Source: a virus (taxonomy: Duplodnaviria; Caudoviricetes). Taken from it: a stretch of DNA of 64,000 bases. Positions within the stretch are counted from its first letter, which is position 1. The number at the start of each line of letters is the position of its first letter. The stretch covers positions 1-64,000 of the IMG/VR virus record IMGVR_UViG_2785511464_000001, one strand, 5' to 3'. This document shows, in pieces, positions 1 through 64,000 of this stretch. The notes beneath the pieces were generated by a model, which worked only from the letters and a program-made list of their open reading frames with translations, did not search any database and was not told where the DNA came from. The position numbers and the translations under genes were made by a program.

Positions 1-1908
1 TCACTTTAATTCGCTCAACCGTTCTTGATAATATGCCGACCAGTTCTGCTGCTGTAACCAAGGTTTCAGCACCACCAGATCACCGCAATTCACACGTTCC
101 TTGGCGGCCAGAAGAATGGGCGTTATCGCATCAAGTGCGGGGGACGCTGCCTGCTCGAAATGCTGTAAATCTCGCGTCGTTAGGCGATGCTTCATGCCAT
201 AGCGGGCGGGGATGTCCGACTTCGGTGAGTGTCCCATCAGGCGCTTTCGCGTGACGTCCTTGATTTTGGTGTTATCGATCAGATCAGCAAACCAGTGCCT
301 CGTGGAATAGAGTGTTACTTCCTTGCGGGCGATGCCTGTTTTCTTCTTCAGATACTGCCAGCTCTTTGTGATCGGCTGGCCCCAGCGCATTTCGCCATTT
401 GGCTTGGGATAGGGCTCCCATTCCGGGAAGAGATAGGGGCAGCCAAGCTGCTTCAACTCGTCCACCCGCTCAAGGAGACCCAGATCAAGGATCAGTGGGT
501 GAAGGGGGACGACGCGCTGCGACGACGGGGTCTTGAAACGCTTCACATCTTTCTTGGCCACGCGGCCTTTGGAGGGGTCAAAACCTCTGAGGTAGAGGTA
601 GTGAATTCCGTCTCGCTCCGCGATGTCGTTCAGTTCCAGCTGTCCCAGCTCGCCTGGCCGCAGGCCTGTCAAAAGCAACAGAAGGTAGGCCCAGTAAAGG
701 TGCGACTGGATGAAGTATTTTCCTGGTTGCCAGATCCGTTTGTCGCTCTGGCATCCCGTGAAGAGCGGTTGCGAAAAGATTTTCGCGATTTCGCTGTCAT
801 CGAACGAGTCCCGGGGCAGGGAGGTGAGATTGTTTTCACTGACATGGCTGAACACGGGCTTGGGGTGAGGGTAGTGTCCCCGTTCAATCAGCCAGTCAAA
901 GAATTTCGACAGGGCGTTATGATAGCCGTTGCGCAGCCGTGTTTCGGTCAACCGATCAAGGCGCGACCATCCATGCTTCTTTGCATAGAGGTACCTCTCT
1001 GCCAGTGTTTGTGCATGCTCTTTGGGAACGTTGCGCCTGTTTGGAATGTCGGGGAGCATCTGATCGAGCTCGAGCACCTTGCGCTTGTCAAACCTGGCGA
1101 CGACCGGATCATCCATGATGTCGATCAGGAACTGTACGACCAGTTGGATAGCTGAGCGGGCATCCGCGTTGCCGCCATTCGTCACATCCTCTTCAACGTA
1201 TTCCTGCAGCGCCTGAGAGAAGGTGAGCGGATCGGCCTCTGGCGCAGGGGGATGTGCAAAAGGCTCCTCGAGAACGTCGATGGGGACTTCCGGCTCGCTC
1301 GCTGACGGAGTGATGCGGGCTTCACGGGCCATTGGATCATGCCATGCGGCGATTGTATCAGGCTGAGAGGGAATGGCGGGAGAATGATGTGCAGATGCCT
1401 GAAAGCTGGCGGGTACTGCGCCCATTTGGATGGCTGCCTGCATGTCGGCCCTGCCGCGTTCATAAGCTTGAACCCTGTCGCGCTGACGCAGGAACGTCTC
1501 GGCATCCAGATTCTGGTTCACGAAACGGTTCAGCAGGGCGGTGAAGTCAGGCTCGATCATGTCGGGATCGCACTGGGCGGCCAGCGCCCGACGCTTCAGG
1601 TTCTTCAGCATCTCCTCGTAGTTGCGCCGTGCCTGAAGCCGTTCTTCAGAAAGAGGCCATGGATCCAGCAGATATTTTCGCAGTTCGCCCACGTTCTTCT
1701 GAAAGAGCGATACGTAGTTCGCGCTGTCGTTCATTCTGTGAATCCAGCCCAGGTGCTCTGAAAGTCGAATACGCGCCTGACGATAGTCGCTGGTTCTTAA
1801 CGAGACTCTATAGAGCTGCTTGCCCAGGAGGAGGGATGTGACGGGATTCAACCGAACCTGAAGGTAATAGCGTCCTTCACGGCGAGAAAGGTAGGAAGCG
1901 CAAGCCAT
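1..1908 (-). CDS. int: Tyrosine recombinase/integrase with DUF6538-like N-terminal domain
   Basis: Catalytic set TGLRPGE (R), FKT (K), YSTRH, LMGH, terminal Y (ARYG); N-terminus RREGRYYLQVR...SLRTSD. Confidence 0.92.
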   Translation of the reverse strand: MACASYLSRREGRYYLQVRLNPVTSLLLGKQLYRVSLRTSDYRQARIRLSEHLGWIHRMNDSANYVSLFQKNVGELRKYLLDPWPLSEERLQARRNYEEMLKNLKRRALAAQCDPDMIEPDFTALLNRFVNQNLDAETFLRQRDRVQAYERGRADMQAAIQMGAVPASFQASAHHSPAIPSQPDTIAAWHDPMAREARITPSASEPEVPIDVLEEPFAHPPAPEADPLTFSQALQEYVEEDVTNGGNADARSAIQLVVQFLIDIMDDPVVARFDKRKVLELDQMLPDIPNRRNVPKEHAQTLAERYLYAKKHGWSRLDRLTETRLRNGYHNALSKFFDWLIERGHYPHPKPVFSHVSENNLTSLPRDSFDDSEIAKIFSQPLFTGCQSDKRIWQPGKYFIQSHLYWAYLLLLLTGLRPGELGQLELNDIAERDGIHYLYLRGFDPSKGRVAKKDVKRFKTPSSQRVVPLHPLILDLGLLERVDELKQLGCPYLFPEWEPYPKPNGEMRWGQPITKSWQYLKKKTGIARKEVTLYSTRHWFADLIDNTKIKDVTRKRLMGHSPKSDIPARYGMKHRLTTRDLQHFEQAASPALDAITPILLAAKERVNCGDLVVLKPWLQQQNWSAYYQERLSELK

Positions 1909-1998
1909 GGCATCTCCGCGTACATTTGTGCGAGATGTCTCACAGTTTCTGGAATCTCTGTTCCTTGTAACTGGTTGATATTGCTTGCGTAATCAAAA

Positions 1999-2011
1999 TG
2001 GTAGCGGAGGA
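1999..2011 (-). other. Possible att core resembling a tRNA 3' end (TCCTCCGCTACCA)
   Basis: Minus strand reads tcctccgctacca, ending in CCA about 90 bp upstream of int and in the same orientation; no T-arm upstream, so not a full tRNA. Confidence 0.45.
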
Positions 2012-2420
2012 CCGATGCATCTTCAAAGCACAGTGAACGGGTGGGGAACAAATATGGGGGGATCGGCTGCAACGGGTGTGTGCTTCCATCAATGCGCACC
2101 AGCCTGGGTGGTCCCGCTTGAGTTCAAGGCCGTGGCTTAGATGGTGTTTCGGCTTGGACTTCCTCGGTGGATATTAACCTTTGAGAAGTGCAAGTAATTG
2201 CACACTCACGGCAACACGGTAAGGTAAGTTAACAACCAGTTCACTAAACCAAGGAGGGTGCATTGAACGACGTCACGGAGGGGGCATCGGGGCGGAAGTT
2301 TCCGTCCGGCTTGGCCTGGAGATTTAGACGATCACCTGCAGCTGTACCGCAGGGGCCAGACCGTACCGCCGGGCTGTCTTTTGGCTCGGCTGTCGTCTTG
2401 CAATTAATTGCACAACTGGA

Positions 2421-2951
2421 TTGACAGCGATGCACATGTCCCTGTTCACTGACGCGTCCCACTGCCCAAGTACTGGTGCAGCTGGCTGGGGCGCTTGGGC
2501 CAAATGCAATCTGTGGTCGTCCGGCGCATTATTTGGTGGCGGTTTTAAGTCTTTATTGAGCGCCAGTCATGAGGCTGAGTTGTGTGCCATTGCGAACGCG
2601 ATGCACGTGCTTGGTGCAGGAGGGCATCTGTCAGGGGTGACCGTCCTAATGATCCAGTCAGACAATCTGCGTGCCCTCGGATTGGTGAAAGCCAGAGTCC
2701 CAAGAGCTGCCATTCGAAACCACGCAGATGGCGCAAAAGTGCCGGACCTGACACGGGTCGTTCTATCCGAGGCGGAGCAGAAGGGGCTTGGCATCATTGA
2801 GAGTGAGTCCACAAAGGGAGGGTTCTCGATCCACTTGCGCCATGTGCGCGGGCACAGGAGGGGACCGTCCCGGCAGTGGGTTAACAGGCAATGCGACCGG
2901 ATCGCGAAACAGCATATGTACGAGCGCCGTGGGCGCATCGGGAAGGAGTAG
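2421..2951 (+). CDS. RNase H-like protein (copy 1)
   Basis: FTDAS, AELCAI, IQSDN, HVRGH, NRQCD match the RNase HI D-E-D-H-D set; start may be the ATG at 2430 or 2436. Confidence 0.8.
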   Translation: MTAMHMSLFTDASHCPSTGAAGWGAWAKCNLWSSGALFGGGFKSLLSASHEAELCAIANAMHVLGAGGHLSGVTVLMIQSDNLRALGLVKARVPRAAIRNHADGAKVPDLTRVVLSEAEQKGLGIIESESTKGGFSIHLRHVRGHRRGPSRQWVNRQCDRIAKQHMYERRGRIGKE

Positions 2952-2957
2952 GTACTG

Positions 2958-3406
2958 ATGGACAGAGGTAATTGCGTTCGGTTCGACCGCATCGCACAGC
3001 CGGGGGAGGTGTCGCTGCTGCTTGGGGTTTTCAGGTCAAACGGGGAGACGGCTTCAGCGTCGAGTACCTGATGTTTGCGCACACGATCCCGGAGGACGGC
3101 GTATTCATTGCCGAAGGGATGACCCACGAGCTGACGCTGCATATTCTTGCACCGACGGTGCCGATTGATTTTGAAAGAGACCTGTTTCAGCAGCCGGCGC
3201 TGGCTCCGGTTGTGCCTGCCATCTACGGTTTCCAGTGGGACGCCAACGCGTGCGACTGGCTCGACACGGGGTCTGGGGGGGTGACCGAACTGCTTCGGAC
3301 AGCCGGGGCCTCGTTCGAACTGGAGACACTGGACGAGTACACGGACAAGGTGGTTGCGGGGAAGGCCCCGCTCTACCGTGAGGAAGAACTGCTGGCGGCT
3401 GAGTAG
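2958..3406 (+). pseudogene. Hypothetical protein, apparently frameshifted near 3040
   Basis: The ATG at 2958 follows an SD but its frame stops early; one extra G in the GGGG run at 3042-3045 joins it to ORF 2972-3406. Confidence 0.45.
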
Positions 3407-3562
3407 CTGCTGCAGAGGGGAACAACCCACGGCATAGAACCGTGGGTGATCCCGCCTCGCCTTATGCAATTAATTGCACTATTATGGGCACGTTCTCCTT
3501 GAGCCCGGAGTCGAGCTATGCAATTAATTGCATTGTTGTTTTGCGTCGGCCAAGGAGGGACG

Positions 3563-3988
3563 ATGAGCATCCAGATCGGATACAGCCGAAGGGCTGCGAG
3601 CACCCAAGCTTTCGCGATGATCGCCGAAGGCTGGAACGACCTCGTGCAGGAAGGCTTCACGCCTGATCTCGTGGGTACGTGTCCCGTCAACGCCAATTCC
3701 GAGGTCATCTACGCGGTGAGCTCTGACGGTGACGTCGTGGGTGTTCTGACCTGGGAGTACCGGGACGATAAGGATGCTTACGAAGTCACCCTCGGCTACG
3801 TCGAACCATCGAGCAGGCAGCAGCGTGCATTCACGGAGATGTTCAAAACCTTGCATGACAGGGCGCAGAGCAAGGGCGTCTCGACCGTGTATGTACCGGT
3901 CCACCCCAATAACGAGGTGGCCCGGCTGGTGTTGGCGAAACTCAAAGCCAGCGCCGTCTCCGTGGTGTACGAACATGCTGTCGCCTAA
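3563..3988 (+). CDS. GNAT family acetyltransferase
   Basis: YVEPSSRQQR (motif A-like) and VHPNNEVA (motif B); CCAAGGAGGG SD before ATG 3563. Confidence 0.75.
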   Translation: MSIQIGYSRRAASTQAFAMIAEGWNDLVQEGFTPDLVGTCPVNANSEVIYAVSSDGDVVGVLTWEYRDDKDAYEVTLGYVEPSSRQQRAFTEMFKTLHDRAQSKGVSTVYVPVHPNNEVARLVLAKLKASAVSVVYEHAVA

Positions 3989-4005
3989 CATGTGCGAGGC
4001 GGTAG

Positions 4006-4308
4006 ATGGATGGGAATTTCTGGGGGGCGCTGATCCGGGCGCTCCGAGAGGAACAAGGCATCTCGCAGAGGACGCTCGCTGCGGCGACGGGCGTCAATCG
4101 GTCAACCTTACGGAAGATCGAGAGCGGCGAGACGTCCGGCGATATTCGCGTGATGGAGACCCTGCTGAGCCATCTAGGCTACGAGCTGGAAGCCATCCAA
4201 CAGAAACTCAAGGCCGAAGGGTTTCGCTTCGACAGCCGGGACGCGTTCTCAGCGGATCGCCGTTCGAGGCTTGCTGCCGCACGGGTGTTGACAATCAGCC
4301 TGGGCTGA
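4006..4308 (+). CDS. XRE-family helix-turn-helix regulator
   Basis: IRALREEQGISQRTLAAATGVNRSTLRKIESG. Confidence 0.9.
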   Translation: MDGNFWGALIRALREEQGISQRTLAAATGVNRSTLRKIESGETSGDIRVMETLLSHLGYELEAIQQKLKAEGFRFDSRDAFSADRRSRLAAARVLTISLG

Positions 4309-4309
4309 C

Positions 4310-4337
4310 TTGATAGCCGCCGATCCTGTGCTAGAGT
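4310..4337 (+). promoter_or_regulatory. Sigma70-like promoter with a palindrome just downstream
   Basis: TTGATA-N16-TAGAGT; palindrome variant at 4341-4354. Confidence 0.55.
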
Positions 4338-4372
4338 GAATGAAATTAATTGCACAAGCCAAGGAGGGCAGT

Positions 4373-4888
4373 GTGGTCGTCATCGAACCGGATTTCCAAG
4401 AATTGCTGCACGTGGCCGGGTTGGCCGCCGCATACCTCGAACACGCTGAGACACATGACGGGTTCGACGATCCGACCGAATGGGAGATCGACGCCATCCA
4501 GAAGGTCCGGGATTGGGTGGACGCGCTTCAGCACCTTGGCCCCGAGGGTGAGATCAAGCTGGCGACCATTGCGCTTCAGACGCACGGCTTCGACGTGACG
4601 AACCAAGTCTTCCACGCCGAGACCCAGAAGATACTGGCGGTCAGCACGGCGCACGTGACCGAGGAGACAGCCCAGCGGCTCGACGCAGACGACATTGAGG
4701 GCGTGACGGTCTTCCCGAAGGCCGGTTTCGGTTGGTGGGTCCACACGACCCCGCACCCGGACGCCAGCGCCGGGATACCGCAGGAGCTGCGGGACGCAAT
4801 GAACTTCGCGGTAGGTGCCGGGTGTGACTGGCTCATGCTCGACCGCGACGCAACCATCATCGAAGAACTGCCACATTGGGAATGGTGA
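4373..4888 (+). CDS. Hypothetical protein with DUF5983-like C-terminus
   Basis: STAHVT...GWWV...IPQEL...CDWLMLDRDA...LPHWEW; GTG start after CCAAGGAGGG. Confidence 0.6.
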   Translation: MVVIEPDFQELLHVAGLAAAYLEHAETHDGFDDPTEWEIDAIQKVRDWVDALQHLGPEGEIKLATIALQTHGFDVTNQVFHAETQKILAVSTAHVTEETAQRLDADDIEGVTVFPKAGFGWWVHTTPHPDASAGIPQELRDAMNFAVGAGCDWLMLDRDATIIEELPHWEW

Positions 4889-4892
4889 CATC

Positions 4893-5240
4893 ATGCAGGT
4901 GAAGTTAGTCTCGTTCGGGTTCAAGTACGGCCCGCCATACGACGTCAAGAAGATCGTCGATTGCCGCCCCATGAAGAACCCCCACAACGTCACCGAGCTG
5001 CGCCGGCTCACCGGGCTTGATGGTCGCGTGCAGAAATACGTTGAGACCGACGACAGGTTTGGCCGCACCCTGCAGGAGGCGCTGCTGGGCCTGAACGATG
5101 GAGACACCGTTGCCTTCGGGTGCTACGGCGGCAGGCACCGGTCAGTGGCCATGGTCGAGATGTCTGCGTATCGTCTGAGGGCGTCGGGGTTCGATGTCGA
5201 GGTGCACCACCGGGAACTCGACATTCGGAGGACGGCATGA
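4893..5240 (+). CDS. Stand-alone RapZ (YhbJ) C-terminal domain
   Basis: SFGFKYG, DCR.MKNPH, LTGLD, AFGCYGGRHRSVA, HREL. Confidence 0.8.
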   Translation: MQVKLVSFGFKYGPPYDVKKIVDCRPMKNPHNVTELRRLTGLDGRVQKYVETDDRFGRTLQEALLGLNDGDTVAFGCYGGRHRSVAMVEMSAYRLRASGFDVEVHHRELDIRRTA

Positions 5241-5686
5241 TCCTTACGGGCAACACCATCCGGCAGCTCTGCATTTTCACACCGTTTTCGGAACGGACCA
5301 GACACAAGGGCCTCACCTATGGTGTCGGCCCGGCTGGCTACGACGTACGCATCGATCAGGAGGTCAGACTGATGCCCGGCGGCTTCAGCCTGGCTTCGAC
5401 CGTCGAGCACTTCAACATGCCGCAGAATGTCCTCGGCATCGTGCACGACAAGAGCACCTGGGCTCGTGTCGGCCTCGCGGCACAGAACACCGTGATCGAG
5501 CCCGGCTGGCGTGGATACCTGACGCTTGAGCTGACGAACCACGGTGACGAGGCGATCCTGATCGAGGAGGGGATGGCCATCGCCCAGATCATCATCCATC
5601 AGCTCGATGATCATGCCAGCGTCGCGTATGACGGGAAGTATCAGGACCAGCAGCGCGGGCCTCAGCCGGCAATCTTCGAAAAATAG
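5237..5686 (+). CDS. dcd: dCTP deaminase
   Basis: PAGYDVR, DKSTWARVGL, TVIEPGWRGYLTLEL, YDGKYQDQ. Confidence 0.9.
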   Translation: MILTGNTIRQLCIFTPFSERTRHKGLTYGVGPAGYDVRIDQEVRLMPGGFSLASTVEHFNMPQNVLGIVHDKSTWARVGLAAQNTVIEPGWRGYLTLELTNHGDEAILIEEGMAIAQIIIHQLDDHASVAYDGKYQDQQRGPQPAIFEK

Positions 5687-5754
5687 AGCGATTTCTGTGT
5701 GTTACCCCGCGTCCCGTCGGTAGACTAGGGCAACCACAGAAATAGGAGACGACA

Positions 5755-6255
5755 TTGGAAGTCTGGACAATCGGTCACTCAAACCACAGCTTCGAGGATT
5801 TCCTTGGCCTGCTGAAGCAAAACCAGATCACAATGCTGATTGACGTGCGATCTAAGCCGGTATCCCGGTTCCCGCACTTCCAGCGTGACAATCTCATCCG
5901 TGGTGTGCGGTCGAACGGGGTCGATTACCGGTACGGCGGGAAAGTCCTCGGTGGGCTCGGCGACGTGCAGGTGACGGCCCCGCTGTTCATCGCCAAGATG
6001 GACGCGATCCTCCAGTTCACTGAAGAAGGCCACCGCGTCGCGATGATGTGCTCCGAGGGTAAGCCCTGCGAGTGTCACCGGGCCGGCAAACTGACAGCTT
6101 GGCTCCATCGTGAACGACCCGATGTGAAGACCACGCACATCATGCGAAACGGGGCTTTGGTGGACGCCCGCAGCTACGAGCCAAAGGTGATCGCGGAAGT
6201 CACGTGGCCCGACTTTGCATCCACCATGAAGGATCAGGGCGACTTCGGTATTTGA
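5755..6255 (+). CDS. DUF488 family protein
   Basis: TIGHSNHS, LIDVRSKPVSRFPHF, LGG, MMCSE...CHR. Confidence 0.85.
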   Translation: MEVWTIGHSNHSFEDFLGLLKQNQITMLIDVRSKPVSRFPHFQRDNLIRGVRSNGVDYRYGGKVLGGLGDVQVTAPLFIAKMDAILQFTEEGHRVAMMCSEGKPCECHRAGKLTAWLHRERPDVKTTHIMRNGALVDARSYEPKVIAEVTWPDFASTMKDQGDFGI

Positions 6256-6269
6256 TCAAGGACGAACCT

Positions 6270-7190
6270 GTGGCAAAACAATCGAGCAATGCGGGTGCCG
6301 GTGCGGTCCGGCCTTCTCCTTCCCGGAGAGGAAGCCTCATCGAAGAGAGCCGCCCGCTCCAAACCTACCTGACCAGTCTTGATGCTATGCGACCAGCGCT
6401 GGTGCCCTCCGGGGCACCTGCGTTCGCATTCTCGCCGCTGAACGTGATGCCTAAGATCGCTCTGGGCAAGCTCGATGTCGAGCAGGCATCCGGGGGGCTG
6501 GTGCTCTCCGATGGTGGCGGGGTCCGTGTCGCGCCGACCGCCAGCCCGAGCGAATACTATCAGACGCTCCTCGAACTGCTGGAAGATGGTCGCCCCCTCC
6601 ACCTCGTCCCAGAGCCCATTGCCGCCCACTTCAAGCTTGGCGGCTACACCGTCAGCAAGCAGCACGACGAGTATGTGATGCGCACCGAGGACGTTCAGAC
6701 GTTCCCCGGCAAGCGCAACCGGCAGATGCGCGGCAACGTCAACAAGGCGCGGCGTCTCTGCGAAGTCGAGGTGTTCGACGGTGGCGACCCTGCGGAGTAC
6801 AAGGCGCTGGTCAAAACCTGGTATCGCCAGAACGCGGACCTGAAGTTCCGCACCTACGACAAGACCAGCATCGACTGGCTCCTCGAAAACTGGAGCGAGC
6901 TGGTTTCGCATGTGCCCGACCTCCTGTGCCTTGGTCTGCGCCATGATGCGCAATTAATTTCACTGAACATGGGTTGCCGGCTGACCGACCAGCACTGGAC
7001 CGCGTACACGCAGCGGTTCGACCGGCACGCTCCGGTGAAACACGCGAACATGCTCGGCTACCAGACGCTCGCGCACTCCTTCGCGGACTGCGCCCTGGAG
7101 AATGACGGGACCGCCGACACCAAGACGATCCGAGAATGGAAGGACCGGCTGGTGTCTCATAAAATCAGTTTCTACACGGTGAGGAAATGA
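6270..7190 (+). CDS. DUF2156 / MprF-C-like (Fem/GNAT fold) aminoacyl-transferase-like protein, no membrane domain
   Basis: EYVM...FPGKRNRQMRGNVNK resembles the DUF2156 'DY.Y...L.GK....KR...NK' pattern; ends with ND-G...IREWK. Confidence 0.5.
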   Translation: MAKQSSNAGAGAVRPSPSRRGSLIEESRPLQTYLTSLDAMRPALVPSGAPAFAFSPLNVMPKIALGKLDVEQASGGLVLSDGGGVRVAPTASPSEYYQTLLELLEDGRPLHLVPEPIAAHFKLGGYTVSKQHDEYVMRTEDVQTFPGKRNRQMRGNVNKARRLCEVEVFDGGDPAEYKALVKTWYRQNADLKFRTYDKTSIDWLLENWSELVSHVPDLLCLGLRHDAQLISLNMGCRLTDQHWTAYTQRFDRHAPVKHANMLGYQTLAHSFADCALENDGTADTKTIREWKDRLVSHKISFYTVRK

Positions 7191-8239
7191 ACAGCTTTGA
7201 TGTCATATCGAAGGGGCTTCTGCCCTTTCTCGGAGGGATGAGGCGCTTCATCCCTTTTCTGTTTGATGCAGCTCAGTCGGTGGTGCCGATGTCCGAGTGG
7301 CACAAGTGGAGCTACCACGACATGACCTGCGGCAGCTGCGCAGGCTCCGCAGCCTTCGGCTTCTACGGCATGTCCGTCTCGGCAAACGATCTGGCGCTCC
7401 GATCCTATGTGTCTGCTCAGGCAATCTTCGGCGACGTCCGGTCGCGCCGCTGGGTGCTTGAGGGCCTGCTGCGTCTTGCACAGGAGAAGGCACCCGAGGA
7501 ACTAGTCCCCGACGGAAAGACCCCGGCAGGCGAGCTGATCCCCGACCACCTGCACCCCATTGCGGCGGCGGTCTTTGATGCCCTGTATTATGCATCGGAG
7601 CGCGGTGATCTCGTGCGCGAGCAGGCGGCGTATTACCGCTTCATGGCTGTGCGTTGGGTGCTGCTGAACAAGAACTACATGTACTTCCTGAAGCTCCCGA
7701 CCCAAGACCTTCAGCAGCTGTCGTTGCAGGGGAAGCAGTGGGAGAACGTGGCGAAAATACTCCTGGAGCCTCTGCCGGCCCTTCTCAAGGTGGCCAAGGA
7801 CGTCGATCATCTCGTCCACGCCCTGCAGTCCGCGAAGATGGAACGAGCACCCAAGGTGATGGTTGGCGACTGCCGGGAGAACATCAAGCAGATCGACTTC
7901 GACCGACCAAGCTTCGTTGGCCTGAACCCGCCGACCGCCGGCAACGCGACGTTCATGCAGTCGAACCGCGTCCTCGACACCCTTCTGTTCAATGAGCCGC
8001 AGGCGCTCGACGAAGGCGACATGCCGGGCGACCTGTGGCGCTCCCTAATCCTCGACACCGTGGCGCATATCCCGAGCGGGCATTACGTCTTCAGCTTTGT
8101 CGGGGACGGAGCCGTGAGCTGGGAGGAAGGCAAGGAGGAGGTGTTCGCCAAGGTCGGCCCGACGGTCAAGGAGTGGTCGTTCCCGTGGCACGGGTCGGAC
8201 ACGCGCAATGCGGGCCTCATCCTGCTCAGGAGGGACTGA
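7187..8239 (+). CDS. SAM-dependent DNA amino-methyltransferase-like protein with atypical NPPT motif
   Basis: PFLGGMRRF (Dam/D12 N-terminus), DMTCGSCAGS (motif I), SANDL, GLNPPT at the motif IV position. Confidence 0.65.
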   Translation: MNSFDVISKGLLPFLGGMRRFIPFLFDAAQSVVPMSEWHKWSYHDMTCGSCAGSAAFGFYGMSVSANDLALRSYVSAQAIFGDVRSRRWVLEGLLRLAQEKAPEELVPDGKTPAGELIPDHLHPIAAAVFDALYYASERGDLVREQAAYYRFMAVRWVLLNKNYMYFLKLPTQDLQQLSLQGKQWENVAKILLEPLPALLKVAKDVDHLVHALQSAKMERAPKVMVGDCRENIKQIDFDRPSFVGLNPPTAGNATFMQSNRVLDTLLFNEPQALDEGDMPGDLWRSLILDTVAHIPSGHYVFSFVGDGAVSWEEGKEEVFAKVGPTVKEWSFPWHGSDTRNAGLILLRRD

Positions 8240-9072
8240 TGCCGGCACCGATTGACAAGATCAAGACGCAGAACAAGTGGGTCCGCCGTCTCTGTGACGT
8301 CGAGGAGCAGGCGCTGCGCATGTGTGTCCCGGTCAACCTGGAGACCTGCGACCCCGAGGTGATCGTGGTGGACAAGGGGCTTGCCCGTGATCTCTTCGAT
8401 TACTGGCGCGTGGTGCTGTCCTCGGAGCCTCAGTCTCCGCACTTTGCCGGGGCAGGGCGCTCGCTTGCTCTCCTCGTTCGTGACCGGGTGTCCGGGGGCT
8501 TCCTCGGCGTGGTGGGGCTGTCTGACCCACCCAACCACTGGACCCAGCTGATCGACCACCTCGGGTGGCACAAGGAGCACGAGCATCTTCGCCTGGCGAA
8601 CCAGCATCGGATCGTGATGATGCGTCGGTGCCTGCCCGTGTTCGAGTTCGGACAGATGACCGGAGGCAAGCTTCTCGCCCTTGCGGCGACCAGCCGGGAC
8701 GTCATCCGTCTCCTGGAGTTGCGGTACAGCTACCAGTACCTCTTCTTCGGCATCAGAACGCTTCACGGCAAGGGCAGCCAATACAACCGGCTGAACCAGC
8801 GAGGCGTCAAGCTGATTGATGTTGATGAAACCGACCACGGCTTCTATGGTATGGAGCTGCGGAAGAAAGCGGTCTCATTCCTCCGGGGTGAGGCCGACGC
8901 ATACGGTAAGACTGCCACGTACACGCTCAGCGACCAGATCGACTACTGGCGCGAACGTTGGCTCCAAGCCCGAATGACGTCGCTTTCTGTTGGACCCACG
9001 ATACAGATCGATCCCGAACGTTACCGGCTGTCCGATCAGCTGGACGCCAAGCGGATGACCTCAGAACAGTAG
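8239..9072 (+). CDS. DruA/DUF4338-like (Mom-related GNAT fold) protein
   Basis: GRSLALLVRD...FLGVVGLSDP, GGKLLALAATS, TLHGKGSQYNRL. Confidence 0.7.
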   Translation: MPAPIDKIKTQNKWVRRLCDVEEQALRMCVPVNLETCDPEVIVVDKGLARDLFDYWRVVLSSEPQSPHFAGAGRSLALLVRDRVSGGFLGVVGLSDPPNHWTQLIDHLGWHKEHEHLRLANQHRIVMMRRCLPVFEFGQMTGGKLLALAATSRDVIRLLELRYSYQYLFFGIRTLHGKGSQYNRLNQRGVKLIDVDETDHGFYGMELRKKAVSFLRGEADAYGKTATYTLSDQIDYWRERWLQARMTSLSVGPTIQIDPERYRLSDQLDAKRMTSEQ

Positions 9073-9092
9073 CGCACCATGGAGGGCGAAGA

Positions 9093-9992
9093 ATGGCACT
9101 GAACCTCAAGAAGAAGAAACCGCAGTCTGCGGCCAAAGATGCGAAATTAATTGCACAGCCCGACGGCGCAGACGAGACCATCGACTTCCGCATCGTTCCC
9201 ATCGACGACATCGAGCCGAACGAGTACAACCCGAACGACATGGAGGCCGAGTTCTTCGAGGCCATCGTGCAGCAGGTGAAAGAGGAAGGCATGAACCAGC
9301 CGATCCTCTGTCGGGCCAATCCCGAGAAGGAAGGCAAGTTCCTGATCGTGGATGGCGAGCATCGCTGGCGCGCGTCCAAGGTGGCCGGCAAGAAGGTGAT
9401 CCCGATCATCGTCGTGCCGTTCGACGCGAAGCAGGCCAAGGTGCGCACGCTGTCGATGAACAACCTTCGCGGCCAGAATATCCCGATCAAGTTGGCCCGG
9501 CTTCTGGTGGACCTCCACAAGGAGTACAGCGCCAACGAAATCCGGGCGATGACCGGTATCGGCGAGGATGAGCAGACCTCCGTCCTCAGCCTCCTGAAGG
9601 TTCCCGACTTCAACCCCTCCGACGGCATCAAGATGACGGCTCAGGACGTCGAACGTCCGATCTCGGTCAGCCTTCTGCTGCTCCCGGACGAGCACACGGC
9701 CTACACCACCGCCATGAAGAAGGCGATGAAGGTCGCTGGCGATGACGTGACGGCGCTGATCGGTCACGAGGTTGCCAGCTACGACAACGCCATGAAGGCG
9801 GCTATGGGGCTGGCCGGCGCGAAGCTCAGGAACGTTGCCCTGGCACTGATCTGCGAGACGTTCAATCAGATGCCCAAGGATCAGCAGGCCGAGATCGCCA
9901 AGGCCGCCCACGCGAAGATTTACGACAAGCTCGCCAATGACGCAGAGGCGAAGGAGACCAAGAAGCAGGCGGCGGCGAAGAAAAGCGGATGA
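9093..9992 (+). CDS. ParB/Srx-like domain protein
   Basis: IEPNEYNPN, QPIL, IVDGEHRWRA, NNLRG. Confidence 0.88.
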   Translation: MALNLKKKKPQSAAKDAKLIAQPDGADETIDFRIVPIDDIEPNEYNPNDMEAEFFEAIVQQVKEEGMNQPILCRANPEKEGKFLIVDGEHRWRASKVAGKKVIPIIVVPFDAKQAKVRTLSMNNLRGQNIPIKLARLLVDLHKEYSANEIRAMTGIGEDEQTSVLSLLKVPDFNPSDGIKMTAQDVERPISVSLLLLPDEHTAYTTAMKKAMKVAGDDVTALIGHEVASYDNAMKAAMGLAGAKLRNVALALICETFNQMPKDQQAEIAKAAHAKIYDKLANDAEAKETKKQAAAKKSG

Positions 9993-10624
9993 CGAAGATC
10001 AAGATCAGGAAGAAGCGCGTCGGTCTCAAGAAGGTCAAGCAACGCCTTCCCGTGGAGGAGCGCGCCACCCTTCCTGATTGGGTCGATGTCCCGGAAGCCC
10101 CCACCTACGACCGTCGGAGTGGCGAAGCCCAAGAGTATGATGAGCAGCAGGTTGCTCGGGTCGAGCTCATGATGATGAAGGGTGTGCGCAGCAAGCGTCA
10201 GCTGATGGCTATGCTCGACATCACCGACGGTCGTGCGATGGATCGCTACATACGGCGCATCCACGCACGCTGGGAAATGGTGGGCACGACCCAGGAGTTT
10301 GCCCGACACCGGGGGGAGGGCTTAGCGCGCCTCGACCTGATCGAAAGCGAACTCTGGTCTCGCCTGTCGCAGCTGGAGCAGAAGGCAACACCGCAGGCAC
10401 CCTTGGGTTACCTGAGCGCCATCATGCGGGTCCACGAGCTTCGCTCGGAGCTGCTTGGTCTCACGCCGAAGGTGATCGCGCACATCGGGACGTCCGACGA
10501 CGGCGGATCGGACTTCGCTCGCCGGCTTGCTCAGCACGACCGCCTCACACAACTCGCTGCCCGCATGTCCGCGATGGTGGAAGAACGAATGAAGGTCATC
10601 GATCATGGCGGGGAAACCACGTAA
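9989..10624 (+). CDS. terS: Probable terminase small subunit
   Basis: HTH-like N-terminus, helical body ending R..LLGL; overlaps the start of terL. Confidence 0.6.
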   Translation: MTKIKIRKKRVGLKKVKQRLPVEERATLPDWVDVPEAPTYDRRSGEAQEYDEQQVARVELMMMKGVRSKRQLMAMLDITDGRAMDRYIRRIHARWEMVGTTQEFARHRGEGLARLDLIESELWSRLSQLEQKATPQAPLGYLSAIMRVHELRSELLGLTPKVIAHIGTSDDGGSDFARRLAQHDRLTQLAARMSAMVEERMKVIDHGGETT

Positions 10625-12485
10625 CGTTCCGCAGCGCGTGCTCGATGAGGTCGCGCAGGAGCTGCTGGCCGAGGTGGCGAACGACTATCCCGAAGACCTA
10701 GAGGTCGTGATGTCGTTCCTGTCAGAGGCCGCGCGCAGCCCTGATGCATTCAAGCGCTTGGTTCGGTTCAAGCACGAGCCGGTCGGTCCACGCGAGTTTG
10801 TCGAGGGCAAGGAGTTCATGGGAAAACCGACGGCCCTGTGGCCGTTGGTCATGCGTGAGTTCGAAGAACTCAACAGCGGCAGGTACACCGAAAGCGTGCT
10901 CACGGGCGGTATTGGCGTCGGGAAGACGCACCTGGCCTTGTACACGCAGGCTTATCAGCTCTACCTCCTGTCCTGCATGCGTGACCCTCACGCGGAGTTC
11001 GATCTGGACCCCACGTCCGAGATCGTGATCATCTTCCAGTCGCTCAACAAGCAGCTGGCCGAAGGCGTCGATTACACGCGATTCCGCGCGATGATCGAGA
11101 GCGCCCCTTATTTCAAGAAGCACTTCGCATTCGACACCGACATCACCAGCGAGATGCGCTTTCCGAAACGGATCATCGTCAAGGCGATCACGGGTCAGGA
11201 TACAGGCGCGATTGGTCAGAACGTGATCGGCGGCCTGATTGACGAAGTGAACTTCATGGCCGTGACCGAGAAGTCGAAGCTGTCGAAGGACGGCGAGGTC
11301 CACGATCAGGCCGTCAAGAATTACAACTCGATTGCACGACGCCGCGAGAGCCGCTTCATGCAGCTCGGCGCACTGCCGGGCATGCTTTGCCTTGTCTCCT
11401 CCAGAAACTATCCGGGCCAGTTCACCGACAAGAAGGAGGAAGAGGCCCGGACGAACCCGCGCATCTTCATCTACGACAAGAGGACTTGGGAGGTCCGACC
11501 CGAGAAGTTCACGAGCGAAAGGTTCCGGGTCTTTGTCGGGGACGCAACCCGGAAGCCGTATATCCTCACCGACGACACAGACGTCGCGATGCAGGATGAG
11601 CACTTGGTGGTGGACGTCCCCACGGAGTACCGGCACCAGTTCGAGACCGATCTGCTGGCCGCGCTGCGGGACGTGGCCGGCGTGGCTACCCTGGCGCTGC
11701 ATCCGTTCATGCACAACACCGAAGCCGTGACCTCTTGCTTCGGCACCGTTGAGTCCATCGGGTCGCGGGAAGACGTGGACTTCGTGGCCACCAAGCTGAA
11801 GCTATACCCCAAGAGGATCGCGAACCCGCAGGAGCCCCGACTGGCGCACGTCGATCTGGCGTACTCGAAGGACAGTGCCGGCGTCAGCATCGGCCATGTC
11901 GTAGGCTTCAAGGAGTGTAGCCGGGGCGATTACGTCGAGACCCTGCCGATCATCCGCTTCGACCTCGTGCTTGAGGTGAAGGTGCCTCGGGGCGGGGAGA
12001 TCGAGCTGTCGAACATCAGAAAGCTGCTTTACACGCTGCGGGACAAGATGGGGCTCCCAATCAAGTGGGTCAGCTTCGACGGGTTCCAGAGCCGAGACAG
12101 CATGCAAATCCTCTACCAGCAGGGTTTCGTGGTGCATTACCAGTCGATGGACAAGGACACCGACGCGTACGACTTCACCAAGCTTGCGTTCATGGACGGG
12201 CGCGTGCAGGCTCCGGCCCACCCGAAGGCCATGCGTGAAATGATCACCCTGGAGATCAACACCAAGGATCGCGTCATCGACCACCCGCCGCACGGCTCCA
12301 AGGACGTGGCCGACAGTATGGCCGGCGTCGTCTACGGTCTCACGATCCTCCGGGAAATCTGGCTCCGCTACAACATTCCCATGCAGAAGGTGCCGCGTCT
12401 GGTTCAGAACAGTAACGAACCCAAGTCCGCCACGAAGATCAAGAAGGGGGCCGGGGTCGATTTCGACGGGATGATCGATGAATAG
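10605..12485 (+). CDS. terL: Terminase large subunit
   Basis: Walker A GGIGVGKT, Walker B GLIDE, nuclease motifs HVDLA, FDGFQS, DHPPHGSKDVAD. Confidence 0.88.
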   Translation: MAGKPRNVPQRVLDEVAQELLAEVANDYPEDLEVVMSFLSEAARSPDAFKRLVRFKHEPVGPREFVEGKEFMGKPTALWPLVMREFEELNSGRYTESVLTGGIGVGKTHLALYTQAYQLYLLSCMRDPHAEFDLDPTSEIVIIFQSLNKQLAEGVDYTRFRAMIESAPYFKKHFAFDTDITSEMRFPKRIIVKAITGQDTGAIGQNVIGGLIDEVNFMAVTEKSKLSKDGEVHDQAVKNYNSIARRRESRFMQLGALPGMLCLVSSRNYPGQFTDKKEEEARTNPRIFIYDKRTWEVRPEKFTSERFRVFVGDATRKPYILTDDTDVAMQDEHLVVDVPTEYRHQFETDLLAALRDVAGVATLALHPFMHNTEAVTSCFGTVESIGSREDVDFVATKLKLYPKRIANPQEPRLAHVDLAYSKDSAGVSIGHVVGFKECSRGDYVETLPIIRFDLVLEVKVPRGGEIELSNIRKLLYTLRDKMGLPIKWVSFDGFQSRDSMQILYQQGFVVHYQSMDKDTDAYDFTKLAFMDGRVQAPAHPKAMREMITLEINTKDRVIDHPPHGSKDVADSMAGVVYGLTILREIWLRYNIPMQKVPRLVQNSNEPKSATKIKKGAGVDFDGMIDE

Positions 12486-12640
12486 CTACAGATCGTGGAG
12501 TGACACTGCCCTCCGGGGCTTTGAAGACGAATTGGATCGCCGAGGCATACGCTTCATCACCAAGAAGTTCACGGTGACCACCGAACAGAATGTAGACGCC
12601 CTCGCCGCCGAGTGGGGCCTAACGAGGAAAGACCATAAGA

Positions 12641-13147
12641 ATGACCGCCGCAGGAATAGAAGAGCTTAGGGAACGCGACCAGCTGGTTGTCGAGGCCGCG
12701 CTGCCCGCCCACATGATGTACCTCATGGTCGAGGAGTGCCAGAAAATTGGGGTGGAGCTTCGCGCCGACGTGCAGGAGAAACTGAACCTTGCCGCCGTGG
12801 CTCCTCTCACACGACTGGACGAACTCTCGGTGTCCCGGACGGCCAAAAGGATCGACGAGCTGGCCCGGACACTTCTTCACGACCTGTCCCCGGACGACCC
12901 CCGCGACGGGCTCTATTCGTGCGCGATGTTCTGTCTGACCCTCGTGGACGAAGGGTTCCTGCATGACCGCACCAATCAGGCGGTGCTGGTCTCCCTGCTG
13001 CTGATGTCCGACCTGGAGGACGACCGGAAGGACGAGGCGGGGGAGGAGGCTGTGTGGCGCATGACGCAGGCTCGATGGAAGAGCGCCGCCGGGAAACTGC
13101 ATGTTCGGGCAGCCCTGCAGGGGGTCTACAATATCCGGCGACATTAG
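12641..13147 (+). CDS. Hypothetical protein
   Basis: Co-directional ORF with phage-like codon use. Confidence 0.6.
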   Translation: MTAAGIEELRERDQLVVEAALPAHMMYLMVEECQKIGVELRADVQEKLNLAAVAPLTRLDELSVSRTAKRIDELARTLLHDLSPDDPRDGLYSCAMFCLTLVDEGFLHDRTNQAVLVSLLLMSDLEDDRKDEAGEEAVWRMTQARWKSAAGKLHVRAALQGVYNIRRH

Positions 13148-13148
13148 G

Positions 13149-13198
13149 TGCAATTAATTGCACATTTTCCTTGATCGGGAGCGGCCAAATGCTAGGAT
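13149..13198 (+). promoter_or_regulatory. Palindrome plus promoter for the PPDK operon
   Basis: Palindrome 13149-13162, 8 bp, TTGATC-N16-TAGGAT. Confidence 0.65.
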
Positions 13199-13230
13199 GA
13201 ATTGAGCCACACCGAACCAAGGAGGGTTGC

Positions 13231-15222
13231 GTGGATAAGCGAATTTTCAGGTTCTCCCAGAACCATTGCGATTGGGCCGGCGACGATGCGGATGCCAAGA
13301 AAATCCTTGGCGGCAAAGGTGCCGGCCTCGTGCAGATGTGTCGTGCAGACATGCCTGTCCCGCCGGGCTTCACGATCACCACGGAAGTCTGCAACGTCTT
13401 TCTGGCCATCGACCCGGAGCAGGGCAGCATCGGCACGAAGGACGAGTTCCTTGACCACCTCATGCAGGGCGTTGCGGAGCATGACCAGTGGCTGAGCACC
13501 GAGTTCGGGTTCACGCCCCTCGTGTCCGTGCGCTCAGGCGCACCGATCTCGATGCCCGGTATGATGGATACGATCCTGAATGTCGGCCTGACGGACGAGA
13601 CGCTTCCCGAATGGGAGGATCGCATCGGACAGCGCGCCGCGCTCGACAGCTATCGCCGCCTCATCCAGATGCTCGGAGCCACGGCCTATGGCGTCCCCAT
13701 GCCGCTGTTTGACGAGCACCTTGAGGACATCAAAGAGACCGCCGGGGTCTCCGACGACAAGGAGCTGACCGTTACGGACCTCCAAGAGCTCATCGAGTGC
13801 TACAAGATGGTGTTTCAGGCGGTCGTGCAGCATGCGTTTCCGCAGAGTCGCACAGAGCAGCTGCGCGCCGCCGTGCGGGCCGTGTTCGATAGTTGGATGA
13901 ATGAGCGCGCCATCGAATACCGGAAGCTCAATCAGATCGACGGGGCGATGGGCACCGCCGTGAATATTCAGGCGATGGTCTTCGGCAACATGGGTGACGA
14001 TAGCGGGTCAGGCGTGGCGTTCACCCGAGACCCTTCGACGGGCGAGAACCACACGATGGGCGAGTACCTGCACAACGCGCAGGGTGAGGACGTGGTGGCG
14101 GGTATCCGAACACCGTACTCGCTGGACGAACTCTTTGAGACGAAGAGCCCGCCGTGGGCCACGGAGTTCTGTACGCTGTGCTCCGATCTGGAAGATATGT
14201 ACGACGACATGGTTGACTTGGAGTTCACCGTTCAGCAGGGCAAGCTGTGGTTGCTCCAGAGCCGAGTTGGGAAGCGCTCCGCGCGCGCCGCCTTCAAGAT
14301 CGCCGCCGATCTGGTGGAGGAAGGTGTGATCGACAGGGGTGTGGCCCGGTCCCGGCTGACGGCACAGCAGTTCAAGACGGTGCGCAGGCCGACGATTGAC
14401 CCGTCGTTTGACGTGCCCCCGGCGCTCGTTGGACTGCCTGCGTGCCCCGGCGTCGTGACAGGCGTGCCCGTTCTCTCGTCGAAGGATGCAATTAATTGCA
14501 ATGAACCGTGCATCCTGATCACCAACGAGACGACGCCAGACGACATCGGAGGCATGAACGCCGCCGTGGGCGTGCTGACGAAGACTGGTGGTGCCACCAG
14601 CCACGCGGCAGTCGTTGCTCGGGCGATGGACAAGGCTTGTGTGGTTGGTTGCACCGGGCTCGATATTCTTGGCGACTGGACGGACGTGACGAAGGTCACA
14701 ATCGACGGGGCGACCGGCAGAGTCTGGTTCAATGTCGATGTTCCCGTGATCGACAGTTCCGATGCAAAGGAAGTCGCCACCGTGATGGGGTGGTGTATGG
14801 AGGTTCTGGGCTGCTGTGAGGCGGCAGTGGTCGATCTTGGCGCAGACAAGCCGCACACGATCATGGCCGCACACTGGTGGGGCAACGAAGATGTTCTGAA
14901 CGCAGTCCTTGACGGAATTGCCGAGCTGCCGAGCAGGCAGCACGTCACGCTCGACACGCGGTCGCCGAACGATCTGGCACCGTTCTGTGACTACATGCTG
15001 GCGGACTGCTTCGGCGAAACTGCGCCCGATCATGAGTTCAAGGAGGTCATAATCAGTGTTCTGAAGCAGAGGAGCAAAGAGCTGAAGGGACTGTCCCTCG
15101 CACCGTGGGAGGATATGCCGGAGCTCTACTCTGAAGGGTTCACGCCCGCTGGCGCAGGGTCGCAACACGTACCATTGGCCGTGCCCGCTGACTATGCCGC
15201 CTTCTCCGTTCTGGGTCGGTGA
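13231..15222 (+). CDS. PPDK-like dikinase with ATP-grasp and phospho-His domains but no pyruvate-binding barrel
   Basis: LGGKG, VSVRSGA..SMPGMMDT, QAMVFGN, GEDVVAG, DLEFT, LQSR, GGATSHAAVVAR; 663 aa, with only about 160 aa after the His domain. Confidence 0.9.
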   Translation: MDKRIFRFSQNHCDWAGDDADAKKILGGKGAGLVQMCRADMPVPPGFTITTEVCNVFLAIDPEQGSIGTKDEFLDHLMQGVAEHDQWLSTEFGFTPLVSVRSGAPISMPGMMDTILNVGLTDETLPEWEDRIGQRAALDSYRRLIQMLGATAYGVPMPLFDEHLEDIKETAGVSDDKELTVTDLQELIECYKMVFQAVVQHAFPQSRTEQLRAAVRAVFDSWMNERAIEYRKLNQIDGAMGTAVNIQAMVFGNMGDDSGSGVAFTRDPSTGENHTMGEYLHNAQGEDVVAGIRTPYSLDELFETKSPPWATEFCTLCSDLEDMYDDMVDLEFTVQQGKLWLLQSRVGKRSARAAFKIAADLVEEGVIDRGVARSRLTAQQFKTVRRPTIDPSFDVPPALVGLPACPGVVTGVPVLSSKDAINCNEPCILITNETTPDDIGGMNAAVGVLTKTGGATSHAAVVARAMDKACVVGCTGLDILGDWTDVTKVTIDGATGRVWFNVDVPVIDSSDAKEVATVMGWCMEVLGCCEAAVVDLGADKPHTIMAAHWWGNEDVLNAVLDGIAELPSRQHVTLDTRSPNDLAPFCDYMLADCFGETAPDHEFKEVIISVLKQRSKELKGLSLAPWEDMPELYSEGFTPAGAGSQHVPLAVPADYAAFSVLGR

Positions 15223-15253
15223 AGTAGACTCAGGCAAAACAGGAGAAGAACCC

Positions 15254-15559
15254 ATGCCCCTTGTGTTGAGCCTTCGCGAAGGCGACGATTTTTACGTTTC
15301 CGAGCAGCAGTTCTCGGTGGACCGCATCTACGACGAGACCAGCTTCGATCTGGTTCGGGGTGACGCCGCCGGGGAGGTGTCCGAGCCGATTGCGGTGACC
15401 GAGCTGCAGGCCGTGGAGATCATGCCCGACGTGTTCGTGTCGGCGGGAAATCTGTTCCAGAAGGGGATCATTCGGGCGGTTATCGACGCGCCGCGAGACA
15501 TGCTGATCTTGCGCGGCGACAAGTACAGATCGCAGGAGACCAGCGGTGACCATTCGTAA
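15254..15559 (+). CDS. CsrA-like protein
   Basis: MPLVLSLREGD...IRAVIDAPRDMLILRGD mirrors CsrA MLILTRRVGE...VRIGVNAPKEVSVHREE, with an insertion. Confidence 0.5.
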   Translation: MPLVLSLREGDDFYVSEQQFSVDRIYDETSFDLVRGDAAGEVSEPIAVTELQAVEIMPDVFVSAGNLFQKGIIRAVIDAPRDMLILRGDKYRSQETSGDHS

Positions 15560-15758
15560 CTATGAAGTGAGCGCCCACGCCATCGAGCGGGGCCGAGGGC
15601 ATGGGCTCTGGGGCGACACGGAGAAGAGACTTCGCCGGATGGCGCGGCGCGCGGCCCCCGTGACATCGGAGCACGGAAACCGGCGGTTCAATGATTGGAT
15701 CATGCTTGTGAAGGACGGCACGATCCAGAGCGTAACCCGGCTCTTCGAGAGTCGGTGA
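15546..15758 (+). CDS. Small hypothetical protein (S.HA.ER motif, DUF4258-like)
   Basis: VSAHAIER; overlaps the upstream stop. Confidence 0.45.
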   Translation: MTIRNYEVSAHAIERGRGHGLWGDTEKRLRRMARRAAPVTSEHGNRRFNDWIMLVKDGTIQSVTRLFESR

Positions 15759-15786
15759 CACCAAACCTAATGGCAAGGAGGCCAGC

Positions 15787-16290
15787 ATGATCAATCGTCT
15801 CAAACCGAACGGCAAGCTCCCCATCCAGCTCGGGTGGAAGCACGCCAAGCTGAAACTCGACATCACCGGGGGGCCGTTCGACGCATACCCCACGTTCAGT
15901 TCTTACGACACCTTCGGTGTTTGCGTCCGTGCCGAGCAGGTGCCGGCGTCCCTCGTTGACGTAAATCTGGCCATTTCGGACTTCTCCGTGCCTCGGGACG
16001 CGATCCGCACGGGGAAAGCCATCCGGGATACCATGCAGGCGGCGCTGGACGGCAAGAGGGTCTATATCGGCTGCATGGGCGGCTGGGGCCGTACGGGTCT
16101 GTTCATGGCTCTGATCGCCAAGGCCGCAGGGATCAAGAACCCGGTCGAGTTCGTCCGCGAGACCTACACGCCCAAAGCCGTCGAGACGCGGGAGCAGCAG
16201 CTGTACGTGGACACCTTCGACGTCGAAGAAATTCAGAAATGGCTGGTCGTAGCGGCCTGGCGGGCGCGGTTCCGGCGGCTGTTTAGCTGA
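15787..16290 (+). CDS. PTP / dual-specificity phosphatase (CX5R), copy 1
   Basis: ISDFSVP acid loop, GCMGGWGRTG, AVETREQ. Confidence 0.85.
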   Translation: MINRLKPNGKLPIQLGWKHAKLKLDITGGPFDAYPTFSSYDTFGVCVRAEQVPASLVDVNLAISDFSVPRDAIRTGKAIRDTMQAALDGKRVYIGCMGGWGRTGLFMALIAKAAGIKNPVEFVRETYTPKAVETREQQLYVDTFDVEEIQKWLVVAAWRARFRRLFS

Positions 16291-16300
16291 TCCGATTTCG

Positions 16301-16350
16301 TGCAATTAATTGCAAAATCTGGTTGCTCCCATGTGGCAATAAGGTAGGAT
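16301..16350 (+). promoter_or_regulatory. Palindrome plus promoter
   Basis: Palindrome 16301-16314, 8 bp, TTGCTC-N16-TAGGAT. Confidence 0.65.
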
Positions 16351-16380
16351 CATGGGAGTAGCCAATACGCACCAAGGAGG

Positions 16381-17460
16381 GTGATCGTGGCCCTGACAGA
16401 CCCGGAAGACACTCTTGCATATCATCAGAGCCGTGTTCTGACCGCGCACCGTGACATGAGCAGCGTTCCTCTGCCCACTGTGGCGGATCGGATCGAAAAA
16501 TACCTTGTGGCTTCTGCGGAGCCAAAGGCCGTGCCGGAGACCGAGGCGCTGTGGTTCTATGGAATGAACCATGCCGTGGCCACGATACAGTCCCGGCGCG
16601 CGCCGCTGGAACCTCTCGACGAATGGGAGCTGTCTTTCGTCCGGGGGTATCACGAGTTGATGGGGGAGAAGGCCGTTCGGGCATTCTACTACCTGATGCT
16701 GATCTGCACCCGTGAGAGCCGGCATAACAAGTCGCTGATAGGCGATCTCCCCTACATCAAGCAGAAGTTCGGAGCCCCGGTCGCATCGTTCCTGCAGTCG
16801 GTGAACGGCGGCGAGTCCGGCATCCACAAAGCGCTGGTGACGACCCCGCCGCAGACGACACTCGGAAACTACGTCGAGTGCCTCCGGTGGCAGTTCTATA
16901 ATAGCAAGTGGCATTCCGGTTACGGCGGGAAGGCGTGGGGGCAGGTGACCGATTGCCTCGCCCGGTTCGTGAGCGGCGAGTTCACCGCAGAAATGATGCT
17001 CGATACGGTGTGGACGCTGAGCCACAATAACGGGCCGATCTTTAACAAGGGGCTGTGCTACCAACACTATCACGCACCGTCGCTGATCCGCATCCTCGAC
17101 ATACAGCGTTCGGGCCAGATACCCGAGGCCATTCTGCACGACCCCGTGGCCGCAAAGTACAGCACGCCGATCATGCGGCAGCGGATGGACGCACTGGCCG
17201 AGAGGGTGCCCGAGATCGGGTCGTTTGTTGATTGGGTCGTCGTCGAAGCCCTCGGCTCGGTGCAGAGTTACGCGGCGGACATCAAGAAGCAGACGCAGAC
17301 GCACGGCATCTCGGAGGCGGGGAAGCACCTGAACTCGTTGAAGGCGGCAAAAATCCTAGCCGAGATCGAGAAGGCCGCGCAGGAGGACGCCGAGTTTAGC
17401 AAGAAGTGGCTGACGATCATGCCCGACGTCCACGTCGAGAAAATTCAGAGAGCAGCCTGA
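16381..17460 (+). CDS. Enzyme-like hypothetical protein
   Basis: Motif-rich (ICTRESRH, GYGGKAW, DTVWTLSHNNGPIFNKG); strong SD; start may be GTG 16387. Confidence 0.7.
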   Translation: MIVALTDPEDTLAYHQSRVLTAHRDMSSVPLPTVADRIEKYLVASAEPKAVPETEALWFYGMNHAVATIQSRRAPLEPLDEWELSFVRGYHELMGEKAVRAFYYLMLICTRESRHNKSLIGDLPYIKQKFGAPVASFLQSVNGGESGIHKALVTTPPQTTLGNYVECLRWQFYNSKWHSGYGGKAWGQVTDCLARFVSGEFTAEMMLDTVWTLSHNNGPIFNKGLCYQHYHAPSLIRILDIQRSGQIPEAILHDPVAAKYSTPIMRQRMDALAERVPEIGSFVDWVVVEALGSVQSYAADIKKQTQTHGISEAGKHLNSLKAAKILAEIEKAAQEDAEFSKKWLTIMPDVHVEKIQRAA

Positions 17461-17475
17461 GCCAAGGAGGGCGGT

Positions 17476-18149
17476 ATGTCCAAAGTAAAGAACATCGACG
17501 ATTACCTGTATGGGGACCGTCACAGCGCGCGGAAGATCAAGGCGGGGAACCACACTGTCTATGACGCCTCCGGGGGCACAGCGGCTACGGAAAGCGCTGC
17601 TACCATAGCCACCCACCCCTGAAGCTTCCGGGGAGCGACTTGGTGATTTACGGGGGCAGCTGCCTGAACCCGGCGGTCACGGATGCCGACATCTACATCG
17701 GGTTTGACTCCGGCATGAGCTTCACGCCACGGCAGTTCCCGTGGACCGAAGGCCACGAGTTGTTGTTCAAGATACAGGACATGGGCACTCCGAATAACGT
17801 CGATCAGTTCCGCCAGCTTATCGACTGGACGTACCAGCAGCTGCAGGAGGGGAAGAAAGTCCACTGTGGTTGCATTGGCGGGCACGGGCGGACAGGGACG
17901 TTTCTCGCTGCCCTGGTGTCTCTTTGTGGCGAGAAGGACGCCGTGTCCTATGTCCGGGAGAACTACTGCCACAAGGCAGTCGAGAGCCGCCCCCAGATCG
18001 AGTTCCTGTCCAAGCACTTCGGGATCAAACCTGCCAAGGGATCGAAGTCCACGGGCGGCTCCGCGTACGGCAGTAAAGTCTCGACGGCCCTGAAAGAAAG
18101 GACGTTTCCGCCCATCAGGAACAACGGCTGCATCTGGGACGAACTGTGA
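17476..18149 (+). CDS. PTP / dual-specificity phosphatase (CX5R), copy 2; apparent frameshift at the G5 run 17572-17576
   Basis: IQDMGTP, HCGCIGGHGRTG, KAVES..Q; the SD-led ATG at 17476 is in a different frame from the catalytic ORF. Confidence 0.8.
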
Positions 18150-18196
18150 AATTAATTGCACTTTTCCCTTGCTTGGGAGCCCCCGGAAGGTAGAAT
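18147..18196 (+). promoter_or_regulatory. Palindrome plus promoter
   Basis: Variant 18147-18160, 8 bp, TTGCTT-N16-TAGAAT. Confidence 0.65.
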
Positions 18197-18232
18197 GATG
18201 GCAAGGATACAGAGGACAACAAGGAGGTTGCG

Positions 18233-19021
18233 GTGTCCGTGAAGATCAAGAGCTCCGTGAACGCTATGAAGGCCATCAAGAAGATCGGCATTCCGCAGTC
18301 GTTGTACGACTGGCTGGAGAGTAGCGCTGTTGACGTGAAGCTCACCTCCAAAGAGTTCAAATTCTCCGTGCCGATCAAGGGCGGAACGCATGAGCTCAGC
18401 GTACCGGTAAGCCTCGACGATCTGCATAAGATGGTCACTGGAACCCTGCCCACCGTCACCAAGATCAGCCTCGGGAAGTCACTCGCCGAGACCATCACCA
18501 CGATTGCCGCGCTTTGCGAGGATGCCGGGGAGCCCGAAGCCGACAAGCCGGCAGCCTCGAAGAAGTCCGGCGGGACGCTCGGTTCACTCCCCCCGATCAA
18601 GCCGAAGACGAAGGCAGCAACGCCAGAGCCGTATGCGGGGTGGGGCACCTTCGATCTGTCCCAGATGAAGACCGCGAAGCCTGTCCCGTTGAGCTTGGCC
18701 GACCGCATGTATCAGCCGGTGTCCGGGACGTCCGGCAACAGCCGATACTACGTCGTTGCAGGCAATCAGGATATTCGCGTGGCCGCGCGCTACAAGGACG
18801 GTATTCTGTCTGTACGTGTCGAGGGGCCGAAGCTGGAGAAGCACATGAGCGCTATCTGCAGCAGCGGCTTCGACCAGAAATCAGGCAAGAACTACGCATC
18901 CGTGCATCTCAGCGTGGTCAATGATCAGCTGGCTGCAAAGTCGCTCGGTGCGCTTCTTCTTGGGATGGGGGTGCAGCTGGATACCGCCTACCCGAACCTC
19001 AATCTGATCAAGGGGGCCTAG
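18233..19021 (+). CDS. Hypothetical protein
   Basis: SD AAGGAGG, GTG start, 262 aa. Confidence 0.65.
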   Translation: MSVKIKSSVNAMKAIKKIGIPQSLYDWLESSAVDVKLTSKEFKFSVPIKGGTHELSVPVSLDDLHKMVTGTLPTVTKISLGKSLAETITTIAALCEDAGEPEADKPAASKKSGGTLGSLPPIKPKTKAATPEPYAGWGTFDLSQMKTAKPVPLSLADRMYQPVSGTSGNSRYYVVAGNQDIRVAARYKDGILSVRVEGPKLEKHMSAICSSGFDQKSGKNYASVHLSVVNDQLAAKSLGALLLGMGVQLDTAYPNLNLIKGA

Positions 19022-19234
19022 ATGCTGACGCGCGAACAGTTCGACAGTCTGGACGTCGGGGATCACGTGGAGACTTTCTCGATATTCCCGAGGATGACCG
19101 AAGAACCGGTTGTCCTTCAGACGACGCAGGTGGGTCTCGACCGCCGCGAGTTCACCGCCACGTTCTGCGGGGTGACGCTCGGTGTGTGGACCTGCTCGGT
19201 AGATAAGCAAGGGGGGCTGAAATGGGCTCTGTAA
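19022..19234 (+). CDS. Hypothetical protein
   Basis: Abuts the upstream stop codon. Confidence 0.5.
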   Translation: MLTREQFDSLDVGDHVETFSIFPRMTEEPVVLQTTQVGLDRREFTATFCGVTLGVWTCSVDKQGGLKWAL

Positions 19235-19629
19235 GCCAGATGGCGATGTACGAGGTCGCGGACACCCTCGGCTTCGAGGTTTCCTACTCCAGCGCCACCG
19301 GGCGGGTGCAGGGGGCCGGGCAAAACGTCCTGGCGTTCGGCAACCTGCCCATCACCTTCAACAGCAGGATCGTAAGTTCTGCCCTCTTGAAGCAGTCGAT
19401 CCTGCTGATGGTCCGGGTCAAAGGGAACCTCGCCTTGCTGGTCGAGGTCACCGGGGACAGGAACCCGAAGACCAAGGTGCATCTCCTGAACAGGGCGCAC
19501 ATGGACCCTATCGACAATTGGCTCGAAGAGAAGAAACCCAAGACACCCGCCGCGTGCCTGAAGCTTCTCGGAAAGGCCGTGGTGAAGAGCTTTCAAAAGA
19601 CCCCGGTGAAGGGTTGGACCGAACTGTGA
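19222..19629 (+). CDS. Hypothetical protein
   Basis: Overlaps the upstream gene; co-directional. Confidence 0.55.
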   Translation: MGSVSQMAMYEVADTLGFEVSYSSATGRVQGAGQNVLAFGNLPITFNSRIVSSALLKQSILLMVRVKGNLALLVEVTGDRNPKTKVHLLNRAHMDPIDNWLEEKKPKTPAACLKLLGKAVVKSFQKTPVKGWTEL

Positions 19630-19644
19630 AGAGGCTGCTGACGA

Positions 19645-22044
19645 ATGAAATTGACGATCTGGACGTCCGCCGAAAGCGACATCGTAAAGCGGACATTCGC
19701 GAGCGTGCTTCGCTCATTCCGACCTGACGTCCCAGAGCACGAGTTCCTGAGCTGGAGAGACCCCGAAGAAGAGCCCCCGGCCCCAGCGGCAGGGGGCATT
19801 GTCTTGGTGTGCGGCAAGCGCGCGCTGGACACGCTGCAGAGACACAAGATCGCGCCAAAGAACCGCACTGTGAACTCGATGCGGGAGAAGCCGATCCCGC
19901 ACGGAGGCGGGCACTACCTCGTGACGCACGACCCGAACGTCGTGAACTCAGAGGCGGACAAGCTTGACGTCATCGAGTGGGACGTCCGTCTGGCAGTGCG
20001 TCTCATCAGGACGGGGCAATTGCTTCCGCCCCTCGGAGCGTATCGGTGGGTCAACGACTACCAGCCCATGATCGACTGGATCGAGAAGCGCTTCAAGGCG
20101 ACCGGCGGGAAGGCCGTTGATGTCACGAGCGACACCGAGACCATGGGGTTCTTCCCGTGGTATGCCGACAAGGACATCGTGTCGATCAGCTTCACCGCGA
20201 AGCCCGAGACCGCCGAGGTGCTGTATCTGGGGCCGCAGAAACCGCCGATCCCGCTCGATCCAAGCGTCAACCTGTTCGATCAGATCAAATGGCTCCTTAC
20301 CTCCCCGAAGGTGAAGATGCGCTTCGCCAATGGCAAATACGATCTGGTCTGGATCGCGGAGAAGTGGGGCATTGAGTGCACGAACTTCAAGTTCGACACG
20401 ATGCTCGTCGGATCGCTGCTCAATGAGAACCGGTCGAACTCCCTGAACCTCCATGCCAAGGTGATGACGCCCATCGGCGGATACGATGATCCGTTTAACA
20501 GCAAGTTCGACAAGAGCAGCATGGAGAAGATACCTGCGGACGATAATTTCCTGATTTATGCCGGCGGGGATACGGACGCCGCCCATCGCGTTGCGAACAC
20601 TCTTCGGGACGAGCTGATGGATGATCCGCAGCTTGCCAACTTCTACATCACGGTCCTGCACCCCGCTGCCCGGTCCTTCGAGAAGATCGAGCGGCGCGGC
20701 GTGTTGGTGGATCAGGAGAAGTATGCCGTGCTGCGGCAGGACTTGCGCAAGTCGATTGACGAGGCCCACAAGGTCACGCTCGACCTGCTGCCGAACAAGA
20801 TGCGGATCAAATACCGGGACCGCATCGAGAACCAGTTGCAGCAGGGCAAGAGCCCCATGTTGCCGTCGATCCTGAAGGAGTTCTTCTTCTCGCCGCACGG
20901 TTTGAACCTGAAGCCGAAGGAGGTCACCGCCAAGACCCACGAGCCGTCAATGGCGAAGTCCCACCTGCGGCAGTTCGCGAACGTTCCTGAAGCGTCGGCG
21001 ATGGTTGCGGCCCTCACTGAGGCCGACAGTGCGATGAAGACCCTATCGACCTTCGTGGACGGTTTCCTGAAGCACTTGAGGCCGGACGGGCGCTTCCACA
21101 CGACATACTTCCTGGCGAAAGGGGAGTACGAGGGTTACGACGATGACGAGACCGGGACGAACACGGGGCGGTTGTCGGCGAAGAACCCTCCGTTTCAGGT
21201 GACGCCGAAGAAGACCAAGTGGGCGAAGCGCATTCGCGAATGCTTCCCGGCCCCGAAGGGCAAGCTGGTCCTTTCCTGCGATTATAGTCAGGGTGAGCTG
21301 AAGGTGGTGGCCTGCGTCGCCCCCGAGAACACCATGCTGCAGGCGTACGAAGACGGGCTCGACCTGCATGCTGTGACGGGGGCCAAGCTGGCGCATGTGG
21401 ACCTGACGGAGTTCCTGAGTTGGCAGGGTCACGCGGACGAGGAGCTGGCCGCGCTGTACGAGAAGAACCGGGGCAACGCGAAGCCGGCCAATTTCGGATT
21501 GCTCTACGGAATGCAGGTCGAGGGCTTCAGGGCCTACGCTTGGGCGAACTACGGCATCAAGCTCTCCTACGCGGAGGCCGAGGCCATGCGCAACGCCTTC
21601 TTCGAGCTGTATCCGGGGTTGCTGACCTACCACAGCAAGCAGAAGGATTTGGTCAAGTTCGCTCAGATGGTCCGCAGCCCTCTGGGGCGTGTGCGGCACC
21701 TCCCAATGATCTCCGCTTGGGATCGTGAAATCCGGTCGAAGGCCGAGCGGCAGGCCATCAACTCACCGATCCAGTCGTGCCTGTCCGACATGATGCTCTG
21801 GGCCATCGCCCTGATCGACGACGCGTACCCGAACGGGGAGATCGAGGTGGTCGGAATGATCCACGATGCCTTGATCGCGTATATCCCGGAACAAGACGCA
21901 GACCTGTGGGCTGGACGGTGTGTCGAGATCATGTCTAACCTCCCATTCCACGAGGTTGGTTGGAAGCCGCAGCTGAAGTTCACCGCAGACGCCGAGGCAG
22001 GAACGAACCTCGCCAACATCAAGAAGCTGAAGCTCGACGTTTGA
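19645..22044 (+). CDS. polA: Family A DNA polymerase with 3'-5' exonuclease and a UDG-like N-terminal remnant
   Basis: Exo DTET and DTML; TGRLS; motif A DYSQGELKV; motif B RGNAKPANFGLLYG; motif C HDAL. Confidence 0.95.
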   Translation: MKLTIWTSAESDIVKRTFASVLRSFRPDVPEHEFLSWRDPEEEPPAPAAGGIVLVCGKRALDTLQRHKIAPKNRTVNSMREKPIPHGGGHYLVTHDPNVVNSEADKLDVIEWDVRLAVRLIRTGQLLPPLGAYRWVNDYQPMIDWIEKRFKATGGKAVDVTSDTETMGFFPWYADKDIVSISFTAKPETAEVLYLGPQKPPIPLDPSVNLFDQIKWLLTSPKVKMRFANGKYDLVWIAEKWGIECTNFKFDTMLVGSLLNENRSNSLNLHAKVMTPIGGYDDPFNSKFDKSSMEKIPADDNFLIYAGGDTDAAHRVANTLRDELMDDPQLANFYITVLHPAARSFEKIERRGVLVDQEKYAVLRQDLRKSIDEAHKVTLDLLPNKMRIKYRDRIENQLQQGKSPMLPSILKEFFFSPHGLNLKPKEVTAKTHEPSMAKSHLRQFANVPEASAMVAALTEADSAMKTLSTFVDGFLKHLRPDGRFHTTYFLAKGEYEGYDDDETGTNTGRLSAKNPPFQVTPKKTKWAKRIRECFPAPKGKLVLSCDYSQGELKVVACVAPENTMLQAYEDGLDLHAVTGAKLAHVDLTEFLSWQGHADEELAALYEKNRGNAKPANFGLLYGMQVEGFRAYAWANYGIKLSYAEAEAMRNAFFELYPGLLTYHSKQKDLVKFAQMVRSPLGRVRHLPMISAWDREIRSKAERQAINSPIQSCLSDMMLWAIALIDDAYPNGEIEVVGMIHDALIAYIPEQDADLWAGRCVEIMSNLPFHEVGWKPQLKFTADAEAGTNLANIKKLKLDV

Positions 22045-22106
22045 CCACGATGTGCAAATAATTGCACAAGAGGGTGACATGAGCAGAGGCTGCGCGAGAG
22101 GACAGA

Positions 22107-23987
22107 ATGAGCGAAGAGAACAACGGGCAGGGAAAGCCCCAGACGCAGGTGTTGCGTCTGGTATCTGTCGATAACAAGATCGCGAAGGCGGACGCCGACA
22201 GCAAGAACGTCGTCCACTCGAACGCCCTCGACCCCGAGGACGAGTACAAGAACTGGTATGTCGGTGGATCGAATGATGCCGGCGTGCTGGAACCCCCGTA
22301 TCCTCTTCGGCATCTGGACCGACTGTCCCAGGAGAACAACGCCCTGTCTCCGTGCATTGAGGCGATGGTCACCAACGTGGACGGCACCGGGTACGACTTC
22401 GAGCGCACAGGGGAAGACGCCGAGACCAGCAAGGACGACGCCAAGATCAAAGAGCTGCGGGAGTTCTTTGACGAGCCGTGGCCGGGTCAGTCCTTCACGA
22501 GCATCCGAAAGCTCCTGCGGCGAGACCTGGAGCGAACCGGAAACGCGTATCTGGAAATCCTTCGCAACGCGCAGGACGAGATCGTGTTCATGCGTCACGT
22601 GGACAGCAAGATGATGCGCCTTGTCAATTTGGACAGCGGCGTCCCGGTGGACCGCAAGGTCAGGCGCAAGGGCCGCGAGGTCACCATCACCATCAAGCAG
22701 CGCGAGCGTAAGTTCGTCCAGCTGCTCAACGGCACCACGCTGGTCTACTTCCGCGAGTTCGGCAGCTCCCGAGACCTCAACAAGAGGACCGCCGCTTGGT
22801 CCGAGAAAGGCCAGCGGCTGCCGGCCAAGGACCGCGCCACCGAGATCATTCACTTTACTGCGCTGCCCGACGCCCACACGCCTTACGGCGTCCCGCGTTG
22901 GATCAGCCAGCTGCCGTCTGTGTTGGGCTCCCGCAAGGCCGAGGAGTACAATCTGGACTTCTTCGACAACGGCGGCATCCCGCCCGTCCTGATCTTGCTT
23001 CAGGGCGGCACGCTCCAGCCTGAAACGAAGGGCGCGCTTGATCTGAAGATGGGCCGGGGAACCGCGTCCAAGAAGAACCGGGTTCAGGTTCTGGAGGTCA
23101 TGCCCTCCGGCGGCACCTTCAACTCCCCCAACCAAGCACGCGTCACCGTCGAGCGGTTCGGAGCCGAGCGGCAGGACGACAGCATGTTCGAGGGATACGA
23201 CGAGAAGTGCGAGACGCGTGTCCGACGGGCCTTCCGCCTTCCACCGATCTTCGTCGGCGCTGCCGAGGACTACTCGTTCGCATCGGCCACGGCCTCTTAC
23301 GCGGTGGCCGAGGCTCAGGTGTTCAAGCCGGAACGGGACGAGTTCGACGAGATCATCAATGTGAAGCTGGTCGATGCCATGGGCTACGACGGTTACCGTC
23401 TGGTCTCCAAGCCGCTGGTCATCGAAGACGCGACCATCAAGCTGCAGGGCATTCAGATGGCGATCTCCACCAACGCCGTTGAGAAGGAAGACGTGCTGTA
23501 CGAGATCAACGAGGCGTCCGGCACCGACATTCGGTACAAGGAGCCCGAGAAGCCCAAGCCTGGCTTCGACGAGGACGGGAACCCGCTGCCTGGCTTCGTG
23601 CCTCCTCAGCCGGATGCTGCCGGCGCTGGAGCGGTGGACGACGAGGGCAACGTCGTTCAGCTCAAGACGAAGACCAATACGGTCTCCACCGACAAGCCGA
23701 CCAGCGAGCCCAACGGGAAGGGGTATACCGGGGCGATCTCCAAGGAGGCTACCACGGCTCTCCGCCTGATGACGTCGCTTCGCAAGCGTGACGTCGAAGG
23801 GGTGATCGCTTTCGCGAAGGTCGCCAACGAGATGACCGGGACGCAGGCCGAGGAGTTCGGTCGCGCGCTGGCCACGGCACGTTTCCCGAATGCCGAACGG
23901 TACGGTCTGGATGACCTGGGTGCCCTCTCTGCGGCCACGATCAATGTGATGGCCGGCCACGGCTGCGGGTGCTCCCATGCCGGTTAA
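22107..23987 (+). CDS. Portal protein (PBSX-like)
   Basis: TGNAYLE, EIIHF, YGVPRW, FFDNGGIP, FRLPPIFVG. Confidence 0.9.
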   Translation: MSEENNGQGKPQTQVLRLVSVDNKIAKADADSKNVVHSNALDPEDEYKNWYVGGSNDAGVLEPPYPLRHLDRLSQENNALSPCIEAMVTNVDGTGYDFERTGEDAETSKDDAKIKELREFFDEPWPGQSFTSIRKLLRRDLERTGNAYLEILRNAQDEIVFMRHVDSKMMRLVNLDSGVPVDRKVRRKGREVTITIKQRERKFVQLLNGTTLVYFREFGSSRDLNKRTAAWSEKGQRLPAKDRATEIIHFTALPDAHTPYGVPRWISQLPSVLGSRKAEEYNLDFFDNGGIPPVLILLQGGTLQPETKGALDLKMGRGTASKKNRVQVLEVMPSGGTFNSPNQARVTVERFGAERQDDSMFEGYDEKCETRVRRAFRLPPIFVGAAEDYSFASATASYAVAEAQVFKPERDEFDEIINVKLVDAMGYDGYRLVSKPLVIEDATIKLQGIQMAISTNAVEKEDVLYEINEASGTDIRYKEPEKPKPGFDEDGNPLPGFVPPQPDAAGAGAVDDEGNVVQLKTKTNTVSTDKPTSEPNGKGYTGAISKEATTALRLMTSLRKRDVEGVIAFAKVANEMTGTQAEEFGRALATARFPNAERYGLDDLGALSAATINVMAGHGCGCSHAG

Positions 23988-25893
23988 GGATGAGGTGTTC
24001 ATCGCCATCGAAGAGGCCGTCGGCGCTGCATTGTCCGGCGGCTGGGCGGACGGGCTCTCCGGCATCGTCGGTCAGCTTTACGACCTGATGGGTCAGCGTC
24101 GCTGGTACGCGGCCCATGAGCTGATCGACACGCTCGATCTGGACGCCGTGGTCCCGCAGTCTCGGGAACAGCTGGAGGAACTGGCGGTTTCCGCCGTTCT
24201 CTTCGGGGCCTCACACGCGGCGGGCGGTCTTGATAAAACATCATACCTGACCGACGGAAAAGCGCTCCCACAGGCCCTCTCGCAGGCTCTCGACCAGCTG
24301 GACGTTGCCTTCAAACACAACATCGCCGAAGAGGTGCGTTGGGAGCTGCACCGCGTCGTCACCGAAATGGAGGAGGAGCAGAAGTATGCCCTCCTACACA
24401 AGGACGACATGTCCCACGCCGATCTCGTTGAGGCCGGCCTGGCGACCCCCGACGAGGGGTTGGGCACCCAGACGCTCTACGTCCACCGCCCCCTCATCAA
24501 TAGCGCGGAGCTGATTGCCTGGGCTCGGGAGCAGGGCTTCGAGAAAACCCTGGAGGCCGCTGACTTCCACGTGACAGTCTGCTTCAGCCGGCAGAAGCTC
24601 GACTGGACGGACACTCCCCCGCTGACCGACGAAGTGTACGCGGTGGGTGGTGTGCGGAAGATCGAACGGTTCGGAAAAGCCATTGTGCTCACGTTCGAGA
24701 GCGCTGAGATCGAGGACCGGCACGAAGAGTTCAAAGCCGCCGGGGCCTCTCACGACTTCCCCGAGTACAACCCGCACGTGACGATCAGCTACGCAGGGGG
24801 TGACTTTGACATCTCGAAGATCGAACCGTTCGAGGAAGAGCTGGTGTTCGGTGCCGAGGAGTTCGCCCCGGTCAAGGAGAACTGGTCGAGCGGGATCAAC
24901 GAACGCTTCGTCACCAAGGCCGAGACGAAGAGCCTGGCGCAGAGGCTCAACGACGCGGTTCTGTCCGGTCGGTCACTGGTCGATGTGAACGCCAACCTGA
25001 CCACCTCCAGACTGATCTCTCTCGGGTTCCTGTCCGAGGCCGTCGAAAAGAACGTGACCACGTATCAGGTGAATGAGGTTCTTGACGACGTGACCTGTGC
25101 CGTCTGCCGCGAGATGCACGGCAAGAGCTTCACCGTCGTCTCGGAGTACAGCAAGATCATGACGGCGCTTTCCACGAGCGACCCCCAGGAGCTTCGGAAC
25201 ATCGCGCCGTGGCCTAAGAACACCAAGGCCGGGCTCGCCGCTCTGCGGGAAATGAACCCGGAGGAGATGCAGCTGGCCGGCTACGGCTCCCCGCCGTATC
25301 ACCCCGGTTGTCGCGGGTTCCTCGTGCAGGATGGCACCGTGACCGTGAGCGTGCCGATGCAGCCGAAACCCGCATTCGTGGATGACGGAAGCTTCGACGG
25401 CCCCAACGGCTTTGACCTGAGTGACGAGGTAGATAACGAAATCCTTCTGAGCAATTCGCTGAAATCCGCGATGAGCGCAGCAGAGGAGGAAGCTTTCCGC
25501 GAGTACACCGAAAATGCCTACCACAGCCTCAACAAGGCTCTGCGCAACGGCGATCCTGTGGACGCCAAGATGGTGTCTTTGCTGGATGGTGTGTTCTCCC
25601 GCGTCTCACTCGACGCCCCGATGGTTGTCTACCGGCAGGTTGACGCAGACACGTACAAACGCGCTATGGCGTCGGAGGTTTTCGAAGACCTCGCCTATGT
25701 GAGCACGACAGCCGACAAGGCCAATCTGAAGGGGAGCAACATCGTGCGAGTGGAGGTTCCGCAGGGATCACGGGCCGTTCCGGTCGGGGCGATCTCCGAG
25801 TACGGGGCCGAGGAAGCCGAATTGTTGCTTGCGCGAGGGTCGAGGTTCCACGTCCGCATGGAGGACGGGGAGATGGTCTGGCGGCTCCTGTAG
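23977..25893 (+). CDS. MuF-like minor head protein with an inserted Acb1-like 2H phosphodiesterase and a C-terminal ADP-ribosyltransferase
   Basis: MuF: CAVCREMHGK, PPYHPGCRG. 2H: FHVTVCFS, YNPHVTISY. ART: YT..Y..LNKALR, VYR, YVSTT, EAELLL.RG. Confidence 0.85.
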   Translation: MPVKDEVFIAIEEAVGAALSGGWADGLSGIVGQLYDLMGQRRWYAAHELIDTLDLDAVVPQSREQLEELAVSAVLFGASHAAGGLDKTSYLTDGKALPQALSQALDQLDVAFKHNIAEEVRWELHRVVTEMEEEQKYALLHKDDMSHADLVEAGLATPDEGLGTQTLYVHRPLINSAELIAWAREQGFEKTLEAADFHVTVCFSRQKLDWTDTPPLTDEVYAVGGVRKIERFGKAIVLTFESAEIEDRHEEFKAAGASHDFPEYNPHVTISYAGGDFDISKIEPFEEELVFGAEEFAPVKENWSSGINERFVTKAETKSLAQRLNDAVLSGRSLVDVNANLTTSRLISLGFLSEAVEKNVTTYQVNEVLDDVTCAVCREMHGKSFTVVSEYSKIMTALSTSDPQELRNIAPWPKNTKAGLAALREMNPEEMQLAGYGSPPYHPGCRGFLVQDGTVTVSVPMQPKPAFVDDGSFDGPNGFDLSDEVDNEILLSNSLKSAMSAAEEEAFREYTENAYHSLNKALRNGDPVDAKMVSLLDGVFSRVSLDAPMVVYRQVDADTYKRAMASEVFEDLAYVSTTADKANLKGSNIVRVEVPQGSRAVPVGAISEYGAEEAELLLARGSRFHVRMEDGEMVWRLL

Positions 25894-25988
25894 CTTTCCT
25901 GTTTCTGGTCTAGCGCAGCATCCATCGGATTTGCAATTAATTGCACAAACGCGCGTACGAAACTAAGGTCCAGCCATGTCAGTGAAAC

Positions 25989-26687
25989 ATGGATTGGACG
26001 TCAGACGTGTTCCAGGAAAGCCGCAACAGCGCGTGGGGTAACGACGGGTCAGCCGCGACCACTCCGCGCGTTGGTGCGCCCGCCAAGAACACTCCCACCG
26101 TCCAATTCAAAAAAGCCGACGAGGAACAGCAGCTCGTCTACGGCGAAGTGTATGCGCCGACGGTCCCCGACAGCCAGGGTGACTTCATGACCCGTGAGGC
26201 GATCCAAGAGATGGCCCACGGGTTCATGCGTCGCGGTCTGGTGACGAAGATCGACGTCCAGCACACGCGGGAAGAGAGCGGCTGTTACGTGGTCGAGAGT
26301 TTCATTGCCAGGGACGATGATCCGACCTTCATCCCAGGCAGCTGGGTGCTCGGCGTCAAAATCCCCGATCCATCCGTGTGGAACCTCGTGAAGAGTGGTG
26401 AGCTGAACGGCTTCTCGCTCGATGGGCTTGGCGTGCGGGTGGACACGGTTCTGGAAATCAATGTCCCCGAGACCATCACGGGGCAAACAGAAGAAAGCGA
26501 CGGGCACAGGCACACGTTCTTCGTGAAGTACGACGATCAGGGCGCGTTCCTTGGGGGTTGGACCGACGAAGGCCCGGACGGCTTCCGCCACGAAATCAGG
26601 CGCGGAACGCTGACCGAGACTGCCAACGGGCATGCCCACCGCTTCTCATTCGTCGAAGGAGTGCTCGATGCCCGAATTGCGAGTTAA
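25989..26687 (+). CDS. XkdF-like prohead serine protease
   Basis: QLVYGEVYAP..PDSQGD, IDVQH, VVESFI, GSW, VKSGELNGFS. Confidence 0.88.
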   Translation: MDWTSDVFQESRNSAWGNDGSAATTPRVGAPAKNTPTVQFKKADEEQQLVYGEVYAPTVPDSQGDFMTREAIQEMAHGFMRRGLVTKIDVQHTREESGCYVVESFIARDDDPTFIPGSWVLGVKIPDPSVWNLVKSGELNGFSLDGLGVRVDTVLEINVPETITGQTEESDGHRHTFFVKYDDQGAFLGGWTDEGPDGFRHEIRRGTLTETANGHAHRFSFVEGVLDARIAS

Positions 26688-27813
26688 GGCCACCGAGCTC
26701 GTCGGCACCAACGTCGATTTTGTCTCGCTCGTTAAGCGGGGAGCGAACCGCATCCCCTTCCGAATTGTCAAACAAGAGGATGAACCAATGCTTGACCTTG
26801 CCAAAGCCGGTCGCAAGCTTTTCCAGAAGGCGGAGACCACCCCCGAGGTCGTGGCTGCTGTAGTCCCGGCGGGTGTGGATGTGGTGAAGATGGCCGAAGT
26901 CTTCAAGGAAGCCGGCCTCGACCCGAACTTGTTCGTGAAGACGGAAGTGGATGGCGTCGTCACGCTGGCCAAGGCCGACGCCGACAAGGCCGACGGCACC
27001 GTTATCATCAAGACCGGTGACCAGGTGGGTCTCGTCATTTCCGGCCTGAAGAAGGCTTTCGACAGCTACAACGCATCCGGTTCGGACTTCGCCGAGGCAG
27101 TGAAGGCGCAGGGGTTTTATCCCTCCTTCTGCACAGCTCAGGACGTTCTTGGCAGTTGCGTCAGCGTGGCTCTGCACAAGTCCAACACACCTAGTGAGGC
27201 AGCCGAGCGCGTCGCCAAGACCGTCGATGACTTCAGGTCTTACGTCAGCGGACTGGCATCGGCTCTTCCTGCGTCGGCGTTCTACGTTGACCGCTACTAT
27301 TCCGACATCGCGAAGGGCGAAGAAACTGCCCCGGAGCCCGCCGCCAAAGAAGAAGAAGCCGACAAGCTGAAGGCCGAGGCCGACAAGGCAAAGGCTGAAG
27401 AGGCCAAGAAGGCCGAGGATGAAAAGACCACCAAGGCTGACGCCGATGCGGACGCCCCCGTGGAAGAGCCGGTTGCCAAGACCGGAGAGAACGACGCTGG
27501 GTCCGAACCCAACGCCGAGATTGCTGCTCTCAAGAAGTCTCAGGACGAGATCATGGGTGTCCTGAAGGAGCTGCAAAAGTCCGTCTCCACCTCGATCAGC
27601 GGCCTTCAGGCCGAAGTGAAGAAGGAGCTTTCGGGCATCAATACCCGCGTCGAACAGGTGGCCTCGCAGGCCCAGAAAACCGACGCGGCTCTGAACGGCA
27701 CCGTGTTCGCGGAGCCTGATGGTGACAAGCCGGCCCCGCTGGAGAAGCAGGACGGCCATCGCGGAGCGCCCCCGCTCCTCGACACCGCCTATGACCGCCG
27801 CGAAGTCGCTTAA
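26668..27813 (+). CDS. Scaffold-like protein
   Basis: VSLVKRGAN N-terminus, Ala/Glu/Lys-rich coiled coil, between protease and capsid; possible internal start at 26788. Confidence 0.7.
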   Translation: MPELRVKATELVGTNVDFVSLVKRGANRIPFRIVKQEDEPMLDLAKAGRKLFQKAETTPEVVAAVVPAGVDVVKMAEVFKEAGLDPNLFVKTEVDGVVTLAKADADKADGTVIIKTGDQVGLVISGLKKAFDSYNASGSDFAEAVKAQGFYPSFCTAQDVLGSCVSVALHKSNTPSEAAERVAKTVDDFRSYVSGLASALPASAFYVDRYYSDIAKGEETAPEPAAKEEEADKLKAEADKAKAEEAKKAEDEKTTKADADADAPVEEPVAKTGENDAGSEPNAEIAALKKSQDEIMGVLKELQKSVSTSISGLQAEVKKELSGINTRVEQVASQAQKTDAALNGTVFAEPDGDKPAPLEKQDGHRGAPPLLDTAYDRREVA

Positions 27814-27856
27814 TCGCGCGCAACAGCCACACCGAAACCCTTACGAGGAACCTGAA

Positions 27857-28837
27857 ATGTCCAGCAATAGCACCCTCCTTCGCAAGGCCGATCTCGCGAT
27901 TGAAGACCTTCGCGCCGACGGCGGCGAACTGAACCCCGAACAGGGCGCATCGTTCATCCGCAAGCTGATCAAGCAGCCTACGCTCATCCGGCGCTGCCGC
28001 GTTGTCGAGATGCTTGCCTCCAAGCGCAAGATCAACAAGATCGGCTTCGGTCGCCGCATCCTGCGCAAGGCAACGTCCGGCGTCGCCCTCACGCCGGCTC
28101 AGCGTTCCAAGCCCTCGACCGAACAGATCGAGCTCAACTCCAAGGAGCAGATCGCCGAGGTCCGGCTGCCCTACGACGTCCTGGAGGACAACATCGAGCG
28201 TGCGTCTGCCGCGAACAACGAAGGGTCGAACACCGGTCCCGGCGGTCTCCGCCAGACCATCATCGATCTGATCGCGGAGCGCGCGGCACTCGACACCGAA
28301 GAGCTCGGGCTTCTGTCCGACACCGACTACACCAACCCCGGCGACCCGGACGATGAAGAGTTCCTGGCGCAGGGTGACGGTTGGCTGAAGATCGGCAAGA
28401 CCGTTGGCAACGTCTATGACGTGAACAACCAGACGGTATCCAAGACGGTCTTCAAGAACGGCCTGAAGACGATGCCGGTGCAGTTCCAGCGCAACAAGCC
28501 GGCCATCAACCACTTCGTGTCGGTCAACCAGGAGACCGAGTATCGCGACACCCTCGCGGATCGCGGCACCGGCCTGGGCGACAACATGGTGCAGGGTACG
28601 GCTCCGGTCTTCGCCTACGGCTCCCCGGTCAGCGCGGTGTCCCTGATGCCGGAAGACACGGGCATCTACACGGACCCGATGAACCTGATCTTCGGTATCC
28701 AGCGCCAGGTGTCCATGGAGTTCGACAAGGACATCTCCGCACGAGTGTACATCATCGTGCTGACCATGCGTATCGACTTCCAGATCGAAGAAGCCGAGGC
28801 CGCCGTGGTCTACGAGAACATCGCTGACATGCCGTAA
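27857..28837 (+). CDS. Major capsid protein (HK97 fold, XkdG-like)
   Basis: GGELNPEQ..FI, LEDNIE, DGWLK, PMNLIFGIQR; position after the scaffold. Confidence 0.9.
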   Translation: MSSNSTLLRKADLAIEDLRADGGELNPEQGASFIRKLIKQPTLIRRCRVVEMLASKRKINKIGFGRRILRKATSGVALTPAQRSKPSTEQIELNSKEQIAEVRLPYDVLEDNIERASAANNEGSNTGPGGLRQTIIDLIAERAALDTEELGLLSDTDYTNPGDPDDEEFLAQGDGWLKIGKTVGNVYDVNNQTVSKTVFKNGLKTMPVQFQRNKPAINHFVSVNQETEYRDTLADRGTGLGDNMVQGTAPVFAYGSPVSAVSLMPEDTGIYTDPMNLIFGIQRQVSMEFDKDISARVYIIVLTMRIDFQIEEAEAAVVYENIADMP

Positions 28838-28860
28838 GGCGTTAGTGAAATTAATTGCAC

Positions 28861-28899
28861 GCGGGGCTGGTCTATCGTAGGCTGGCCCCGCTTGTTTTT
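28861..28899 (+). terminator. Intrinsic terminator after the capsid gene
   Basis: GCGGGGCTGGTCTA-tcg-TAGGCTGGCCCCGC followed by TTGTTTTT. Confidence 0.7.
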
Positions 28900-28920
28900 G
28901 TGGCAGCTAAGGAGAGCGAA

Positions 28921-29496
28921 ATGCCAACTGCAAAACTGCTTGAGCCGGCCCGGCTTAATTACCTCGGACGTCTCTGGGAGAAGGGTGTCGAGGAGCCCAT
29001 CGACAACGAGACCGCCGCGATCCTCGACGAGAACCCGCGCTTCAAGGTTCGGGGCTTCGCGGGCAGCACCGCCAACTTCGACGACGATGACGTGATCACC
29101 CGCCCCACGACGAAAGACGCCCTGGGGGAGGCCATCCGCGAAGTCGTGGACGCTCTCGATGTGGACGAAGAGACCAACTTCACGGCATCAGGCGCACCGC
29201 ACCCGTTCGCGGTTGCTTCCGCCCTGGGCTACGCCGTGTCGGCGGCGGACATCAAGGCCGCCATGGGCAAGGGCGGTACGAAGGACGCCACGGCGAACGA
29301 TCTCGTGGACGGTGACAAGGGCAAGGCCCGTTCCGGCGTCAAGATCAAGCGTGTGCCCCGCACCGACGCGGCCAAGCACGTCGCACAGGCCGCCCAGAAG
29401 GAGAAGGCTTCCGCAGCCAAGGCCCCGGCCAAGCAGCCCGAGGCCGACCCTGCTGGCGCGAATGACCCGACCACCGAAGGCGCTGTGGAGGTTTAA
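28921..29496 (+). CDS. Hypothetical virion protein
   Basis: SD AAGGAG; follows the capsid gene. Confidence 0.6.
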   Translation: MPTAKLLEPARLNYLGRLWEKGVEEPIDNETAAILDENPRFKVRGFAGSTANFDDDDVITRPTTKDALGEAIREVVDALDVDEETNFTASGAPHPFAVASALGYAVSAADIKAAMGKGGTKDATANDLVDGDKGKARSGVKIKRVPRTDAAKHVAQAAQKEKASAAKAPAKQPEADPAGANDPTTEGAVEV

Positions 29497-29500
29497 CAAC

Positions 29501-30082
29501 ATGCTCCTGACTTCTGCCGCTGCCGTTCGAGAAGAGCTCGGCTTCGACGACATGACCGACATCAACGATGCGGTCGCCATGGCGTTGAACGCCGCCGAGC
29601 CTCAGCTGGCTTCCGCGCTCAACACCTCGTTCGGCAGGGCGGAGGTCACGGATACCTTCTGGGTGCCAGAGCCCACCGTGGTTGACGGCCCCCACCGCAA
29701 GACAGAGTTCTGGCTGTCACGGGGATTTGTCTTCGGCGACCTGACGGTGGCCGGCTTTGATGTTCCGCCGGACGCCATAAAGCTGAACCGGGAACGGGGT
29801 GTCGCCCGTGATTGGGAGACCTTCTATGTCCGGGCGCACGTGGCGCTGACCTACACCGCAGGCTTCGAGGCGGACGAAACCAACCCCAAGCAGTACAAGC
29901 TTGACCAGGTGCCTTCGTGGCTCCAGGAGGCGGCTCGCCTTCAGGCCCTCGTGCACCTGTCCAGCGCAGCACCGATTACCGAAGCAGGCATCTCCATTGA
30001 TGTCGAGACCTGCAGGACGCAGCTCGCGTCCCTGATGACGGACCACAGCCGATACGCGCCTATGGCGATCCACCCCCTGTGA
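29501..30082 (+). CDS. Head-tail adaptor
   Basis: LTYTAGF...VPSWLQEAA; position. Confidence 0.65.
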   Translation: MLLTSAAAVREELGFDDMTDINDAVAMALNAAEPQLASALNTSFGRAEVTDTFWVPEPTVVDGPHRKTEFWLSRGFVFGDLTVAGFDVPPDAIKLNRERGVARDWETFYVRAHVALTYTAGFEADETNPKQYKLDQVPSWLQEAARLQALVHLSSAAPITEAGISIDVETCRTQLASLMTDHSRYAPMAIHPL

Positions 30083-30088
30083 GGGCGC

Positions 30089-30736
30089 ATGGCGAACGAC
30101 CTCACACTTGAGTTCCAGTTCCGAAACCGGCGGTTCAAGGACGCCGAAAAGGGCCTCCGAACCTTCCACCGGGTGCTCAAGAAGGATTGGGACGGTTCTG
30201 CCAAGGTGCTCAGCGCCGAGTTGCGGGGTTTTCTGGACGCTGTGGCTCAGGCTCTCGTTGAGCGGCACTCCGGGGCTTGGCCCGGCGGCACCACCACGAA
30301 CACCCTGTCCCGACGCTCCGGCGGCATGCTTGAGAGCATCGTGAACAGCGTCGATGTGCGCGGGCAGACGTTCACTACGATTGAGGGGGTCATCGGCGGC
30401 TCCTTCATTGCCGGGGTGCAAGAGTTCGGGGCGACGATCAAACCCAAGTCCGCCAAGTATCTGACCGTCCCGCTCCCAGCCGCCCTGAACTCGGATGGCA
30501 CGCCCATCAAGAAGTCCGCGCGGGAGTGGCCGAACACCTTTGTCGCCCGCAGCAAGGCCGGCAACCTCATCATTTTCCAGAGGCGGGGCGCGCAGATCAT
30601 CCCGCTGTATGTCCTGAAGACCAGCGTCACGATCCCCCCGAGGCTTGGCATGCAGGCCACGCTTTCGGCAGGGCTCCCGTATTTCGTGGACCGGGCCATG
30701 GACGAGATTGTTCGAGCCGTGGTCGCGGCGAAGTGA
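30089..30736 (+). CDS. Neck / tail-completion protein (HK97 gp10-like)
   Basis: RSGGMLESI, QEFGATIKPKSAKYL, VTIPPR. Confidence 0.7.
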   Translation: MANDLTLEFQFRNRRFKDAEKGLRTFHRVLKKDWDGSAKVLSAELRGFLDAVAQALVERHSGAWPGGTTTNTLSRRSGGMLESIVNSVDVRGQTFTTIEGVIGGSFIAGVQEFGATIKPKSAKYLTVPLPAALNSDGTPIKKSAREWPNTFVARSKAGNLIIFQRRGAQIIPLYVLKTSVTIPPRLGMQATLSAGLPYFVDRAMDEIVRAVVAAK

Positions 30737-30742
30737 GGCATC

Positions 30743-31234
30743 ATGACCGAGAGCGTTCGCAAGCTCATCCTGAGAAACATTGAGGCGGCCTACAAGTCGG
30801 TGCAGCCGCCGGCCCCAGGCGACCCCGTGACCGATGACGACTGGCCGTTTGCCTTCTCGTCAGTGGAGATCGGGCCTCTGGCCGACGAGGATCACCGCAG
30901 GCGCTTCTCCATCGGTATTGTGGCCGGACCCGAGAAAGAGCGGTTCACCATCCCGTTCATCGAGTGCAACTGGACCGTGGGGGTGGAGTTCCGCGCTACG
31001 ATCAACAGGGGTGACCCGAGACCTGCTCTGGTGGCTGAGGACGTCCTGACCGTGGTGAAGCGCGTGGTGGACATCGACCGCACCTGGGGCGGTCTTGCCG
31101 TGGACACGAAGCGCAAAGGCAACGAACTCGACCTAACGACCTACGGGGACAAGACCGTGGTCGGCGTGATGTTCATGGAGATCATGTTCCGGCATTCGCA
31201 TATCGACACGCGTGATCGACACCCGGACCCGTAG
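30743..31234 (+). CDS. Tail terminator-like protein
   Basis: Size, position and TWGGLAVD. Confidence 0.55.
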   Translation: MTESVRKLILRNIEAAYKSVQPPAPGDPVTDDDWPFAFSSVEIGPLADEDHRRRFSIGIVAGPEKERFTIPFIECNWTVGVEFRATINRGDPRPALVAEDVLTVVKRVVDIDRTWGGLAVDTKRKGNELDLTTYGDKTVVGVMFMEIMFRHSHIDTRDRHPDP

Positions 31235-31317
31235 GCGTACCGCGCAGGGGCACCGCCGTTGACCGTTGGCAGGAGTATGCAATTAATTGCACTCTCAACG
31301 AAGACGAGGTTCGTGCC

Positions 31318-31524
31318 GTGAGCAGCAAACTCAAGATCAGCAAGACCAAGACCCCGGTGGATGACTACGCCGAGGATGAAGTCGAGACGGTGGTCGAAGA
31401 CCCCGTGGCCGAGCCTGTTGCCGAAGCTCCCGCCGAACCAGCAACCGAAACTCCCAAACCCGAAGACTACGGCAAGGGCGGTGTCTACCGCTCGGTTGGG
31501 GGAGGCAAACGGGTCCGCGTCTAA
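31318..31524 (+). CDS. Small hypothetical protein
   Basis: Acidic/Pro-rich, GKGGVY...GGKRVR tail. Confidence 0.5.
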   Translation: MSSKLKISKTKTPVDDYAEDEVETVVEDPVAEPVAEAPAEPATETPKPEDYGKGGVYRSVGGGKRVRV

Positions 31525-31560
31525 CCCGCCCTCCGCACTCAGAAAAGGAAAAGGTGCCCC

Positions 31561-31929
31561 ATGCCTATCGAACCCCTGAAGAAGAAGGCGTTCTCCGGTA
31601 CGTCCAACATTTTCAACGGCTTCCTCGAAAAGAAGCTCAACGAGATCATTACGGCTGTGAATGGCGGTGGCGGCGGTGGTGGCCCCGCATCCGTGGCTTG
31701 GGGTGACGTCACGGATAAGCCGGTGGTGATCGCTGCCGGTGCTGACGCTGCTGCCGCTCGCCTGGCCATTGAGGCCGGCACCTCCGACCTTACGGCTGCG
31801 GACGCTGTTGCCGCTGTGGCCGCCAAGACGGAGGTCGCAGCTCTCGCACCCATTGCCGATCCCGGAACGGCCACGGCCACCGAAGTGGCGACGGCATACA
31901 ACGCGCTCGTCGCGGCCCTCAAAGCCTAA
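31561..31929 (+). CDS. Head-fibre / decoration-like protein
   Basis: WGDVTDKP and ATAYNALVAALKA fibre motifs. Confidence 0.55.
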   Translation: MPIEPLKKKAFSGTSNIFNGFLEKKLNEIITAVNGGGGGGGPASVAWGDVTDKPVVIAAGADAAAARLAIEAGTSDLTAADAVAAVAAKTEVAALAPIADPGTATATEVATAYNALVAALKA

Positions 31930-31970
31930 GCGCCAACGGACAGGCGAACTCCAACAGAAGGACATAAGCT

Positions 31971-33218
31971 ATGACCGTTGCAGCTCCTCTCCTCACGCGG
32001 CGTGCTGTCTTGCAGGCCGCGATTGAGGCGACCTACCGCGATGAGGCTGTGGTCGGGGTCAACGACGCGCTCTACGTGCAGGAGCCCGATTACTCCGTGG
32101 ACGTCAACCTGCTCGAACGAGACTTCGCGCGGGACGACCTTTCTCCTCTGCCGAACATCGTGGGTCGCCGTCTCGCGTCCATGACCTTCACGACAGAGCT
32201 GAAGGGGTCCGGGTTCCAGCACAGTGGCGACATCAACGACGCCCCGCTCATCTCGCGCCTGTTCCGGGCCTGCGGCTATTCGCTCACCGCGAATGCTGCG
32301 CCGGACAGCACCGTGATGTATCCGCTCGGCACCCACAATGTGGAAGTGGCCTGGGCCGTCGATGTCTCGGCGGCAGCGCACACCGAGCTGATCAATTACA
32401 CCGTGGAAGTCGTCACGGGCGGCGCGTCTGGTGTGGCCGAGGTCATCGTCCATTCCGACACCGCTGGTGAGGACGCGGCGGCAGCCATCGTCACGGACGG
32501 GCAGCCAATCACTCTGGGCACGTCCGGCGTCACCGTGACGCCTACCTGGTCGGGTGATCTTCAGGTGGGCAAGCGCTGGACAATCTGGGCCATGCCCACG
32601 GGTCTGCGCCTCGACCCGATCTCGGACAACTTCGAGAGCCTGACGCTCGTCCTGAACATGGACGGTGTGCAGCACAAGATGCTGGGCTCGCTGGGCACCT
32701 TCTCGGTCACTGCCGAGGCCGGCGATTACGCTCGCATCGAATGGGAGTTTCAGGGCACGTTCCTTGATCCCGAAGATGTGCCGATGCCGATCTGCAATTA
32801 CGAGAAGTCCCTGCCGTCCCAGGTGGAGCTTGCTCGTCTGCGGGTGGATCGCGATTACACGATTGTCAACGCCTTCAATTACACGCAGGGCAACGACATT
32901 CAGATCAGGCCGGACGTCAGCTCCAAGGAAGGCTATGTGGGCACCCGCATCGTCTCCCGTGCGCCGGAAGGGGGTATCGACCCCGAAGCCGAGCTGGTCG
33001 CCAACCACGACTTCTGGGGCAAGATGGGCCGGGCCGACCGTCTCACCTTCCAGATGCGCGTGGGCAAGGAGCCCGGCAACACCGTCTGGTTCCTCGCGCC
33101 GAGCGTCCAGTACACGGGTCTGACCTATCAGGATCGGAACGGCATCAGAACCTACGACGCCCAGCTTCGCTTCTCGCGGGTTCTGGGCAACGACGAGCTG
33201 TGCATCGTCTTGATCTGA
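31971..33218 (+). CDS. Major tail tube protein
   Basis: AIEATY.., FTTELKGSG, APSVQY, DEL.I; followed by a terminator and chaperones. Confidence 0.8.
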   Translation: MTVAAPLLTRRAVLQAAIEATYRDEAVVGVNDALYVQEPDYSVDVNLLERDFARDDLSPLPNIVGRRLASMTFTTELKGSGFQHSGDINDAPLISRLFRACGYSLTANAAPDSTVMYPLGTHNVEVAWAVDVSAAAHTELINYTVEVVTGGASGVAEVIVHSDTAGEDAAAAIVTDGQPITLGTSGVTVTPTWSGDLQVGKRWTIWAMPTGLRLDPISDNFESLTLVLNMDGVQHKMLGSLGTFSVTAEAGDYARIEWEFQGTFLDPEDVPMPICNYEKSLPSQVELARLRVDRDYTIVNAFNYTQGNDIQIRPDVSSKEGYVGTRIVSRAPEGGIDPEAELVANHDFWGKMGRADRLTFQMRVGKEPGNTVWFLAPSVQYTGLTYQDRNGIRTYDAQLRFSRVLGNDELCIVLI

Positions 33219-33246
33219 CGTGTGCAATTAATTGCAATTTGGTCTC

Positions 33247-33280
33247 AGGGGGAGGGTGGTTTCACTCTCCCCCTTTGCAT
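33247..33280 (+). terminator. Terminator-like hairpin after the tail tube gene
   Basis: AGGGGGAGGGTG-gttt-CACTCTCCCCCT then TTGCAT. Confidence 0.55.
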
Positions 33281-33292
33281 TTGGAGGATCAG

Positions 33293-33490
33293 ATGGCCGG
33301 GTATTCCGTCCGGGTTTACGTGGTGCAGCTCGCTGATGCGCAGGGGAACCTGACCGGCCCCGTGGTGGCTGCAAAGCTCACGTACAAAGCAGCGCACGAG
33401 ATCGCCAAAGAATATGCGCCGGCAAAGGTGACTCCGATGATTGCCGACAAGTCCAGTGTGCCGAATAATCCAGACTTTCATTCGACTTAG
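33293..33490 (+). CDS. Small hypothetical protein (moron)
   Basis: SD GGAGG, 65 aa. Confidence 0.5.
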   Translation: MAGYSVRVYVVQLADAQGNLTGPVVAAKLTYKAAHEIAKEYAPAKVTPMIADKSSVPNNPDFHST

Positions 33491-33556
33491 ACATCGGGTT
33501 TTCAGATTATCTTTACGCCCGCAGGGTATTCTTCTTGAAAGAAGGAGGATCACCCC

Positions 33557-33940
33557 ATGGCAAAGAAGCAAAAAACCCACGAGTGGAAGCCCAAGCGGAT
33601 CGTGTCTGTCCTTGGTGTAGCCGCAGCCATTTTCGGGGTCACTCAGTATTTCGGGTATCGCGAAGCCGAGGCGTTCAAACGCGGCGAGTCTTTCTACGAC
33701 GGCACCCAATGCCTGTCCTCCTGGGACGGCAGCCCAAGGAACCTGGTGTTCGCCGTCGAGGACAAGCTGAAAGACCCCGACAGCTTCCAGCACATCGAGA
33801 CCCGATACAACAACGCTGACCCGAAAAAGATCGTCGTGCGGATGGAGTACCGGGCACGAAACAGCTTCGGCGGCTACGTCGTTGAGACGGCTTACGGCGA
33901 GCTCGACAAGAACAACTGCAAAGTCCTCCGCGCCTGGTGA
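33557..33940 (+). CDS. Membrane-anchored exported protein (moron)
   Basis: N-terminal TM segment; LKDPDS...YRARNSFGGYV; SD AAGGAGG. Confidence 0.7.
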   Translation: MAKKQKTHEWKPKRIVSVLGVAAAIFGVTQYFGYREAEAFKRGESFYDGTQCLSSWDGSPRNLVFAVEDKLKDPDSFQHIETRYNNADPKKIVVRMEYRARNSFGGYVVETAYGELDKNNCKVLRAW

Positions 33941-34059
33941 CTCCGGCGCGGTTTTTGGTCCAGCGAGTTTGCAATTAATTGCACGGGCCTGATGCCTCTA
34001 GTAGGTTGCCGGGACTGCTCATAAGGGCAGCCACCGCCACGCAGCCAGGAGGCAGATTG

Positions 34060-34548
34060 ATGGCACTGATCGCGATGACCGTCTCGGATACGGTCGAACA
34101 CGTTTCCGTCAAAGACCCCGCACGCACCGTCACGAAGGTTCCCGTCGATGAGAACGACCCTTCCAAGGGTATGCGCGACCAGGTGAACATCGCCGATGGT
34201 GCGACCAAGTTCTTCCTGAAGCCGCTCGACGTGTTCCTGATGGGCTACATCTACGACAACGCGTCCTCGCTCTCCGGCAAGGAAGGCAGCGACGAGATCG
34301 GCATTAAGACCCGCGTCAACCAGACCAACATCGACGCGGTGCGGCACGGCCTGGCCGGCTTCCAGAACTTCCTCGACGCCAAGGGCACCCACATCAAGTT
34401 CAGCACGGTCAAGATCGCCGTGAACGGTCGCGAATACGAAGTGGCCGACGACGAGACCATGAAGAAGCTGGGCATCCGCCTGATCCAGGAGCTTGCTGCC
34501 CGGATCAAGGAGATCAGTGAGGTCTCGGCGGAAGAGGAAAAAAACTAA
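34060..34548 (+). CDS. Tail assembly chaperone (gpG-like)
   Basis: Ends EEKN* on the slippery site A AAA AAC; upstream of the tape measure gene. Confidence 0.85.
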   Translation: MALIAMTVSDTVEHVSVKDPARTVTKVPVDENDPSKGMRDQVNIADGATKFFLKPLDVFLMGYIYDNASSLSGKEGSDEIGIKTRVNQTNIDAVRHGLAGFQNFLDAKGTHIKFSTVKIAVNGREYEVADDETMKKLGIRLIQELAARIKEISEVSAEEEKN

Positions 34549-34973
34549 GAAGGGGCGTCACCGTTGTCCGGTTGATGCCTGAGCGCGAATGCGTGGGGTG
34601 CTCAAAGCAGAAGGAGTGGGGCTGTACGGCTAAGCGGTGGAAGGACCATCTTCCACACGAGCCTGACGTCCCCGGCAACTGGATCAGGCCGGCCAAAGTG
34701 CCGGTCACGATCCTCGGGGATACGCTCTACTCCTGCCCCCGGCAGAACCTGCACCAGAACCCGCAATACTGGAGCTGGTTGCTGAAGTTCTACGGCTTCT
34801 ACAAGAAGGGCTTCCTACCCGGCCCCGGAGGCATACTGGACCAGTCCAACAAGGCTATCGAGGTGTTTCGCATCCTCGACGATGCCAACGACCAGTGTGA
34901 TCGCGTCGAAGACGAGAAGCGTAAAAAGAGGGGAGCCAAAGGGTCACCTCCAGTACAGCGTCCTTCGCGTTGA
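34539..34973 (+). CDS. Tail assembly chaperone -1 frameshift extension (gpGT-like)
   Basis: The -1 frame is open from the slippery site (KLRRGVTVVRLMPEREC...) to 34973. Confidence 0.8.
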   Translation, partial: KKLRRGVTVVRLMPERECVGCSKQKEWGCTAKRWKDHLPHEPDVPGNWIRPAKVPVTILGDTLYSCPRQNLHQNPQYWSWLLKFYGFYKKGFLPGPGGILDQSNKAIEVFRILDDANDQCDRVEDEKRKKRGAKGSPPVQRPSR

Positions 34974-35001
34974 TGAAATTAATTGCACACGGTGATGCCC
35001 C

Positions 35002-38000
35002 ATGAACGGCGAAGAGCTAGAATTCATCCTTCGTATGCGCGACGAAGCCACCGCCATCCTTGACAAGGTGGGCGGTGGTCTCGGCAAGGCCGGCAAGGGG
35101 GCCAAAGGCTTCTCCGACGAGAACAAGAAGGTCAGCCGGAGCCTGGGTGATGTCGTCAAGCAGGCCAAGGCGGCTACGGCGGCCCTCGGCGGCATGTACG
35201 GCTCCATGCGCATGCTTCGGAGCGCCACCAACGCCTGGAGCGATTACCAGCTCGGCCTCGTGGGTGTGGTGAAGACCACGGGTATGGCCGGTCGCGAGCT
35301 CGATGTCTTCCGGGGCAAGTTCGATCAGCTCGACCGGACGATGAAGGGCATCTCGACCCAGCAAATCCACGCACTCTCCGAGACCGTGGGCCAGCTGGGT
35401 GTGACGGGCTCCGACAACATCGTCGCCATGACCGAAGTGCTGGCCAAGCTCGGCGTGACCACGGACATCGTGGGGCAGGAGGGGGCATCCTCCGTGGCCC
35501 GTATTCTTACGCTCACGGGTGAGGGGGCCAAAGGCGTCCGCGAGTTCGGTGACGCGCTGAACTACCTCGGCAACAACTCGGCAGCGTCCGAGAGTGAAAT
35601 CCTACGCATGGCCACGGTGCTTGCTCAGTCCACGGCTGAGTTCGGTATCTCCGGCAAGAACATTCTGGCCCTGTCTGCCGGCGCTCGGCAGCTGGGGGTG
35701 AGCTTCGAGCTCTTCGGCACTTCGTCTGGTCGGGTGCTGCGCAACCTGCGCGACGGCATGATGGCCAATACGACCGGCTTCAGGACATTCCTTTCCGTGG
35801 CCGGCATGACGCGCGAAGAGTTCCAGAAGCTGCTGGCCGAGAAGCCCGAGCAGGTCATTGTGCGTTTTGCCCAGGCATACGCCCAGATGACGGGTAGCGG
35901 TGGTTCCGCTGGCTTCCTCCAGGCGCTGGGTCTGAACACCGACGAGATCAAACGCGTCTTCGGTGCCATCGGCGTGCAGGTCGAGGCCATGCAGGAGAAG
36001 CTGAACCTCGTACAGAGCGACGAGATGTACGGGGCGCTGGATCGTGAAGCCGAGCAGTTCTTTGCTGCTCAGGCGAACCAGCTCGACGGTATGGCTAAGG
36101 CGTGGAAGTCGTTCAACGCGTCTGTCGGCGAGGCCCTTGCACCCCTGACAGGGCCGGTTATCGAAGGTGTGACGCAAGCCCTCTACGGGCTTTCCGACGC
36201 CATCAGCGGTTTGCCCGCCGGCATCAAGCAGGTTGCTGCAGCCGGGATCGTGCTCGCACCCGCCATTGGTGGTATCGCCGCAGCGTTCAAGGTGCTGAAG
36301 CCTCTCCTCGTGTCCGTCGGTATGTGGAAGACCGCCAGCGGTGGTGTGGGCATCCTCGCCAAGGCCGTCGGCGGGCTCAAGGGGGCTGTCTCTCTGGCGG
36401 GACGGGTCATCAGCCGCACATGGCCGGTTCTTGTCGGTCTGCTGGCTGGTGAGGCCGCGCGCGCAGGCGGCGACTGGATCGCCGAATGGGCGGAGCGCAA
36501 TCTGGGAGAAACCACCCTCAGCAAGCTCGCCGCGTTCCGCAAGGAGTACGAAGGCTTCTTCGACTTCATGGCTCAAGATTTGGTGACCGGGGTTATCCAG
36601 TCCGGCCCGAACGCGGGCATCAATTACCGCACAGGCCAGCGTGAGTATGAGCAGAATGACAAGGGTGAGTGGGTAAAGTACACGCCCAAGGTAGAGCTGC
36701 AGCCCGATTGGGGCGACGGGATCGGCAGCACGCTGCGCGACCGGGTTCAGGACGAGGTTGATGCCGCCGGCCCGGTGCGCATCCCTGTGACCGAAGAGGA
36801 TTACGACGCCCTCAAGGCGCTCAACTCCCAGATCGGCCTGCTCGAAGACATCAGGGCGCAGGAAGAGGCGCTGAACCGTATCCGCGAGAGCGGTATGGAC
36901 ATGCTGCGCAATCACAACGACGCGTTGTCCGAGCAGGACGTTGAGCGCGCCCAGCGGCTCCTCGACCTCAAGAAGGAGGCCGCTGCCGATCCAGTTGGCT
37001 GGTCTCTGCGTGATCTGGACAGCGAAATTGATGCGGCGCGCGCCGTAACCAGCGAGCAGAAGCACCAGCTGGCGATCCGCGAGAAGGTGCGTGAGATCGT
37101 TGAGCAGACCGGCGAGTCCGAAGAGCGTGTGCTTGGGCGCGTCACCGCCAAGATGAATGAGCTCCGGGACGCTCAGTCGAAGATGAACTTCAACGACATG
37201 ATCCGGGACTACAACTCGGACATCGAGGCGGCACGCGCAGTCACGGTTGAGGCTCGTATGGAGCTGGAAGTTCGCGAAGCCATCCGCGACCTGCAGGAAG
37301 AGGGCAAGAAGCTCGACGAAGAACAGGTTGCCGCCATTCGTGGCAAGGTGCAGGAGCTTTACAAGGTCCAGCAGGCCAACGCCTTCGAAGACCAGATGCG
37401 CGCCGCTCGCAGCAGCCTGGACATTGCCCGCGCAACCACGGAGGCCGAGCGTGAGCGGCTGCAGATCAAGCAGCAGATCGACGCGTTCGAGCGCCAGCAC
37501 GGCAAGCTCGCCCCCGAGGACCGCCAGCAGCTCGCCGCAGCACTGGCCGCCAAGAACCAGGCGGAGGCGTTCGGTCAGCTCCGGTCCACTCTGGACCCGG
37601 TGGGCGAGGCCACGCGTCAGTACGAGCAGAACGTCCAGACGCTGAACCAGGCGCTCGCCGACGGCAGCATCACGGCACAGCAGTATCAGGACATGCTGAA
37701 CCGCCTCAACGTCACCACGCAGGACGCCCGTGACCCGTTCGGGGCGCAAATCCGATCCATGCAGGAGGCCCTGCAGGTTGCCCGCATGACGGGCGACTAT
37801 CGCGATGCCGACGTGAAGACCCTCCAGACGATCAATCGTCTTCAGGAGCAGGGCGTCACGCTCTCGCAGACCCAGAAGGATCAGATCGCGGCCATGAACC
37901 GCGAGCTTCAGGACATCGAGAAGGCGCGCGGCAGCGGTCTTCAGGGCTGGGCGAGCGGCATCGGCTCCCTGAAGGACAACCTGATGGACCTGACCAAGGA

Positions 38001-39804
38001 CTTCGCCTCCGGGCTGTCCGATGCGCTGGTCGGCGTCTTTACGGGGCAGAAGGGGGCCATCACTGGTCTTCTGCGCAACCTGGCGACCGGCATGGTCCGC
38101 CTGGGCGTGAACCAGATCATGAAGAACATGGTGCAGAGCTTTCAGGGCGGCGGTGGTGCGTCCGGGATGGGCAAAGGCGGCATCGGCGGGTTCTTCTCCC
38201 GCCTGTTCGGTCGGGGCGATCAGGAGCAATCCCCGGCCAAGGACGCAGCCAGCACCGTGCAGGATGCCGTGCAGCAGATGACGGCGGCCAATATGACGGT
38301 AACCGCCGGCACCGTGATGATCAACGGGTCTCCGGTAGGCATGCCCGGCGTTGGCGGCCCTACGACCGGTTCGATCTCCCAGCGTGGCGGAATGATCTTT
38401 GATGAGCTCATGCCGTCCGGTGGCGCGGCCAACAGCAACCTCGCCGGCCTTGGGTCGCAGATCAACTCGGCTGTGGCTCAGTCGGCGTCCTCTGCCGTGG
38501 ACAACGCCACGAAGTTCCTCGGCATGAGCGAGCATACGAACGCCAGTCAGCTGAACTCGTTTATGAAGTCGCAGGGCGTGGACATCGACGCGGCCAAGAC
38601 CGCTTGGTGCGCGGCCTTCGTCAACACGAACCTGGAGGCGGTCGGTGTGGATGGCACGGGCTCGCTGGTAGCCAACTCGTTCCTGAAGTGGGGCGACGGG
38701 GTGAACCCGCAGGACGTGCTCAAGGGCGACGTTCTCGTGCAGCACCGTAACAAAGGCTACGGAAACACGGGCGGGCACGTGGGCTTCGCCACGGGCAACA
38801 CCAAGATGTCGGAGCAGGGGCTTCTCCTGGAGATGCTGTCCGGCAACGAGAAGGATCGCGTCCAGAAGTCGTGGAAGCTCGCCGACCAGGTAGCCGTGCG
38901 CCGCGCCAGTGCCGAGATGGGCAACGCCCCGCTGGATGCCATGTCCACGGCCTCCGTTCCCGAGGTGTCCCAGCTGACCAACCAGTGGCAGCAGCAGATG
39001 GCGACGGCAAACGCGAATATCGCCCAGCAGATGCCCCAGGCGTTTCAGGCCCCGATGCAGAACGTCGGCCAGCAGTTCGACCAGGTGTTCGCTCAGGGCG
39101 GCAGCGCCTTCCAGCAGGTGGCCCCGCAGATGCAGAACATCGCCCAGCAGGCGCAGTCCGTGGTGCCACAGCTTGGCGGTGTGGGGCAGGGCCTGACGAG
39201 CCTCATGGGTCCGCTCGGGCAGATGGTGCCGGGTCTGAACGACTTCCAGAACGGTCTTCAGGACGCCCTCAAGTCGATCCTCGGCTCCGGCGGTGGCGGC
39301 GGTGGGGGTGGTGGCATCCAGTCCATCATGAACCAGCTGATGGGCTCCCTCGGCGGCGGTGGCGGCGGTGGCATGTTCGGCGGCATCTTCAGCATCTTCA
39401 AGCTTCTGCTCGGCGGCCTGTTCCACAAGGGTGGCGTGGTCGGCGACGGTATGCCCGCCTCGGGTATGCGCGCTCTCCCGGCCAGCGCCTGGAACAACGC
39501 TCCGCGCTTCCACAAGGGTCTGAAGAGCAACGAGTACACCGCCATCCTGGAGCGCGGAGAGCGCGTCCTGACGGCCAACGACGACCGGCGGAACATCAAT
39601 CTGATCGAAGGTCTCTCCGAGCGTCTGGATGCCCAGAGCCGGCAGCGCGCCCAGAACGATCGATCCCGGTTCGGGAACGGGTCTCAGTACAACCAGAACA
39701 TCACTGTTTACGCCGAGGACGCGAACAGTTTCCGCCGCAGCGAAGGTCAGCTCATGGCCGACAGCTCGGTGCAGCTGCGCAGGCTCGGTGGACGAAACAG
39801 CTAA
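35002..39804 (+). CDS. Tape measure protein with a TIGR02594/CHAP-like peptidoglycan hydrolase domain
   Basis: 1600 aa, helical; LGNNSAASESEI; WCAAFVN...GHVGF...SGN; FHKGGVVG. Confidence 0.93.
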   Translation: MNGEELEFILRMRDEATAILDKVGGGLGKAGKGAKGFSDENKKVSRSLGDVVKQAKAATAALGGMYGSMRMLRSATNAWSDYQLGLVGVVKTTGMAGRELDVFRGKFDQLDRTMKGISTQQIHALSETVGQLGVTGSDNIVAMTEVLAKLGVTTDIVGQEGASSVARILTLTGEGAKGVREFGDALNYLGNNSAASESEILRMATVLAQSTAEFGISGKNILALSAGARQLGVSFELFGTSSGRVLRNLRDGMMANTTGFRTFLSVAGMTREEFQKLLAEKPEQVIVRFAQAYAQMTGSGGSAGFLQALGLNTDEIKRVFGAIGVQVEAMQEKLNLVQSDEMYGALDREAEQFFAAQANQLDGMAKAWKSFNASVGEALAPLTGPVIEGVTQALYGLSDAISGLPAGIKQVAAAGIVLAPAIGGIAAAFKVLKPLLVSVGMWKTASGGVGILAKAVGGLKGAVSLAGRVISRTWPVLVGLLAGEAARAGGDWIAEWAERNLGETTLSKLAAFRKEYEGFFDFMAQDLVTGVIQSGPNAGINYRTGQREYEQNDKGEWVKYTPKVELQPDWGDGIGSTLRDRVQDEVDAAGPVRIPVTEEDYDALKALNSQIGLLEDIRAQEEALNRIRESGMDMLRNHNDALSEQDVERAQRLLDLKKEAAADPVGWSLRDLDSEIDAARAVTSEQKHQLAIREKVREIVEQTGESEERVLGRVTAKMNELRDAQSKMNFNDMIRDYNSDIEAARAVTVEARMELEVREAIRDLQEEGKKLDEEQVAAIRGKVQELYKVQQANAFEDQMRAARSSLDIARATTEAERERLQIKQQIDAFERQHGKLAPEDRQQLAAALAAKNQAEAFGQLRSTLDPVGEATRQYEQNVQTLNQALADGSITAQQYQDMLNRLNVTTQDARDPFGAQIRSMQEALQVARMTGDYRDADVKTLQTINRLQEQGVTLSQTQKDQIAAMNRELQDIEKARGSGLQGWASGIGSLKDNLMDLTKDFASGLSDALVGVFTGQKGAITGLLRNLATGMVRLGVNQIMKNMVQSFQGGGGASGMGKGGIGGFFSRLFGRGDQEQSPAKDAASTVQDAVQQMTAANMTVTAGTVMINGSPVGMPGVGGPTTGSISQRGGMIFDELMPSGGAANSNLAGLGSQINSAVAQSASSAVDNATKFLGMSEHTNASQLNSFMKSQGVDIDAAKTAWCAAFVNTNLEAVGVDGTGSLVANSFLKWGDGVNPQDVLKGDVLVQHRNKGYGNTGGHVGFATGNTKMSEQGLLLEMLSGNEKDRVQKSWKLADQVAVRRASAEMGNAPLDAMSTASVPEVSQLTNQWQQQMATANANIAQQMPQAFQAPMQNVGQQFDQVFAQGGSAFQQVAPQMQNIAQQAQSVVPQLGGVGQGLTSLMGPLGQMVPGLNDFQNGLQDALKSILGSGGGGGGGGGIQSIMNQLMGSLGGGGGGGMFGGIFSIFKLLLGGLFHKGGVVGDGMPASGMRALPASAWNNAPRFHKGLKSNEYTAILERGERVLTANDDRRNINLIEGLSERLDAQSRQRAQNDRSRFGNGSQYNQNITVYAEDANSFRRSEGQLMADSSVQLRRLGGRNS

Positions 39805-39830
39805 GCAATTAATTGCAATCGGAGAGAGAC

Positions 39831-40934
39831 ATGAGCCTGCTTTGGATGGACGGTTTCGACACCTACGGGGCGCACCACGGCGCGCTTACGGACAACGAAG
39901 ACCAGGAGAAGGTACTTGCCAGCTCCGGCTACACCGCCGTCAGTCAGGCGACCTTCCATGACGCGACACGGACGGGGCGCGGGCTCGCCGTTCGTCTGTC
40001 CCGAGGGGCTGCCGTTTACCAGACCGGACGCCTTCGCAGGGCGTTCGAGACGCGTGACGAGGTGATCATGGGCGCTGCCGTGCGGGTCGGTAGCTCGGAT
40101 TTCGACCGGTTCTTCACGATCATGTACGACAACCAGCTGGGTGATCTGCATTCGCAAATCTCCATTGCCCGTAATGCGCAGGGCGGGATTTCCGTGGTCG
40201 GCTACACGACCGGGCCATCGGGGAGTGTAAGCACCCATCTTGTGGCCGCCTCCCGACCCAACGTGATGTTCCCGGACGTCTGGCACTACGTCGAAGTGAA
40301 GTACAAGCCCGGCTCTCACGTCGTCGTACGACTGGATGGGGCTGTCGTGCTGAATGGAAGCGGCTGGACGAACCCCAAAGCCCCGAAGAGGGTCAATCTC
40401 TGCACGTTTATCTGCAGCCCAGCTGATTGGTCTACCGCGCATTCTAACACGCACACCTACTTCGACGACCTGTACCTCTGCGACACGCACGGGACGCAGT
40501 TCAACACCTTCTGTGGCGACGTGGTTGTTCACGGCCTGATGCCGCTGCAGGACGCCGGCCCGAATGACATGTCGGCTTACGGTGGCGGCCTTGCGAATTA
40601 TACGGCAGTGGATGATGTCCCGCCTGACGACAACCTCTCGTACATCTACTCGAACACGCTCGGGCACGTGGACATGTTCGATCTCGATGACCTCCCGGCG
40701 AACATCATAGACGTGCTCGCCGTGAGCGTTCACGCGCGCTGCCGCAAGGACGCCGCAGGCACCTCGAACATCAAGCTCAAGGCGCGCTACGACGGGCTCA
40801 CGGCGGACAGCCCGCCCATGACCCTGCCGACCGTATTCGTCGGGAAGCACCACATCTTCGAGACGGCCCCGGACGGCGGCGGGTGGAACAAGGTCAAGGC
40901 GAACAATCTGAACATTGGCGTGGAGATCGCCTGA
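39831..40934 (+). CDS. Virion structural protein, lectin/LamG-like (paralog A)
   Basis: MDGFDTY, WHYVEVK, FDDLYLCD. Confidence 0.7.
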   Translation: MSLLWMDGFDTYGAHHGALTDNEDQEKVLASSGYTAVSQATFHDATRTGRGLAVRLSRGAAVYQTGRLRRAFETRDEVIMGAAVRVGSSDFDRFFTIMYDNQLGDLHSQISIARNAQGGISVVGYTTGPSGSVSTHLVAASRPNVMFPDVWHYVEVKYKPGSHVVVRLDGAVVLNGSGWTNPKAPKRVNLCTFICSPADWSTAHSNTHTYFDDLYLCDTHGTQFNTFCGDVVVHGLMPLQDAGPNDMSAYGGGLANYTAVDDVPPDDNLSYIYSNTLGHVDMFDLDDLPANIIDVLAVSVHARCRKDAAGTSNIKLKARYDGLTADSPPMTLPTVFVGKHHIFETAPDGGGWNKVKANNLNIGVEIA

Positions 40935-42148
40935 TGTCCGGCAGGATCACCGCTTCATGGTCTGGGATGATGGTTGTCGGGGAGGACAGCATCCACGTCA
41001 CCCAGAACACCGCGAACTTCCTCGGGCGCTCCAGCGGCCACCGCCGAAGGATCACCCAGGTGTATGCGCAGATCATGGGTGAGTACCCGCTGAACACGGG
41101 TGAGCCAGAAGCTGACGGCTCGAACCGGTTCACCCAGCTTCATGCAAACGTGATGGTGCCCTTCACGCCCAATTTCGAGTGGATCGACATGGTTATCGAC
41201 GAAGTTTTCCCGTTCGACATCAGCTACAATTCCATCGGTGCGACCCGCTTCCATACGGACGTCGTGCGGGTGGACAGCGGTCACGACCAACGCAGCAGCC
41301 GGTGGTCGCAGCCGCTCATGGAATACGACATCGCCTACGGGGTGCGCACCATGGAGCACCTGCAGGGCCTGATCGCATTCTTCCGCAGCATGGCGGGCCG
41401 CCGGAACGCATTCCTCTACCACGACCATGTGGACTACACCTCCACTCTGGCAGTCGATGAAGAAGCTCGCCGCGCGCCGGACATCTCTCCGCGCGACCAG
41501 GAGTTCGGGGTCGGCGACCATCAGCGCTACCGCTTCCAGCTCGTCAAGCACTACCCGACGCCAAGCGGCCAGTCCGCGCAGACCCGACCCATCTATCGCC
41601 CGAAGCCGGGTAGCGTGCAGGTCGCGGTCGGCGGTCTTCTGGTGGACAACTACGTCGTTGACCACGAGCGTGGCATTGTGGAGTTCATACCGAATTGGGC
41701 AAAGTATGACCTTCAGTCGATGCGCATTGAGCCCGATCTGGACGGGAACAACCAGCCGAATGGGCGCTGGATCATCAGCGGCGACCCCGGCATGTTCACG
41801 GGGCTCTTCGACGGTGACAAGATCATCACGCGTGGCTGGCTCAATCCGGCAAACAACAGCAGCGAGACGATCTCGCTGATCCTGACCAGTGTCGCAGGCG
41901 ACGGCTCCAGCGTGACGTTCACCGCGCCAGAGAATTACGGGGAACTGGAGACGAACCGAAACGGCGTCACCGTCGTCCGGCATCCGGCCCCGCAAGCGAA
42001 CCTTCTTTTGACCGCCGGCTTCGAGTTCTATGTGCCCGTCCGGTTCGACACCGACCGGCTCCCCATCTCTCTGGAAGAGTACGGCGTGGGCGGCGCGGCT
42101 GACGTGAAGCTGATCGAGGTTCGCCCAGCGGAGATGTTTGACGAATGA
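40934..42148 (+). CDS. Distal tail protein (DUF2460 / GTA g12-like)
   Basis: SGHDQRSSRW, FQLVKHY, TAGFEFYVPVRFDTD. Confidence 0.85.
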   Translation: MSGRITASWSGMMVVGEDSIHVTQNTANFLGRSSGHRRRITQVYAQIMGEYPLNTGEPEADGSNRFTQLHANVMVPFTPNFEWIDMVIDEVFPFDISYNSIGATRFHTDVVRVDSGHDQRSSRWSQPLMEYDIAYGVRTMEHLQGLIAFFRSMAGRRNAFLYHDHVDYTSTLAVDEEARRAPDISPRDQEFGVGDHQRYRFQLVKHYPTPSGQSAQTRPIYRPKPGSVQVAVGGLLVDNYVVDHERGIVEFIPNWAKYDLQSMRIEPDLDGNNQPNGRWIISGDPGMFTGLFDGDKIITRGWLNPANNSSETISLILTSVAGDGSSVTFTAPENYGELETNRNGVTVVRHPAPQANLLLTAGFEFYVPVRFDTDRLPISLEEYGVGGAADVKLIEVRPAEMFDE

Positions 42149-43644
42149 AACGGATCAATCCAACGCTCTTCGACCAGCTGAAGGAGCGCACGACGCACAT
42201 CGTTCTGGGGTGGCTTCTGGAGCGAACGGATGGGCTCAAGCTGGGCTTCACCTCCGGGGATATTCCCTTCGAGATCGACGGTCTCCGGTACGAGCCCTCG
42301 AATGCTTTCAGCGGCATGGCTGTGTCCTCGAAGACAAACCTGTCCGTGGACAACACGAGCGCCAAGGCTCTGGTCTCCGATAAGATCACAGATTGGGATT
42401 TGCAGGCCGGCCTGTGGGACAACGCCTTCATCCGCATGTTCTGGGTCAACCCCATGGACCCGCAGGGTGTCGTGCCTATCCGGGGCGGTCGCCTGGGTGA
42501 GGTGAAGATCCGCAACGGCGAGTTCGAGTGTGAGGTGCGGTCGCCGTTTCAGAAGCTGCAGCAGCCGTTCGGGGAATTCTACACCCTGGAGTGCTCCGCT
42601 ACGCTGGGAGACCACCGCTGCCTTGTGTGGCTGGAAGCCGAGGAGTGGAGGCCGAACGAACGCTATATCGCCAAGGCGGGTGCAGACGCGGGCATCGGCT
42701 CCTACGTCAAGCCGGCTGTGCAGACGGGCTTCTGGTATCAGTGCGTGGCTGCGCAAGGGGAGCAGGCCGCCGTCACCTCGAACCCAAACGCCAACCTGGC
42801 GACGGGGGATTGGGCGCAGTCTGACACGATGCTGTCATTCTTGAATGCATCCGGCCCCGCCGGCCTCTTCAAGATGCTCTTCGAGATGATGCGGATCAAG
42901 AGCGGGGACGTGCTCGTTGACGAGAACAGCGATCCCGCCGTCAGGATGATGGCCTCGGTGATGGATCGGCAGCAGGGCGTCACCACGGAGGGTGAGGAGG
43001 TCTTCGGCAGCAGCTATTACCAGCCGGACCTCACACAGAGCGGGCAGCTTGTGAACTCTCAGGCGTACCTGACCCCGACGAAGGAGGGTAAGGTTCCGCT
43101 GTCCGCCCCGGCGGGCGTGCAACCTCTCACGATCACCAACGGCTCGGCCTCCGTACGCTACGCGCTGGGGTGGTCTGGCAGCGTAGAACCCCATTGGCCC
43201 CAGCAGCCGGGTGCCGAGGTCGTGGACAGCCAGCTTGTCTGGAAGTGCATTCGCGCGCGCCGGCTGGTCGGCCAGGTCACCGCCGTGTTCAGTCGATCCC
43301 ATTTCACCGACCGCGACCGGATCGAACCGATGGACTATTGGCGCTATGGGGTGGTCGAGTGGCTGACGGGGGCCAACAAGGGGATCAAGGTCGAGGTCCG
43401 GGACTACGGTCAGACGAACGGCGGGGGCTTCGCTCTGCTTGAGCAGATGCCTGGCGAGATCAGGCCGGGTGACCAGTACGAGGTCGTGGTCGGGTGCGCC
43501 AAGACCCGCACCGCTTGCCGGGCCTTCGACAACATCCACAATTTTCGGGGCTTCCCGGACATGCCGACGGAAGAGAAGGCGCTGGCCACGGCGAATATCA
43601 CTTCCAAGGGCGGGCAGAAGAAACAGGATAGCGGAGGCAGCTGA
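42145..43644 (+). CDS. Baseplate hub (DUF2163 / GTA g13-like)
   Basis: RTDGLKLGFT, CSATLGDHRC, GCAKT..C..FDN..NFRGFP. Confidence 0.88.
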   Translation: MKRINPTLFDQLKERTTHIVLGWLLERTDGLKLGFTSGDIPFEIDGLRYEPSNAFSGMAVSSKTNLSVDNTSAKALVSDKITDWDLQAGLWDNAFIRMFWVNPMDPQGVVPIRGGRLGEVKIRNGEFECEVRSPFQKLQQPFGEFYTLECSATLGDHRCLVWLEAEEWRPNERYIAKAGADAGIGSYVKPAVQTGFWYQCVAAQGEQAAVTSNPNANLATGDWAQSDTMLSFLNASGPAGLFKMLFEMMRIKSGDVLVDENSDPAVRMMASVMDRQQGVTTEGEEVFGSSYYQPDLTQSGQLVNSQAYLTPTKEGKVPLSAPAGVQPLTITNGSASVRYALGWSGSVEPHWPQQPGAEVVDSQLVWKCIRARRLVGQVTAVFSRSHFTDRDRIEPMDYWRYGVVEWLTGANKGIKVEVRDYGQTNGGGFALLEQMPGEIRPGDQYEVVVGCAKTRTACRAFDNIHNFRGFPDMPTEEKALATANITSKGGQKKQDSGGS

Positions 43645-44096
43645 TGCTTGAGCGCAAGAGGATCGTGGACATGGCGCGGGGTTGGCTGGGCGTCCGGTAT
43701 CGGCATCAGGGGCGGTCCAAGGAGCGTGGTGTCGATTGCGTCGGCCTCATACTCGGGGTAGGTGCTGAGCTCGATTTGCAATTAATTGCACCGCAGTTCT
43801 ATGCCGAAAGCCCAAGCTCCAATCTGGTCCTGCGCTACGCCGATCAGCAGCTGAACCCCATCGAAAGCCGGGAGTTGGCTCTGGGGCGGGTAGCGATCCT
43901 CTGGGGCTTCGACCGTAACGAGGCGCAGCACCTCGCAATCGTCGGCGAGCACGCGGGCCGGCTGACCATGATCCACTCCTTCAGCAAGGCGGGGAAGGTT
44001 CTGGAGCACAGCTGGGACAGTTTCTGGATGAAGCGTCTGGTGCGGGTCTACGAGTTCCCCGGCACCGCGCCGTTGGAGGAGAAGACCTATGGGTAA
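43644..44096 (+). CDS. NlpC/P60 tail peptidase
   Basis: WLGVRYRHQGR...GVDCVGL, HLAI, IHS. Confidence 0.9.
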   Translation: MLERKRIVDMARGWLGVRYRHQGRSKERGVDCVGLILGVGAELDLQLIAPQFYAESPSSNLVLRYADQQLNPIESRELALGRVAILWGFDRNEAQHLAIVGEHAGRLTMIHSFSKAGKVLEHSWDSFWMKRLVRVYEFPGTAPLEEKTYG

Positions 44097-46701
44097 GGTA
44101 GCCCTATCGCTCGCCATCGGTGTTGGTGGTGCGCTCCTGTCGGCGGCTCTCGCGCCGAAGCCGAAGGACCAGTACGGCCCGCGCCTGTCCGACATCAACG
44201 TCGCGTCGGTCAGCCCCGGCAACCCGATCATCAGGCATTGGGGCACGATGAAGGTGCCCGGTCAGATGCTGTGGACCTCCAAGCTGATCGAGACCGAGCA
44301 CGTCGAGGAGGTCGGCGGCGGCAAGAAAGGTGGCGGCGGCAAGCACAGCCAGAAGGTCTACACCTACACCTACTCGGTGGATTGCGCCGTGGCCGCCTGC
44401 CAGGGACCGATCAAGCGGATCAATCGCATCTGGGCGAACCAGAAGCTGCTCTGGATGCACGAGGACATTCAGATGCGGGCGAGCGACGACTTCGACGCGG
44501 CCTACTACGCTGAGCTCGACCGGCTGGTGAACCAGGAGGGTGTCACGCGGATCGTGGAAGCCTATTGCGGCGCGTTCTTCTTCGCCTTCAACAATTACAG
44601 ACCCGACGAGTACACCTACGGCACACAGGCCGAGGCCGTCGATTACATCATGGCTCATCCGGGGACGAACCTGACCCCGCCGATCCCCGCACCACAGCGC
44701 TCTGAAGTGGACGCGCTTATGGGGCAGATGCTGGACGGTCTCGGCAGGGATCAGGAGTACGCGAAGAACAAGCTCCGCTTCGACGCGATGAACATCTACC
44801 TCGGCAGCGACACGCAAATCCCGAACGCCAAGATGGAGGAGTATCTGGGCCTCGGGAACGTGCCGGCATACCGGGGCGTCGCCTATTTCGTCCTGCACAA
44901 CCTGCAGCTGGAAGACTTCGGCAACGGCATCCCGCAGTTCACGGTCGAGGTGCAGCGGGGCGACGGTGAGGTGTTTCTGCACGAGATCGTCACCGACGTA
45001 TGCCGGGAGAGTGGTCTTGAGGACGCCGAGTTTGACGGGATCGGATACCTCCCGACCGACCGCAAGGTGACGGGCTTCGCCGTTACGCAGTCGATGTCCG
45101 GGCGCGCTGTCCTGAACATGCTTCAGTCGGTGTTCCCGTTCGACGCCGCAGAGAGCGATTACCGGATCATCTTCAACTGGATCAACCAGCGCCCGGTCGC
45201 GATCCTTCGGCGGGAGGACTTTGGTGCCTATGCCGAGGGCAGTGACCCGCCCCCGTCCGTCGAAGTCACCCGAGCACAGGACGCGGACCTGCCCCGGCGT
45301 CTCCAGATCAAGTTCCAGGAGCCGGCCCGGTCCTTCTCCCCGAATATGGTCTATGCAACGCGCAGCGTCACCGAGAGTGACAGCGTGGACGAGGTGGACG
45401 TCACCATGGCGCTCACACGCCAGCTGGCCAAGACGCAGGCCGAGGAGATGCTTGCCCTCAAGTTCACGGCCCGCAAGACGCACAAGGTGGTGGTCCCGCG
45501 CAAGTATGTGATCATCGAGCCCGGTGATGTCGTGCTCGTGCCCGACCCCGCCGACCCTGCGGGCGACCAGTATCTGTCTTGGCGCTGCGTCGGCGTGGAC
45601 ATCGGTGCGAACGCGGTTCTCGAACACACGTTCACGGATCACAACCAGTTCGGCCACAGCCAGGCGATCACGGAAGACGACCTGGACATAGACGATAACG
45701 AGCCGGAGACGATCCCGCGCGCCTCCCCGACGACGCCCTACATGCTCGACACGCCGCTCTTGTCGGACGCTGCGACTGACAATGTGGGCTTCTACACCGT
45801 GCTCGCCGGGAACCGGAACAGCTGGTCCGGTGGCGTCCTCCTGCTGGACATCACGTCCGGGGGCACCATTGAGGTCTTCGGGGTCGAGGAGCCCAACGAG
45901 GCCGCCGGGTCGAAATGGTACGCCATTGCCCAGAACACGGTGGCTGTCGCGCATGGTTACGCCATGACTGCGCTGCCTGACGCTGTTCCGGGTCTCTGGG
46001 ATGAGACGATGGCCATCCGGGTGTTCCTGATGAACAACGACATCGCGCTGGCCTCCGCAGACCCCGACGACGTGCTCGGGCAGCCTCTGAACATGGCCGT
46101 CATCGGCAACGAGATCGTGCAGTTCTGCAATGTCCGGGAAGTAGGCAACGGTGTCTGGGAGCTGTCCAAGTTCCTCCGGGGCCTGCGAGGGACGGAGCAC
46201 GAGATCGGTAAGCATCGCCCCGGCGAGAGGTTCGTGCGCCTGAAGCAGTCTGCCATCAACCGGGTGACGCACGATGTCAGCGGGCTGGATCGCCCAGCGG
46301 AGTTTCGGGCTGTGACTTTCGGGGATGACCCCGACAGCGCGCCGAGCTTCCAGTTCATCAACACGGGCAACAGCCTGCGTCCGTTCACGCCCGCCATCCA
46401 CGAGCTGGTGCGGCGCTCGAACGACGACATCTACGTGCGGTGGAGCCCACGTCGCCGGCAGAATGGCGGTCTCATCAACGGACAGACGCTGGAGATCGAC
46501 CAGCCTTTCGAGCGCTACGAAATAGATGTGCTGGACGGCGCAGCAGTTCTGCGCACCGAGGTGGTCGAGGACCGGGAGTGGACCTATACGGCGACCATGC
46601 ACCAGTCGGACTTCGGTGAGATCAGGGACATCGTTCGCGTGAGGTTGTATCAGATAGGGCAGACAATTGGGCGTGGATTTGCCCAGGAACTGGAGGTTTA
46701 G
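44089..46701 (+). CDS. Central tail / megatron-like protein (GTA g15-like)
   Basis: GPRLSD, YTYSVD, VPAYRGVAY, DFGNGIP, LRGLRGTE. Confidence 0.88.
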   Translation: MGKVALSLAIGVGGALLSAALAPKPKDQYGPRLSDINVASVSPGNPIIRHWGTMKVPGQMLWTSKLIETEHVEEVGGGKKGGGGKHSQKVYTYTYSVDCAVAACQGPIKRINRIWANQKLLWMHEDIQMRASDDFDAAYYAELDRLVNQEGVTRIVEAYCGAFFFAFNNYRPDEYTYGTQAEAVDYIMAHPGTNLTPPIPAPQRSEVDALMGQMLDGLGRDQEYAKNKLRFDAMNIYLGSDTQIPNAKMEEYLGLGNVPAYRGVAYFVLHNLQLEDFGNGIPQFTVEVQRGDGEVFLHEIVTDVCRESGLEDAEFDGIGYLPTDRKVTGFAVTQSMSGRAVLNMLQSVFPFDAAESDYRIIFNWINQRPVAILRREDFGAYAEGSDPPPSVEVTRAQDADLPRRLQIKFQEPARSFSPNMVYATRSVTESDSVDEVDVTMALTRQLAKTQAEEMLALKFTARKTHKVVVPRKYVIIEPGDVVLVPDPADPAGDQYLSWRCVGVDIGANAVLEHTFTDHNQFGHSQAITEDDLDIDDNEPETIPRASPTTPYMLDTPLLSDAATDNVGFYTVLAGNRNSWSGGVLLLDITSGGTIEVFGVEEPNEAAGSKWYAIAQNTVAVAHGYAMTALPDAVPGLWDETMAIRVFLMNNDIALASADPDDVLGQPLNMAVIGNEIVQFCNVREVGNGVWELSKFLRGLRGTEHEIGKHRPGERFVRLKQSAINRVTHDVSGLDRPAEFRAVTFGDDPDSAPSFQFINTGNSLRPFTPAIHELVRRSNDDIYVRWSPRRRQNGGLINGQTLEIDQPFERYEIDVLDGAAVLRTEVVEDREWTYTATMHQSDFGEIRDIVRVRLYQIGQTIGRGFAQELEV

Positions 46702-46704
46702 GGC

Positions 46705-49700
46705 ATGGCACAGACCCCTCGACTTGGCGTCCGTCTGATGGCGTCGAATGACATTCAGAAAGAGGTGGTGTTCAACGAGGCTGCCGTGGTCTTTGACGCC
46801 ATGGTTTCGCGCTCTGCCGCAGCCATTCTGGCAAACCCTCCAGCCAGCCCTGCGGCGGGTGACACCTACATCATCGGCACCCCCGCATCCGGCGTGTGGG
46901 GTGGTCGTGAGAACTACGTGGCGGTCTACTTCAACGGCTGGCGCTTGTTCTCGCCGATCCAGAAGATGAAGTTCTTCAACGAGGACACCTCGTCCTTCTG
47001 GACCTACAGCGGCTCCGGCTGGACTGAAGACCCCGCAGGCACACCGTCCACTCTGGATGATCTCACGAATGTGGGCGTCGCTGCTCCGAACGACGGTGAC
47101 GTGTTGACTTACAGTCTCGCGGACAACCGATGGGTCGCGGGCTCGGTGTCGGTCGTCACCGCCTTCACCAATCTGACCGACGTCGCGCTGGCCGGGCTCG
47201 CTGACGGCCAGATGCTCGCCTGGGATGCGACCAACGGTGTCTGGGTGAACGTGAACCCGCCTTCGGGGGGCGGCGCAACAAATCTGGACGAGCTGTCTGA
47301 CGTGTCTGTCGGAACACCCGCCAATGGTCATCTGCTGACCTGGCACGATGGGCAGGCAGTCTTTCAGGAGTACGCATTCCCTGCTGCCGAGCTGGGGCAC
47401 CTCACCGATGTGGTGACCGCAGGCGCTGAGCCGAATGACGTTCTGGCGTTCAACGGGTCCGCCTGGGGGCCGAGCCCCGCCGTCATCACTTACTCGTTCC
47501 TCGGCATGGTCGATGGTCCCCAGACGATGGAGACCTTCGCTAACCACTTCCTCGTGGTCGATCCGACCGAGAGCTTCCTGGAGTTCCGGTCGCTGGCCGA
47601 GCTGATCGCCGAGCTGGAAGACTTCAACCTCCGAGACCTCTCGGATGTCACGGCTCCGAGCGACCCTGCAGTCGGCATGTTCCTGCGCCTGAACAAGGTC
47701 GGCGGCGAGTATGTCTACGACTACGCGAGCCAGACGGACTACTCGATTGCGGCCAGCGACAGTGGCAACCCACTGACCAGCAAGATCGAGAGCCTGAACT
47801 TCAGCGGGTTCGACGTGTCGATGCCGGCGGAGGGGCACCTGATCCTGACCGCCCAGAACGCGCTCGACTTCCTCGGTGAGGGCTTGCCCGTCGAAGGCGA
47901 TCCCGTCGATGCAATTAATTTCATTGGTGCGGGCGTCAACGTCACGAACATCGATGGCACCCTGACCGTGGACATCGGTGATCAGGAGCTGGTGGCCCGT
48001 CTCGGCGATCTCGAAAACGTCGATCTCACCACCCCACCCGTGGATGGCAATGTCCTGAAATATGACGGCCTCACGCAGTCCTGGGTTGCCGGCGTCGGGG
48101 GCGGGGGTGGCGGCGCACCTATCGGTGACAGCGAGTATGTCCCTGCGACCTATGAATACGGCCCGTTTGCGCCTCCCGTGGCAGCGATGTTCCCCGGTCG
48201 ACACAACGCCCCCTCGGCCAATTTGACCGAAGTCGCGGCGCGGGGCCTCGTGGTGCAGGGTGGGGCGCAGAGCAGCGGCGCAAAGCACGCTCTGGTCTAC
48301 CGAGACCTCGCCGTCCGGGAGGAGCCCTGGGTGGTGACCGCCCGCGTCGTGCCGGCGTCGTTCCAGGTGCCTGGGCATATGGGCGGCGTCGCCATCCAGC
48401 GCGCCTTCAACGATGCCTTCGTGTTCCTCGCCCTCGGCAACTCCAGCACCGATGCTCAATCCCAGCTGCGCCTTGGTTGGGTCAGCCCCTCGGGTGTCGA
48501 GACGATCTTGACCACCGAGCCCAACCTGTACAACTGGCTCCGGCTCGGGTTCGACGGGGATTTCATCCGTGCATGGGTCTCCTCGGACGGTCTTGTCTGG
48601 CAGAACTTCGGCAGCCCGGTGGACCCGGCGGCCACGCTGCAGGGCGTACCGGATCGCGTCGGCATCACCAACCGGTCGAATGCGGCGCATGACGGCACCG
48701 TGGGAACCCTCGTCACGTTCTGGGAAGACCCGGACTTCCCGGCGGGCACGCGCACACAGCAGGGTGTCGTGGCTCTGGGGTTGGGTGGCCTTCAGGACGT
48801 GGACCTGACGGTTCCGCCGCAGGATGGCGAAACCGTCGTCTGGAACGCTGTCCAGCAGGCGTGGGTGCCTGGTGCCGCCTCGGGTGGCGTGGACGTGGGG
48901 GCGTCCGACGAAGGCGATGTCCTCCAGTTCGTCAACGGAGATTGGGCATCTACGACGGTCGTAGATGCCTTGAACCACCCTCGGCAGGTGCCGCCCGTCG
49001 CGCCACAGATCGTCCAGCACAAGCTCAGCCCACCTGTAGAAAGCGGTAATTACTCGGTGACGCTGGACTTCGCTCCGACGGAGGGTAACTGGCTCATCTG
49101 CATCCTGACCTATCAGTCTACAGTCCCGGTGGCGGAGGCTGGCTGGACGGCAGTCCCGGTCTCTACCACGGGCGCGCGTATCAACACCGTTGTCTATTAC
49201 CGGAAGGCCACCGCCGGATTGGGACCTGTCCTTCCCGTAGCTGATGCTGGCGCTGCGGAGTACGGCTACGCGGTAGTCTATGAGGTCGCGAGCCAGACCC
49301 CGGATTGGGCCTCGCTTGCGGAGGTTGTTCAGGGTGCGTCCGACGACCAACTGGCCGCACCTTATGATGGGACACCGTATGTAGCGTCCGGCCCGGCACG
49401 CACGGTGCTGCTTGCCTACAGCAACCGCACTACATCCACCTCCGACAATCAGGGGCTAGGGGCCGGGTGGACTGAGGACCAGAACTTCGACGGTCAGTCC
49501 GTCGGCGAAAATCGCGACTTTGTGTGTGGGCACGCCTTTCCCGCAGACCAGGAGACGCTGACGCCTTCTCTGGTCAATCTCACAGGGGAGAGCCATGTCG
49601 GTTATGCGATGGTGGTCCTCGCACCCGTCACGGAGCCTCCACGTGGAGTGCGCCTCGCTGATCTGTACGATGTGGAGGCGGAGACCGTAGAGGAGGGGCA

Positions 49701-50208
49701 GGCCCTTGTCTGGGATGGAGTTCAGAACAAATGGCTCCCGAACACGCCGTCTTCAACGCTCGATGCGCTGACCGACGTCACCTTCCCGTCGTCGCCCGTC
49801 GCCGGCAATTCCCTCGTCTACGACGGCGATCTCGGCAAATGGGTCGCGGGTGCCGGCTTCGGCAATGTGGCGACCGAGTTCGACATCTCGGTGTTCGTAA
49901 CGGGGACGCCCGATGTCGAGGTTTCCGCGTTCAGCTACATTGCGGCCAGAGAGTACGTCCTGCCGACCGGGCTCATCGGTAGTTTCGCCCACGCGGATCA
50001 GGCCCCGGACGCGCAGGTGACATTCTCGATCCAGAAGAACGGTGTCGAAATAGGTCTGCTGGTGTTCGCTTACGGCGAAAATCAGGGGAGCTTCACCTTC
50101 CTCGCCGATGTCACCTTTGCGCCTGGCGACCGACTGACACTGGTTGCACCCATCACCGTGCAGAACATCGCCGACATCACCATCACGTTTGCAGGGAGCC
50201 GGGTATGA
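46705..50208 (+). CDS. Tail fibre with DUF2793 N-terminus and L.DL.DV repeats
   Basis: TPRLG...QKEVVFNEA...PPASPAAGDTYI; multiple 'LxDLxDV...GxxLxW' units. Confidence 0.8.
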   Translation: MAQTPRLGVRLMASNDIQKEVVFNEAAVVFDAMVSRSAAAILANPPASPAAGDTYIIGTPASGVWGGRENYVAVYFNGWRLFSPIQKMKFFNEDTSSFWTYSGSGWTEDPAGTPSTLDDLTNVGVAAPNDGDVLTYSLADNRWVAGSVSVVTAFTNLTDVALAGLADGQMLAWDATNGVWVNVNPPSGGGATNLDELSDVSVGTPANGHLLTWHDGQAVFQEYAFPAAELGHLTDVVTAGAEPNDVLAFNGSAWGPSPAVITYSFLGMVDGPQTMETFANHFLVVDPTESFLEFRSLAELIAELEDFNLRDLSDVTAPSDPAVGMFLRLNKVGGEYVYDYASQTDYSIAASDSGNPLTSKIESLNFSGFDVSMPAEGHLILTAQNALDFLGEGLPVEGDPVDAINFIGAGVNVTNIDGTLTVDIGDQELVARLGDLENVDLTTPPVDGNVLKYDGLTQSWVAGVGGGGGGAPIGDSEYVPATYEYGPFAPPVAAMFPGRHNAPSANLTEVAARGLVVQGGAQSSGAKHALVYRDLAVREEPWVVTARVVPASFQVPGHMGGVAIQRAFNDAFVFLALGNSSTDAQSQLRLGWVSPSGVETILTTEPNLYNWLRLGFDGDFIRAWVSSDGLVWQNFGSPVDPAATLQGVPDRVGITNRSNAAHDGTVGTLVTFWEDPDFPAGTRTQQGVVALGLGGLQDVDLTVPPQDGETVVWNAVQQAWVPGAASGGVDVGASDEGDVLQFVNGDWASTTVVDALNHPRQVPPVAPQIVQHKLSPPVESGNYSVTLDFAPTEGNWLICILTYQSTVPVAEAGWTAVPVSTTGARINTVVYYRKATAGLGPVLPVADAGAAEYGYAVVYEVASQTPDWASLAEVVQGASDDQLAAPYDGTPYVASGPARTVLLAYSNRTTSTSDNQGLGAGWTEDQNFDGQSVGENRDFVCGHAFPADQETLTPSLVNLTGESHVGYAMVVLAPVTEPPRGVRLADLYDVEAETVEEGQALVWDGVQNKWLPNTPSSTLDALTDVTFPSSPVAGNSLVYDGDLGKWVAGAGFGNVATEFDISVFVTGTPDVEVSAFSYIAAREYVLPTGLIGSFAHADQAPDAQVTFSIQKNGVEIGLLVFAYGENQGSFTFLADVTFAPGDRLTLVAPITVQNIADITITFAGSRV

Positions 50209-51260
50209 GTATCCTCCACATTGAAGGTTTTGATCAGTACGCGACACAGGCGGACATCGCGTCAGCCTACGCCGTGCCTAATCCGGGTTCGTTCGAAACA
50301 CGCACGGACACCCCCCTCGGGCGTGGCCGGTCTGTGCGGCATAACCGTACGAGCGGGGCTCATGCGGGTTTGACGAAGGCCATCCCCTCCGTTGCACAAG
50401 GCGCATACGTTGGTTCGTCCTTCTGGCTCAAAGTCGAGTCCTATCCGTATGGTCACGGCTACTGCAACATCATTCAGTTCCGCGAGGGCTCAACTTCGCA
50501 TATTTGTCTCGACCTGGACGACAAAGGCTTCCTTCAATTTGTTCGTGGCGGCTCGTCTAGCGTAAGCCCGATATTCAACAGGCCGCTCGATCTGAACGTC
50601 TGGTATCACGTCGAGGTTCGGGTGCTCGTATCCGACGCTACCGGGGAGGTTGAAGTTCGCATTAACGGCGAAACATGGGGGGCGGCGTCGGGGCTCGACA
50701 CACAGTATGGCGGAACCGGCGTATTGGATAACGTTGCTCTGTTCTGTTCGGTTTCGTCGAGTTCTTCTCGCCAGGGTGTCTATGTTGGAGACAGCTGGGT
50801 GGTCTGGGACACTCAGGGAACGACAAATAACGACTGGCTGGGGGACGTCGAAGTGCTCACGTCTCTCCCGTCTGGGGATGACACACCCGGCACGTGGGTT
50901 GCCAATACTGGTGCGCTCTGGGAGGCCATCGACGAGGCGGACCCGGACGGCGACACGACATACATCTCGTCCTCCACGTTGGACGACGCTGCCACCTTCA
51001 CAATGGGGGCTCTCCCCGTGACGCCCGAACGGGTGCTTGCAGTTTCGTCCCAGGTGCTGGCGCGTAAGGATGATAGCGGCCCCCGATCCATCGCGCACGG
51101 GGTCGTCAGTGGTGCCGTCGAGGCACTGTCTGAGGACCAGTCGCTTGGTCTCACCTACGGCCTGACAACCGTGGTGTTTGAGCAAGACCCCGCGACGGCG
51201 GCTCCGTGGACCGGGGCTGCTGCACAGGCTGTGAAAACAAAGGTTAAGGTGTCGGTATGA
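50205..51260 (+). CDS. Virion structural protein, lectin/LamG-like (paralog B)
   Basis: Colinear with 39831-40934 (IEGFDQY, WYHVEVR, VLAVS..ARKD). Confidence 0.75.
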   Translation: MSILHIEGFDQYATQADIASAYAVPNPGSFETRTDTPLGRGRSVRHNRTSGAHAGLTKAIPSVAQGAYVGSSFWLKVESYPYGHGYCNIIQFREGSTSHICLDLDDKGFLQFVRGGSSSVSPIFNRPLDLNVWYHVEVRVLVSDATGEVEVRINGETWGAASGLDTQYGGTGVLDNVALFCSVSSSSSRQGVYVGDSWVVWDTQGTTNNDWLGDVEVLTSLPSGDDTPGTWVANTGALWEAIDEADPDGDTTYISSSTLDDAATFTMGALPVTPERVLAVSSQVLARKDDSGPRSIAHGVVSGAVEALSEDQSLGLTYGLTTVVFEQDPATAAPWTGAAAQAVKTKVKVSV

Positions 51261-54200
51261 CCGAAGCCCGCGTAACCCAGGCGGGTACGAGCCTGGTTTC
51301 AAATCAGACCCCCGATGCTCGGGCTACGCAGGTGTCTGCCGCCGTCGTCGGCACAGGCAACCCGGAAGCGCGCCTCACTCAGGCAGCAATCATGGTGTTG
51401 CACCGCGCCAAGAAGCCCCGGAGCCCGACCAAACAGGTTCCGGTGGTTACCACGATGACATCCTCGCGTGGCATCGCTGGCGACCTGTACTACCGGAGCG
51501 TCGCGTTCCTGATGTCGTCCCGCACGGGTGCGCGTGACGCTAGCAAGTACAGGCGAACCATATCGGGGGACAAAAGGTTCGGCCCCCGCGTAATCGAAGA
51601 CCCGACGCTGTTCGGGACGGCGTTCCATATGGGTGACCCCGACTACTTTTCCAATATGGTTAGTCGGACGGATTTGGGGGCACGAGCGGCACCTGACCCG
51701 GACGCCTTCTATTTCGGGCGCGGCGGTTTCACCGTTGAGGCTTGGGTCCGACCCTCCAAAGATACATGTGGCGTGCTCAGTTGCTACGACACCGATAGCA
51801 GTGAGCGGGGTTGGGCTCTTCTCCTCCGCAACGGTCGAAGGCTGACGTTTTACGGTTCTGAGAGCAACATTGAAGCAGACGTGAACATCGAAGGGCCGGT
51901 GATCCCACTCAATACGTGGACACACGTCTGCGTTGACCGGGATGCGTCTGGGAAGTTCCGCATGTATGTCAACGGGGTTATGGTCGCCTCCCTGGTGTCA
52001 GGTATCGAGATCAGGAAGAGCGCTGCGCACCTCAACGTGCTTGGGTATAGCACAGCCGCAGACCTTGGGTTCGCCGGTCGTGCCGATGATCTTCGTTTGA
52101 CTGTCGGTGTGGCCCGCTACGCGTCGGACACAGGGTTCGATGTTCCGACCAGACGCGTGGCAACACCGCAGCTTGACCCGCTGGATCACGAAAACGACCC
52201 CTATTGGGATTTGGTGAGCCTCTGCTTCGACGCAGAGACACCCACGCCCGTAGACCGGTCGAAGCGATCCACGCCCCTGACCCCGGTGACTGAAAAAACG
52301 ACTTACCTCACCATGCTGTATGGCGACACCAGTCGCTTCAGCTGGAACAGCGCTACCCCAATAGTTGCGGAGAACGTTGACGGCCAGTTCGACCTATCGG
52401 GCGGGCTGTTCACGATTGAACTCGTCGCTGGATATAACACTTCGGCGGCCTCAGCAGCTACTGTTCTCGCAGTGCCGGACCAGTGGCGCGTTAATGTAAA
52501 CAGGAACGCTTGGTTGTTCCAGGTGTGGGACGGCAGTGCGTGGGTTACTGTGGTCTCTGAAGGCGGGCTCATCGAAAGGTACGGGAAGGTCGATCACGTC
52601 GCCGTGGTGCGAGACCGCACGGGCGTCTACTCCCTGTACCTGAATGGTGGGCTCGCGGCGCAGAGCGGGGGACCGGGCCTGCCGCCTGTCGCGAACCCGA
52701 ACCTGACGATCTATACCGGGGGCAACGTCCTCCTTACCGAGGTTCGTATCACAAAGGGCGTAGCGCGCTGGGATGATGCGTTTGGCTTGCCGGCTCACGA
52801 GGTCAACGACCCCCTTCCTCTGCAGGGGCCTGCTTACGTTCCGACACCCACACCGCCTGCCGTATATCCACGCGAGCTTGTTGTCGTGAACCCCGAGACA
52901 CGGGACGAGCCGGGTTCCGAGTGGAAGGCCGTCGCGGGCAATACGCCGGGGCGGTACAACAAATACACCCACGTAGGCCCTGTTGACGAAGCCCCGAACA
53001 AGTTTTGGTTCATGCACTTCAACAACACGACCCGGACGTTCGTCACCCAGACCCTTACGATCCCGCGCGGGTATGCCGAAGACATCAATCAGGGGCTTGT
53101 CGATGTGGTCTGCGGGTCTCTCATGGCCCTGGCGCAGGCGGTCGATGGGTCTTGCGCGAGCTTCCACGTCAGACCGGTAACCGCCTCCGGTGCTCGTGTT
53201 GGTTGGGTGGCTGGCCCCCGGTTGAGCTCTGGGGGTTGGCATGAGGTTGAGGTTCGTACACCTCTCCCTCCGGACACTGTGGCCGTCGAGATCGCGTTCG
53301 GGGTGTACAACAAACCGAGCTCCGTAGAAGTGATGGCAACCAGCCTCAGCGCACGCCTTGAGCGAAGGGCGGAGCCCGTGACTTACATGCCCGGACCAAC
53401 ATACCCCATGGTCGCCTCCGAGTGGGTAGCTTCGCAGGGCTCCCTTGATTTACGTTCGACGGACTACGGCCTATCGGTCCTTGGTCAGAAGGCGATGACT
53501 GCGGAGTACCATTTCCCGGCAGCGCTTCCTGCGGATATGCACTCCCAGATCGACACAGGGGAGTGCGCGTTGACCCTGACCTGGGCCGGCGTCCGGGACG
53601 TAGACTCCTCCGATGGCGGGCATGTCTGGATCGAGTTCTTTGATGGGGTGGACACCCAGCTGGGGGAACGCATCCGAGACAGGTACAGCAATCTCATCCA
53701 CGACGAAGCCGGTGCCAGCTTCTCGCTGCTGGCTGCTGTGCCGGCGGGGGCGCGCAGTGTACGCCTGGGTGTGACGGCCATCCGAAGCCACAACGAGAGC
53801 TCGACCGAATACGCCGACTTCTACCCGACGGGCTTCAGCTGGTGTTTGACCACGCCGCAGGAGCTACCCGCTCCGCGTCCGCCGGGGCCTGTACTCACCC
53901 ACGACCCGCATTGGGGCAAGGTCCGCTACCTCCTCTCTTCGCGAAATGGCGTCATCGAGAACCTGGCGCGGTCTGTTGAGGTGAAGCACGACGTACATGG
54001 GACTGTGGCGGTCGCCGCTGGGGAGGGGCCATTCGGTGATGGGAACAGCCTCGGGATCAACGTGGCCGGAGCGTCAAGCGCGGCGAGTTACATCGACGTG
54101 GACCTGATAGGCGATACGATTGCCGGCGCGTTCACGGTCGAGTTGTGGCTTCGGAAGACTGGCCCGGACCCGCGATCATACAGCGGCTTGATGACCGGTT

Positions 54201-55183
54201 GGGGTGGCATGGGGGATTACTATAGCCAACCCCTGCACATGCGTCGTAATACGATCCATGCCGACGGACCTCTGACGATTGGTGAGTGGTATCACGTCGC
54301 GCTGTGCCGGGATGATCTCGGTGCGCTAAGCATGTTCGTGAATGGTGAGCGGCAGCGTATGGGGGGTGCCGAGACCACGGCGTTCCCCGCAGCGTTCAAT
54401 GTCGGTCGCTCGGGAACATCCTCAAGCTATGCCTCGTGGCCGGGATACATCGACGAGTTCCGCCTGACCGAAGGGGTCATTCGATATACGGAGGACTTCG
54501 TGCCGCCGGCCTCCCGGTTCCCCGCGCAGGGCCTTCCCGGAGCACCAGGGTCGCTGAACCCAGAGGTCTACGCCCAGTATGGGGCGGGAGCCAATCTGGA
54601 GAGTTACGGCTGGGGTCTGCGCACCGGGGCGGACGACAAGACTGTTCTGATCGCCATCCTTACAGGGTGCGGCCCCACACAGAGCGCGGAGCCCACAGCA
54701 GTCACCGTAAACGGGGCACCGGCCACCCTCGTTCACGCATCCGACCCGTTTGAGGCTTACTCTGGAGTGGACGCTACTCTCCAGCTCTGGAAGTTCCCTA
54801 TGCCCGTGGCCGGCAGGGCGGACATTCTTGTGAGCTGGCCTTCCAGCCAGTATCGGTTTGCGGGGGCCGCGTGGGTCGTGGATGGCGACATTGAAGTGAT
54901 CGGGACAGCTGTCGGCGACAACCTGTCTTCGAGTAGTGTGGCTGTGCCTGTGGAGGCTGGTGGCCACGTGTTTGCCGTGGGTGGGCACAGCTTCAACAGC
55001 TCGAATTACCAGATGGTGCTTGGCGACAAGGCCATCGGGGCCGATGACCCTGCCCACGTAATCTCCCTCGATGACACGGGCTACACCGGGGTCGATGCGG
55101 GGTTGATGGTGCTCGCCGAGCTCCACAACAACGCCACGACGCTGCACCGCTTCATGGCCGTCAGCGTTCGCAAGAAACCGTAG
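51257..55183 (+). CDS. Receptor-binding tail fibre with several LamG domains
   Basis: FTVEAW...WTHV...MYVNG...DDLRLT.GVARY pattern repeated three times. Confidence 0.8.
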   Translation: MTEARVTQAGTSLVSNQTPDARATQVSAAVVGTGNPEARLTQAAIMVLHRAKKPRSPTKQVPVVTTMTSSRGIAGDLYYRSVAFLMSSRTGARDASKYRRTISGDKRFGPRVIEDPTLFGTAFHMGDPDYFSNMVSRTDLGARAAPDPDAFYFGRGGFTVEAWVRPSKDTCGVLSCYDTDSSERGWALLLRNGRRLTFYGSESNIEADVNIEGPVIPLNTWTHVCVDRDASGKFRMYVNGVMVASLVSGIEIRKSAAHLNVLGYSTAADLGFAGRADDLRLTVGVARYASDTGFDVPTRRVATPQLDPLDHENDPYWDLVSLCFDAETPTPVDRSKRSTPLTPVTEKTTYLTMLYGDTSRFSWNSATPIVAENVDGQFDLSGGLFTIELVAGYNTSAASAATVLAVPDQWRVNVNRNAWLFQVWDGSAWVTVVSEGGLIERYGKVDHVAVVRDRTGVYSLYLNGGLAAQSGGPGLPPVANPNLTIYTGGNVLLTEVRITKGVARWDDAFGLPAHEVNDPLPLQGPAYVPTPTPPAVYPRELVVVNPETRDEPGSEWKAVAGNTPGRYNKYTHVGPVDEAPNKFWFMHFNNTTRTFVTQTLTIPRGYAEDINQGLVDVVCGSLMALAQAVDGSCASFHVRPVTASGARVGWVAGPRLSSGGWHEVEVRTPLPPDTVAVEIAFGVYNKPSSVEVMATSLSARLERRAEPVTYMPGPTYPMVASEWVASQGSLDLRSTDYGLSVLGQKAMTAEYHFPAALPADMHSQIDTGECALTLTWAGVRDVDSSDGGHVWIEFFDGVDTQLGERIRDRYSNLIHDEAGASFSLLAAVPAGARSVRLGVTAIRSHNESSTEYADFYPTGFSWCLTTPQELPAPRPPGPVLTHDPHWGKVRYLLSSRNGVIENLARSVEVKHDVHGTVAVAAGEGPFGDGNSLGINVAGASSAASYIDVDLIGDTIAGAFTVELWLRKTGPDPRSYSGLMTGWGGMGDYYSQPLHMRRNTIHADGPLTIGEWYHVALCRDDLGALSMFVNGERQRMGGAETTAFPAAFNVGRSGTSSSYASWPGYIDEFRLTEGVIRYTEDFVPPASRFPAQGLPGAPGSLNPEVYAQYGAGANLESYGWGLRTGADDKTVLIAILTGCGPTQSAEPTAVTVNGAPATLVHASDPFEAYSGVDATLQLWKFPMPVAGRADILVSWPSSQYRFAGAAWVVDGDIEVIGTAVGDNLSSSSVAVPVEAGGHVFAVGGHSFNSSNYQMVLGDKAIGADDPAHVISLDDTGYTGVDAGLMVLAELHNNATTLHRFMAVSVRKKP

Positions 55184-55201
55184 ATTTGCAATTAATTGCA
55201 T

Positions 55202-55234
55202 TCCCCGGAGCAGGAGGCGCTCTGCTCCGGGGGA
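55202..55234. terminator. Strong hairpin after the tail operon
   Basis: TCCCCGGAGCAG...CTGCTCCGGGGG, between two perfect palindromes. Confidence 0.5.
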
Positions 55235-55340
55235 TAAACCGCGTACCGGTTTGTCGAGGTTCCCGCGACACATGGCAGGGGGACTGCTATACAGGCGGAA
55301 ATGCAATTAATTGCACAAGCCCGCAGGTGTCGAGGTTCCC

Positions 55341-56474
55341 ATGGTTACGAAGAGCGAACTCCGCAAGTTTCTGCCTAACGCCAAGTCCGCGCTTGTCGAT
55401 GCCGTCGTGCGCAACTGGCATGCTGCCGAGCGCGCTCGCATCGTCACACCGGCCCGCAAGCGCCAGTTCTTCGCGAACATCGCCACAGAGACCGGTGGCC
55501 TGACGAAGCTGGTTGAGAGCATGACCTATTCGAGCGCCAGCCGCATTCGTCAGACGTGGCCCTCCCGGTTTGCCAGTGATGCAGAGGCCCGCCCCTATGT
55601 GCGCCAGGCAAAGAAGCTCGCCATCAAGGTGTATGGCGGTCGTATGGGCAACGCCGCGTACCCCAGCGACGATGGCTGGCGCTTCCGTGGCGGCGGCATG
55701 ATGATGACCTCTGGCCGCGCCGGCTATCGGAGCATGGGCTTTGAAGACAACCCGTCGGTCCTGCAGCGGGACGCAGACCGGGCCTTCCTCGCGGCTGTAC
55801 GTGAGTGGCAGAACCGGGGCTGTAACGGTCTTGCCGACCGAGGGGATACGAAAGGCGTCCGCCGCGCCATCAATGGCGGTCTGATCGGCCTCAATCACGT
55901 CGAGCACTATCTGGTGCAGGCGCTTGCCGTCTGGCCTGACGTAGCTGCTACGCATGGCATCACTGACAAGGGGACGGTCCAGCACGTCCAGCGGAAGCTG
56001 AAGGCGTTGGGGTACACCGAAGTCGGTGCAGATGACGGCATCATCGGCAGGTTCACCCGGACAGCCATTCTCGCGTTCCGGTCGGACAATGGCCTGCCCC
56101 TGGCGACGATCATCGATCACGATCTGCTGGGTGCTCTGCGGGTAGCCCGCCCACGCGCCGTTGATCCGGGTCGGTCGAAGGCTCCGGTCAGCGACGTGGC
56201 GAAGAGGGTGCCCGAGGTCAAGGCCAATTGGTGGTCCAAGGTGCTCTCGGCCTTTACGGCTCTGGGTAGCGGCACAGCCGCCCTCGTCACGGGCACAGCC
56301 GATCACCTGGGTGCAGCCAAAGCGTATGTCGAACCGGTCAAGGAATACGCCTCAAGCATCCCGACACCTCTGTGGCTGGTTGTGATCGCCGGCATAGCTC
56401 TGGCGATCTTTATCATCAGCCGCAATGGCGAGCGGAAGGGGGTCGAGGCGTTCCATACCGGGGAACGCCGATGA
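55341..56474 (+). CDS. Endolysin: GH19-like domain, PG-binding domain and C-terminal TM segments
   Basis: ATETGGL..LVE, DGWRFRG.G, INGG..GL; QRKLKALGY...DGIIG..T..AI.AF. Confidence 0.85.
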   Translation: MVTKSELRKFLPNAKSALVDAVVRNWHAAERARIVTPARKRQFFANIATETGGLTKLVESMTYSSASRIRQTWPSRFASDAEARPYVRQAKKLAIKVYGGRMGNAAYPSDDGWRFRGGGMMMTSGRAGYRSMGFEDNPSVLQRDADRAFLAAVREWQNRGCNGLADRGDTKGVRRAINGGLIGLNHVEHYLVQALAVWPDVAATHGITDKGTVQHVQRKLKALGYTEVGADDGIIGRFTRTAILAFRSDNGLPLATIIDHDLLGALRVARPRAVDPGRSKAPVSDVAKRVPEVKANWWSKVLSAFTALGSGTAALVTGTADHLGAAKAYVEPVKEYASSIPTPLWLVVIAGIALAIFIISRNGERKGVEAFHTGERR

Positions 56475-56713
56475 CTGCTCCGAAACTGATAATCCACGGT
56501 CTGTTGGCGCTTGCCCTGCTGGGCGGCGTCAGCTGGACGGTCCACAAGCTCCTGGAGGGAGCCCGGCAGGAGGCCATCCAAGATGTCGAAGAAGCAAATC
56601 AGGCGAGTGAAGGCAGGGCTGCTCAGGGGCAGGACGCGGTGGACGAATGCTACCGCTCTGGGGGCACTTGGGATCGCGCTGGCGGCGTGTGTAACCACCC
56701 AGCCGGTGAATAA
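56471..56713 (+). CDS. i-spanin-like protein
   Basis: N-terminal TM segment, short coiled coil, C-terminal Cys residues. Confidence 0.6.
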   Translation: MTAPKLIIHGLLALALLGGVSWTVHKLLEGARQEAIQDVEEANQASEGRAAQGQDAVDECYRSGGTWDRAGGVCNHPAGE

Positions 56714-56852
56714 GCCCTGCGGCGTCATCATTGACCCGTTGGGTGACGTGCAGGCCACCACGCAGGAAGGAAACAGGAGGATCGACGCGCATTTCGAGCG
56801 CGGGGTCCGGGCTGGGTGCTGGGAACGATCCTCGGCGCTCAGCGTTCTGTGA
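56583..56852 (+). CDS. o-spanin-like lipoprotein overlapping the i-spanin
   Basis: Lipobox LAAC; start is ATG 56583 or GTG 56607. Confidence 0.6.
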   Translation: MSKKQIRRVKAGLLRGRTRWTNATALGALGIALAACVTTQPVNKPCGVIIDPLGDVQATTQEGNRRIDAHFERGVRAGCWERSSALSVL

Positions 56853-56868
56853 CAGAAGGATACGCCCC

Positions 56869-57177
56869 GTGCAGTTCTTTGGACACGACCTATCCTTCTG
56901 GGCAGCCGTCTTCGGGGCGGCGCTTTTCAAATTGGCCACGTCGCCGCGTTTGACGTGGCTTCGTAGTCTCATCTCGGTGTTCGCTGCGTTGTTCGCCGCC
57001 TGGGTGTTCACGCGCCCGGTGCTGGCCTTCCTGAACCTCGACGGGGACACCTACACAATCGCGGTCGCGGTGCTCGCCGGTCTGACCGGGGAAGGGTTGA
57101 TGAAATGGTCGATCTTCGCAGCAAACAATCCGAAAGAAGCCATCGAGTTTCTAAAGGTTTGGAGACACCCCCGGTGA
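56869..57177 (+). CDS. Holin-like protein
   Basis: About three TM segments, basic C-terminus, in the lysis cassette. Confidence 0.65.
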   Translation: MQFFGHDLSFWAAVFGAALFKLATSPRLTWLRSLISVFAALFAAWVFTRPVLAFLNLDGDTYTIAVAVLAGLTGEGLMKWSIFAANNPKEAIEFLKVWRHPR

Positions 57178-57384
57178 CCAGCGAAGAACGTGACCCTTGG
57201 CCGGCGATCCTCGTGATCGGTTGGCTCTTTCTTCTGCTGCTCGCCCTGCCGGGCACCGCGCGCACAGCGACGCCAGCCGAGATCGACCATCCACAGGCAA
57301 AATGCGGCGAGTGCAATTAACTGCACTTGCCTCGCCCAGACAATCTGGCATAGTTGAGGGGTAAGCCAAGGAGGGCGAATACCT

Positions 57385-58596
57385 ATGCTGAAGCTCGCGG
57401 TTCAAGCGCAGCTGCCGATGATTGCAGTCACCACACGAGATACCCTGAACCTGCCCGACGTGCTCCAAGAGATCACGGGGAGGGCTCCGGTCAGATACCT
57501 GCCGAACAAGAGCGTCGAGCAGGACACGCTCTACATCTTCACGATTGAAGACCCGACCAAGCTCCCACTGCTGGAGCTGTACAAGAACCTGCTGGCGAGG
57601 GAGAGCACGCTGATCCTCGTCAACCCGAAGAAGGTGGTCGAGCCTCTGTTCGACGCGGGGGAGGTGCCGACCCCGAAGAAGATGATGCTGAAGTTCGTGA
57701 ACTCGGTCGTCGATAACCTTCCCAAATCTGCAGCACTGTCTCGGGGCCTTGGCGGCTGTACGCTGAAGGAGGCTTCAGATTACATGCGCCTGACCATGGC
57801 GCGGGACAACAGCCTCACAGTGCAGGGCATCGGCGAGACGCGGCGGAGCAGCTTTCAGGGCTCCAGCGGCCTGACCCAAGTCGATCTTCGGCAGGATTTC
57901 TATGACCCGCCGGAATACCTCTCGACCTTCGCGCACGCCGAGAAGGGGTTCTTCCTCGAAGGCAAGGACCACAGGCTGATCCCGCGTGGTCTGCTGTTCG
58001 ACGGCCCACCCGGCACAGGCAAGACAGCTGGTGCCCGCTATCTGGCCGAACAGTGGGGCATTCCGCTTTACCGCGTGGACATCGCCGGCACCAAGAACAA
58101 GTATGTCGGGCAATCCGAAGCGAACATGCTCACCAATCTGGCCCGGCTCGACCATGAGGAGCCTTGTGTGGCTCTGCTGGACGAGGTGGAGAAGGTCTTC
58201 TCGACGTCGCAGGGCGACTCGTCCGGGACGACCTCAAGCATGCTCTCCCAGCTCCTCTGGTGGCTCGCCGAGCGGCGGTCGAAGGTCTTTGTGGTGATGA
58301 CCACCAACAACGCACAGGCGCTGCCGAAGGAGCTCTATCGCGAGGGTCGTATCGACGCCAGCATGTGGTTCGGGGGCCTGACGGGCGAGGAGGCGCTGCC
58401 CTTCGTGCAGGCGATCCTGAAGACGTTCAGCGTCGGCAAGAAGGCAAAGCTCACCCAGCTCGCCGATATGATCCAGAAGACCCCTGCCATCGCAGGCACC
58501 CAGCCCATGCGGTACAGCCAAGCCGCGCTCACGAAGGCCACCTACGCTTTCGTGAAGGGGCTGACGAAACAGGCTTTGTCCGAGCAGGACGCCTGA
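57385..58596 (+). CDS. AAA+ ATPase (Ycf46-like)
   Basis: GPPGTGKT, LLDEVEK, TTN, LPKELYREGRID. Confidence 0.88.
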   Translation: MLKLAVQAQLPMIAVTTRDTLNLPDVLQEITGRAPVRYLPNKSVEQDTLYIFTIEDPTKLPLLELYKNLLARESTLILVNPKKVVEPLFDAGEVPTPKKMMLKFVNSVVDNLPKSAALSRGLGGCTLKEASDYMRLTMARDNSLTVQGIGETRRSSFQGSSGLTQVDLRQDFYDPPEYLSTFAHAEKGFFLEGKDHRLIPRGLLFDGPPGTGKTAGARYLAEQWGIPLYRVDIAGTKNKYVGQSEANMLTNLARLDHEEPCVALLDEVEKVFSTSQGDSSGTTSSMLSQLLWWLAERRSKVFVVMTTNNAQALPKELYREGRIDASMWFGGLTGEEALPFVQAILKTFSVGKKAKLTQLADMIQKTPAIAGTQPMRYSQAALTKATYAFVKGLTKQALSEQDA

Positions 58597-58637
58597 TAGA
58601 ATTGAAATTAATTGCATCAAATCAAAGGAGTGACCTG

Positions 58638-59330
58638 ATGCAGGAGAACCAAATCCCTGAAAAGTTCCCCCTGATGCCTGGCTCGTCCTCGGGTATGACG
58701 TATCTGCTTCTTGGTCGGCGTGGAAACATGGTGATCGGCATCAAGCCGACCGTGGTCATGCGTGGCGAGGCGTTCGGCAGCCCTGGCAATACGTGGTTCG
58801 GATCGAAGCTGCGCGTCGCCCCCGGCGGCGATCTCATCGAGCAGGACGATGGTCCCGTCGTGTCCCTCGCCAACGCCCAGAAATTCAGCAGGCCGAGCGA
58901 AGCGCTGCCTGACGTCTCGTGGGACAATAACGGCAGTCAGAGGGCGTCAACCACCATCGGCGTCATGCTCGAAGGTGCGCCCGACGGCACTGACGAAGAG
59001 CTGAAGGAGTTCCTGAAAAACCTCGAAGACGGCTCTTTGTCTGCGAAGATGACGGCCTATGTCGTCAATCTGGTCGGAGAGGAGAACCTGAAGACCTCCA
59101 AGGAGCTGATCACCGAGTGGTTCGATTATCACTACGGCGAGATCAAGCAGGCGCTCCTGAAACAGAACGAGAAGCGCAAGGCACTCAAGGAAGCGATCAA
59201 GGAGACGGTCGGCGTCGTGGGTGTGCAGGCGGACGTCCTGAAGAAGGTCTACGCCAAGGTGGAGAAGGTGCACGAGAATGCCGACCCGAGCACCGACATC
59301 GTGGAAGACGAATACCATCCCCCGGCATAG
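58638..59330 (+). CDS. Hypothetical protein
   Basis: SD AAGGAG before ATG 58638. Confidence 0.65.
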   Translation: MQENQIPEKFPLMPGSSSGMTYLLLGRRGNMVIGIKPTVVMRGEAFGSPGNTWFGSKLRVAPGGDLIEQDDGPVVSLANAQKFSRPSEALPDVSWDNNGSQRASTTIGVMLEGAPDGTDEELKEFLKNLEDGSLSAKMTAYVVNLVGEENLKTSKELITEWFDYHYGEIKQALLKQNEKRKALKEAIKETVGVVGVQADVLKKVYAKVEKVHENADPSTDIVEDEYHPPA

Positions 59331-59350
59331 GGCGCGCAATTAATTGCAAG

Positions 59351-59381
59351 CGCTGGGGGCTTCAGTCCCCGGCGGTTCTTT
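59351..59381 (+). terminator. Terminator-like hairpin
   Basis: CGCTGGGGGC-ttca-GTCCCCGGCG then GTTCTTT. Confidence 0.55.
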
Positions 59382-59406
59382 GGGTACTGGCGAGACAGGG
59401 GGAGCC

Positions 59407-59628
59407 ATGAACCAGACCAAACCCGATTACGAGGCGCATCCGCGCCTGTACAAGCGCTGCCGGCAGCTCGTGGGCGACGAGGAGGCGGCGCGCGTTCTTT
59501 GCACGATGGTGGTCAAGACGGCCCCGAACAACGGGCACGGCGGGATCATTCTCGAAGGAGAGATGTTCTGGCTTCCCTCGCACATACGGAAGCTGGAGCT
59601 CCACAAACTGATGGGGGCGATGCACTGA
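59407..59628 (+). CDS. Small hypothetical protein
   Basis: SD GGAG; TGATG coupling to the next gene. Confidence 0.5.
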   Translation: MNQTKPDYEAHPRLYKRCRQLVGDEEAARVLCTMVVKTAPNNGHGGIILEGEMFWLPSHIRKLELHKLMGAMH

Positions 59629-60566
59629 TGTCGAACATGCTTGCACGAGCACACAAGGCTGCCGGGGACATGGTGTCTGCCGTGGTCTTCCTCCGCATAG
59701 CCTTTCGATACCATCAGGCGGTGAGGGCCGGGCGGGAGTGGACCGCGCAGTCCTACGACGACCTCATGGGCGAGACAGGCTGCTCTCAGAAGCAGATCAA
59801 ACGGGCTCTCGCGAAGCTTCGGGAGGCCGACCTGATCGTCTCGAAGCAGGGTCTTTTCGGCAACCGGAACGTCAATCATTTCCAGTTGACGGGGAAGGGG
59901 CTGAAGGCCCTTGAGGGACCGCCCAAGCAGACCCTGGAGGGACCACCCAAGCAGGCCCTACAGGGACCGCTCTATATACAGGGAGAGACAACAGGGAGTG
60001 ACAACATGGAGTTTAGCGGGAAGCCTCCCGCCAAGGCGGCACGGAAGGGTTCGGGAAAGCTCGGGAAAGGGATGACCGTATCCGAAGTCCTGGCGTCTCA
60101 GGCGGCGAAGAAGCATCACCACAAGCCCGATACGGTGAAGCAGCTGGAGTTCGTCTGGAAGGAGACGTTCGCCGAAGTCTACGATCAGGGGATGGTCCAC
60201 CTGACGAAGAAGCAGGCCGGGTTGCTGAAGCACTTCCTCGCGAAGTGTCCGCAGGGCTCTGCCGCCGAGGTGCTTGAGTGGGCAATCCGAAACTGGATCG
60301 AGTTCGTGAAGGATGTCGAGACCAAGGCCGGCACGAAATGGACACCCAGCCACCCCGATCTCGAATTTCTCTTGAAACACGCATGGATCGCTGTAGACTC
60401 GGCCCTCTCTCAGAAATCGCCGGAGCCGGTGAAGCAGGAGGCTACTGCCGAGACTTCGACGAAAGAGAGTGTGCAATTAATTTCACAAGACGATGACGAC
60501 GATCAGCCCAAGACCTTCGAGGAGCTGATGGCCATCCTCGGCTCGGGAGACAAATCGAAGCTATGA
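59628..60566 (+). CDS. Replication initiator (winged HTH, lambda O-like organisation)
   Basis: SYDDLMGETGCSQKQIKRALAKLREADLI; internal repeats; upstream of loader and DnaB. Confidence 0.7.
   Translation: MSNMLARAHKAAGDMVSAVVFLRIAFRYHQAVRAGREWTAQSYDDLMGETGCSQKQIKRALAKLREADLIVSKQGLFGNRNVNHFQLTGKGLKALEGPPKQTLEGPPKQALQGPLYIQGETTGSDNMEFSGKPPAKAARKGSGKLGKGMTVSEVLASQAAKKHHHKPDTVKQLEFVWKETFAEVYDQGMVHLTKKQAGLLKHFLAKCPQGSAAEVLEWAIRNWIEFVKDVETKAGTKWTPSHPDLEFLLKHAWIAVDSALSQKSPEPVKQEATAETSTKESVQLISQDDDDDQPKTFEELMAILGSGDKSKL
59906..59977 (+). repeat. Three 24-bp tandem repeats (putative iterons / origin)
   Basis: ggcccttgagggaccgcccaagca / gaccctggagggaccacccaagca / ggccctacagggaccgctctatat, each with an inverted core CCCTnnAGGG. 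Confidence 0.7.
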
Positions 60567-61132
60567 CCCTGCTTGCCGATCCTTACGCATCCGGCGTCTT
60601 GAAGAAGGAGCACCACGAGCGGCTTGTCGCCGATCTCGAAAGCTTCGCGCGGGACGCCGGCATTCAGCCGCACTGGATTTGGTCGCAGCTGCCTGAAGAC
60701 ATGACGGGCAGCCAGCTGGCCTATCTGAGGCAGTTCCGAAAGCACGCTTCCGAGGGCACGTCGGGACTGATCATCCTCGGCAAGAACGACAAGGGGTTCG
60801 TGGAGGCGCACATGTCGGCCATGGCCGGGGCTCTGGTGCGAAACTTCATCCGGGCTCGGGTGATGACCCTCGGGACGGTCATCGACCTTCTGGCGAAGCA
60901 GGAGATGCCCGACCTGACCTGCCTCCTCATTCCGAACTTCTTCCTTACTGCCAGCGAGACCGGGACCATCGCGCCTTGGCAGGTGAACTCCCTGTTCGAT
61001 TACCTGACCTATCGGCAGGTGGCCGGCCTGCAGACGATCCTCTACGCGACCGATCTGGGGCTGCTGGGCAAGGAGTACGGGCTGGCGTTCAAGCGCCATA
61101 TCGAAGTCCATTACATGCAAGCAAAGTTTTAG
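60563..61132 (+). CDS. Degenerate DnaC-like helicase loader
   Basis: Between initiator and DnaB; AAA-like layout without an intact Walker A. Confidence 0.5.
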   Translation: MTLLADPYASGVLKKEHHERLVADLESFARDAGIQPHWIWSQLPEDMTGSQLAYLRQFRKHASEGTSGLIILGKNDKGFVEAHMSAMAGALVRNFIRARVMTLGTVIDLLAKQEMPDLTCLLIPNFFLTASETGTIAPWQVNSLFDYLTYRQVAGLQTILYATDLGLLGKEYGLAFKRHIEVHYMQAKF

Positions 61133-61144
61133 GGGGGCGGACCT

Positions 61145-62419
61145 ATGTCCATGGGCAAGATGTTCCTGTCAGCGGTGCTGGCAGAGGGGTCCGTTGGGGC
61201 TCTGCTCGAATACGGGCGGATCGAACACCTCTTCAAGGCCAATGAGATCGATGCGTATGAGTTCGTCCGGGAGTTTGTGAAGGAGTACCAGTCCCTGCCG
61301 TCCGAGGAGACGATTGAGGCGCACACGGGCACCACGCTGATGCCCCATGTCGAGCCGGCGGCTTATTACCACGACCTGATGGAGCTTCGGCACACGGAGC
61401 TCAGCCTGAAGAAGGCGATGAAGCAGGCGGGCGAGCTCTTCCTTCCCGAGAACAAGGATATTCCGAGCGCGTTGCAACTGATGACCAACGCGGTCATGGA
61501 GCTCGCCTCGCAGAAGGTCCAGAAGCAGGTGGTGGACTTCCGCCACGCTTACGAGATCGTGGTGAATGACTACGCCTCGAAATGGAACCTCGGAGAAACG
61601 AAGGGCCTCCACTTCGGGTGGCCTTACATCGATGCGATGACCGGCGGGCTCGGAAGAGGGGACGTCGCCAGCTTCGTTGGCCGGCCTGCGGCGGGCAAGA
61701 CCTGGCAGCTTCTATACGCGGCGCACAGCGGTTGGAACAAGGCGGGCAAACACCACGACCCGGAGGCCGACCAGTCCCGCCTGTTCGTCTCGATGGAGAT
61801 CGGCCTGCTGCCGATCCAGCAACGCCTTGCCGCCATGCAGACGCACGTGCCGGCGCTCAAGCTCAAGAACGCCTCGCTCGGCTCCGGGCTCATCAAGAAC
61901 CTCAAGTCGGGGCTGGCCGAAATTCAGGACTACGGGGCTCCCTTCTGGGTCGTTGACGGCAATCTGGCCGCGACGGTCGAGGACATTTGGGCGCTGGCCC
62001 GCCAGCTGAAGCCTGGGGCGATCTTTATCGACGGGGCCTATTTGGTGAAGCACCCGACCGAGAGGGACCGCTTCCGGCGCGTGGCCGAGAACGCCGAGCT
62101 GATCAAGCAGGAGCTGGCCCCCATCGCTCCGACCGTGTGCAGCTGGCAGTTCGCCAAGTCGGCCAGCAAGAAGAACGCCAAGAAGGGCGAGAAGGTCACA
62201 ATGGACGACATCGGCTACACCGACGCCATCGCGCAGGTGTCGTCCCTCGTCCTCGGTCTGTTTCAGGAGGACAGCGTGGAGACAATCAAGCAGCGCAAGG
62301 TGGAAGTGCTGAAGGGGCGTAACGGTGAGACCGGATCGTTCTCCACCGCATGGGACTTCGAGACGATGGATTTCACCGAGATCGTTCAGGAAGACGTCGA
62401 AGACTTGCAGTTCCTCTAG
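61145..62419 (+). CDS. dnaB: DnaB-like replicative helicase
   Basis: GRPAAGKT, FVSMEI, FIDGAYL, LKGRNGE. Confidence 0.9.
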   Translation: MSMGKMFLSAVLAEGSVGALLEYGRIEHLFKANEIDAYEFVREFVKEYQSLPSEETIEAHTGTTLMPHVEPAAYYHDLMELRHTELSLKKAMKQAGELFLPENKDIPSALQLMTNAVMELASQKVQKQVVDFRHAYEIVVNDYASKWNLGETKGLHFGWPYIDAMTGGLGRGDVASFVGRPAAGKTWQLLYAAHSGWNKAGKHHDPEADQSRLFVSMEIGLLPIQQRLAAMQTHVPALKLKNASLGSGLIKNLKSGLAEIQDYGAPFWVVDGNLAATVEDIWALARQLKPGAIFIDGAYLVKHPTERDRFRRVAENAELIKQELAPIAPTVCSWQFAKSASKKNAKKGEKVTMDDIGYTDAIAQVSSLVLGLFQEDSVETIKQRKVEVLKGRNGETGSFSTAWDFETMDFTEIVQEDVEDLQFL

Positions 62420-62421
62420 TG

Positions 62422-62471
62422 TGCAATTAATTTCTCAAATCTCTTGTCCGGCACCGGCAATCCGGTAGGAT
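62422..62471 (+). promoter_or_regulatory. Palindrome plus promoter
   Basis: Variant 62422-62435, 8 bp, TTGTCC-N16-TAGGAT. Confidence 0.6.
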
Positions 62472-62505
62472 CAAATCAACACGATAACCATGGAGGGTTG
62501 CTGTA

Positions 62506-62994
62506 ATGGCGATTGTTCTGACCAAGAAGAAGCGGGTTGCAACGCCCCCGACGGCACCGGACCTCTCGGGCCTCGCGATGCTGTCCCCGGAGCTCGCCGA
62601 GATCGCCGAGTTGATCGACAAGGTGGGTGATCTGCAGGAAGAAGCCGCACCGATCATGGAGCGGATCAAGAAGGACACCGAGAAGCTGAAGCCCTACAAG
62701 GCAGCCATGAAGGAGCTGCAGACAAAGGTGGACGCGCTCGAAAACGATCCCGACGACACCGTTGAGCAGGACGCCGCCAAGTTCCGCATGGAAGCCGGGA
62801 CCAAGGGCACAAGCCGGTCGATCAAGAGCATCGAGAAGGCGAAGAAGCATCTGGGCGTCAAGACGTTCATGCAGCTGGCCACCATCAAGCTGACGGACCT
62901 CGACAAGTACCTGACCCCGCCGCAGCTGGAGGAGGTTCTGGCCTCCGAACGCTCCTCGCGGACCATCAAGCTGTTCCGCAGGGAGGAGGCATGA
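62506..62994 (+). CDS. Hypothetical protein
   Basis: SD GGAGGG; coiled-coil character. Confidence 0.6.
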   Translation: MAIVLTKKKRVATPPTAPDLSGLAMLSPELAEIAELIDKVGDLQEEAAPIMERIKKDTEKLKPYKAAMKELQTKVDALENDPDDTVEQDAAKFRMEAGTKGTSRSIKSIEKAKKHLGVKTFMQLATIKLTDLDKYLTPPQLEEVLASERSSRTIKLFRREEA

Positions 62995-63617
62995 CCTACC
63001 AGCTCCTGCTCCAGTTTGGCGCGGAGAACGCCGAGGGCGGTGAGCAGGTGCGTGATGCGATCCTCGAATTTCTCAACGGCAGCGGGGTGGAGGTGCTTCA
63101 TGCAAGCCCCCTGCAGGAGGCACCCTCTCAGATCGTGATCCATACCGATGGCGGCTGCGACCGGAACAAGGGTGGCCTGGGAGCGTGGGCGTATACCGCG
63201 CACCTCCCGACCGGTGAGTACAAGGAAGAGGCCGGCCACGAGTTCGACACCACCAACAACCGGATGGAGTTGACCGCAGCAATCCGGGCTCTGGAGAGCG
63301 TGGAGATCGGCGTCCCCATCGAGCTGTTCTCTGACAGCGAGTATCTGGTCAAGGGGGTCACCGTGTGGAGCCGCAATTGGGTCCGCAACGGGTGGAAGAC
63401 CGCAGCAGGCAAGGCCGTGATCAATCAAGACCTCTGGGAAGAGCTGCTGAAGCTCTATCAGGTTCACGAGGTGACGTTCCACTGGTTGAAGGGGCACGCC
63501 GGCAACGAGTTCAACGAGCGCTGCGACACACTTTGTACTGAGGCCATGAACGCGGCTCACAAGGAGTCTCTGCTGACCGCGCCGCCCATCGCACCGGAAG
63601 CGGTTGGCCCTCTGTGA
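62991..63617 (+). CDS. rnhA: Ribonuclease HI (copy 2)
   Basis: HTDGGC, TTNNRMEL, SDSEY, NGWKT, WLKGHAG, NERCD. Confidence 0.92.
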   Translation: MTYQLLLQFGAENAEGGEQVRDAILEFLNGSGVEVLHASPLQEAPSQIVIHTDGGCDRNKGGLGAWAYTAHLPTGEYKEEAGHEFDTTNNRMELTAAIRALESVEIGVPIELFSDSEYLVKGVTVWSRNWVRNGWKTAAGKAVINQDLWEELLKLYQVHEVTFHWLKGHAGNEFNERCDTLCTEAMNAAHKESLLTAPPIAPEAVGPL

Positions 63618-64000
63618 AGACGGATCGTCTCGTCAAGCTCCTGAAGATGCTGAACGCAAAGGTGCCGATTGCCCAGCAGAGGGCCGGCTGGTTCGTGTCC
63701 TCGTGCCCTCTAGCCCCATGGACGCACGACGGCGGCACCGACAAGAACCCGGCCTTCGCAGTGAAGAAGGAAGGGGGAGACGCCTTCTGCAACTGCTTCG
63801 CCTGCGGCTTCCACGGCAAACTGTCCGCCCTGGTGCTGGAGGTGCGGCACCGCAACGCGACCCAGCAGGAGCTGACCGTCAATTGGGGTGACGCCCTGAC
63901 CATCATCGAAGACGCGGAGGCCGAGGATTATCTGAACCTCGACAGCCCCACCATTGAGGACATGCTGTTCGGCGAGAAGGCGACCCTGCACGAGTTCCCG
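63614..64000 (+). CDS. DNA primase N-terminus (CHC2 zinc finger), truncated by the window end
   Basis: GTG 63614 overlaps the rnhA stop; translates to ...SCPLAPWTHDGGTDKNPAF...NCFACGFHG. Confidence 0.8.
   Translation, partial: MKTDRLVKLLKMLNAKVPIAQQRAGWFVSSCPLAPWTHDGGTDKNPAFAVKKEGGDAFCNCFACGFHGKLSALVLEVRHRNATQQELTVNWGDALTIIEDAEAEDYLNLDSPTIEDMLFGEKATLHEFP

Follow-up and report, generated by a model that had tools for sequence, protein, structure and literature searches.

A palindrome dispersed over the prophage

The window analysed here, 64,000 nt in length, corresponds to bases 1–64000 of a 95,770-bp provirus record (G000), a prophage integrated through a serine recombinase. Scattered among genes for DNA polymerase, portal, capsid, tape-measure and DnaB-like proteins is a 14-bp palindrome, TGCAATTAATTGCA (the box), of which the window holds 13 exact copies and 28 copies with up to two mismatches, compared to 0.00 and 0.03 expected from dinucleotide shuffles. 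Counts and coordinates agree exactly with the original prediction. The entire prophage contains 25 perfect boxes, 46 with at most one mismatch and 52 with at most two. The boxes of the window and the promoter-like sites next to them are listed below (window coordinates; boxes carry no strand; CDS, coding sequence; G001 to G004 are related phages).

2189..2202: box, 1 mismatch; the leftmost, just within the left end of the prophage
2399..2412: perfect box; 17 nt 5′ of ATG 2430 (RNase H-like, 173 aa)
3465..3478: perfect box; forms a pair with the next, 54 bp away, ahead of the GNAT-XRE operon
3519..3532: perfect box; the other member of this pair, 30 nt 5′ of ATG 3563 (GNAT)
4310..4337, + strand: putative promoter-like site TTGATA-N16-TAGAGT; start site within box 4341
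4341..4354: box, 1 mismatch; lies around +1 of promoter 4310, where a bound protein would repress; GTG 4373 follows after 18 nt; also present in G001
6949..6962: in-CDS box (AQLIS, TTA), 2 mismatches; kept in G001, perfect in G003
9142..9155: in-CDS box (AKLIA, TTA), early in the ParB_N gene; also present in G001
13149..13162: perfect box; 1 nt past a stop, 8 nt upstream of a -35; kept in G001, G004 and G003
13171..13198, + strand: promoter-like site TTGATC-N16-TAGGAT before the PPDK gene
14487..14500: perfect in-CDS box in the PPDK gene (AINC); phage DLP5 has AIDC at the same place, in the same frame
16301..16314: perfect box; 10 nt past a stop, 8 nt upstream of a -35
16323..16350, + strand: promoter-like site TTGCTC-N16-TAGGAT
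18147..18160: box, 1 mismatch; its TGA ends the phosphatase gene, and a -35 follows after 8 nt
18169..18196, + strand: promoter-like site TTGCTT-N16-TAGAAT
22053..22066: box, 1 mismatch; separates DNA polymerase from portal; 4 of 4 IMG/VR relatives have a perfect copy
25932..25945: perfect box between MuF-like gene and protease; kept in four relatives
28846..28859: box, 1 mismatch; 8 nt past the capsid stop, followed directly by a terminator hairpin (28861-28891)
31278..31291: perfect junction box; 26 nt before GTG 31318
33223..33236: perfect box; 4 nt past a stop, then a G+C hairpin and T run
33970..33983: perfect junction box
34974..34987: box, 1 mismatch; directly past a stop, 14 nt before ATG 35002 (tape measure); a promoter cannot fit
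39804..39817: box, 1 mismatch; overlaps the tape-measure stop, next ATG 13 nt on
43777..43790: perfect in-CDS box (LQLIA, TTA); perfect in G001
47910..47923: in-CDS box (AINF) within a tail gene; also present in G001
55187..55200: perfect box; 3 nt past a stop, then a hairpin
55302..55315: perfect box; 25 nt before ATG 55341
57312..57325: box, 1 mismatch; abuts a possible -35 (tentatively TTGCCT-N16-CATAGT) before the AAA ATPase gene
58603..58616: box, 1 mismatch; 6 nt past a stop, with the RBS directly after
59335..59348: box, 1 mismatch; then a hairpin and T run
60472..60485: in-CDS box (VQLIS, TTA) within the gene for the O-like initiator; also present in G001, G004 and G002
62422..62435: box, 2 mismatches; 2 nt past the DnaB-like stop, with a -35 following after 8 nt
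62444..62471, + strand: promoter-like site TTGTCC-N16-TAGGAT

The boxes share a 12-bp core, GCAATYRATTGC, with nearly invariant TGCA arms, and flanking preferences (-1 G/+14 C and -2 T/+15 A) lengthen the palindrome, weakly, to 18 bp. Their commonest variant is TGAAATTAATTGCA, together with its mirror, both as predicted, and asymmetric variants are found in both orientations on the coding strand. This degeneracy is symmetric, affecting one arm at a time, as expected of a site for a homodimer, and supports the earlier proposal of a dimeric binder. About 40 of the 52 boxes are intergenic, though at least ~82% of the DNA is coding, and many begin 0–14 nt past a stop codon; most copies do lie at gene junctions, as had been claimed. 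The boxes are confined to the phage, with 0 copies in the 17.5 kb of host DNA flanking the prophage, and the tyrosine-integrase gene has no box.

Selection, conservation and spread of the box

Six copies in the window had been noted as lying in frame within genes. They read AQLIS, AKLIA, AINC, LQLIA, AINF and VQLIS, four of them using TTA, a codon that makes up 8 of the 1,953 leucine codons of the phage; 4 of those 8 lie in boxes. Boxes fully inside confident CDSs number 7, a 17-fold excess over the 0.41 expected (maximum 2) from 200 synonymous-codon shuffles. The sites are also conserved in place: of the 48 boxes that could be mapped, 45 have a counterpart at the orthologous position in G001 (75% DNA identity), and most are kept in G004, G002 and G003 as well (65–72% DNA identity). 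In one relative, box identity is 97.6% at orthologous places versus 68.6% in the 30-nt flanks. In-gene copies are among those retained, with 6949, 9142, 43777, 47910 and 60472 present in G001 and 14487 in DLP5. Together, the in-CDS excess and the conservation in place bear out the suspected selection on the DNA sequence.

Could the boxes act at the RNA level, as junction hairpins or processing sites, or serve as short patches of homology that favour the swapping of modules among phages? They often directly follow stop codons at gene junctions, the relatives are mosaic, and every box is transcribed, because all genes run in one direction. However, 270 box changes across nine phages affect one arm versus 12 that are compensated, 10 of the latter in TM16, whose box centre differs. 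Because changes are one-armed and uncompensated, with variants of either orientation on the coding strand, the box behaves as a DNA site for a dimer rather than an RNA hairpin. Such a hairpin would have a stem of only 5–6 bp (-2.5 to -5.2 kcal/mol), and the boxes show neither the compensatory changes nor the stable hairpin of a structured RNA or intrinsic terminator. As to homology patches, 14 bp is short for homologous exchange, and boxes stay in place within colinear, non-mosaic genes. We thus regard both roles as very improbable.

Variants of the box fill cultured phages, with arrays of the same or nearly the same site in Stenotrophomonas DLP5 (35 boxes, most of them within genes), Vibrio PG28 (~35), Rhodobacter RcZahn (~20) as well as Rhizobium TM16 and Y1_11 (15–17). 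Further arrays occur in prophages or contigs of Burkholderiaceae, Hyphomicrobium, Acetobacteraceae and Loktanella. All carriers belong to one phage family, in whose distant lineages the half-site is spelled differently. Our literature search found no published description of this box system. No integrase is present among the genes listed for the first 50 kb of PG28, though boxes are; judged by these genes, the role of the box cannot be specific to lysogeny.

This distribution also bears on a further reading, in which a host global regulator or nucleoid protein recognizes the boxes and is sensed or titrated by the phage. The 5-N4-5 layout presumably resembles the sites of CRP/FNR-type host regulators. 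Yet the same 14-mer serves phages of Vibrio, Stenotrophomonas, Rhodobacter, Rhizobium and Burkholderiaceae—that is, of alpha-, beta- and gammaproteobacteria—while related lineages spell it their own way, and the host flank is devoid of copies. Because box variants fill related phages of different hosts, the host factor listed among the original candidates is argued against, and we give it very little credence.

Boxes at promoters and beyond

Among the 10 intergenic sigma70-like promoter sites of G000, a box precedes the -35 hexamer by exactly 8 nt in 8 and by 7 nt in one (probably a false call); in the remaining one, box 4341 lies at about +1. These promoters are weak matches with poor -35 hexamers that a generic promoter scan did not call, and their assignment rests on the recurrent fixed geometry. 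The offset between box and -35 peaks at 8 in G000, G001 and G003, at 7 in G004 and at 17–18 in RcZahn (one helical turn more), with no such peak on the opposite strand. In PG28, 12 of 21 near-consensus promoters carry a box 8–10 nt (one 13 nt) upstream of the -35, making two promoter classes, with and without a box; those with a box have the consensus TTGACA-N17-xATAAT. Phage 1.215.A has the promoter-proximal half-box only, 8–9 nt from the -35. Other boxes in G000 overlap a -35 or start site, and most occupy promoter-less gene junctions: about 40 of the 52 have no promoter downstream, several being 13–18 nt from the next start codon.

One way to read this geometry is as a positive promoter element, either a class I-type phage activator site or a specialised UP element contacted by the alpha C-terminal domain of RNA polymerase. 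It would strengthen one temporal class of phage promoters, with the remaining copies as auxiliary or reservoir sites. The spacing shared by G000, G001, G003, PG28 and 1.215.A, the weak -35 hexamers of G000, which might need help, the single half-box of 1.215.A and the two promoter classes of PG28 all speak for it. By the UP consensus, the A+T core occupies the distal UP subsite. For promoter-linked boxes, and for these alone, the AATTAATT core lies between about -54 and -47, within the UP-element position (about -40 to -60). UP elements, however, should occur at promoters only and lack symmetric G+C-containing arms, whereas most boxes are promoter-less and keep TGCA arms that an UP element does not need. 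Moreover, boxes over a -35 or +1 cannot activate, those of DLP5 lie mostly within genes, and the box-promoters of PG28 already match the consensus, so that activation should be needless. A centre near -50 is equally characteristic of sites for class I activators and for repressors. Altogether, we consider a positive element unlikely.

On balance, we lean towards a dispersed operator network, through which a phage-encoded homodimeric global regulator would control transcription of the whole phage chromosome, mainly by silencing it. At almost every sigma70-type phage promoter, the dimer would be centred near -50, 8 nt upstream of the -35, with the A+T core where an UP element would sit. Over a -35 or start site it would take the classic repressing positions. 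At the majority of boxes, located at promoter-less junctions and, in a few cases, in genes, a bound dimer could only block elongating polymerase or bridge boxes. The main effect would be silencing, by repressor and roadblock.

A candidate binder and related systems

What might read these sites? Two proteins named in the original prediction fall away: the XRE-HTH protein (4006) is absent from box-bearing DLP5, PG28 and 1.215.A, and the ParB_N protein (9093) is conserved across its kin in its N-terminal domain alone, which is not a DNA-reading part. A repressor encoded outside the window, also among the earlier options, fits best, and we infer from sequence and structural modelling that the most likely binder is phrog_17202, a family-wide protein of unknown function encoded at record positions 71032-72240. 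All box-bearing genomes tested have it as part of their gene core. The protein shows identities of 37–52% to DLP5, RcZahn, TM16, PG28 and 1.215.A and of 66–86% to closer IMG/VR relatives, with an invariant LGWTKLK helix, and its gene always has its own predicted box-promoter. In G000 and close relatives, this promoter carries two conserved boxes, the second of which provides the -35; in a Hyphomicrobium prophage, the second one overlies both -35 and spacer. The binder's own gene would be under negative autoregulation. Co-occurrence of binder and box is confounded by common descent, all carriers being of one family, and some distant carriers of the gene have few canonical boxes.

From its acidic N-terminus, the protein is predicted to run through a basic, histone-H1-like linker and a helix-turn-helix domain similar to that of ParB/KorB to a ribbon-helix-helix (RHH)-like tail. 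Foldseek, Pfam and PDB sequence searches returned nothing significant; ParB-HTH and DUF1016_N clusters are among its Atlas neighbours. The domain model (pLDDT 87) was superposed with VIA-align on the DNA-binding domains of ParB on parS (6s6h_B; Z 8.2, rmsd 7.8 Å, 129 aligned) and KorB on operator DNA (1r71_A; Z 6.5, rmsd 4.2 Å, 107 of 114) and on Spo0J (1vz0_A; Z 6.5, rmsd 3.9 Å, 105 aligned), all at Z <9, a level that for an all-helical domain can reflect a common arrangement; the top score went to an unrelated protein, Raf1 (Z 8.8). The tail aligned with an RHH antitoxin domain (Z 4.5, rmsd 2.4 Å, 43 of 43). No match to the ParB_N CTPase domain was detected in the candidate or 32 homologues.

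Such features might also suit architectural or partition sites, at which a ParB/Noc-like or histone-like phage protein would nucleate and condense, segregate or package the chromosome, with secondary effects on transcription. In line with this, boxes are dispersed genome-wide at 0.54–0.64 per kb in five genomes, many are in genes in DLP5, which is reported to persist as a phagemid, and the candidate has the H1-like linker and ParB-like helix-turn-helix. Spacing in G000 is slightly more even than random (CV 0.79), yet only marginally so, with ~5% of random placements as even. Against it, G000 is integrated, the linker is missing in DLP5, no ParA-type partner was found among ~45 proteins scanned, and architecture needs neither an exact 8-nt register nor overlap with a -35 or +1. 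We judge it improbable. The original prediction had offered silencing or organization of the DNA; because of the promoter register and the -35/+1 overlaps, the operator network fits better, and pure organization or partition less well.

Large temperate genomes with one repressor and many operators, at promoters and elsewhere, include phage P1 (C1 operators) and Streptomyces phage phiC31, whose CIRs are intergenic inverted repeats. Both have fewer sites (roughly 17–18) than found here, P1 operators are asymmetric, and the binders are unrelated to our candidate; we know of no cross-class conservation of either site.

KorB has 12 OB operators on IncP plasmid RK2, likewise a short palindrome dispersed over a mobile genome, with some copies just upstream of a -35, others promoter-distant, and global silencing as the result (PMC11790492). 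The boxes show the same range: some precede a -35 by 8 nt, some cover a -35 or +1, and others are remote from promoters. The candidate is modelled to superpose on KorB/ParB DNA-binding domains (Z 6.5–8.2). In contrast to KorB, there are ~50 sites of a different sequence, no KorA-like partner was identified, and the candidate has an RHH-like tail, an H1-like linker and no detectable CTPase domain, so that nothing implies a sliding clamp. Stoperators, the sites of the prophage immunity repressor in cluster A mycobacteriophages (L5 gp71), are believed to halt polymerase during elongation and also to repress promoters (PMC9283540). Like the boxes (52, ~40 intergenic), they are dispersed by the dozen in a temperate genome, mainly in short intergenic gaps of co-directional operons, but they are asymmetric, orientation-dependent and read by a monomer (PMC9283540), whereas the boxes are palindromic, with symmetric degeneracy and variants in both orientations, and also hold the fixed -50 register; hosts and proteins are unrelated. 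Cluster O mycobacteriophages carry >30 genome-wide copies of a 17-bp palindrome, TGTTCGGNNNCCGAACA, some between and some within ORFs, for which the accessible part of the source names no function or binder and reports no fixed promoter register (PMC4351075); sequence, phage family and hosts differ from ours. In this prophage, the palindrome probably serves to dock a dimeric regulator, encoded by the phage itself, that is connected to nearly all of its promoters and gene junctions.

Dispersed palindromes and selection on the DNA site

The 14-nt palindrome TGCAATTAATTGCA, referred to here as the box, has 13 exact copies in the window and 28 copies with up to two mismatches (shuffle expectation 0.00 and 0.03, respectively), and our motif scan reproduced the position of every copy listed in the original prediction. 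Over the whole 95,770-bp IMG/VR provirus record, whose first 64 kb make up the window, 25 perfect boxes and 52 with up to two mismatches were found. Aligning all 52 copies revealed weak symmetry beyond the arms (G at −1 is matched by C at +14 and T at −2 by A at +15), so that the full site is an 18-bp palindrome. Boxes range from 2189 to record position 93879 and hence over the entire phage, at a spacing whose regularity is only marginal; 17.5 kb of scanned host flanks contained none.

A codon-usage model assigns nearly all genes to the plus strand. At the right end lies a serine recombinase, probably the integrase of the phage, after which host record CP029208.1 (3.98 Mb) continues with alphaproteobacterial housekeeping genes; the tyrosine recombinase probably belongs to a neighbouring island. 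From the ParB_N protein, the gene order runs through terminase, PPDK-like protein, two phosphatases and DNA polymerase A to portal, head and tail, followed by an O-like initiator, DnaB, primase, RecA, RuvC and many small genes.

Features of the record outside the structural and replication genes
Window 1-1908, minus strand: tyrosine recombinase, beside transposases, defence-like genes, an AAA_13 ATPase and a T5orf172 gene
Window 5237-9072: dCTP deaminase, DUF488, LPG_synthase_C-like and DruA-like proteins, 5′ of the ParB_N and terminase genes; possibly an operon for DNA modification
Window 13231-19021: module between terminase and DNA polymerase, with the PPDK-like, two dual-specificity phosphatase-like and two unknown proteins; conserved from the prophage to phages RcZahn, TM16, DLP5 and Vibrio PG28
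Record 88826-89314: homologue of a GcrA-like cell-cycle regulator (E 9e-14)
Record 94109-95770, plus strand: large serine recombinase, abutting host genes

About 40 of the 52 boxes are intergenic, though at least 82% of the genome is coding. Many start 0–14 nt past a stop codon, which in several cases is itself provided by a TGA... variant of the box, and terminator hairpins directly follow four boxes. In a terminator scan, the box at window 13148-13163 and the T-rich sequence beside it were called as a weak hairpin of terminator type, and a short T run follows several boxes (13149, 18147).

The six copies predicted to lie in frame within coding sequences translate as originally read. TTA accounts for just 8 of the 1,953 leucine codons in the phage, four of which are inside boxes. 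When synonymous codons were shuffled within genes, 0.41 boxes (maximum 2) were expected wholly inside confident genes, versus 7 observed, an excess in keeping with the selection on DNA sequence that had been proposed for these copies. Four IMG/VR relatives with 65–75% DNA identity to the prophage carry 0.57–0.64 boxes per kb. The relative G001 has a box at the orthologous place for 45 of 48 mappable boxes, most of which are also kept in more distant relatives; the predicted in-gene copies at 6949, 14487, 43777, 47910 and 60472 are among those retained. Orthologous boxes are 97.6% identical, as compared to 68.6% for their 30-nt flanks, and the copy within the PPDK-like gene recurs at the identical place and frame in DLP5 (AINC versus AIDC).

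Do the boxes act as DNA or as RNA? Across nine genomes, departures from the consensus affected one arm only in 270 cases and were compensated in 12, ten of these in TM16, whose centre differs. Asymmetric variants occur in both orientations on the transcribed strand, and the box RNA hairpin is worth only −2.5 kcal/mol. All three features speak against the boxes being RNA processing sites, the less likely reading; as judged from sequence, the changes form the independent half-site degeneracy pattern of a DNA site read by a dimer.

Conservation across phages and promoter register

By DNA polymerase identity, the nearest cultured phages are Rhodobacter RcZahn (62%) and Rhizobium RHph_TM16 and Y1_11 (54%), followed by Stenotrophomonas DLP5, DLP3 and Summit (43%) and several Vibrio phages (42%). 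The box system is present in every cultured phage examined, with 35 copies of TGCAAT(CA/TG)ATTGCA in DLP5, ~20 copies in RcZahn, 15–17 copies of TGCAA-N4-TTGCA in TM16 and Y1_11, and ~35 copies of TGCA(A/G)TTAA(T/C)TGCA in Vibrio PG28, of which eight match the window's box exactly. Arrays also occur on contigs of Burkholderiaceae, Hyphomicrobium, Acetobacteraceae and Loktanella, as well as in 25 of 31 further viral contigs encoding a protein of the family phrog_17202, and a few distant lineages have altered half-sites (GAAAT..ATTTC, CCAAT..ATTGG, GACAT..ATGTC). A host factor, one of the binders originally considered, is a less likely reader of the boxes, because these are common to phages of three proteobacterial classes and their spellings are lineage-specific, which favours a phage-encoded reader. 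Among its four tRNAs, DLP5 has an annotated suppressor-type tRNA (tRNA-Sup-CTA, DLP5 record 50270-50342).

An intergenic scan for sigma70-like promoters over the whole phage returned ten candidates. In eight, a box lies exactly 8 nt 5′ of the −35 (in the window at 13149, 16301, 18147 and 62422); in another, probably a false call, the distance is 7 nt, and box 4341 falls on the start site of the last (TTGATA-N16-TAGAGT at 4310). The offset from box to −35 peaks sharply at 8 in the prophage and its relatives G001 and G003, and at 7 in the relative G004. In RcZahn it peaks at 17–18, an additional turn away, and no comparable peak was seen on the opposite strand. The TTGnnn/TAGGAT promoters of the prophage are weak matches that a generic promoter scan does not call, and these putative promoters therefore rest on the recurrent composite motif. 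Independent support for the link between box and promoter comes from the Vibrio phages: in PG28, 12 of 21 near-consensus TTGACA-N17-xATAAT promoters have a box 8–10 nt (in one case 13 nt) upstream, often within terminator–box–promoter cassettes, and phage 1.215.A has the promoter-proximal half only, TTAATTGCA, 8–9 nt from TTTACA. The box-linked early promoters of PG28 further contain a second inverted repeat, TTGAC-N7-GTCAA, across the −35 and spacer (for example, PG28 record 40779-40840, 48270-48330 and 52038-52100), suggestive of an additional operator that a different regulator would use.

The fixed offset places the box centre near −50, a position suited to an UP element or class I activator. 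The main rival to silencing is activation from −50, or a dual role like that of lambda CI at PRM. This, however, would leave aside that most boxes have no promoter, that several lie 13–18 nt from the next start codon, and that most DLP5 boxes are inside genes. We lean towards the boxes forming a dispersed operator network of a phage global regulator, with silencing as its main effect. Such a regulator would repress at boxes covering the −35 or +1 and interfere with upstream contacts at −50, while protein bound at gene junctions would block or bridge; at promoter-less and in-gene boxes, its options would be limited to obstructing polymerase or bridging to other boxes. That the boxes are architecture or partition sites, or recombination patches, appears less likely.

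A candidate reader of the boxes

Comparing proteomes, we found few non-structural, non-replication proteins common to all box-bearing phages. One family was present in all those compared:

Record 71032-72240, outside the window: phrog_17202 protein, 402 aa

It shares 37–52% identity with the versions of the cultured phages, and its LGWTKLK helix, with the core GW(T/S)KL, is invariant; all named ones among ~265 database homologues are hypothetical proteins. The gene always has its own predicted box-promoter. In the prophage and its close relatives, a conserved double box is found there whose second copy supplies the −35 (TTGAAA); in a Hyphomicrobium prophage, the second box lies over the −35 and spacer, and the sole perfect TTAA-type box of DLP5 stands ahead of this gene. 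An occupied second box would exclude polymerase, and the regulator would so control its own gene, the geometry being typical of negative autoregulation.

AlphaFold models of residues 165–402 (pLDDT 87) consist of an all-helical domain and a strand–helix–helix tail. In VIA-align, the ParB and KorB DNA-binding domains are among the best matches to the domain (Z 8.2, rmsd 7.8 Å, 129 aligned; Z 6.5, 4.2 Å, 107 of 114; Z 6.5, 3.9 Å, 105), with Raf1 scoring as high (Z 8.8), and the tail matches an RHH antitoxin domain (Z 4.5, rmsd 2.4 Å, 43 of 43). Foldseek gave no significant match, and Pfam and PDB sequence searches returned no family beyond low-complexity H1-like hits; ParB-HTH and DUF1016_N clusters are among the atlas neighbours. 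A ParB/KorB-like HTH fold is consistent with these models but unproven.

We tentatively infer that the phrog_17202 protein may be the box binder, with somewhat less than even confidence. The originally suggested repressor outside the window thereby gains, in part, a family-wide candidate. The other phage proteins then named fare worse: the XRE protein (4006-4308), which could be a local immunity repressor, was discarded as a binder serving the whole family since it has no tblastn homologue in box-bearing DLP5, PG28 and 1.215.A, and the ParB_N protein (9093-9992) is an unlikely binder, only its N-terminal DGEHRWR-type domain being conserved (prophage, PG28, DLP5). A MerR-like protein of DLP5 and PG28 is absent from the prophage. 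A 172-aa paralogue of the phrog_17202 HTH part (record 78516-79034, E 7e-10), without the C-terminal tail, could be a second reader or modulator of the boxes.

Relation to known systems and implications

To our knowledge, dispersed operator arrays are known from few model systems only, namely L5 stoperators, P1 C1, phiC31 CIRs and RK2 KorB. The P1 C1 operators and phiC31 CIRs are functionally similar, yet the box array is a member of neither. It would work like KorB-OB of RK2 (PMC11790492), although, unlike KorB, the candidate binder has no ParB CTPase domain, and like the stoperators of cluster A mycobacteriophages (PMC9283540), which, unlike the box, are not symmetric. The closest published phenomenon as such is a 17-bp palindrome of cluster O mycobacteriophages, unexplained in the accessible text of the source (PMC4351075). 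Our literature search found no paper with the 14-mer or its DLP5 variant, and the DLP3 and RcZahn papers mention no repeat or motif of this kind.

A far-reaching, and in our estimate rather doubtful, extension is that a sizeable and widespread siphophage family (80–100 kb) of alpha-, beta- and gammaproteobacteria shares an undescribed, chromosome-wide control, wherein one conserved protein (a ParB/KorB-like HTH with RHH tail and, in many cases, a histone-H1-like linker) would act on ~35–50 palindromic boxes. Each box would double as the UP-element position of phage promoters, so that the entire genome would toggle between an open and a silenced state according to box occupancy. The protein and the spelling of its boxes would coevolve lineage by lineage.

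What makes the box system of good interest is its wide conservation together with cultured, testable members: one array is preserved nearly letter for letter, and in a precise promoter register, among phages with only 42–62% DNA polymerase identity and with hosts from three proteobacterial classes. With DLP5/DLP3, PG28, RcZahn and RHph_TM16 in culture, experiments are feasible without delay, and therapeutic use has been considered for DLP3 and DLP5. The box is a simple sequence signature for spotting this phage family in metagenomes, suggests a candidate function for the widespread phrog_17202 proteins, and offers a testable way into the on–off control of large temperate and phagemid phages that have one-directional genomes.

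Follow-up and report, generated by a model that had tools for sequence, protein, structure and literature searches.

The window, a 64,000-nucleotide stretch of a viral genome, contains a run of eight genes from a dCTP deaminase to the large terminase subunit (TerL), all on the + strand and with high GC3 values of 0.73–0.84 (Table 1). Stops and starts of successive genes in the operon overlap or abut. A sequence-only reading had named these eight as a contiguous, partly overlapping set, and all of them were recovered with unchanged coordinates and with HMM, fold or synteny support. Family searches by HMM confirmed most of the genes, while the small subunit (TerS) matched no family and was placed by its position and conserved synteny, and TerL by annotated relatives and a Walker A motif.

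Transcription of the operon most likely starts at a promoter-like site, the single sigma-70-like site found between 3900 and 13400, and not at 5237, where the locus had been taken to begin. Two extra genes lie within the operon upstream of 5237. The first operon gene encodes a very acidic DUF5983 protein (pI 4.4) and is a variable member found in some relatives only. The second encodes a stand-alone RapZ C-terminal domain, is kept also in phage RHph_TM16, whose cassette differs, and is a backbone gene without module specificity. The unit probably ends at the terminator-like hairpin listed last in Table 1. The genes are best read as a single operon for the lytic cycle of a ~96-kb temperate siphophage, in which the enzyme genes are flanked by early regulator genes on one side and by the terminase genes on the other.

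Table 1. Features of the operon, with positions in the window
Feature	Position	Strand	Basis
Promoter-like site, TTGATA-16-TAGAGT with TG	4310-4337	+	sigma-70-like
14-bp AT-rich palindrome	4341-4354	+	directly after the promoter-like site
DUF5983-domain protein	4373-4888	+	PF19419, E 8e-23; start picked by RBS
Stand-alone RapZ C-terminal-domain protein	4893-5240	+	PF22740, E 5e-29
Short dCTP deaminase, dUTPase fold	5237-5686	+	TIGR02274, 103 bits (cut-off 92.8); PF22769
DUF488 protein	5755-6255	+	PF04343, 49 bits (cut-off 22)
Soluble DUF2156/LPG_synthase_C-like protein, MprF C-domain family	6270-7190	+	PF09924, 30.5 bits (cut-off 27.5)
Dam/D12-derived SAM-enzyme-fold protein	7187-8239	+	AF2 fold, Foldseek, hhalign
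DUF4338/DruA-type GNAT acyltransferase	8239-9072	+	PF14236, 44 bits (cut-off 27)
Orphan ParB	9093-9992	+	PF02195 and TIGR00180 above cut-off
Putative small terminase subunit, TerS	9989-10624	+	position between ParB and TerL and conserved synteny only
Large terminase subunit, TerL	10605-12485	+	annotated homologues, Walker A
Palindrome and terminator-like hairpin, next promoter region after it	13148-13163	+	

TerL had no match in Pfam, PHROG or PDB sequence searches; it was identified by its 50% identity over ~600 aa to large terminases annotated in GenBank and by the Walker A motif GGIGVGKT (residues 101–108). Identity to its homologues, which include the GenBank-annotated TerL of RHph_TM16, RcZahn and DLP5, ranges from 50 to 84%. 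ParB has an NTP-binding N-domain with a GEHRWRA box, an HTH region and a module-specific C-terminal part. Since the phage is integrated and no ParA was found in its genome, partition does not require ParB. In unrelated phages, too, DruA is followed by this ParB subtype, with 32% identity over 234 aa (L015) and 59% (L028) in phages whose terminase is unrelated, whereas the ParB of sister phages with a sugar cassette shares the N-domain alone (20–26%).

Comparison of contigs defined a rare and mobile module, in which DUF488 and a DruA-type GNAT are joined by a cognate orphan ParB. DUF488 and DruA are present in every complete copy, and ParB follows wherever the contig extends. The gene order DUF488-DUF2156-MTase-DruA-ParB-TerS-TerL recurs in independent contigs and is thus not due to chance. 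Copies of the module in the same phage group are L005, L007, L008, L013 and L021. A D12-like enzyme is a usual member, and the variable tailoring genes are one or two DUF2156-like transferases, an amidoligase, a small GNAT or another methyltransferase. For instance, L014 has two DUF2156 paralogs and a small GNAT; L023 has two paralogs and a gap at the place of the small GNAT of L014; L011 combines two paralogs with a D12-like enzyme, and L009 carries Amidoligase_2 and a Methyltransf_23 enzyme. The DUF2156-like gene is absent from L015 (a Mu-like prophage), L028 and the P0144 contig, and hence is a tailoring member with 0–2 copies per module. Moreover, a natural fusion of the D12-like and DruA proteins (P0113, 610 aa) was found on 11 contigs, and fusions of ParB folds to DUF488, acetyltransferase and methyltransferase domains have been published (PMC12704722). 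Among 50,697 GenBank records, no cultured phage had a DruA-like or DUF2156-like gene.

DUF488 and the DruA-type GNAT make up the invariant core, and this role of DUF488 had been overlooked by the sequence-only reading. The DUF488 alignment shows the conserved motifs GHS, DVRS.P.SR, LGG and CSEG.P..CHR, and we know of no activity for this family. The dCTP deaminase, whose nearest solved relatives are also dCTP deaminases (E 1e-18), had been listed among the operon genes; the gene is present here, but it is lacking in L008, L014, L009, L011 and L015. Upstream of DUF488, L005, L007, L013, L023, L028 and the P0097 contig have a DCD or dUTPase gene, adjoining it in all of these but the last. Thus the dCTP deaminase accompanies the module in some lineages only.

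The AF2 model of the DruA-like protein (pLDDT 91.8) matched GNATs exclusively, and the GNAT assignment stands, as does that of DUF2156. Against 48,161 PDB representatives, Mu Mom (8bv8) ranked first (Z 10.2, rmsd 3.2, 154 residues), tied with generic GNATs. Mom is a GNAT that moves glycine from Gly-tRNA onto N6 of adenine in dsDNA (PMC13219725), and provides a precedent for a DNA-modifying enzyme of this fold that takes its amino acid from charged tRNA; both proteins are phage-encoded and expressed with late functions. The earlier label 'DruA/Mom-like' holds for DruA, and for Mom at the level of the fold: membership in the Mom family by sequence was rejected (hhalign 0.2% against Mu Mom, no PF25680 match). 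Moreover, Mom acts alone with its regulator Com only, whereas the phage GNAT always occurs with DUF488 and ParB, and usually with the Dam derivative and other tailoring enzymes. The authors of the Mom study pointed out that a GNAT structure does not reveal donor or target (PMC13219725). The phage protein also shares the DUF4338 core of DruA from type I Druantia, described as a GNAT domain (PMC10853773), but it is shorter (277 aa versus ~400), matches positions 17–176 only of the 297-position model, is encoded by a phage rather than a host, and has no DruB–E neighbours.

The protein left unnamed as an MTase fold is a Dam/D12 derivative. Its AF2 model (pLDDT 87.6) gave DpnM, Dam and T4 Dam as best Foldseek matches (VIA Z ~15), and hhalign against D12 methyltransferases reached 98.9% (E 4e-17). 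With these enzymes it shares the fold, the order of SAM-binding half, helical insert and catalytic half, motifs I (DMTCGSC) and II (AND), and a frequent pairing with ParB. It differs in lacking a PF02086 match, in belonging to a very rare family, with 85 clusters in a set of 1.84 billion representatives, and in that the phage-clade enzyme occurs beside, or fused to, a GNAT. The sequence-only reading also missed a changed catalytic motif, since motif IV of the protein is NPPT (and NPPT, DPPT or NGPT in its clade) instead of DPPY, in which the aromatic residue stacks the target adenine in known enzymes. This change goes with DUF488 and DruA: the fourth residue is Thr in all six DruA-linked D12-like proteins and Tyr in both D12-ParB pairs lacking DUF488 and DruA (L029, L030), a comparison of eight contexts in total.

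The DUF2156-like protein is a putative aminoacyl-tRNA-dependent aminoacyl transferase. Its profile matches the solved DUF2156-type structure 2hqy (E 0.004), PF09924 is carried by most of its homologues, and its size suits a double-GNAT unit as in MprF C-terminal domain and FemX-type enzymes. The known substrates of DUF2156/MprF and Fem enzymes are lipids and cell-wall precursors; to our knowledge none acts on DNA. The phage protein has no flippase domain and no predicted membrane segment, and is therefore soluble, as had been claimed; it is also distinguished by its place in a ParB-terminase operon, by occasional tandem duplication, and by the acceptor proposed here, a DNA adduct.

With a probability of about 0.5, we propose that the module encodes a multi-step, amino-acid-derived, post-replicative pathway of phage DNA hypermodification. 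ParB would bind phage DNA, move along it and recruit the enzymes there. The GNAT would then acylate or aminoacylate an exocyclic base amine, by analogy with Mu Mom, and adenine N6 is the likeliest target because its partner has Dam ancestry. The DUF2156-like enzyme may add an amino acid from charged tRNA to this adduct, and the Dam derivative, its pocket presumably enlarged by loss of the Tyr, may methylate the pre-substituted base or its side chain, so that the product would shield packaged DNA against host nucleases. The modular gene set, the variable tailoring genes, the D12-like::DruA fusion and the ParB subtype that moves with the module all fit a multi-step modification of DNA with amino acids. 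The multi-step scheme already suggested by the sequence-only reading is thus supported in part, by families, folds, modularity, fusion and ParB subtype, while we infer which acyl donor is used and which base is modified; the suggested link to packaging is based on the transcription shared with the terminase genes.

Some known pathways of thymidine and cytosine hypermodification in phages, such as that to glucosyl-hmC of T4, start at 5-hydroxymethyl pyrimidines, and Lee et al. (2018, in PNAS) reportedly described pathways of this kind. These also are multi-enzyme phage operons with variable tailoring steps, whose products include amino-acid-derived groups and guard DNA from restriction. However, the enzyme families of the module are not known from them, and a thymidylate-synthase-type hydroxymethylase is missing from the phage. 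Neither ThyA nor ThyX has a homologue in it, which speaks against the classical hydroxymethyl-pyrimidine route and agrees with the modification of an amine already in place.

In the sister phages RHph_TM16, DLP5 and DLP3, a sugar-nucleotide/glycosyltransferase cassette occupies the same slot before ParB-TerS-TerL. DLP3 DNA proved resistant to each of the 15 restriction enzymes tested (PMC7326821), and a cassette in this slot of phages with restriction-resistant DNA fits DNA modification. The resistance could also stem from shared backbone genes instead of the slot. The authors of the DLP3 study suggested LPS modification for the glycosyltransferase (PMC7326821).

An unlikely alternative is that the enzymes do not act on DNA, but on substrates such as tRNA or other RNA, free nucleotides or small molecules, for example by making an aminoacylated or peptidyl nucleotide for counter-defence, or by pre-replication synthesis and subsequent incorporation. 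The fold matches are compatible with this, including TmcA (tRNA cytidine acetyltransferase) and N-acyl amino acid and AHL synthases for the GNAT, and an acp-transferase for the MTase fold; similar tRNA-dependent transferases work in natural-product pathways (PMC13219725), ParB folds can serve as NTP-binding modules alone (PMC12704722), and several lineages have a gene for a dCTP deaminase or dUTPase ahead of DUF488. However, about half of the modules have no nucleotide-metabolism gene, the SAM enzyme derives from DNA adenine methyltransferases, the ParB of this phage has full DNA-binding architecture (TIGR00180 above cut-off), and the module always adjoins a ParB, often also terminase genes. 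Simple m6A protection by an ordinary orphan methyltransferase with ParB, beside accessory genes that form no joint pathway, seems quite improbable. ParB-methyltransferase links are common in phages (PMC12704722), and D12-ParB pairs exist in L029 and L030 as described, but the Thr variant strictly co-occurs with DUF488 and DruA, is in one case naturally fused to the latter, and has lost the adenine-stacking residue clade-wide.

It is similarly improbable that the phage DruA, signature of type I Druantia, and DUF488 hinder or mimic host immunity without any covalent mark on DNA, as might be suggested by the matches of DruA to Pfam and PADLOC models, of DUF488 to the PADLOC candidate systems PDC-M45 (family PDC-M45B, 1e-29) and PDC-M19, and by the acidic DUF5983 protein. 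The DruA match covers the GNAT core alone, Druantia genes are absent nearby, and all members share strongly conserved catalytic-type motifs, which suits enzymes rather than decoys. Very improbable, finally, is lysogenic conversion of the envelope, in which lipids or peptidoglycan precursors would be aminoacylated or acylated by the MprF/Fem-like enzyme and the GNAT to block superinfection. It would suit what DUF2156/MprF and Fem enzymes are known to act on, and the membrane or LPS role that the DLP5 and DLP3 authors gave to the sugar cassette, but none of the module proteins has a membrane segment, and three lineages do without the DUF2156-like gene, while DruA, DUF488 and ParB are not dispensable. 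Moreover, the genes are translationally coupled within the terminase operon rather than forming a separate moron, and ParB and the Dam ancestry indicate DNA, as in the hypermodification pathway proposed above.

A siphovirus protein of 695 aa named 'Amidoligase enzyme' has a DruA-like structural match over ~200 columns, and may be a fusion of amidoligase and GNAT.

We read the operon in front of the terminase genes as a phage DNA hypermodification pathway with a probability of about one half; by class, it is an uncharacterised variant within the known phage DNA hypermodification operons. The window takes up the first 64 kb of an IMG/VR provirus record of 95,770 bp, the completeness of which is estimated at 97%. 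Nearly all genes lie on the plus strand, and GC3 of real genes is 0.7–0.85. TerL and other backbone genes are akin to those of temperate siphophages of ~96–101 kb, namely Rhizobium RHph_TM16, Rhodobacter RcZahn and Stenotrophomonas DLP5 and DLP3. Near-identical and related copies were found in contigs binned with MAGs of Burkholderiaceae and other Proteobacteria, and one identical protein is encoded on a 3.98-Mb contig; thus, the phage is an integrated prophage. Judged by its domain matches, the gene at the left end is probably the prophage integrase.

Genes of the operon and the left-end gene, with window coordinates
Feature	Position	Strand	Remarks
Integrase-like gene	1-1908	minus	635 aa; Phage_integrase 24.5 bits, below cut-off 27.1; DUF6538 N-terminus
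DUF5983 protein	4373-4888	+	
RapZ C-domain protein	4893-5240	+	
dCTP deaminase	5237-5686	+	
DUF488	5755-6255	+	
DUF2156/LPG_synthase_C-like	6270-7190	+	
MTase-fold (D12-like) protein	7187-8239	+	
DruA-like	8239-9072	+	
ParB	9093-9992	+	
Putative TerS	9989-10624	+	assigned by position alone
TerL	10605-12485	+	annotated homologues and Walker A

The sequence-only reading had described eight genes, from dCTP deaminase to TerL. All eight are present, and matches above curated cut-offs (Pfam, NCBIfam, PHROG) were obtained for dCTP deaminase, DUF488, LPG_synthase_C, DruA and ParB; gene starts were refined by ribosome-binding sites and homologue alignments. Within 3900-13400 the sole sigma-70-like site is at 4310-4337, with a 14-bp palindrome directly after it, the next palindrome, with a hairpin, follows at 13148, and stops and starts overlap at several junctions. 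Therefore the eight genes belong to a larger transcription unit, which most likely starts ~900 bases earlier. The DUF5983 protein in this added part is very acidic (pI 4.4, 32 Asp+Glu in 171 aa), recalls DNA-mimic anti-restriction proteins in composition, and is present in only some relatives. The next gene encodes a RapZ C-terminal domain on its own (115 aa, PF22740 E 5e-29) and is conserved in the phage backbone; its RHph_TM16 counterpart is annotated as an ATPase-domain protein. No membrane segment was found in any cassette protein, and scanning for tRNAs and Rfam families turned up nothing useful in the operon or elsewhere in the phage.

Comparison with other loci defined the module. Every complete copy has DUF488 and a DruA-type GNAT, with ParB following wherever the contig is long enough, while D12-like and DUF2156-like enzymes are frequent and dispensable. 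The module is rare: 2.9 million IMG/VR contigs yielded 8 loci, 185,579 species genomes yielded 2, and no cultured phage among 50,697 GenBank records has a DruA-like or DUF2156-like gene. As a set, the varying tailoring genes (an extra aminoacyl transferase, an amidoligase, an acetyltransferase and methyltransferases) resemble a decoration pathway that is diversifying.

Gene order of the module in the compared loci (L numbers) and one homologue contig (P0144)
Locus	Gene order	Remarks
Window, L005, L007, L008, L013	DUF488 - DUF2156 - D12-like - DruA - ParB - TerS - TerL	L021 has the same architecture, its contig being cut upstream of the DUF2156 gene
L014	DUF488 - DUF2156 - DUF2156 - small GNAT - DruA - ParB - TerS - TerL	L023 is ordered likewise, with a gap at the small GNAT
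L011	DUF488 - DUF2156 - DUF2156 - D12-like - DruA - ParB	
L009	DUF488 - DUF2156 - Amidoligase_2 - Methyltransf_23 enzyme - DruA - ParB	
L015-L017	DUF488 - D12-like::DruA fusion - metallopeptidase - ParB	prophage with Mu-type portal; fusion of 610 aa, 11 contigs
L028	dUTPase - DUF488 - D12-like - DruA - ParB	
P0144 contig	DUF488 - D12-like - DruA	

Close homologues of the MTase-fold protein number only 23 in a set of 5.8 billion proteins, and 85 clusters were matched among 1.84 billion representatives. Its AF2 model (pLDDT 87.6) has the class I SAM-enzyme fold, interrupted by a long insert of helices, the best Foldseek matches are DpnM, E. coli Dam and T4 Dam, and VIA-align gave Z ~15 against many methyltransferases. 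Distant members of its HMM search do match Pfam D12 (PF02086), and the family alignment against those members reached 98.9% in hhalign (E 4e-17, 301 columns). Judged from these profiles, the protein is homologous to D12-class N6-adenine DNA methyltransferases, despite having no direct match to PF02086 in Pfam. Motif I (D45-x-x-x-G49, after strand 1) and motif II (N67-D68, end of strand 2) are invariant and align with the D12 motifs. Motif IV of D12-class enzymes is DPPY, the aromatic residue of which stacks the flipped adenine, whereas the window enzyme has NPPT, invariant across its family and aligned exactly onto DPPY. Among D12-like relatives with readable neighbours, a small sample counted irrespective of phylogenetic independence, the six that stand beside DUF488 and DruA all have Thr as the fourth residue of motif IV (NPPT, DPPT or NGPT), and both that are simply paired with ParB (L029, L030) have Tyr there (DPPY). 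The pattern suggests that the stacking tyrosine was lost as the GNAT and DUF488 were recruited.

In type I Druantia, DruA is the signature protein and is encoded beside DruB–DruE (large helicase), whereas the phage gene has DUF488, DUF2156-like, D12-like, ParB and terminase genes as neighbours, and DruA was the sole match of Druantia models to cassette proteins. The DruA-like protein matches PF14236 (DUF4338) with 44.1 bits (gathering score 27) and the PADLOC DruA model with E 5e-6; PF14236 is also present in most of its homologues. Its AF2 model (pLDDT 91.8; 295 residues, beginning 18 residues upstream of the preferred start) has a GNAT core at residues 55–236 with helices on both flanks, and all Foldseek and VIA matches are GNATs, in line with an earlier description of DUF4338 as a GNAT domain (PMC10853773). 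The sequence-only reading had called this protein Mom-like, and it is the fold that held. In a Foldseek-independent search, Mu Mom (8bv8) came first among 48,161 PDB representatives (Z 10.2, 154 aligned residues), with generic GNATs at Z 9.8, so that this first place is a tie (within 1 Z). The Mom-family part failed: PF25680 was not matched at E <= 0.01 (Mu Mom as positive control, 253 bits), hhalign of the DruA-like alignment against Mu Mom gave a probability of 0.2%, and membership of the Mom family was ruled out, the fold alone being in common. The Mom authors state that donor and target of a GNAT are not predictable from structure (PMC13219725). The best matches of the model in a viral structure library (BFVD) are uncharacterised giant-virus proteins (Faunusvirus, Yasminevirus, Dasosvirus), large proteins in which the DruA-like GNAT domain is found at E 1e-13 to 1e-7; such a domain is likewise matched in a siphovirus protein of 695 aa that goes by the name 'Amidoligase enzyme'.

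The DUF2156 assignment of the earlier reading was borne out by PF09924 (30.5 bits, gathering score 27.5; profile positions 80–162), which is on record in most of 40 homologues, and by a profile match to PDB 2hqy (E 0.0036). MprF has an N-terminal integral-membrane flippase domain, whereas the 306-aa window protein has no membrane segment (peak 19-residue hydropathy 0.99). The substrates known for DUF2156 and Fem enzymes are lipids and precursors of the cell wall. For DUF488 we know of no activity. Among the candidate defence families of PADLOC, the DUF488 protein matches PDC-M45B (E 1e-29), PDC-M45C and PDC-M19A; DUF488 is therefore on both the host and the phage side of conflicts. Sequence searches of the PDB gave nothing useful for the D12-like, DruA-like, DUF488 and DUF2156-like proteins (the profile match to 2hqy aside), nor did an Atlas search with DUF488 or a literature search on DUF488 or DUF2156 with phage DNA modification. 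The dCTP deaminase matches TIGR02274 (103.1 bits vs 92.8, on the long ORF version; profile 68–174 of 180) and its nearest relatives of solved structure are dCTP deaminases, among them short ones (155–156 aa) that align over their full length. It was ruled out as a core member, since about half of the modules lack it. Three separate lineages have a gene of the dUTPase fold (dUTPase or dCTP deaminase) upstream of DUF488 (window 5237-6255, L028 3849-4857 and the contig of homologue P0097), directly adjoining it in the first two.

The window ParB has an NTP-binding N-domain with a conserved GEHRWRA box and an HTH region (PF02195 57.8 bits vs 26.3; TIGR00180 71.2 vs 58.45), and is the only ParB-fold gene of the phage. 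A role in partition is unlikely: no ParA was found in the 95.8-kb record by PF13614 or PF01656 (positive controls in 14/14 genomes), and the provirus is integrated, with its integrase-like gene and the identical protein on a megabase contig. The ParB beside DruA is a distinct subtype that moves with the module. It has 59% identity in L028, and 32% over 234 residues in L015 though the terminase of L015 is unrelated; ParBs of the sugar-cassette sister phages have only the N-domain in common with it (20–26%). The 14-bp palindrome TGCAATTAATTGCA has 28 window copies at <=2 mismatches (0.03 expected), e.g. at 4341, 6949, 9142 and 13149, with two degenerate copies inside the DUF2156-like and ParB genes. 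It is present in DLP5, which has the other ParB subtype, and at <=1 mismatch it is absent from the module-bearing loci L011, L015 and L023. The distribution of the palindrome does not track ParB subtype, and we made no link between it and the module ParB.

DNA is the likely target of the pathway, because the SAM enzyme is of DNA adenine methyltransferase descent, because ParB has full DNA-binding architecture, and because D12-like and DruA proteins are fused in one lineage and published work (PMC12704722 and a preprint) has ParB folds fused with domains of the DUF488, acetyltransferase and methyltransferase kinds. The precedent of Mu Mom, a GNAT that aminoacylates adenine in dsDNA from Gly-tRNA with glycine going to N6 (PMC13219725), points the same way. 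So do the sister phages, whose cassette in the slot before ParB-TerS-TerL is one of sugar-nucleotide and glycosyltransferase genes (epimerase/dehydratase, aminotransferase, methyltransferase or deacetylase, large glycosyltransferase; RHph_TM16 4465-9648, DLP5 3524-8957, and DLP3 too), since DLP3 DNA resisted all 15 restriction enzymes tried (PMC7326821). The DLP3 authors favoured LPS modification as the glycosyltransferase role (PMC7326821), and the resistance might stem from shared backbone genes. Hydroxymethyl-pyrimidine pathways have a thymidylate-synthase-like dUMP/dCMP hydroxymethylase, whereas no ThyA or ThyX homologue (PF00303 or PF02511) was matched in the phage record; this argues against such a route, and classical thymidine or cytosine hypermodification was ruled out. 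The observation made from sequence is confirmed, and the multi-step base modification proposed from it is supported in part.

In a specific tRNA-dependent and ParB-guided version of the pathway, which we consider possible but doubtful, the orphan ParB clamp would deliver the DruA-type GNAT, DUF488 and Fem/MprF-like transferases to phage DNA, these enzymes would jointly assemble an adduct of aminoacyl or short peptidyl type on adenine, and the Tyr-less Dam derivative would then methylate the adduct. Phage DNA hypermodifications shape escape from restriction and CRISPR and are a source of useful enzymes. To our knowledge, only one DNA modification uses charged tRNA, the Mom reaction, which takes a single enzyme and was explained in 2026. 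If true, the module would be the first multi-enzyme tRNA-dependent DNA hypermodification pathway, extending Mom chemistry to a diversifying multi-step route. It would give DUF488 a biochemical role, and DUF488 and phage DUF2156-like proteins their first functions, and make DruA of type I Druantia a DNA-modifying enzyme, a testable hypothesis for that system. Moreover, confirmation would account for a Dam lineage without the stacking tyrosine and for a non-partition job of orphan phage ParB proteins.

Downstream of the module, TerL has 50% identity over ~600 residues to GenBank-annotated large terminases, with a Walker A motif at residues 101–108; no match was found in Pfam, PHROG or PDB sequence searches. 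In one relative (L008 8691-11523; L025 1963-4795), the TerL gene is split by ~1 kb directly after residue 107, i.e. within the Walker A GKT (residues 106–108 in the window protein), and this insert looks like an intein or an intron with a homing endonuclease.

Follow-up and report, generated by a model that had tools for sequence, protein, structure and literature searches.

We found that, in the 64,000-nucleotide stretch of viral DNA analyzed here (the window), a short PPDK-derived dikinase is encoded together with two DSP-type cysteine phosphatases and a 359-aa protein of orphan fold, U359. A large lineage of 80–100 kb siphoviruses carries this gene set as a fixed module, just ahead of the DNA polymerase gene of the phage; the provirus itself is 95,770 bp (95.8 kb). 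Linkage between the dikinase and U359 was strict in both directions. Loss of the pyruvate part, combined with the co-travelling phosphatases and U359, suggests that the module is probably an ATP-driven phosphate-transfer system. Our best reading, to which we give an even chance, is that a PPDK-derived phospho-His donor, resembling VadK, would pass phosphate to an acceptor site on U359, with the two phosphomonoesterases acting in the same pathway. The features are as follows.

13148..13163, no strand: perfect 16-bp palindrome GTGCAATTAATTGCAC; the dikinase gene lies 68 nt downstream
13231..15222, + strand: PPDK-derived dikinase, 663 aa, GTG start (Pfam, structure-based alignment, homologue conservation)
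15254..15559, + strand: conserved 101-aa protein, AGGAG ahead of its ATG
15546..15758, + strand: conserved 70-aa protein (conservation in related loci)
15787..16290, + strand: PTP1, DSP-type cysteine phosphatase, 167 aa (Pfam, motif)
16300..16315, no strand: palindrome copy with 1 mismatch; the U359 gene lies 66 nt downstream
16381..17460, + strand: U359, 359 aa, all-helical orphan fold (AF2 model, fold and profile searches, homologue conservation)
17476..18149, + strand: PTP2, DSP-type cysteine phosphatase, frame-broken in the provirus (Pfam, motif)
18146..18161, no strand: palindrome copy with 1 mismatch that overlaps the PTP2 stop codon; the next gene lies 72 nt downstream
18233..19021, + strand: U262, conserved 262-aa protein, phrog_25950 (related loci)
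19645..22044, + strand: family A DNA polymerase with 3'-5' exonuclease, invariably the module's downstream neighbour

The coordinates and motifs given for the PPDK-like ORF, PTP1 and the 359-aa ORF in an earlier note on this DNA stood on re-examination. In the dikinase, the ATP-grasp domain spans residues ~1–395 and the swivelling phospho-His domain residues ~400–496, with GGATSH at residues 453–458, the catalytic His458 at 14602–14604 and a linker helix extending to residue ~523. Pfam matches were PPDK_N (1.4e-48) and PEP-utilizers (5.4e-21); against solved PPDKs, E was 1.9e-127 across residues 3–486, and the range for the ATP-grasp and phospho-His domains was 1e-127 to 1e-171. Across 59 phage homologues, conservation reached at least 95% at positions including K29, R101, D329, E331, Q343, R345, T456 and H458, whose C. 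symbiosum PPDK equivalents we take, from the alignment, to be K22, R92, D321, E323, Q335, R337, T453 and H455. All nucleotide-site residues and His458 were retained, as was the Thr-Ser-His motif of PPDK, and weak NCBIfam matches were to RPH, PigC and RedH. As part of the best explanation, and with the same balanced confidence, the 663-aa protein may be an ATP-driven phosphohistidine donor descended from PPDK; by analogy with PPDK and VadK, it would autophosphorylate.

Compared with PPDK (EC 2.7.9.1; C. symbiosum 1KBL/1DIK, Flaveria 5JVN), the phage dikinase has homologous ATP-grasp and swivelling phospho-His domains and keeps the catalytic Lys, Arg, Asp, Glu, Gln and Arg residues, whereas the ~340-aa PEP/pyruvate TIM barrel is replaced in phage dikinases by a divergent alpha/beta tail of 140–300 aa. 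Similarity to solved PPDKs ended at residue ~523–537, the linker ahead of the barrel, and a profile of the phage family aligned to them only as far as this linker (~529–537), leaving a tail of ~140–165 aa, close to the unrelated ~160 aa previously noted. PEP-utilizers_C (PF02896) was absent from the 663-aa protein in the Pfam search. The missing barrel might have been encoded elsewhere; neither PF02896 nor a PEP/pyruvate barrel was found anywhere in the provirus, while the control search was positive in 14/14 genomes. Also, the dikinase scored 557 bits on TIGR01828, below the cut-off of 843, over profile positions 2–549 of 865. The short form is shared across the family: among the 64 ORFs (of 71 listed) that passed the completeness filter, the median length was 666 aa, with 179–296 residues after the catalytic His. 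Across the 59 homologues, no position past W499 was at least 95% conserved, which is hard to square with a conserved PEP/Mg2+ site. With the barrel swapped for a short, poorly conserved tail, pyruvate should be unable to receive the phosphate, and these sequence comparisons support the earlier note's proposal that the dikinase is not a pyruvate enzyme. Its remark that such genes are read as metabolic in Vibrio phages also agrees with the literature, where the tail was described as a four-stranded “TIM-barrel topology” into which PEP was docked (PMC12038007); the “metabolic PPDK” label in print is very probably mistaken.

The tail (residues ~524–663) is alpha/beta, fast-evolving and ends in the motif PADYAAFSVL; the recurrent amphipathic motif at the extreme C-terminus could be a docking peptide. 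Its model (pLDDT 77) showed a folded domain with motifs kept in close relatives, so the tail itself may bind the acceptor. Weak structural matches were mostly TIM-barrel pieces, including enzyme I and HpcH-type aldolases, all with Z ≤5.1.

Linkage was followed in 80 IMG/VR loci found by a U359 homologue (31–67% identity). The order dikinase..PTP1-U359-PTP2-U262..PolA-portal was kept wherever the flank allowed; the short dikinase was present in 80/80 loci having U359 and enough flank, and both phosphatases in 75 of the 80. In the reverse test on IMG/VR PPDK-like loci, U359 and a PTP lay beside all 51 short ORFs having flank, bearing out a conserved phosphatase linkage in relatives. Unlike these, full-length PPDKs on viral contigs (877–936 aa) had them in 0 of 7 cases, and the same held for L089–L091; the DSP phosphatases and the orphan-fold protein were always co-encoded with the phage short form. 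The earlier note placed the phosphatases after the dikinase, flanking the 359-aa ORF: the flanking was correct, but the two small conserved genes (15254–15559 and 15546–15758) separate the dikinase from PTP1. At its C-terminus the 101-aa protein weakly resembles CsrA in the motif IDAPRDMLILRGD, a match that falls short of the cut-off (E 0.017). Nor does the region end at 18149, since the conserved module continues to at least 19021: U262, annotated as “pyruvate decarboxylase” in Vibrio phage J26, comes after PTP2 in most related loci. The portal gene (22107–23987) follows the DNA polymerase. Genomes of this lineage are syntenic throughout, so that lying next to PolA does not count as separate evidence for a role in replication.

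The AF2 model of U359 had a pLDDT of 91.5, and the description of this ORF as an unknown held: no PDB entry matched its fold (Foldseek best E 0.42; VIA best Z 4.5), and profile searches gave no Pfam or NCBIfam family. In BFVD, the only matches were one short unnamed protein and four other unnamed proteins (24–34% identity over ~300–320 aligned columns), the latter taken to be U359 family members; no other viral family was matched. The family comprises 1,690 representative clusters. U359 carries ~40 near-invariant residues, and those at least 93% conserved in 72 homologues included R100, R111, E112, R114, H115, G182, G183, E204, D208, H215, N216, N222, K223, D240, Q242 and R243. The invariant Arg/Lys, Glu/Asp, His and Asn residues among them resemble an active site that binds metal and phosphate. 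Two-way co-occurrence and the enzyme-like invariant residues make U359 a candidate acceptor-site partner of the dikinase, to whose site phosphate would be transferred. A fused dikinase-U359 protein was looked for and none was found, a weak negative.

Both CX5R genes are real DSP-type phosphatases and predicted hydrolases, as the assignment of two PTP-fold genes had implied. Pfam placed both in the DSP fold (PTP-SAK, Tc-R-P), and, of the 78 upstream and 78 downstream phosphatase ORFs, only a few had lost CX5R or the general-acid Asp. In PTP1, the P-loop CMGGWGRT has Cys96 at 16072–16074 (CMGGWGR, residues 96–102), with general-acid Asp65 within ISDFSVP; in PTP2, the P-loop is CIGGHGRT (17871–17891), with the Asp within QDMGTP. 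The start formerly assigned to PTP2 (17640) is an internal TTG, and the gene begins at ATG 17476. A -1 frameshift at a G5 run (17571–17575) interrupts it, leaving the N-terminal 33 codons in one frame and the catalytic part in a frame open from 17565; joined across the break with an X inserted, the product aligned end to end with an intact 235-aa homologue in a related locus (L006). PTP2 is also absent in Vibrio phage J26, which together with the frameshift indicates that it is dispensable at least sometimes.

In the proposed mechanism, the ATP-grasp domain would load His458 on the swivelling domain as in PPDK chemistry, ATP giving AMP and His~PP, from which Pi or water would remove the gamma phosphate to leave His~P. 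With the short alpha/beta tail in place of the barrel, pyruvate would no longer be the acceptor, and the phosphate would pass in trans to an acceptor held by a separate protein, for which U359 is the best candidate. The phosphatases would hydrolyse O-phosphomonoesters of this pathway, whether to erase or recycle its product or to prepare its substrate. That the target is nucleotide- or DNA-linked is a tentative guess. A simple linear pathway does not account for an operon that encodes both a kinase-type enzyme and two phosphatases. In rifampin phosphotransferase, PigC/RedH, PEP synthase and glucan-water dikinase, the ATP-grasp and mobile His domains are likewise reused for a different acceptor; their acceptor domain is fused and of described fold, whereas the candidate module here is separate and of orphan fold.

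A specific version of this explanation, not in contradiction with it although unlikely in itself, is that the module supplies the neighbouring polymerase through a nucleotide-pool or DNA-modification pathway and would correspond in function to T4 dCTPase, hydroxymethylase and dNMP kinase. The phosphatases would strip phosphates from canonical nucleotides or from a DNA-linked group, U359 would modify the base or sugar, and the dikinase would re-phosphorylate the modified nucleotide, or activate a DNA hydroxyl, for PolA. PolA always follows the module directly, but this synteny is lineage-wide; the invariant basic and acidic residues of U359 suit a phosphorylated ligand, but no thymidylate-synthase or ThyX homologue was found in the provirus. 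PTP-fold RNA triphosphatases are known to be without the general-acid Asp, and its conservation here suits alcohol or phenol leaving groups over nucleoside triphosphates. It has been reported that DNA of the related phage DLP3 was uncut by all 15 restriction enzymes tried, taken by the authors as a sign of modified DNA (PMC7326821); other candidate DNA-modification genes upstream (5120–8239) could alone explain such resistance.

VadK (M. tuberculosis Rv1127c), a barrel-less PPDK relative, autophosphorylates His422 with ATP and Mg2+, works via partner proteins and regulates the methylcitrate cycle; its description does not mention phages (PMC13400623). This precedent raises the quite improbable alternative of a protein-directed regulatory histidine kinase, in which His458~P or the phosphorylated dikinase would bind and modulate a protein of the host or phage, the target being U359, PolA or a host enzyme, with protein phosphorylation reset by the DSPs. 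The phage dikinase scored close to the cut-off of the likewise barrel-less VadK family, NF004531 / PRK05878 “short PPDK” (424.8 bits versus 456; positions 17–483 of 534), proteins are common substrates of DSP-fold enzymes, and the amphipathic C-terminal motif could dock. On the other hand, VadK does not have the extra C-terminal domain, no phosphatase or U359-like partners are reported for it, the near-invariant residues of U359 fit an enzyme active site better than a substrate surface, and no target can be named.

The earlier note also offered a PTS-like His-to-Cys phosphorelay, in which the CX5R proteins carry phospho-Cys rather than hydrolyse. Enzyme I uses the same PEP-utilizer mobile domain and two Cys-based phosphate-binding proteins are encoded together, but both keep the DSP fold and the hydrolytic general-acid Asp, sugar-transport components were not seen, and a credible HPr is missing; the sole HPr-like match in the provirus (20.3 bits versus cut-off 23) lies in a lysine/alanine-repeat protein and in a segment that looks helical and DNA-binding-like, which leaves the relay very improbable. 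In the plant starch phosphorylation cycle, a GWD/PWD dikinase cooperates with the DSP phosphatases SEX4 and LSF2, and GWD with SEX4/LSF2 is the sole known natural case in which two DSP-fold phosphatases accompany a PPDK-type dikinase. A similar polymer cycle on a host or phage glycan would agree with the weak GWD1_pHisD match of the dikinase (E 0.0025, 17.8 bits) and with sugar-nucleotide and glycosyltransferase genes in relatives RcZahn and RHph_Y1_11. This match, however, is below cut-off and beneath the stronger PEP-utilizers match, the dikinase is much nearer true PPDK than GWD, none of the module's proteins showed a carbohydrate-binding module, and domain order and phage context differ; homology is limited to shared superfamilies, and we give such a cycle only a slight chance. 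That the tail forms a pyruvate site in a working PPDK (an auxiliary metabolic gene), for example as a dimer of half-barrels, would fit the PPDK annotation in GenBank records, the published docking, and the alpha/beta model with its TIM-barrel-like matches, but is hardly credible given the missing PF02896, the TIGR01828 score, the low Z values, the poor conservation past W499 and the perfect linkage of the short form to U359 and phosphatases.

The palindromes, previously described as linked to several promoters, are real, but no sigma-70-like promoter was found beside them. GTGCAATTAATTGCAC sites occur at three intergenic positions (13148, 16300 and 18146) and, within the dikinase gene, at 14486. 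Allowing ≤3 mismatches, the window contained 28 sites versus 0.11 expected. The palindrome is a genome-wide intergenic motif not confined to the module, with 54 sites across the provirus, 45 of them intergenic.

The provirus is an IMG/VR record of 95,770 bp (estimated 97% complete, GC content ~61%), and the window is its first 64 kb. The genes around the 663-aa PPDK-like protein (hereafter the dikinase), together with a recombinase gene outside the window, were arranged as follows.

8958-9992: ParB-like protein, followed by a 211-aa ORF
10605-12485: terminase large subunit (by synteny), followed by two small ORFs
13231-15222 (+): dikinase, catalytic His458, followed by two small ORFs
15787-16290 (+): PTP1, CX5R cysteine phosphatase
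16381-17460 (+): U359, 359-aa protein
17476-18149 (+): PTP2, CX5R cysteine phosphatase
18233-19021 (+): U262, 262-aa protein, followed by two small ORFs
19645-22044: family A DNA polymerase (PolA)
22107-23987: portal
Provirus 94109-95770 (14109-15770 of locus L088): large serine recombinase (Resolvase, Recombinase and Zn_ribbon_recom domains), outside the window

The location of the recombinase at the provirus end fits an integrated temperate phage. The exact U359 protein was also found on a 3.98-Mb contig, and no near-identical phage turned up when 12 kb was compared with phage records by megablast. The annotations of Rhodobacter phage RcZahn and Rhizobium phage RHph_Y1_11 show the same gene order, and there the genes, PolA and portal aside, are labeled only as “pyruvate phosphate dikinase”, “tyrosine phosphatase” or “hypothetical”. 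The earlier note had correctly placed the 663-aa ORF, its GGATSH motif, both CX5R motifs and the 359-aa ORF.

The dikinase matched two Pfam families, PPDK_N (1.4e-48; ATP-grasp) and PEP-utilizers (5.4e-21; swivelling His domain), with GGATSH at residues 453–458. Among 59 homologues on viral contigs, residues kept in at least 95% of sequences included K29, R101, D329, E331, Q343, R345, T456 and H458. By alignment to solved PPDKs, these presumably correspond to K22, R92, D321, E323, Q335, R337, T453 and H455 of the C. symbiosum enzyme, which serve the two partial reactions at the nucleotide site and include the His that carries the phosphate. Past W499, no residue was conserved at this level. 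Solved PPDKs matched the dikinase at E 1.9e-127 over residues 3–486 only, up to about residue 523, and the alignment of the family profile ended at PPDK residues 529–537, where the linker to the C-terminal PEP/pyruvate TIM barrel finishes. The short form is a family trait, with a median length of 666 aa and 179–296 residues after the catalytic His; canonical PPDK has about 420 residues after it. The barrel domain itself (PEP-utilizers_C, PF02896) was absent from the protein in Pfam searches, and a six-frame search of the whole provirus did not find it encoded elsewhere, whereas all 14 control genomes were matched. The score against the PPDK equivalog model TIGR01828 (NCBIfam) was 556.8 bits vs. 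a cut-off of 843, covering profile positions 2–549 of 865. No PDRP/DUF299 regulator was found in the provirus. The absence of PF02896 and the low TIGR01828 score bear out the earlier proposal that this is not a pyruvate enzyme, and we consider it almost certain that the dikinase is not a PPDK.

The tail that takes the place of the barrel was predicted to fold as a small alpha/beta domain (pLDDT 77). Close relatives have the motifs VPVIDSSDAPE, AAHWWG, CFG and a terminal PADYAAFSVL in common, and more distantly related members again end in the last of these, as an amphipathic motif. Fold searches with the tail gave weak and mixed matches (Z ≤5.1), including many TIM-barrel fragments, STAS domains, FabK, enzyme I (Z 3.2) and HpcH aldolases (Foldseek probability 0.3). 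The tail is possibly a decayed half-barrel; its poor conservation makes a PEP/Mg2+ site hard to square with it.

Linkage of the dikinase to the phosphatases, on which the earlier note had made its reading depend, was conserved in relatives. Starting from U359 homologues (31–67% identity), we collected 80 viral loci, and the order dikinase, PTP1-U359-PTP2-U262, PolA-portal was present wherever the contig was long enough. Both phosphatases were found in 75 of these loci; in the other five, the DNA examined contained no separate upstream or downstream copy, and in at least two of them (L023 and L024) the copy was missing because the contig ended right after U359. A reverse search yielded 61 complete short dikinase ORFs; 51 of them were followed by 3.5 kb or more of sequence, and every one of these 51 had U359 and a phosphatase. 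In contrast, none of seven full-length PPDKs (877–936 aa) with flanking sequence had U359 and none had a phosphatase, so that loss of the barrel was perfectly tied to U359 and the phosphatases. Besides, three more canonical PPDKs on unverified “phage” contigs were without the module. It also occurred in Stenotrophomonas phages DLP3 and DLP5 and in many Vibrio siphoviruses, one of which, Vibrio phage J26, had the upstream phosphatase only. U359 was detected in only 8 of ~186,000 species-representative genomes, mostly on phage-sized contigs. No module protein matched a PADLOC defence-system family. The five genes very probably form one functional unit.

Both phosphatases carry C-X5-R-(S/T) P-loops, CMGGWGRT in PTP1 and CIGGHGRT in PTP2. 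Across the 80 loci, the loop was present in nearly all of 78 upstream and 78 downstream ORFs with few exceptions, PTP1 keeping CMGG[WIKR]GRT and PTP2 CIGGHGRT. In addition, an Asp located 24–36 (~31) residues before the Cys, within an I-x-D-x-x-x-P motif (ISDFSVP and IQDMGTP in PTP1 and PTP2 of this provirus), was found in 74 of 78 PTP1 and 77 of 78 PTP2 ORFs. PTP2 scored above the Pfam cut-off of 27 bits for PTP-SAK (30.6) and Tc-R-P (29.2), and PTP1 scored just below it (23.2 and 21.6, respectively); by these sequence features both probably have the DSP fold. The I-x-D-x-x-x-P motif resembles the PRL/PTEN/Cdc14 type, and RNA triphosphatases of the PTP fold are not known to have this general-acid Asp. 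Its retention suggests that PTP1 and PTP2 hydrolyze O-phosphomonoesters and do not serve as phosphate carriers or triphosphatases. The description of two PTP-fold genes flanking the 359-aa unknown was right as to the genes, but two conserved small genes precede PTP1. The true start of PTP2 is the ATG at 17476, and in this provirus a -1 frameshift in a G5 run (17571-17575) interrupts the gene. A translation continued across the interruption, with X at that position, aligned over its full length with the uninterrupted 235-aa homologue in L006, the closest related locus; a further intact homologue (256 aa) is present in RcZahn. The frameshift could be provirus decay, a sequencing error in the homopolymer or slippage. 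We also observed several misannotations in public records (L004 13563-14339, which is DLP3_141; L005 12034-13912; phrog_17568): the DLP3/DLP5 gene labeled “thymidylate synthase” is actually PTP2 (HVGCIGGHGRTG), and PHROG 17568 carries the same error. In phage J26, the homologues of U359 and U262 are labeled “putative membrane protein” and “pyruvate decarboxylase”, respectively.

U359 matched no Pfam, NCBIfam or PADLOC family, and no Pfam family was shared among 47 members scanned. The family comprised 443 close homologues and 1,690 representative clusters at 50% identity. All members among the matches listed were standalone proteins of about 226–409 aa, and the candidates listed included no fused dikinase-U359 protein, which is a weak negative. 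Structure prediction and Foldseek, which the earlier note had suggested for 16381-17460, gave a confident all-helical AlphaFold2 model (47 sequences, pLDDT 91.5) with a long helix and hairpin at the end and no similar fold in PDB (best E 0.42). Other searches agreed: an exhaustive wide VIA search reached a best Z of 4.5, mostly to the C-terminal long helix; the U359 profile found nothing below E 0.2 among PDB sequences; and sequence-feature searches (ESM Atlas) gave no usable match for U359 or U262. Matches in BFVD included no named family, only one short unnamed protein and four unnamed proteins (24–34% identity), and the latter four we take to be members of the U359 family. Residues shared by 72 U359 homologues were R100, R111, E112, R114, H115, G182, G183, E204, D208, H215, N216, N222, K223, D240, Q242 and R243. 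Such basic, acidic, His and Asn invariants are typical of a site binding metal and phosphate, and from these residue types we assign U359 a putative site of this kind.

The intact nucleotide site and His domain suggest ATP-dependent self-phosphorylation, i.e., ATP would load phosphate onto His458, and by analogy with its relatives we regard autophosphorylation of the dikinase on His as highly likely. VadK of M. tuberculosis, a barrel-less PPDK relative described in 2026, undergoes ATP/Mg2+-dependent autophosphorylation on His422 and acts through partner proteins (PMC13400623). One alternative is that the dikinase is a VadK-like protein regulator. Like VadK and the short PPDK-like proteins (NF004531, PRK05878), it has an ATP-grasp and a His domain and no barrel, and it falls just under the NF004531 curated cut-off (424.8 vs. 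456 bits). However, VadK is described as having the ATP-binding and His domains only (model of 534 positions), whereas the phage proteins run 179–296 residues past the His. A second alternative, also raised earlier, is a PTS-like relay in which phosphate would pass from His to Cys; the CX5R cysteines could be seen as its receivers, but the general-acid Asp speaks for hydrolysis, and of the EI-HPr-EIIB chain the provirus lacks the PF02896 PEP-binding domain of enzyme I and has a sole PTS-HPr match (20.3 bits vs. a cut-off of 23), outside the module and judged spurious. A third alternative is a glucan-dikinase-like polymer cycle: GWD1_pHisD matched the dikinase weakly (17.8 bits vs. a cut-off of 27), and Pfam scans of the module proteins found no CBM family. 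Least likely is the published reading as genuine PPDK (PMC12038007), with which the kept ATP-grasp catalytic residues and GGxTSH His domain agree, but not the missing PF02896 barrel and the missed TIGR01828 cut-off.

Swivelling-His dikinases with acceptors other than pyruvate include rifampin phosphotransferase, PigC and glucan-water dikinase. In the reading we prefer, the phosphate would most plausibly pass from His458 to a site on a separate protein, because the tail of the dikinase itself shows no acceptor site that is conserved. Strict linkage and enzyme-like invariants make U359 the best candidate, and the chance that it provides this site seems about even. PTP1 and PTP2 would then act on phosphomonoesters of the same pathway. 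That the target is nucleotide- or DNA-linked is a tentative suggestion, drawn from the constant PolA neighborhood and from the reported resistance of DLP3 DNA to 15 restriction enzymes (PMC7326821). Neither is direct evidence, because synteny extends over the entire lineage and there are other candidate modification genes upstream. The provirus has neither thymidylate synthase nor ThyX, which argues against a hydroxymethyl-pyrimidine route here. Taken as a whole, a three-part split swivelling-histidine phosphotransfer system, with a phospho-His donor, U359 as an orphan-fold phosphotransferase, a replication-linked substrate (nucleotide, DNA-borne group or replication protein) and two dedicated DSP phosphatases that complete the cycle, is a reading we hold doubtful; if true, both the enzyme fold and the phage pathway would be new, and the pathway would be present in well over a thousand lineages of phages.

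Literature searches found no description of the phage module, its phosphatases or its orphan-fold partner; on module function, virion proteomics and restriction, they returned only the remark on DLP3 resistance, and the paper on VadK (PMC13400623) says nothing of phages. With our analysis, the very recent recognition of barrel-less PPDKs as histidine kinases is extended to viruses, where dedicated phosphatases are added. It is very probable that the genes repeatedly published as “auxiliary metabolic” PPDKs in phages of Vibrio, Stenotrophomonas, Rhizobium and Rhodobacter have nothing to do with pyruvate, and ecological claims resting on this label would need revising. The number of U359 clusters indicates a widespread module, built around a confidently folded protein without match in solved structures, Pfam or other viral protein families. 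Once found, its target could bring to light a novel way in which phages replicate, modify DNA or take over the host.

Of the two conserved small genes between the dikinase and PTP1, that at 15254-15559 encodes a 101-aa protein, kept at this place in many relatives, whose C-terminal stretch resembles the CsrA RNA-binding motif (IDAPRDMLILRGD), with a weak Pfam match (E 0.017, 15.5 bits). As to the palindrome-linked promoters described earlier, we confirmed the 16-bp palindrome GTGCAATTAATTGCAC, copies of which precede the genes for the dikinase, U359 and U262, but no sigma-70-like promoter accompanies it (0 sites in a scan of 12400-19700). The window contains 28 sites with at most three mismatches vs. 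0.11 expected (for example, at 3464, 13148, 16300, 18146, 22052, 25931 and 55301). The motif is spread over the whole genome and is mainly intergenic: although 93% of the provirus is coding, 45 of its 54 sites lie between genes. Sites were often located 40–110 nt upstream of a plus-strand gene or directly after a stop codon, and the palindrome has the appearance of an operator, promoter or terminator used throughout the phage.

Several observations concern other parts of the provirus. The protein with the sub-threshold HPr match (402 aa; provirus 71032-72240, L087 7032-8240, outside the window) is a lysine/alanine-repeat protein with an acidic N-terminus and AKKP(A) repeats (histone H1-like HC2 match); the candidate HPr lies near EHGLHYRKAT and is probably spurious. 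Upstream of ParB, the stretch 5120-8239 encodes a dCTP deaminase/dUTPase-like protein, a DUF488 protein, a protein with an LPG_synthase_C-like (aminoacyl-tRNA transferase type) domain and a 350-aa ORF without Pfam match. These genes may be a separate DNA-modification set, for which a 2026 paper on tRNA-dependent adenine hypermodification is of possible relevance (PMC13219725). In L006, a DruA-domain protein adjoins ParB. In the same locus, the gene after the portal (15635-17074, equivalent to the window from ~23977 onward) has a Pfam Acb1 domain match, which points to a head-associated product bearing a phosphodiesterase domain of the anti-CBASS type.
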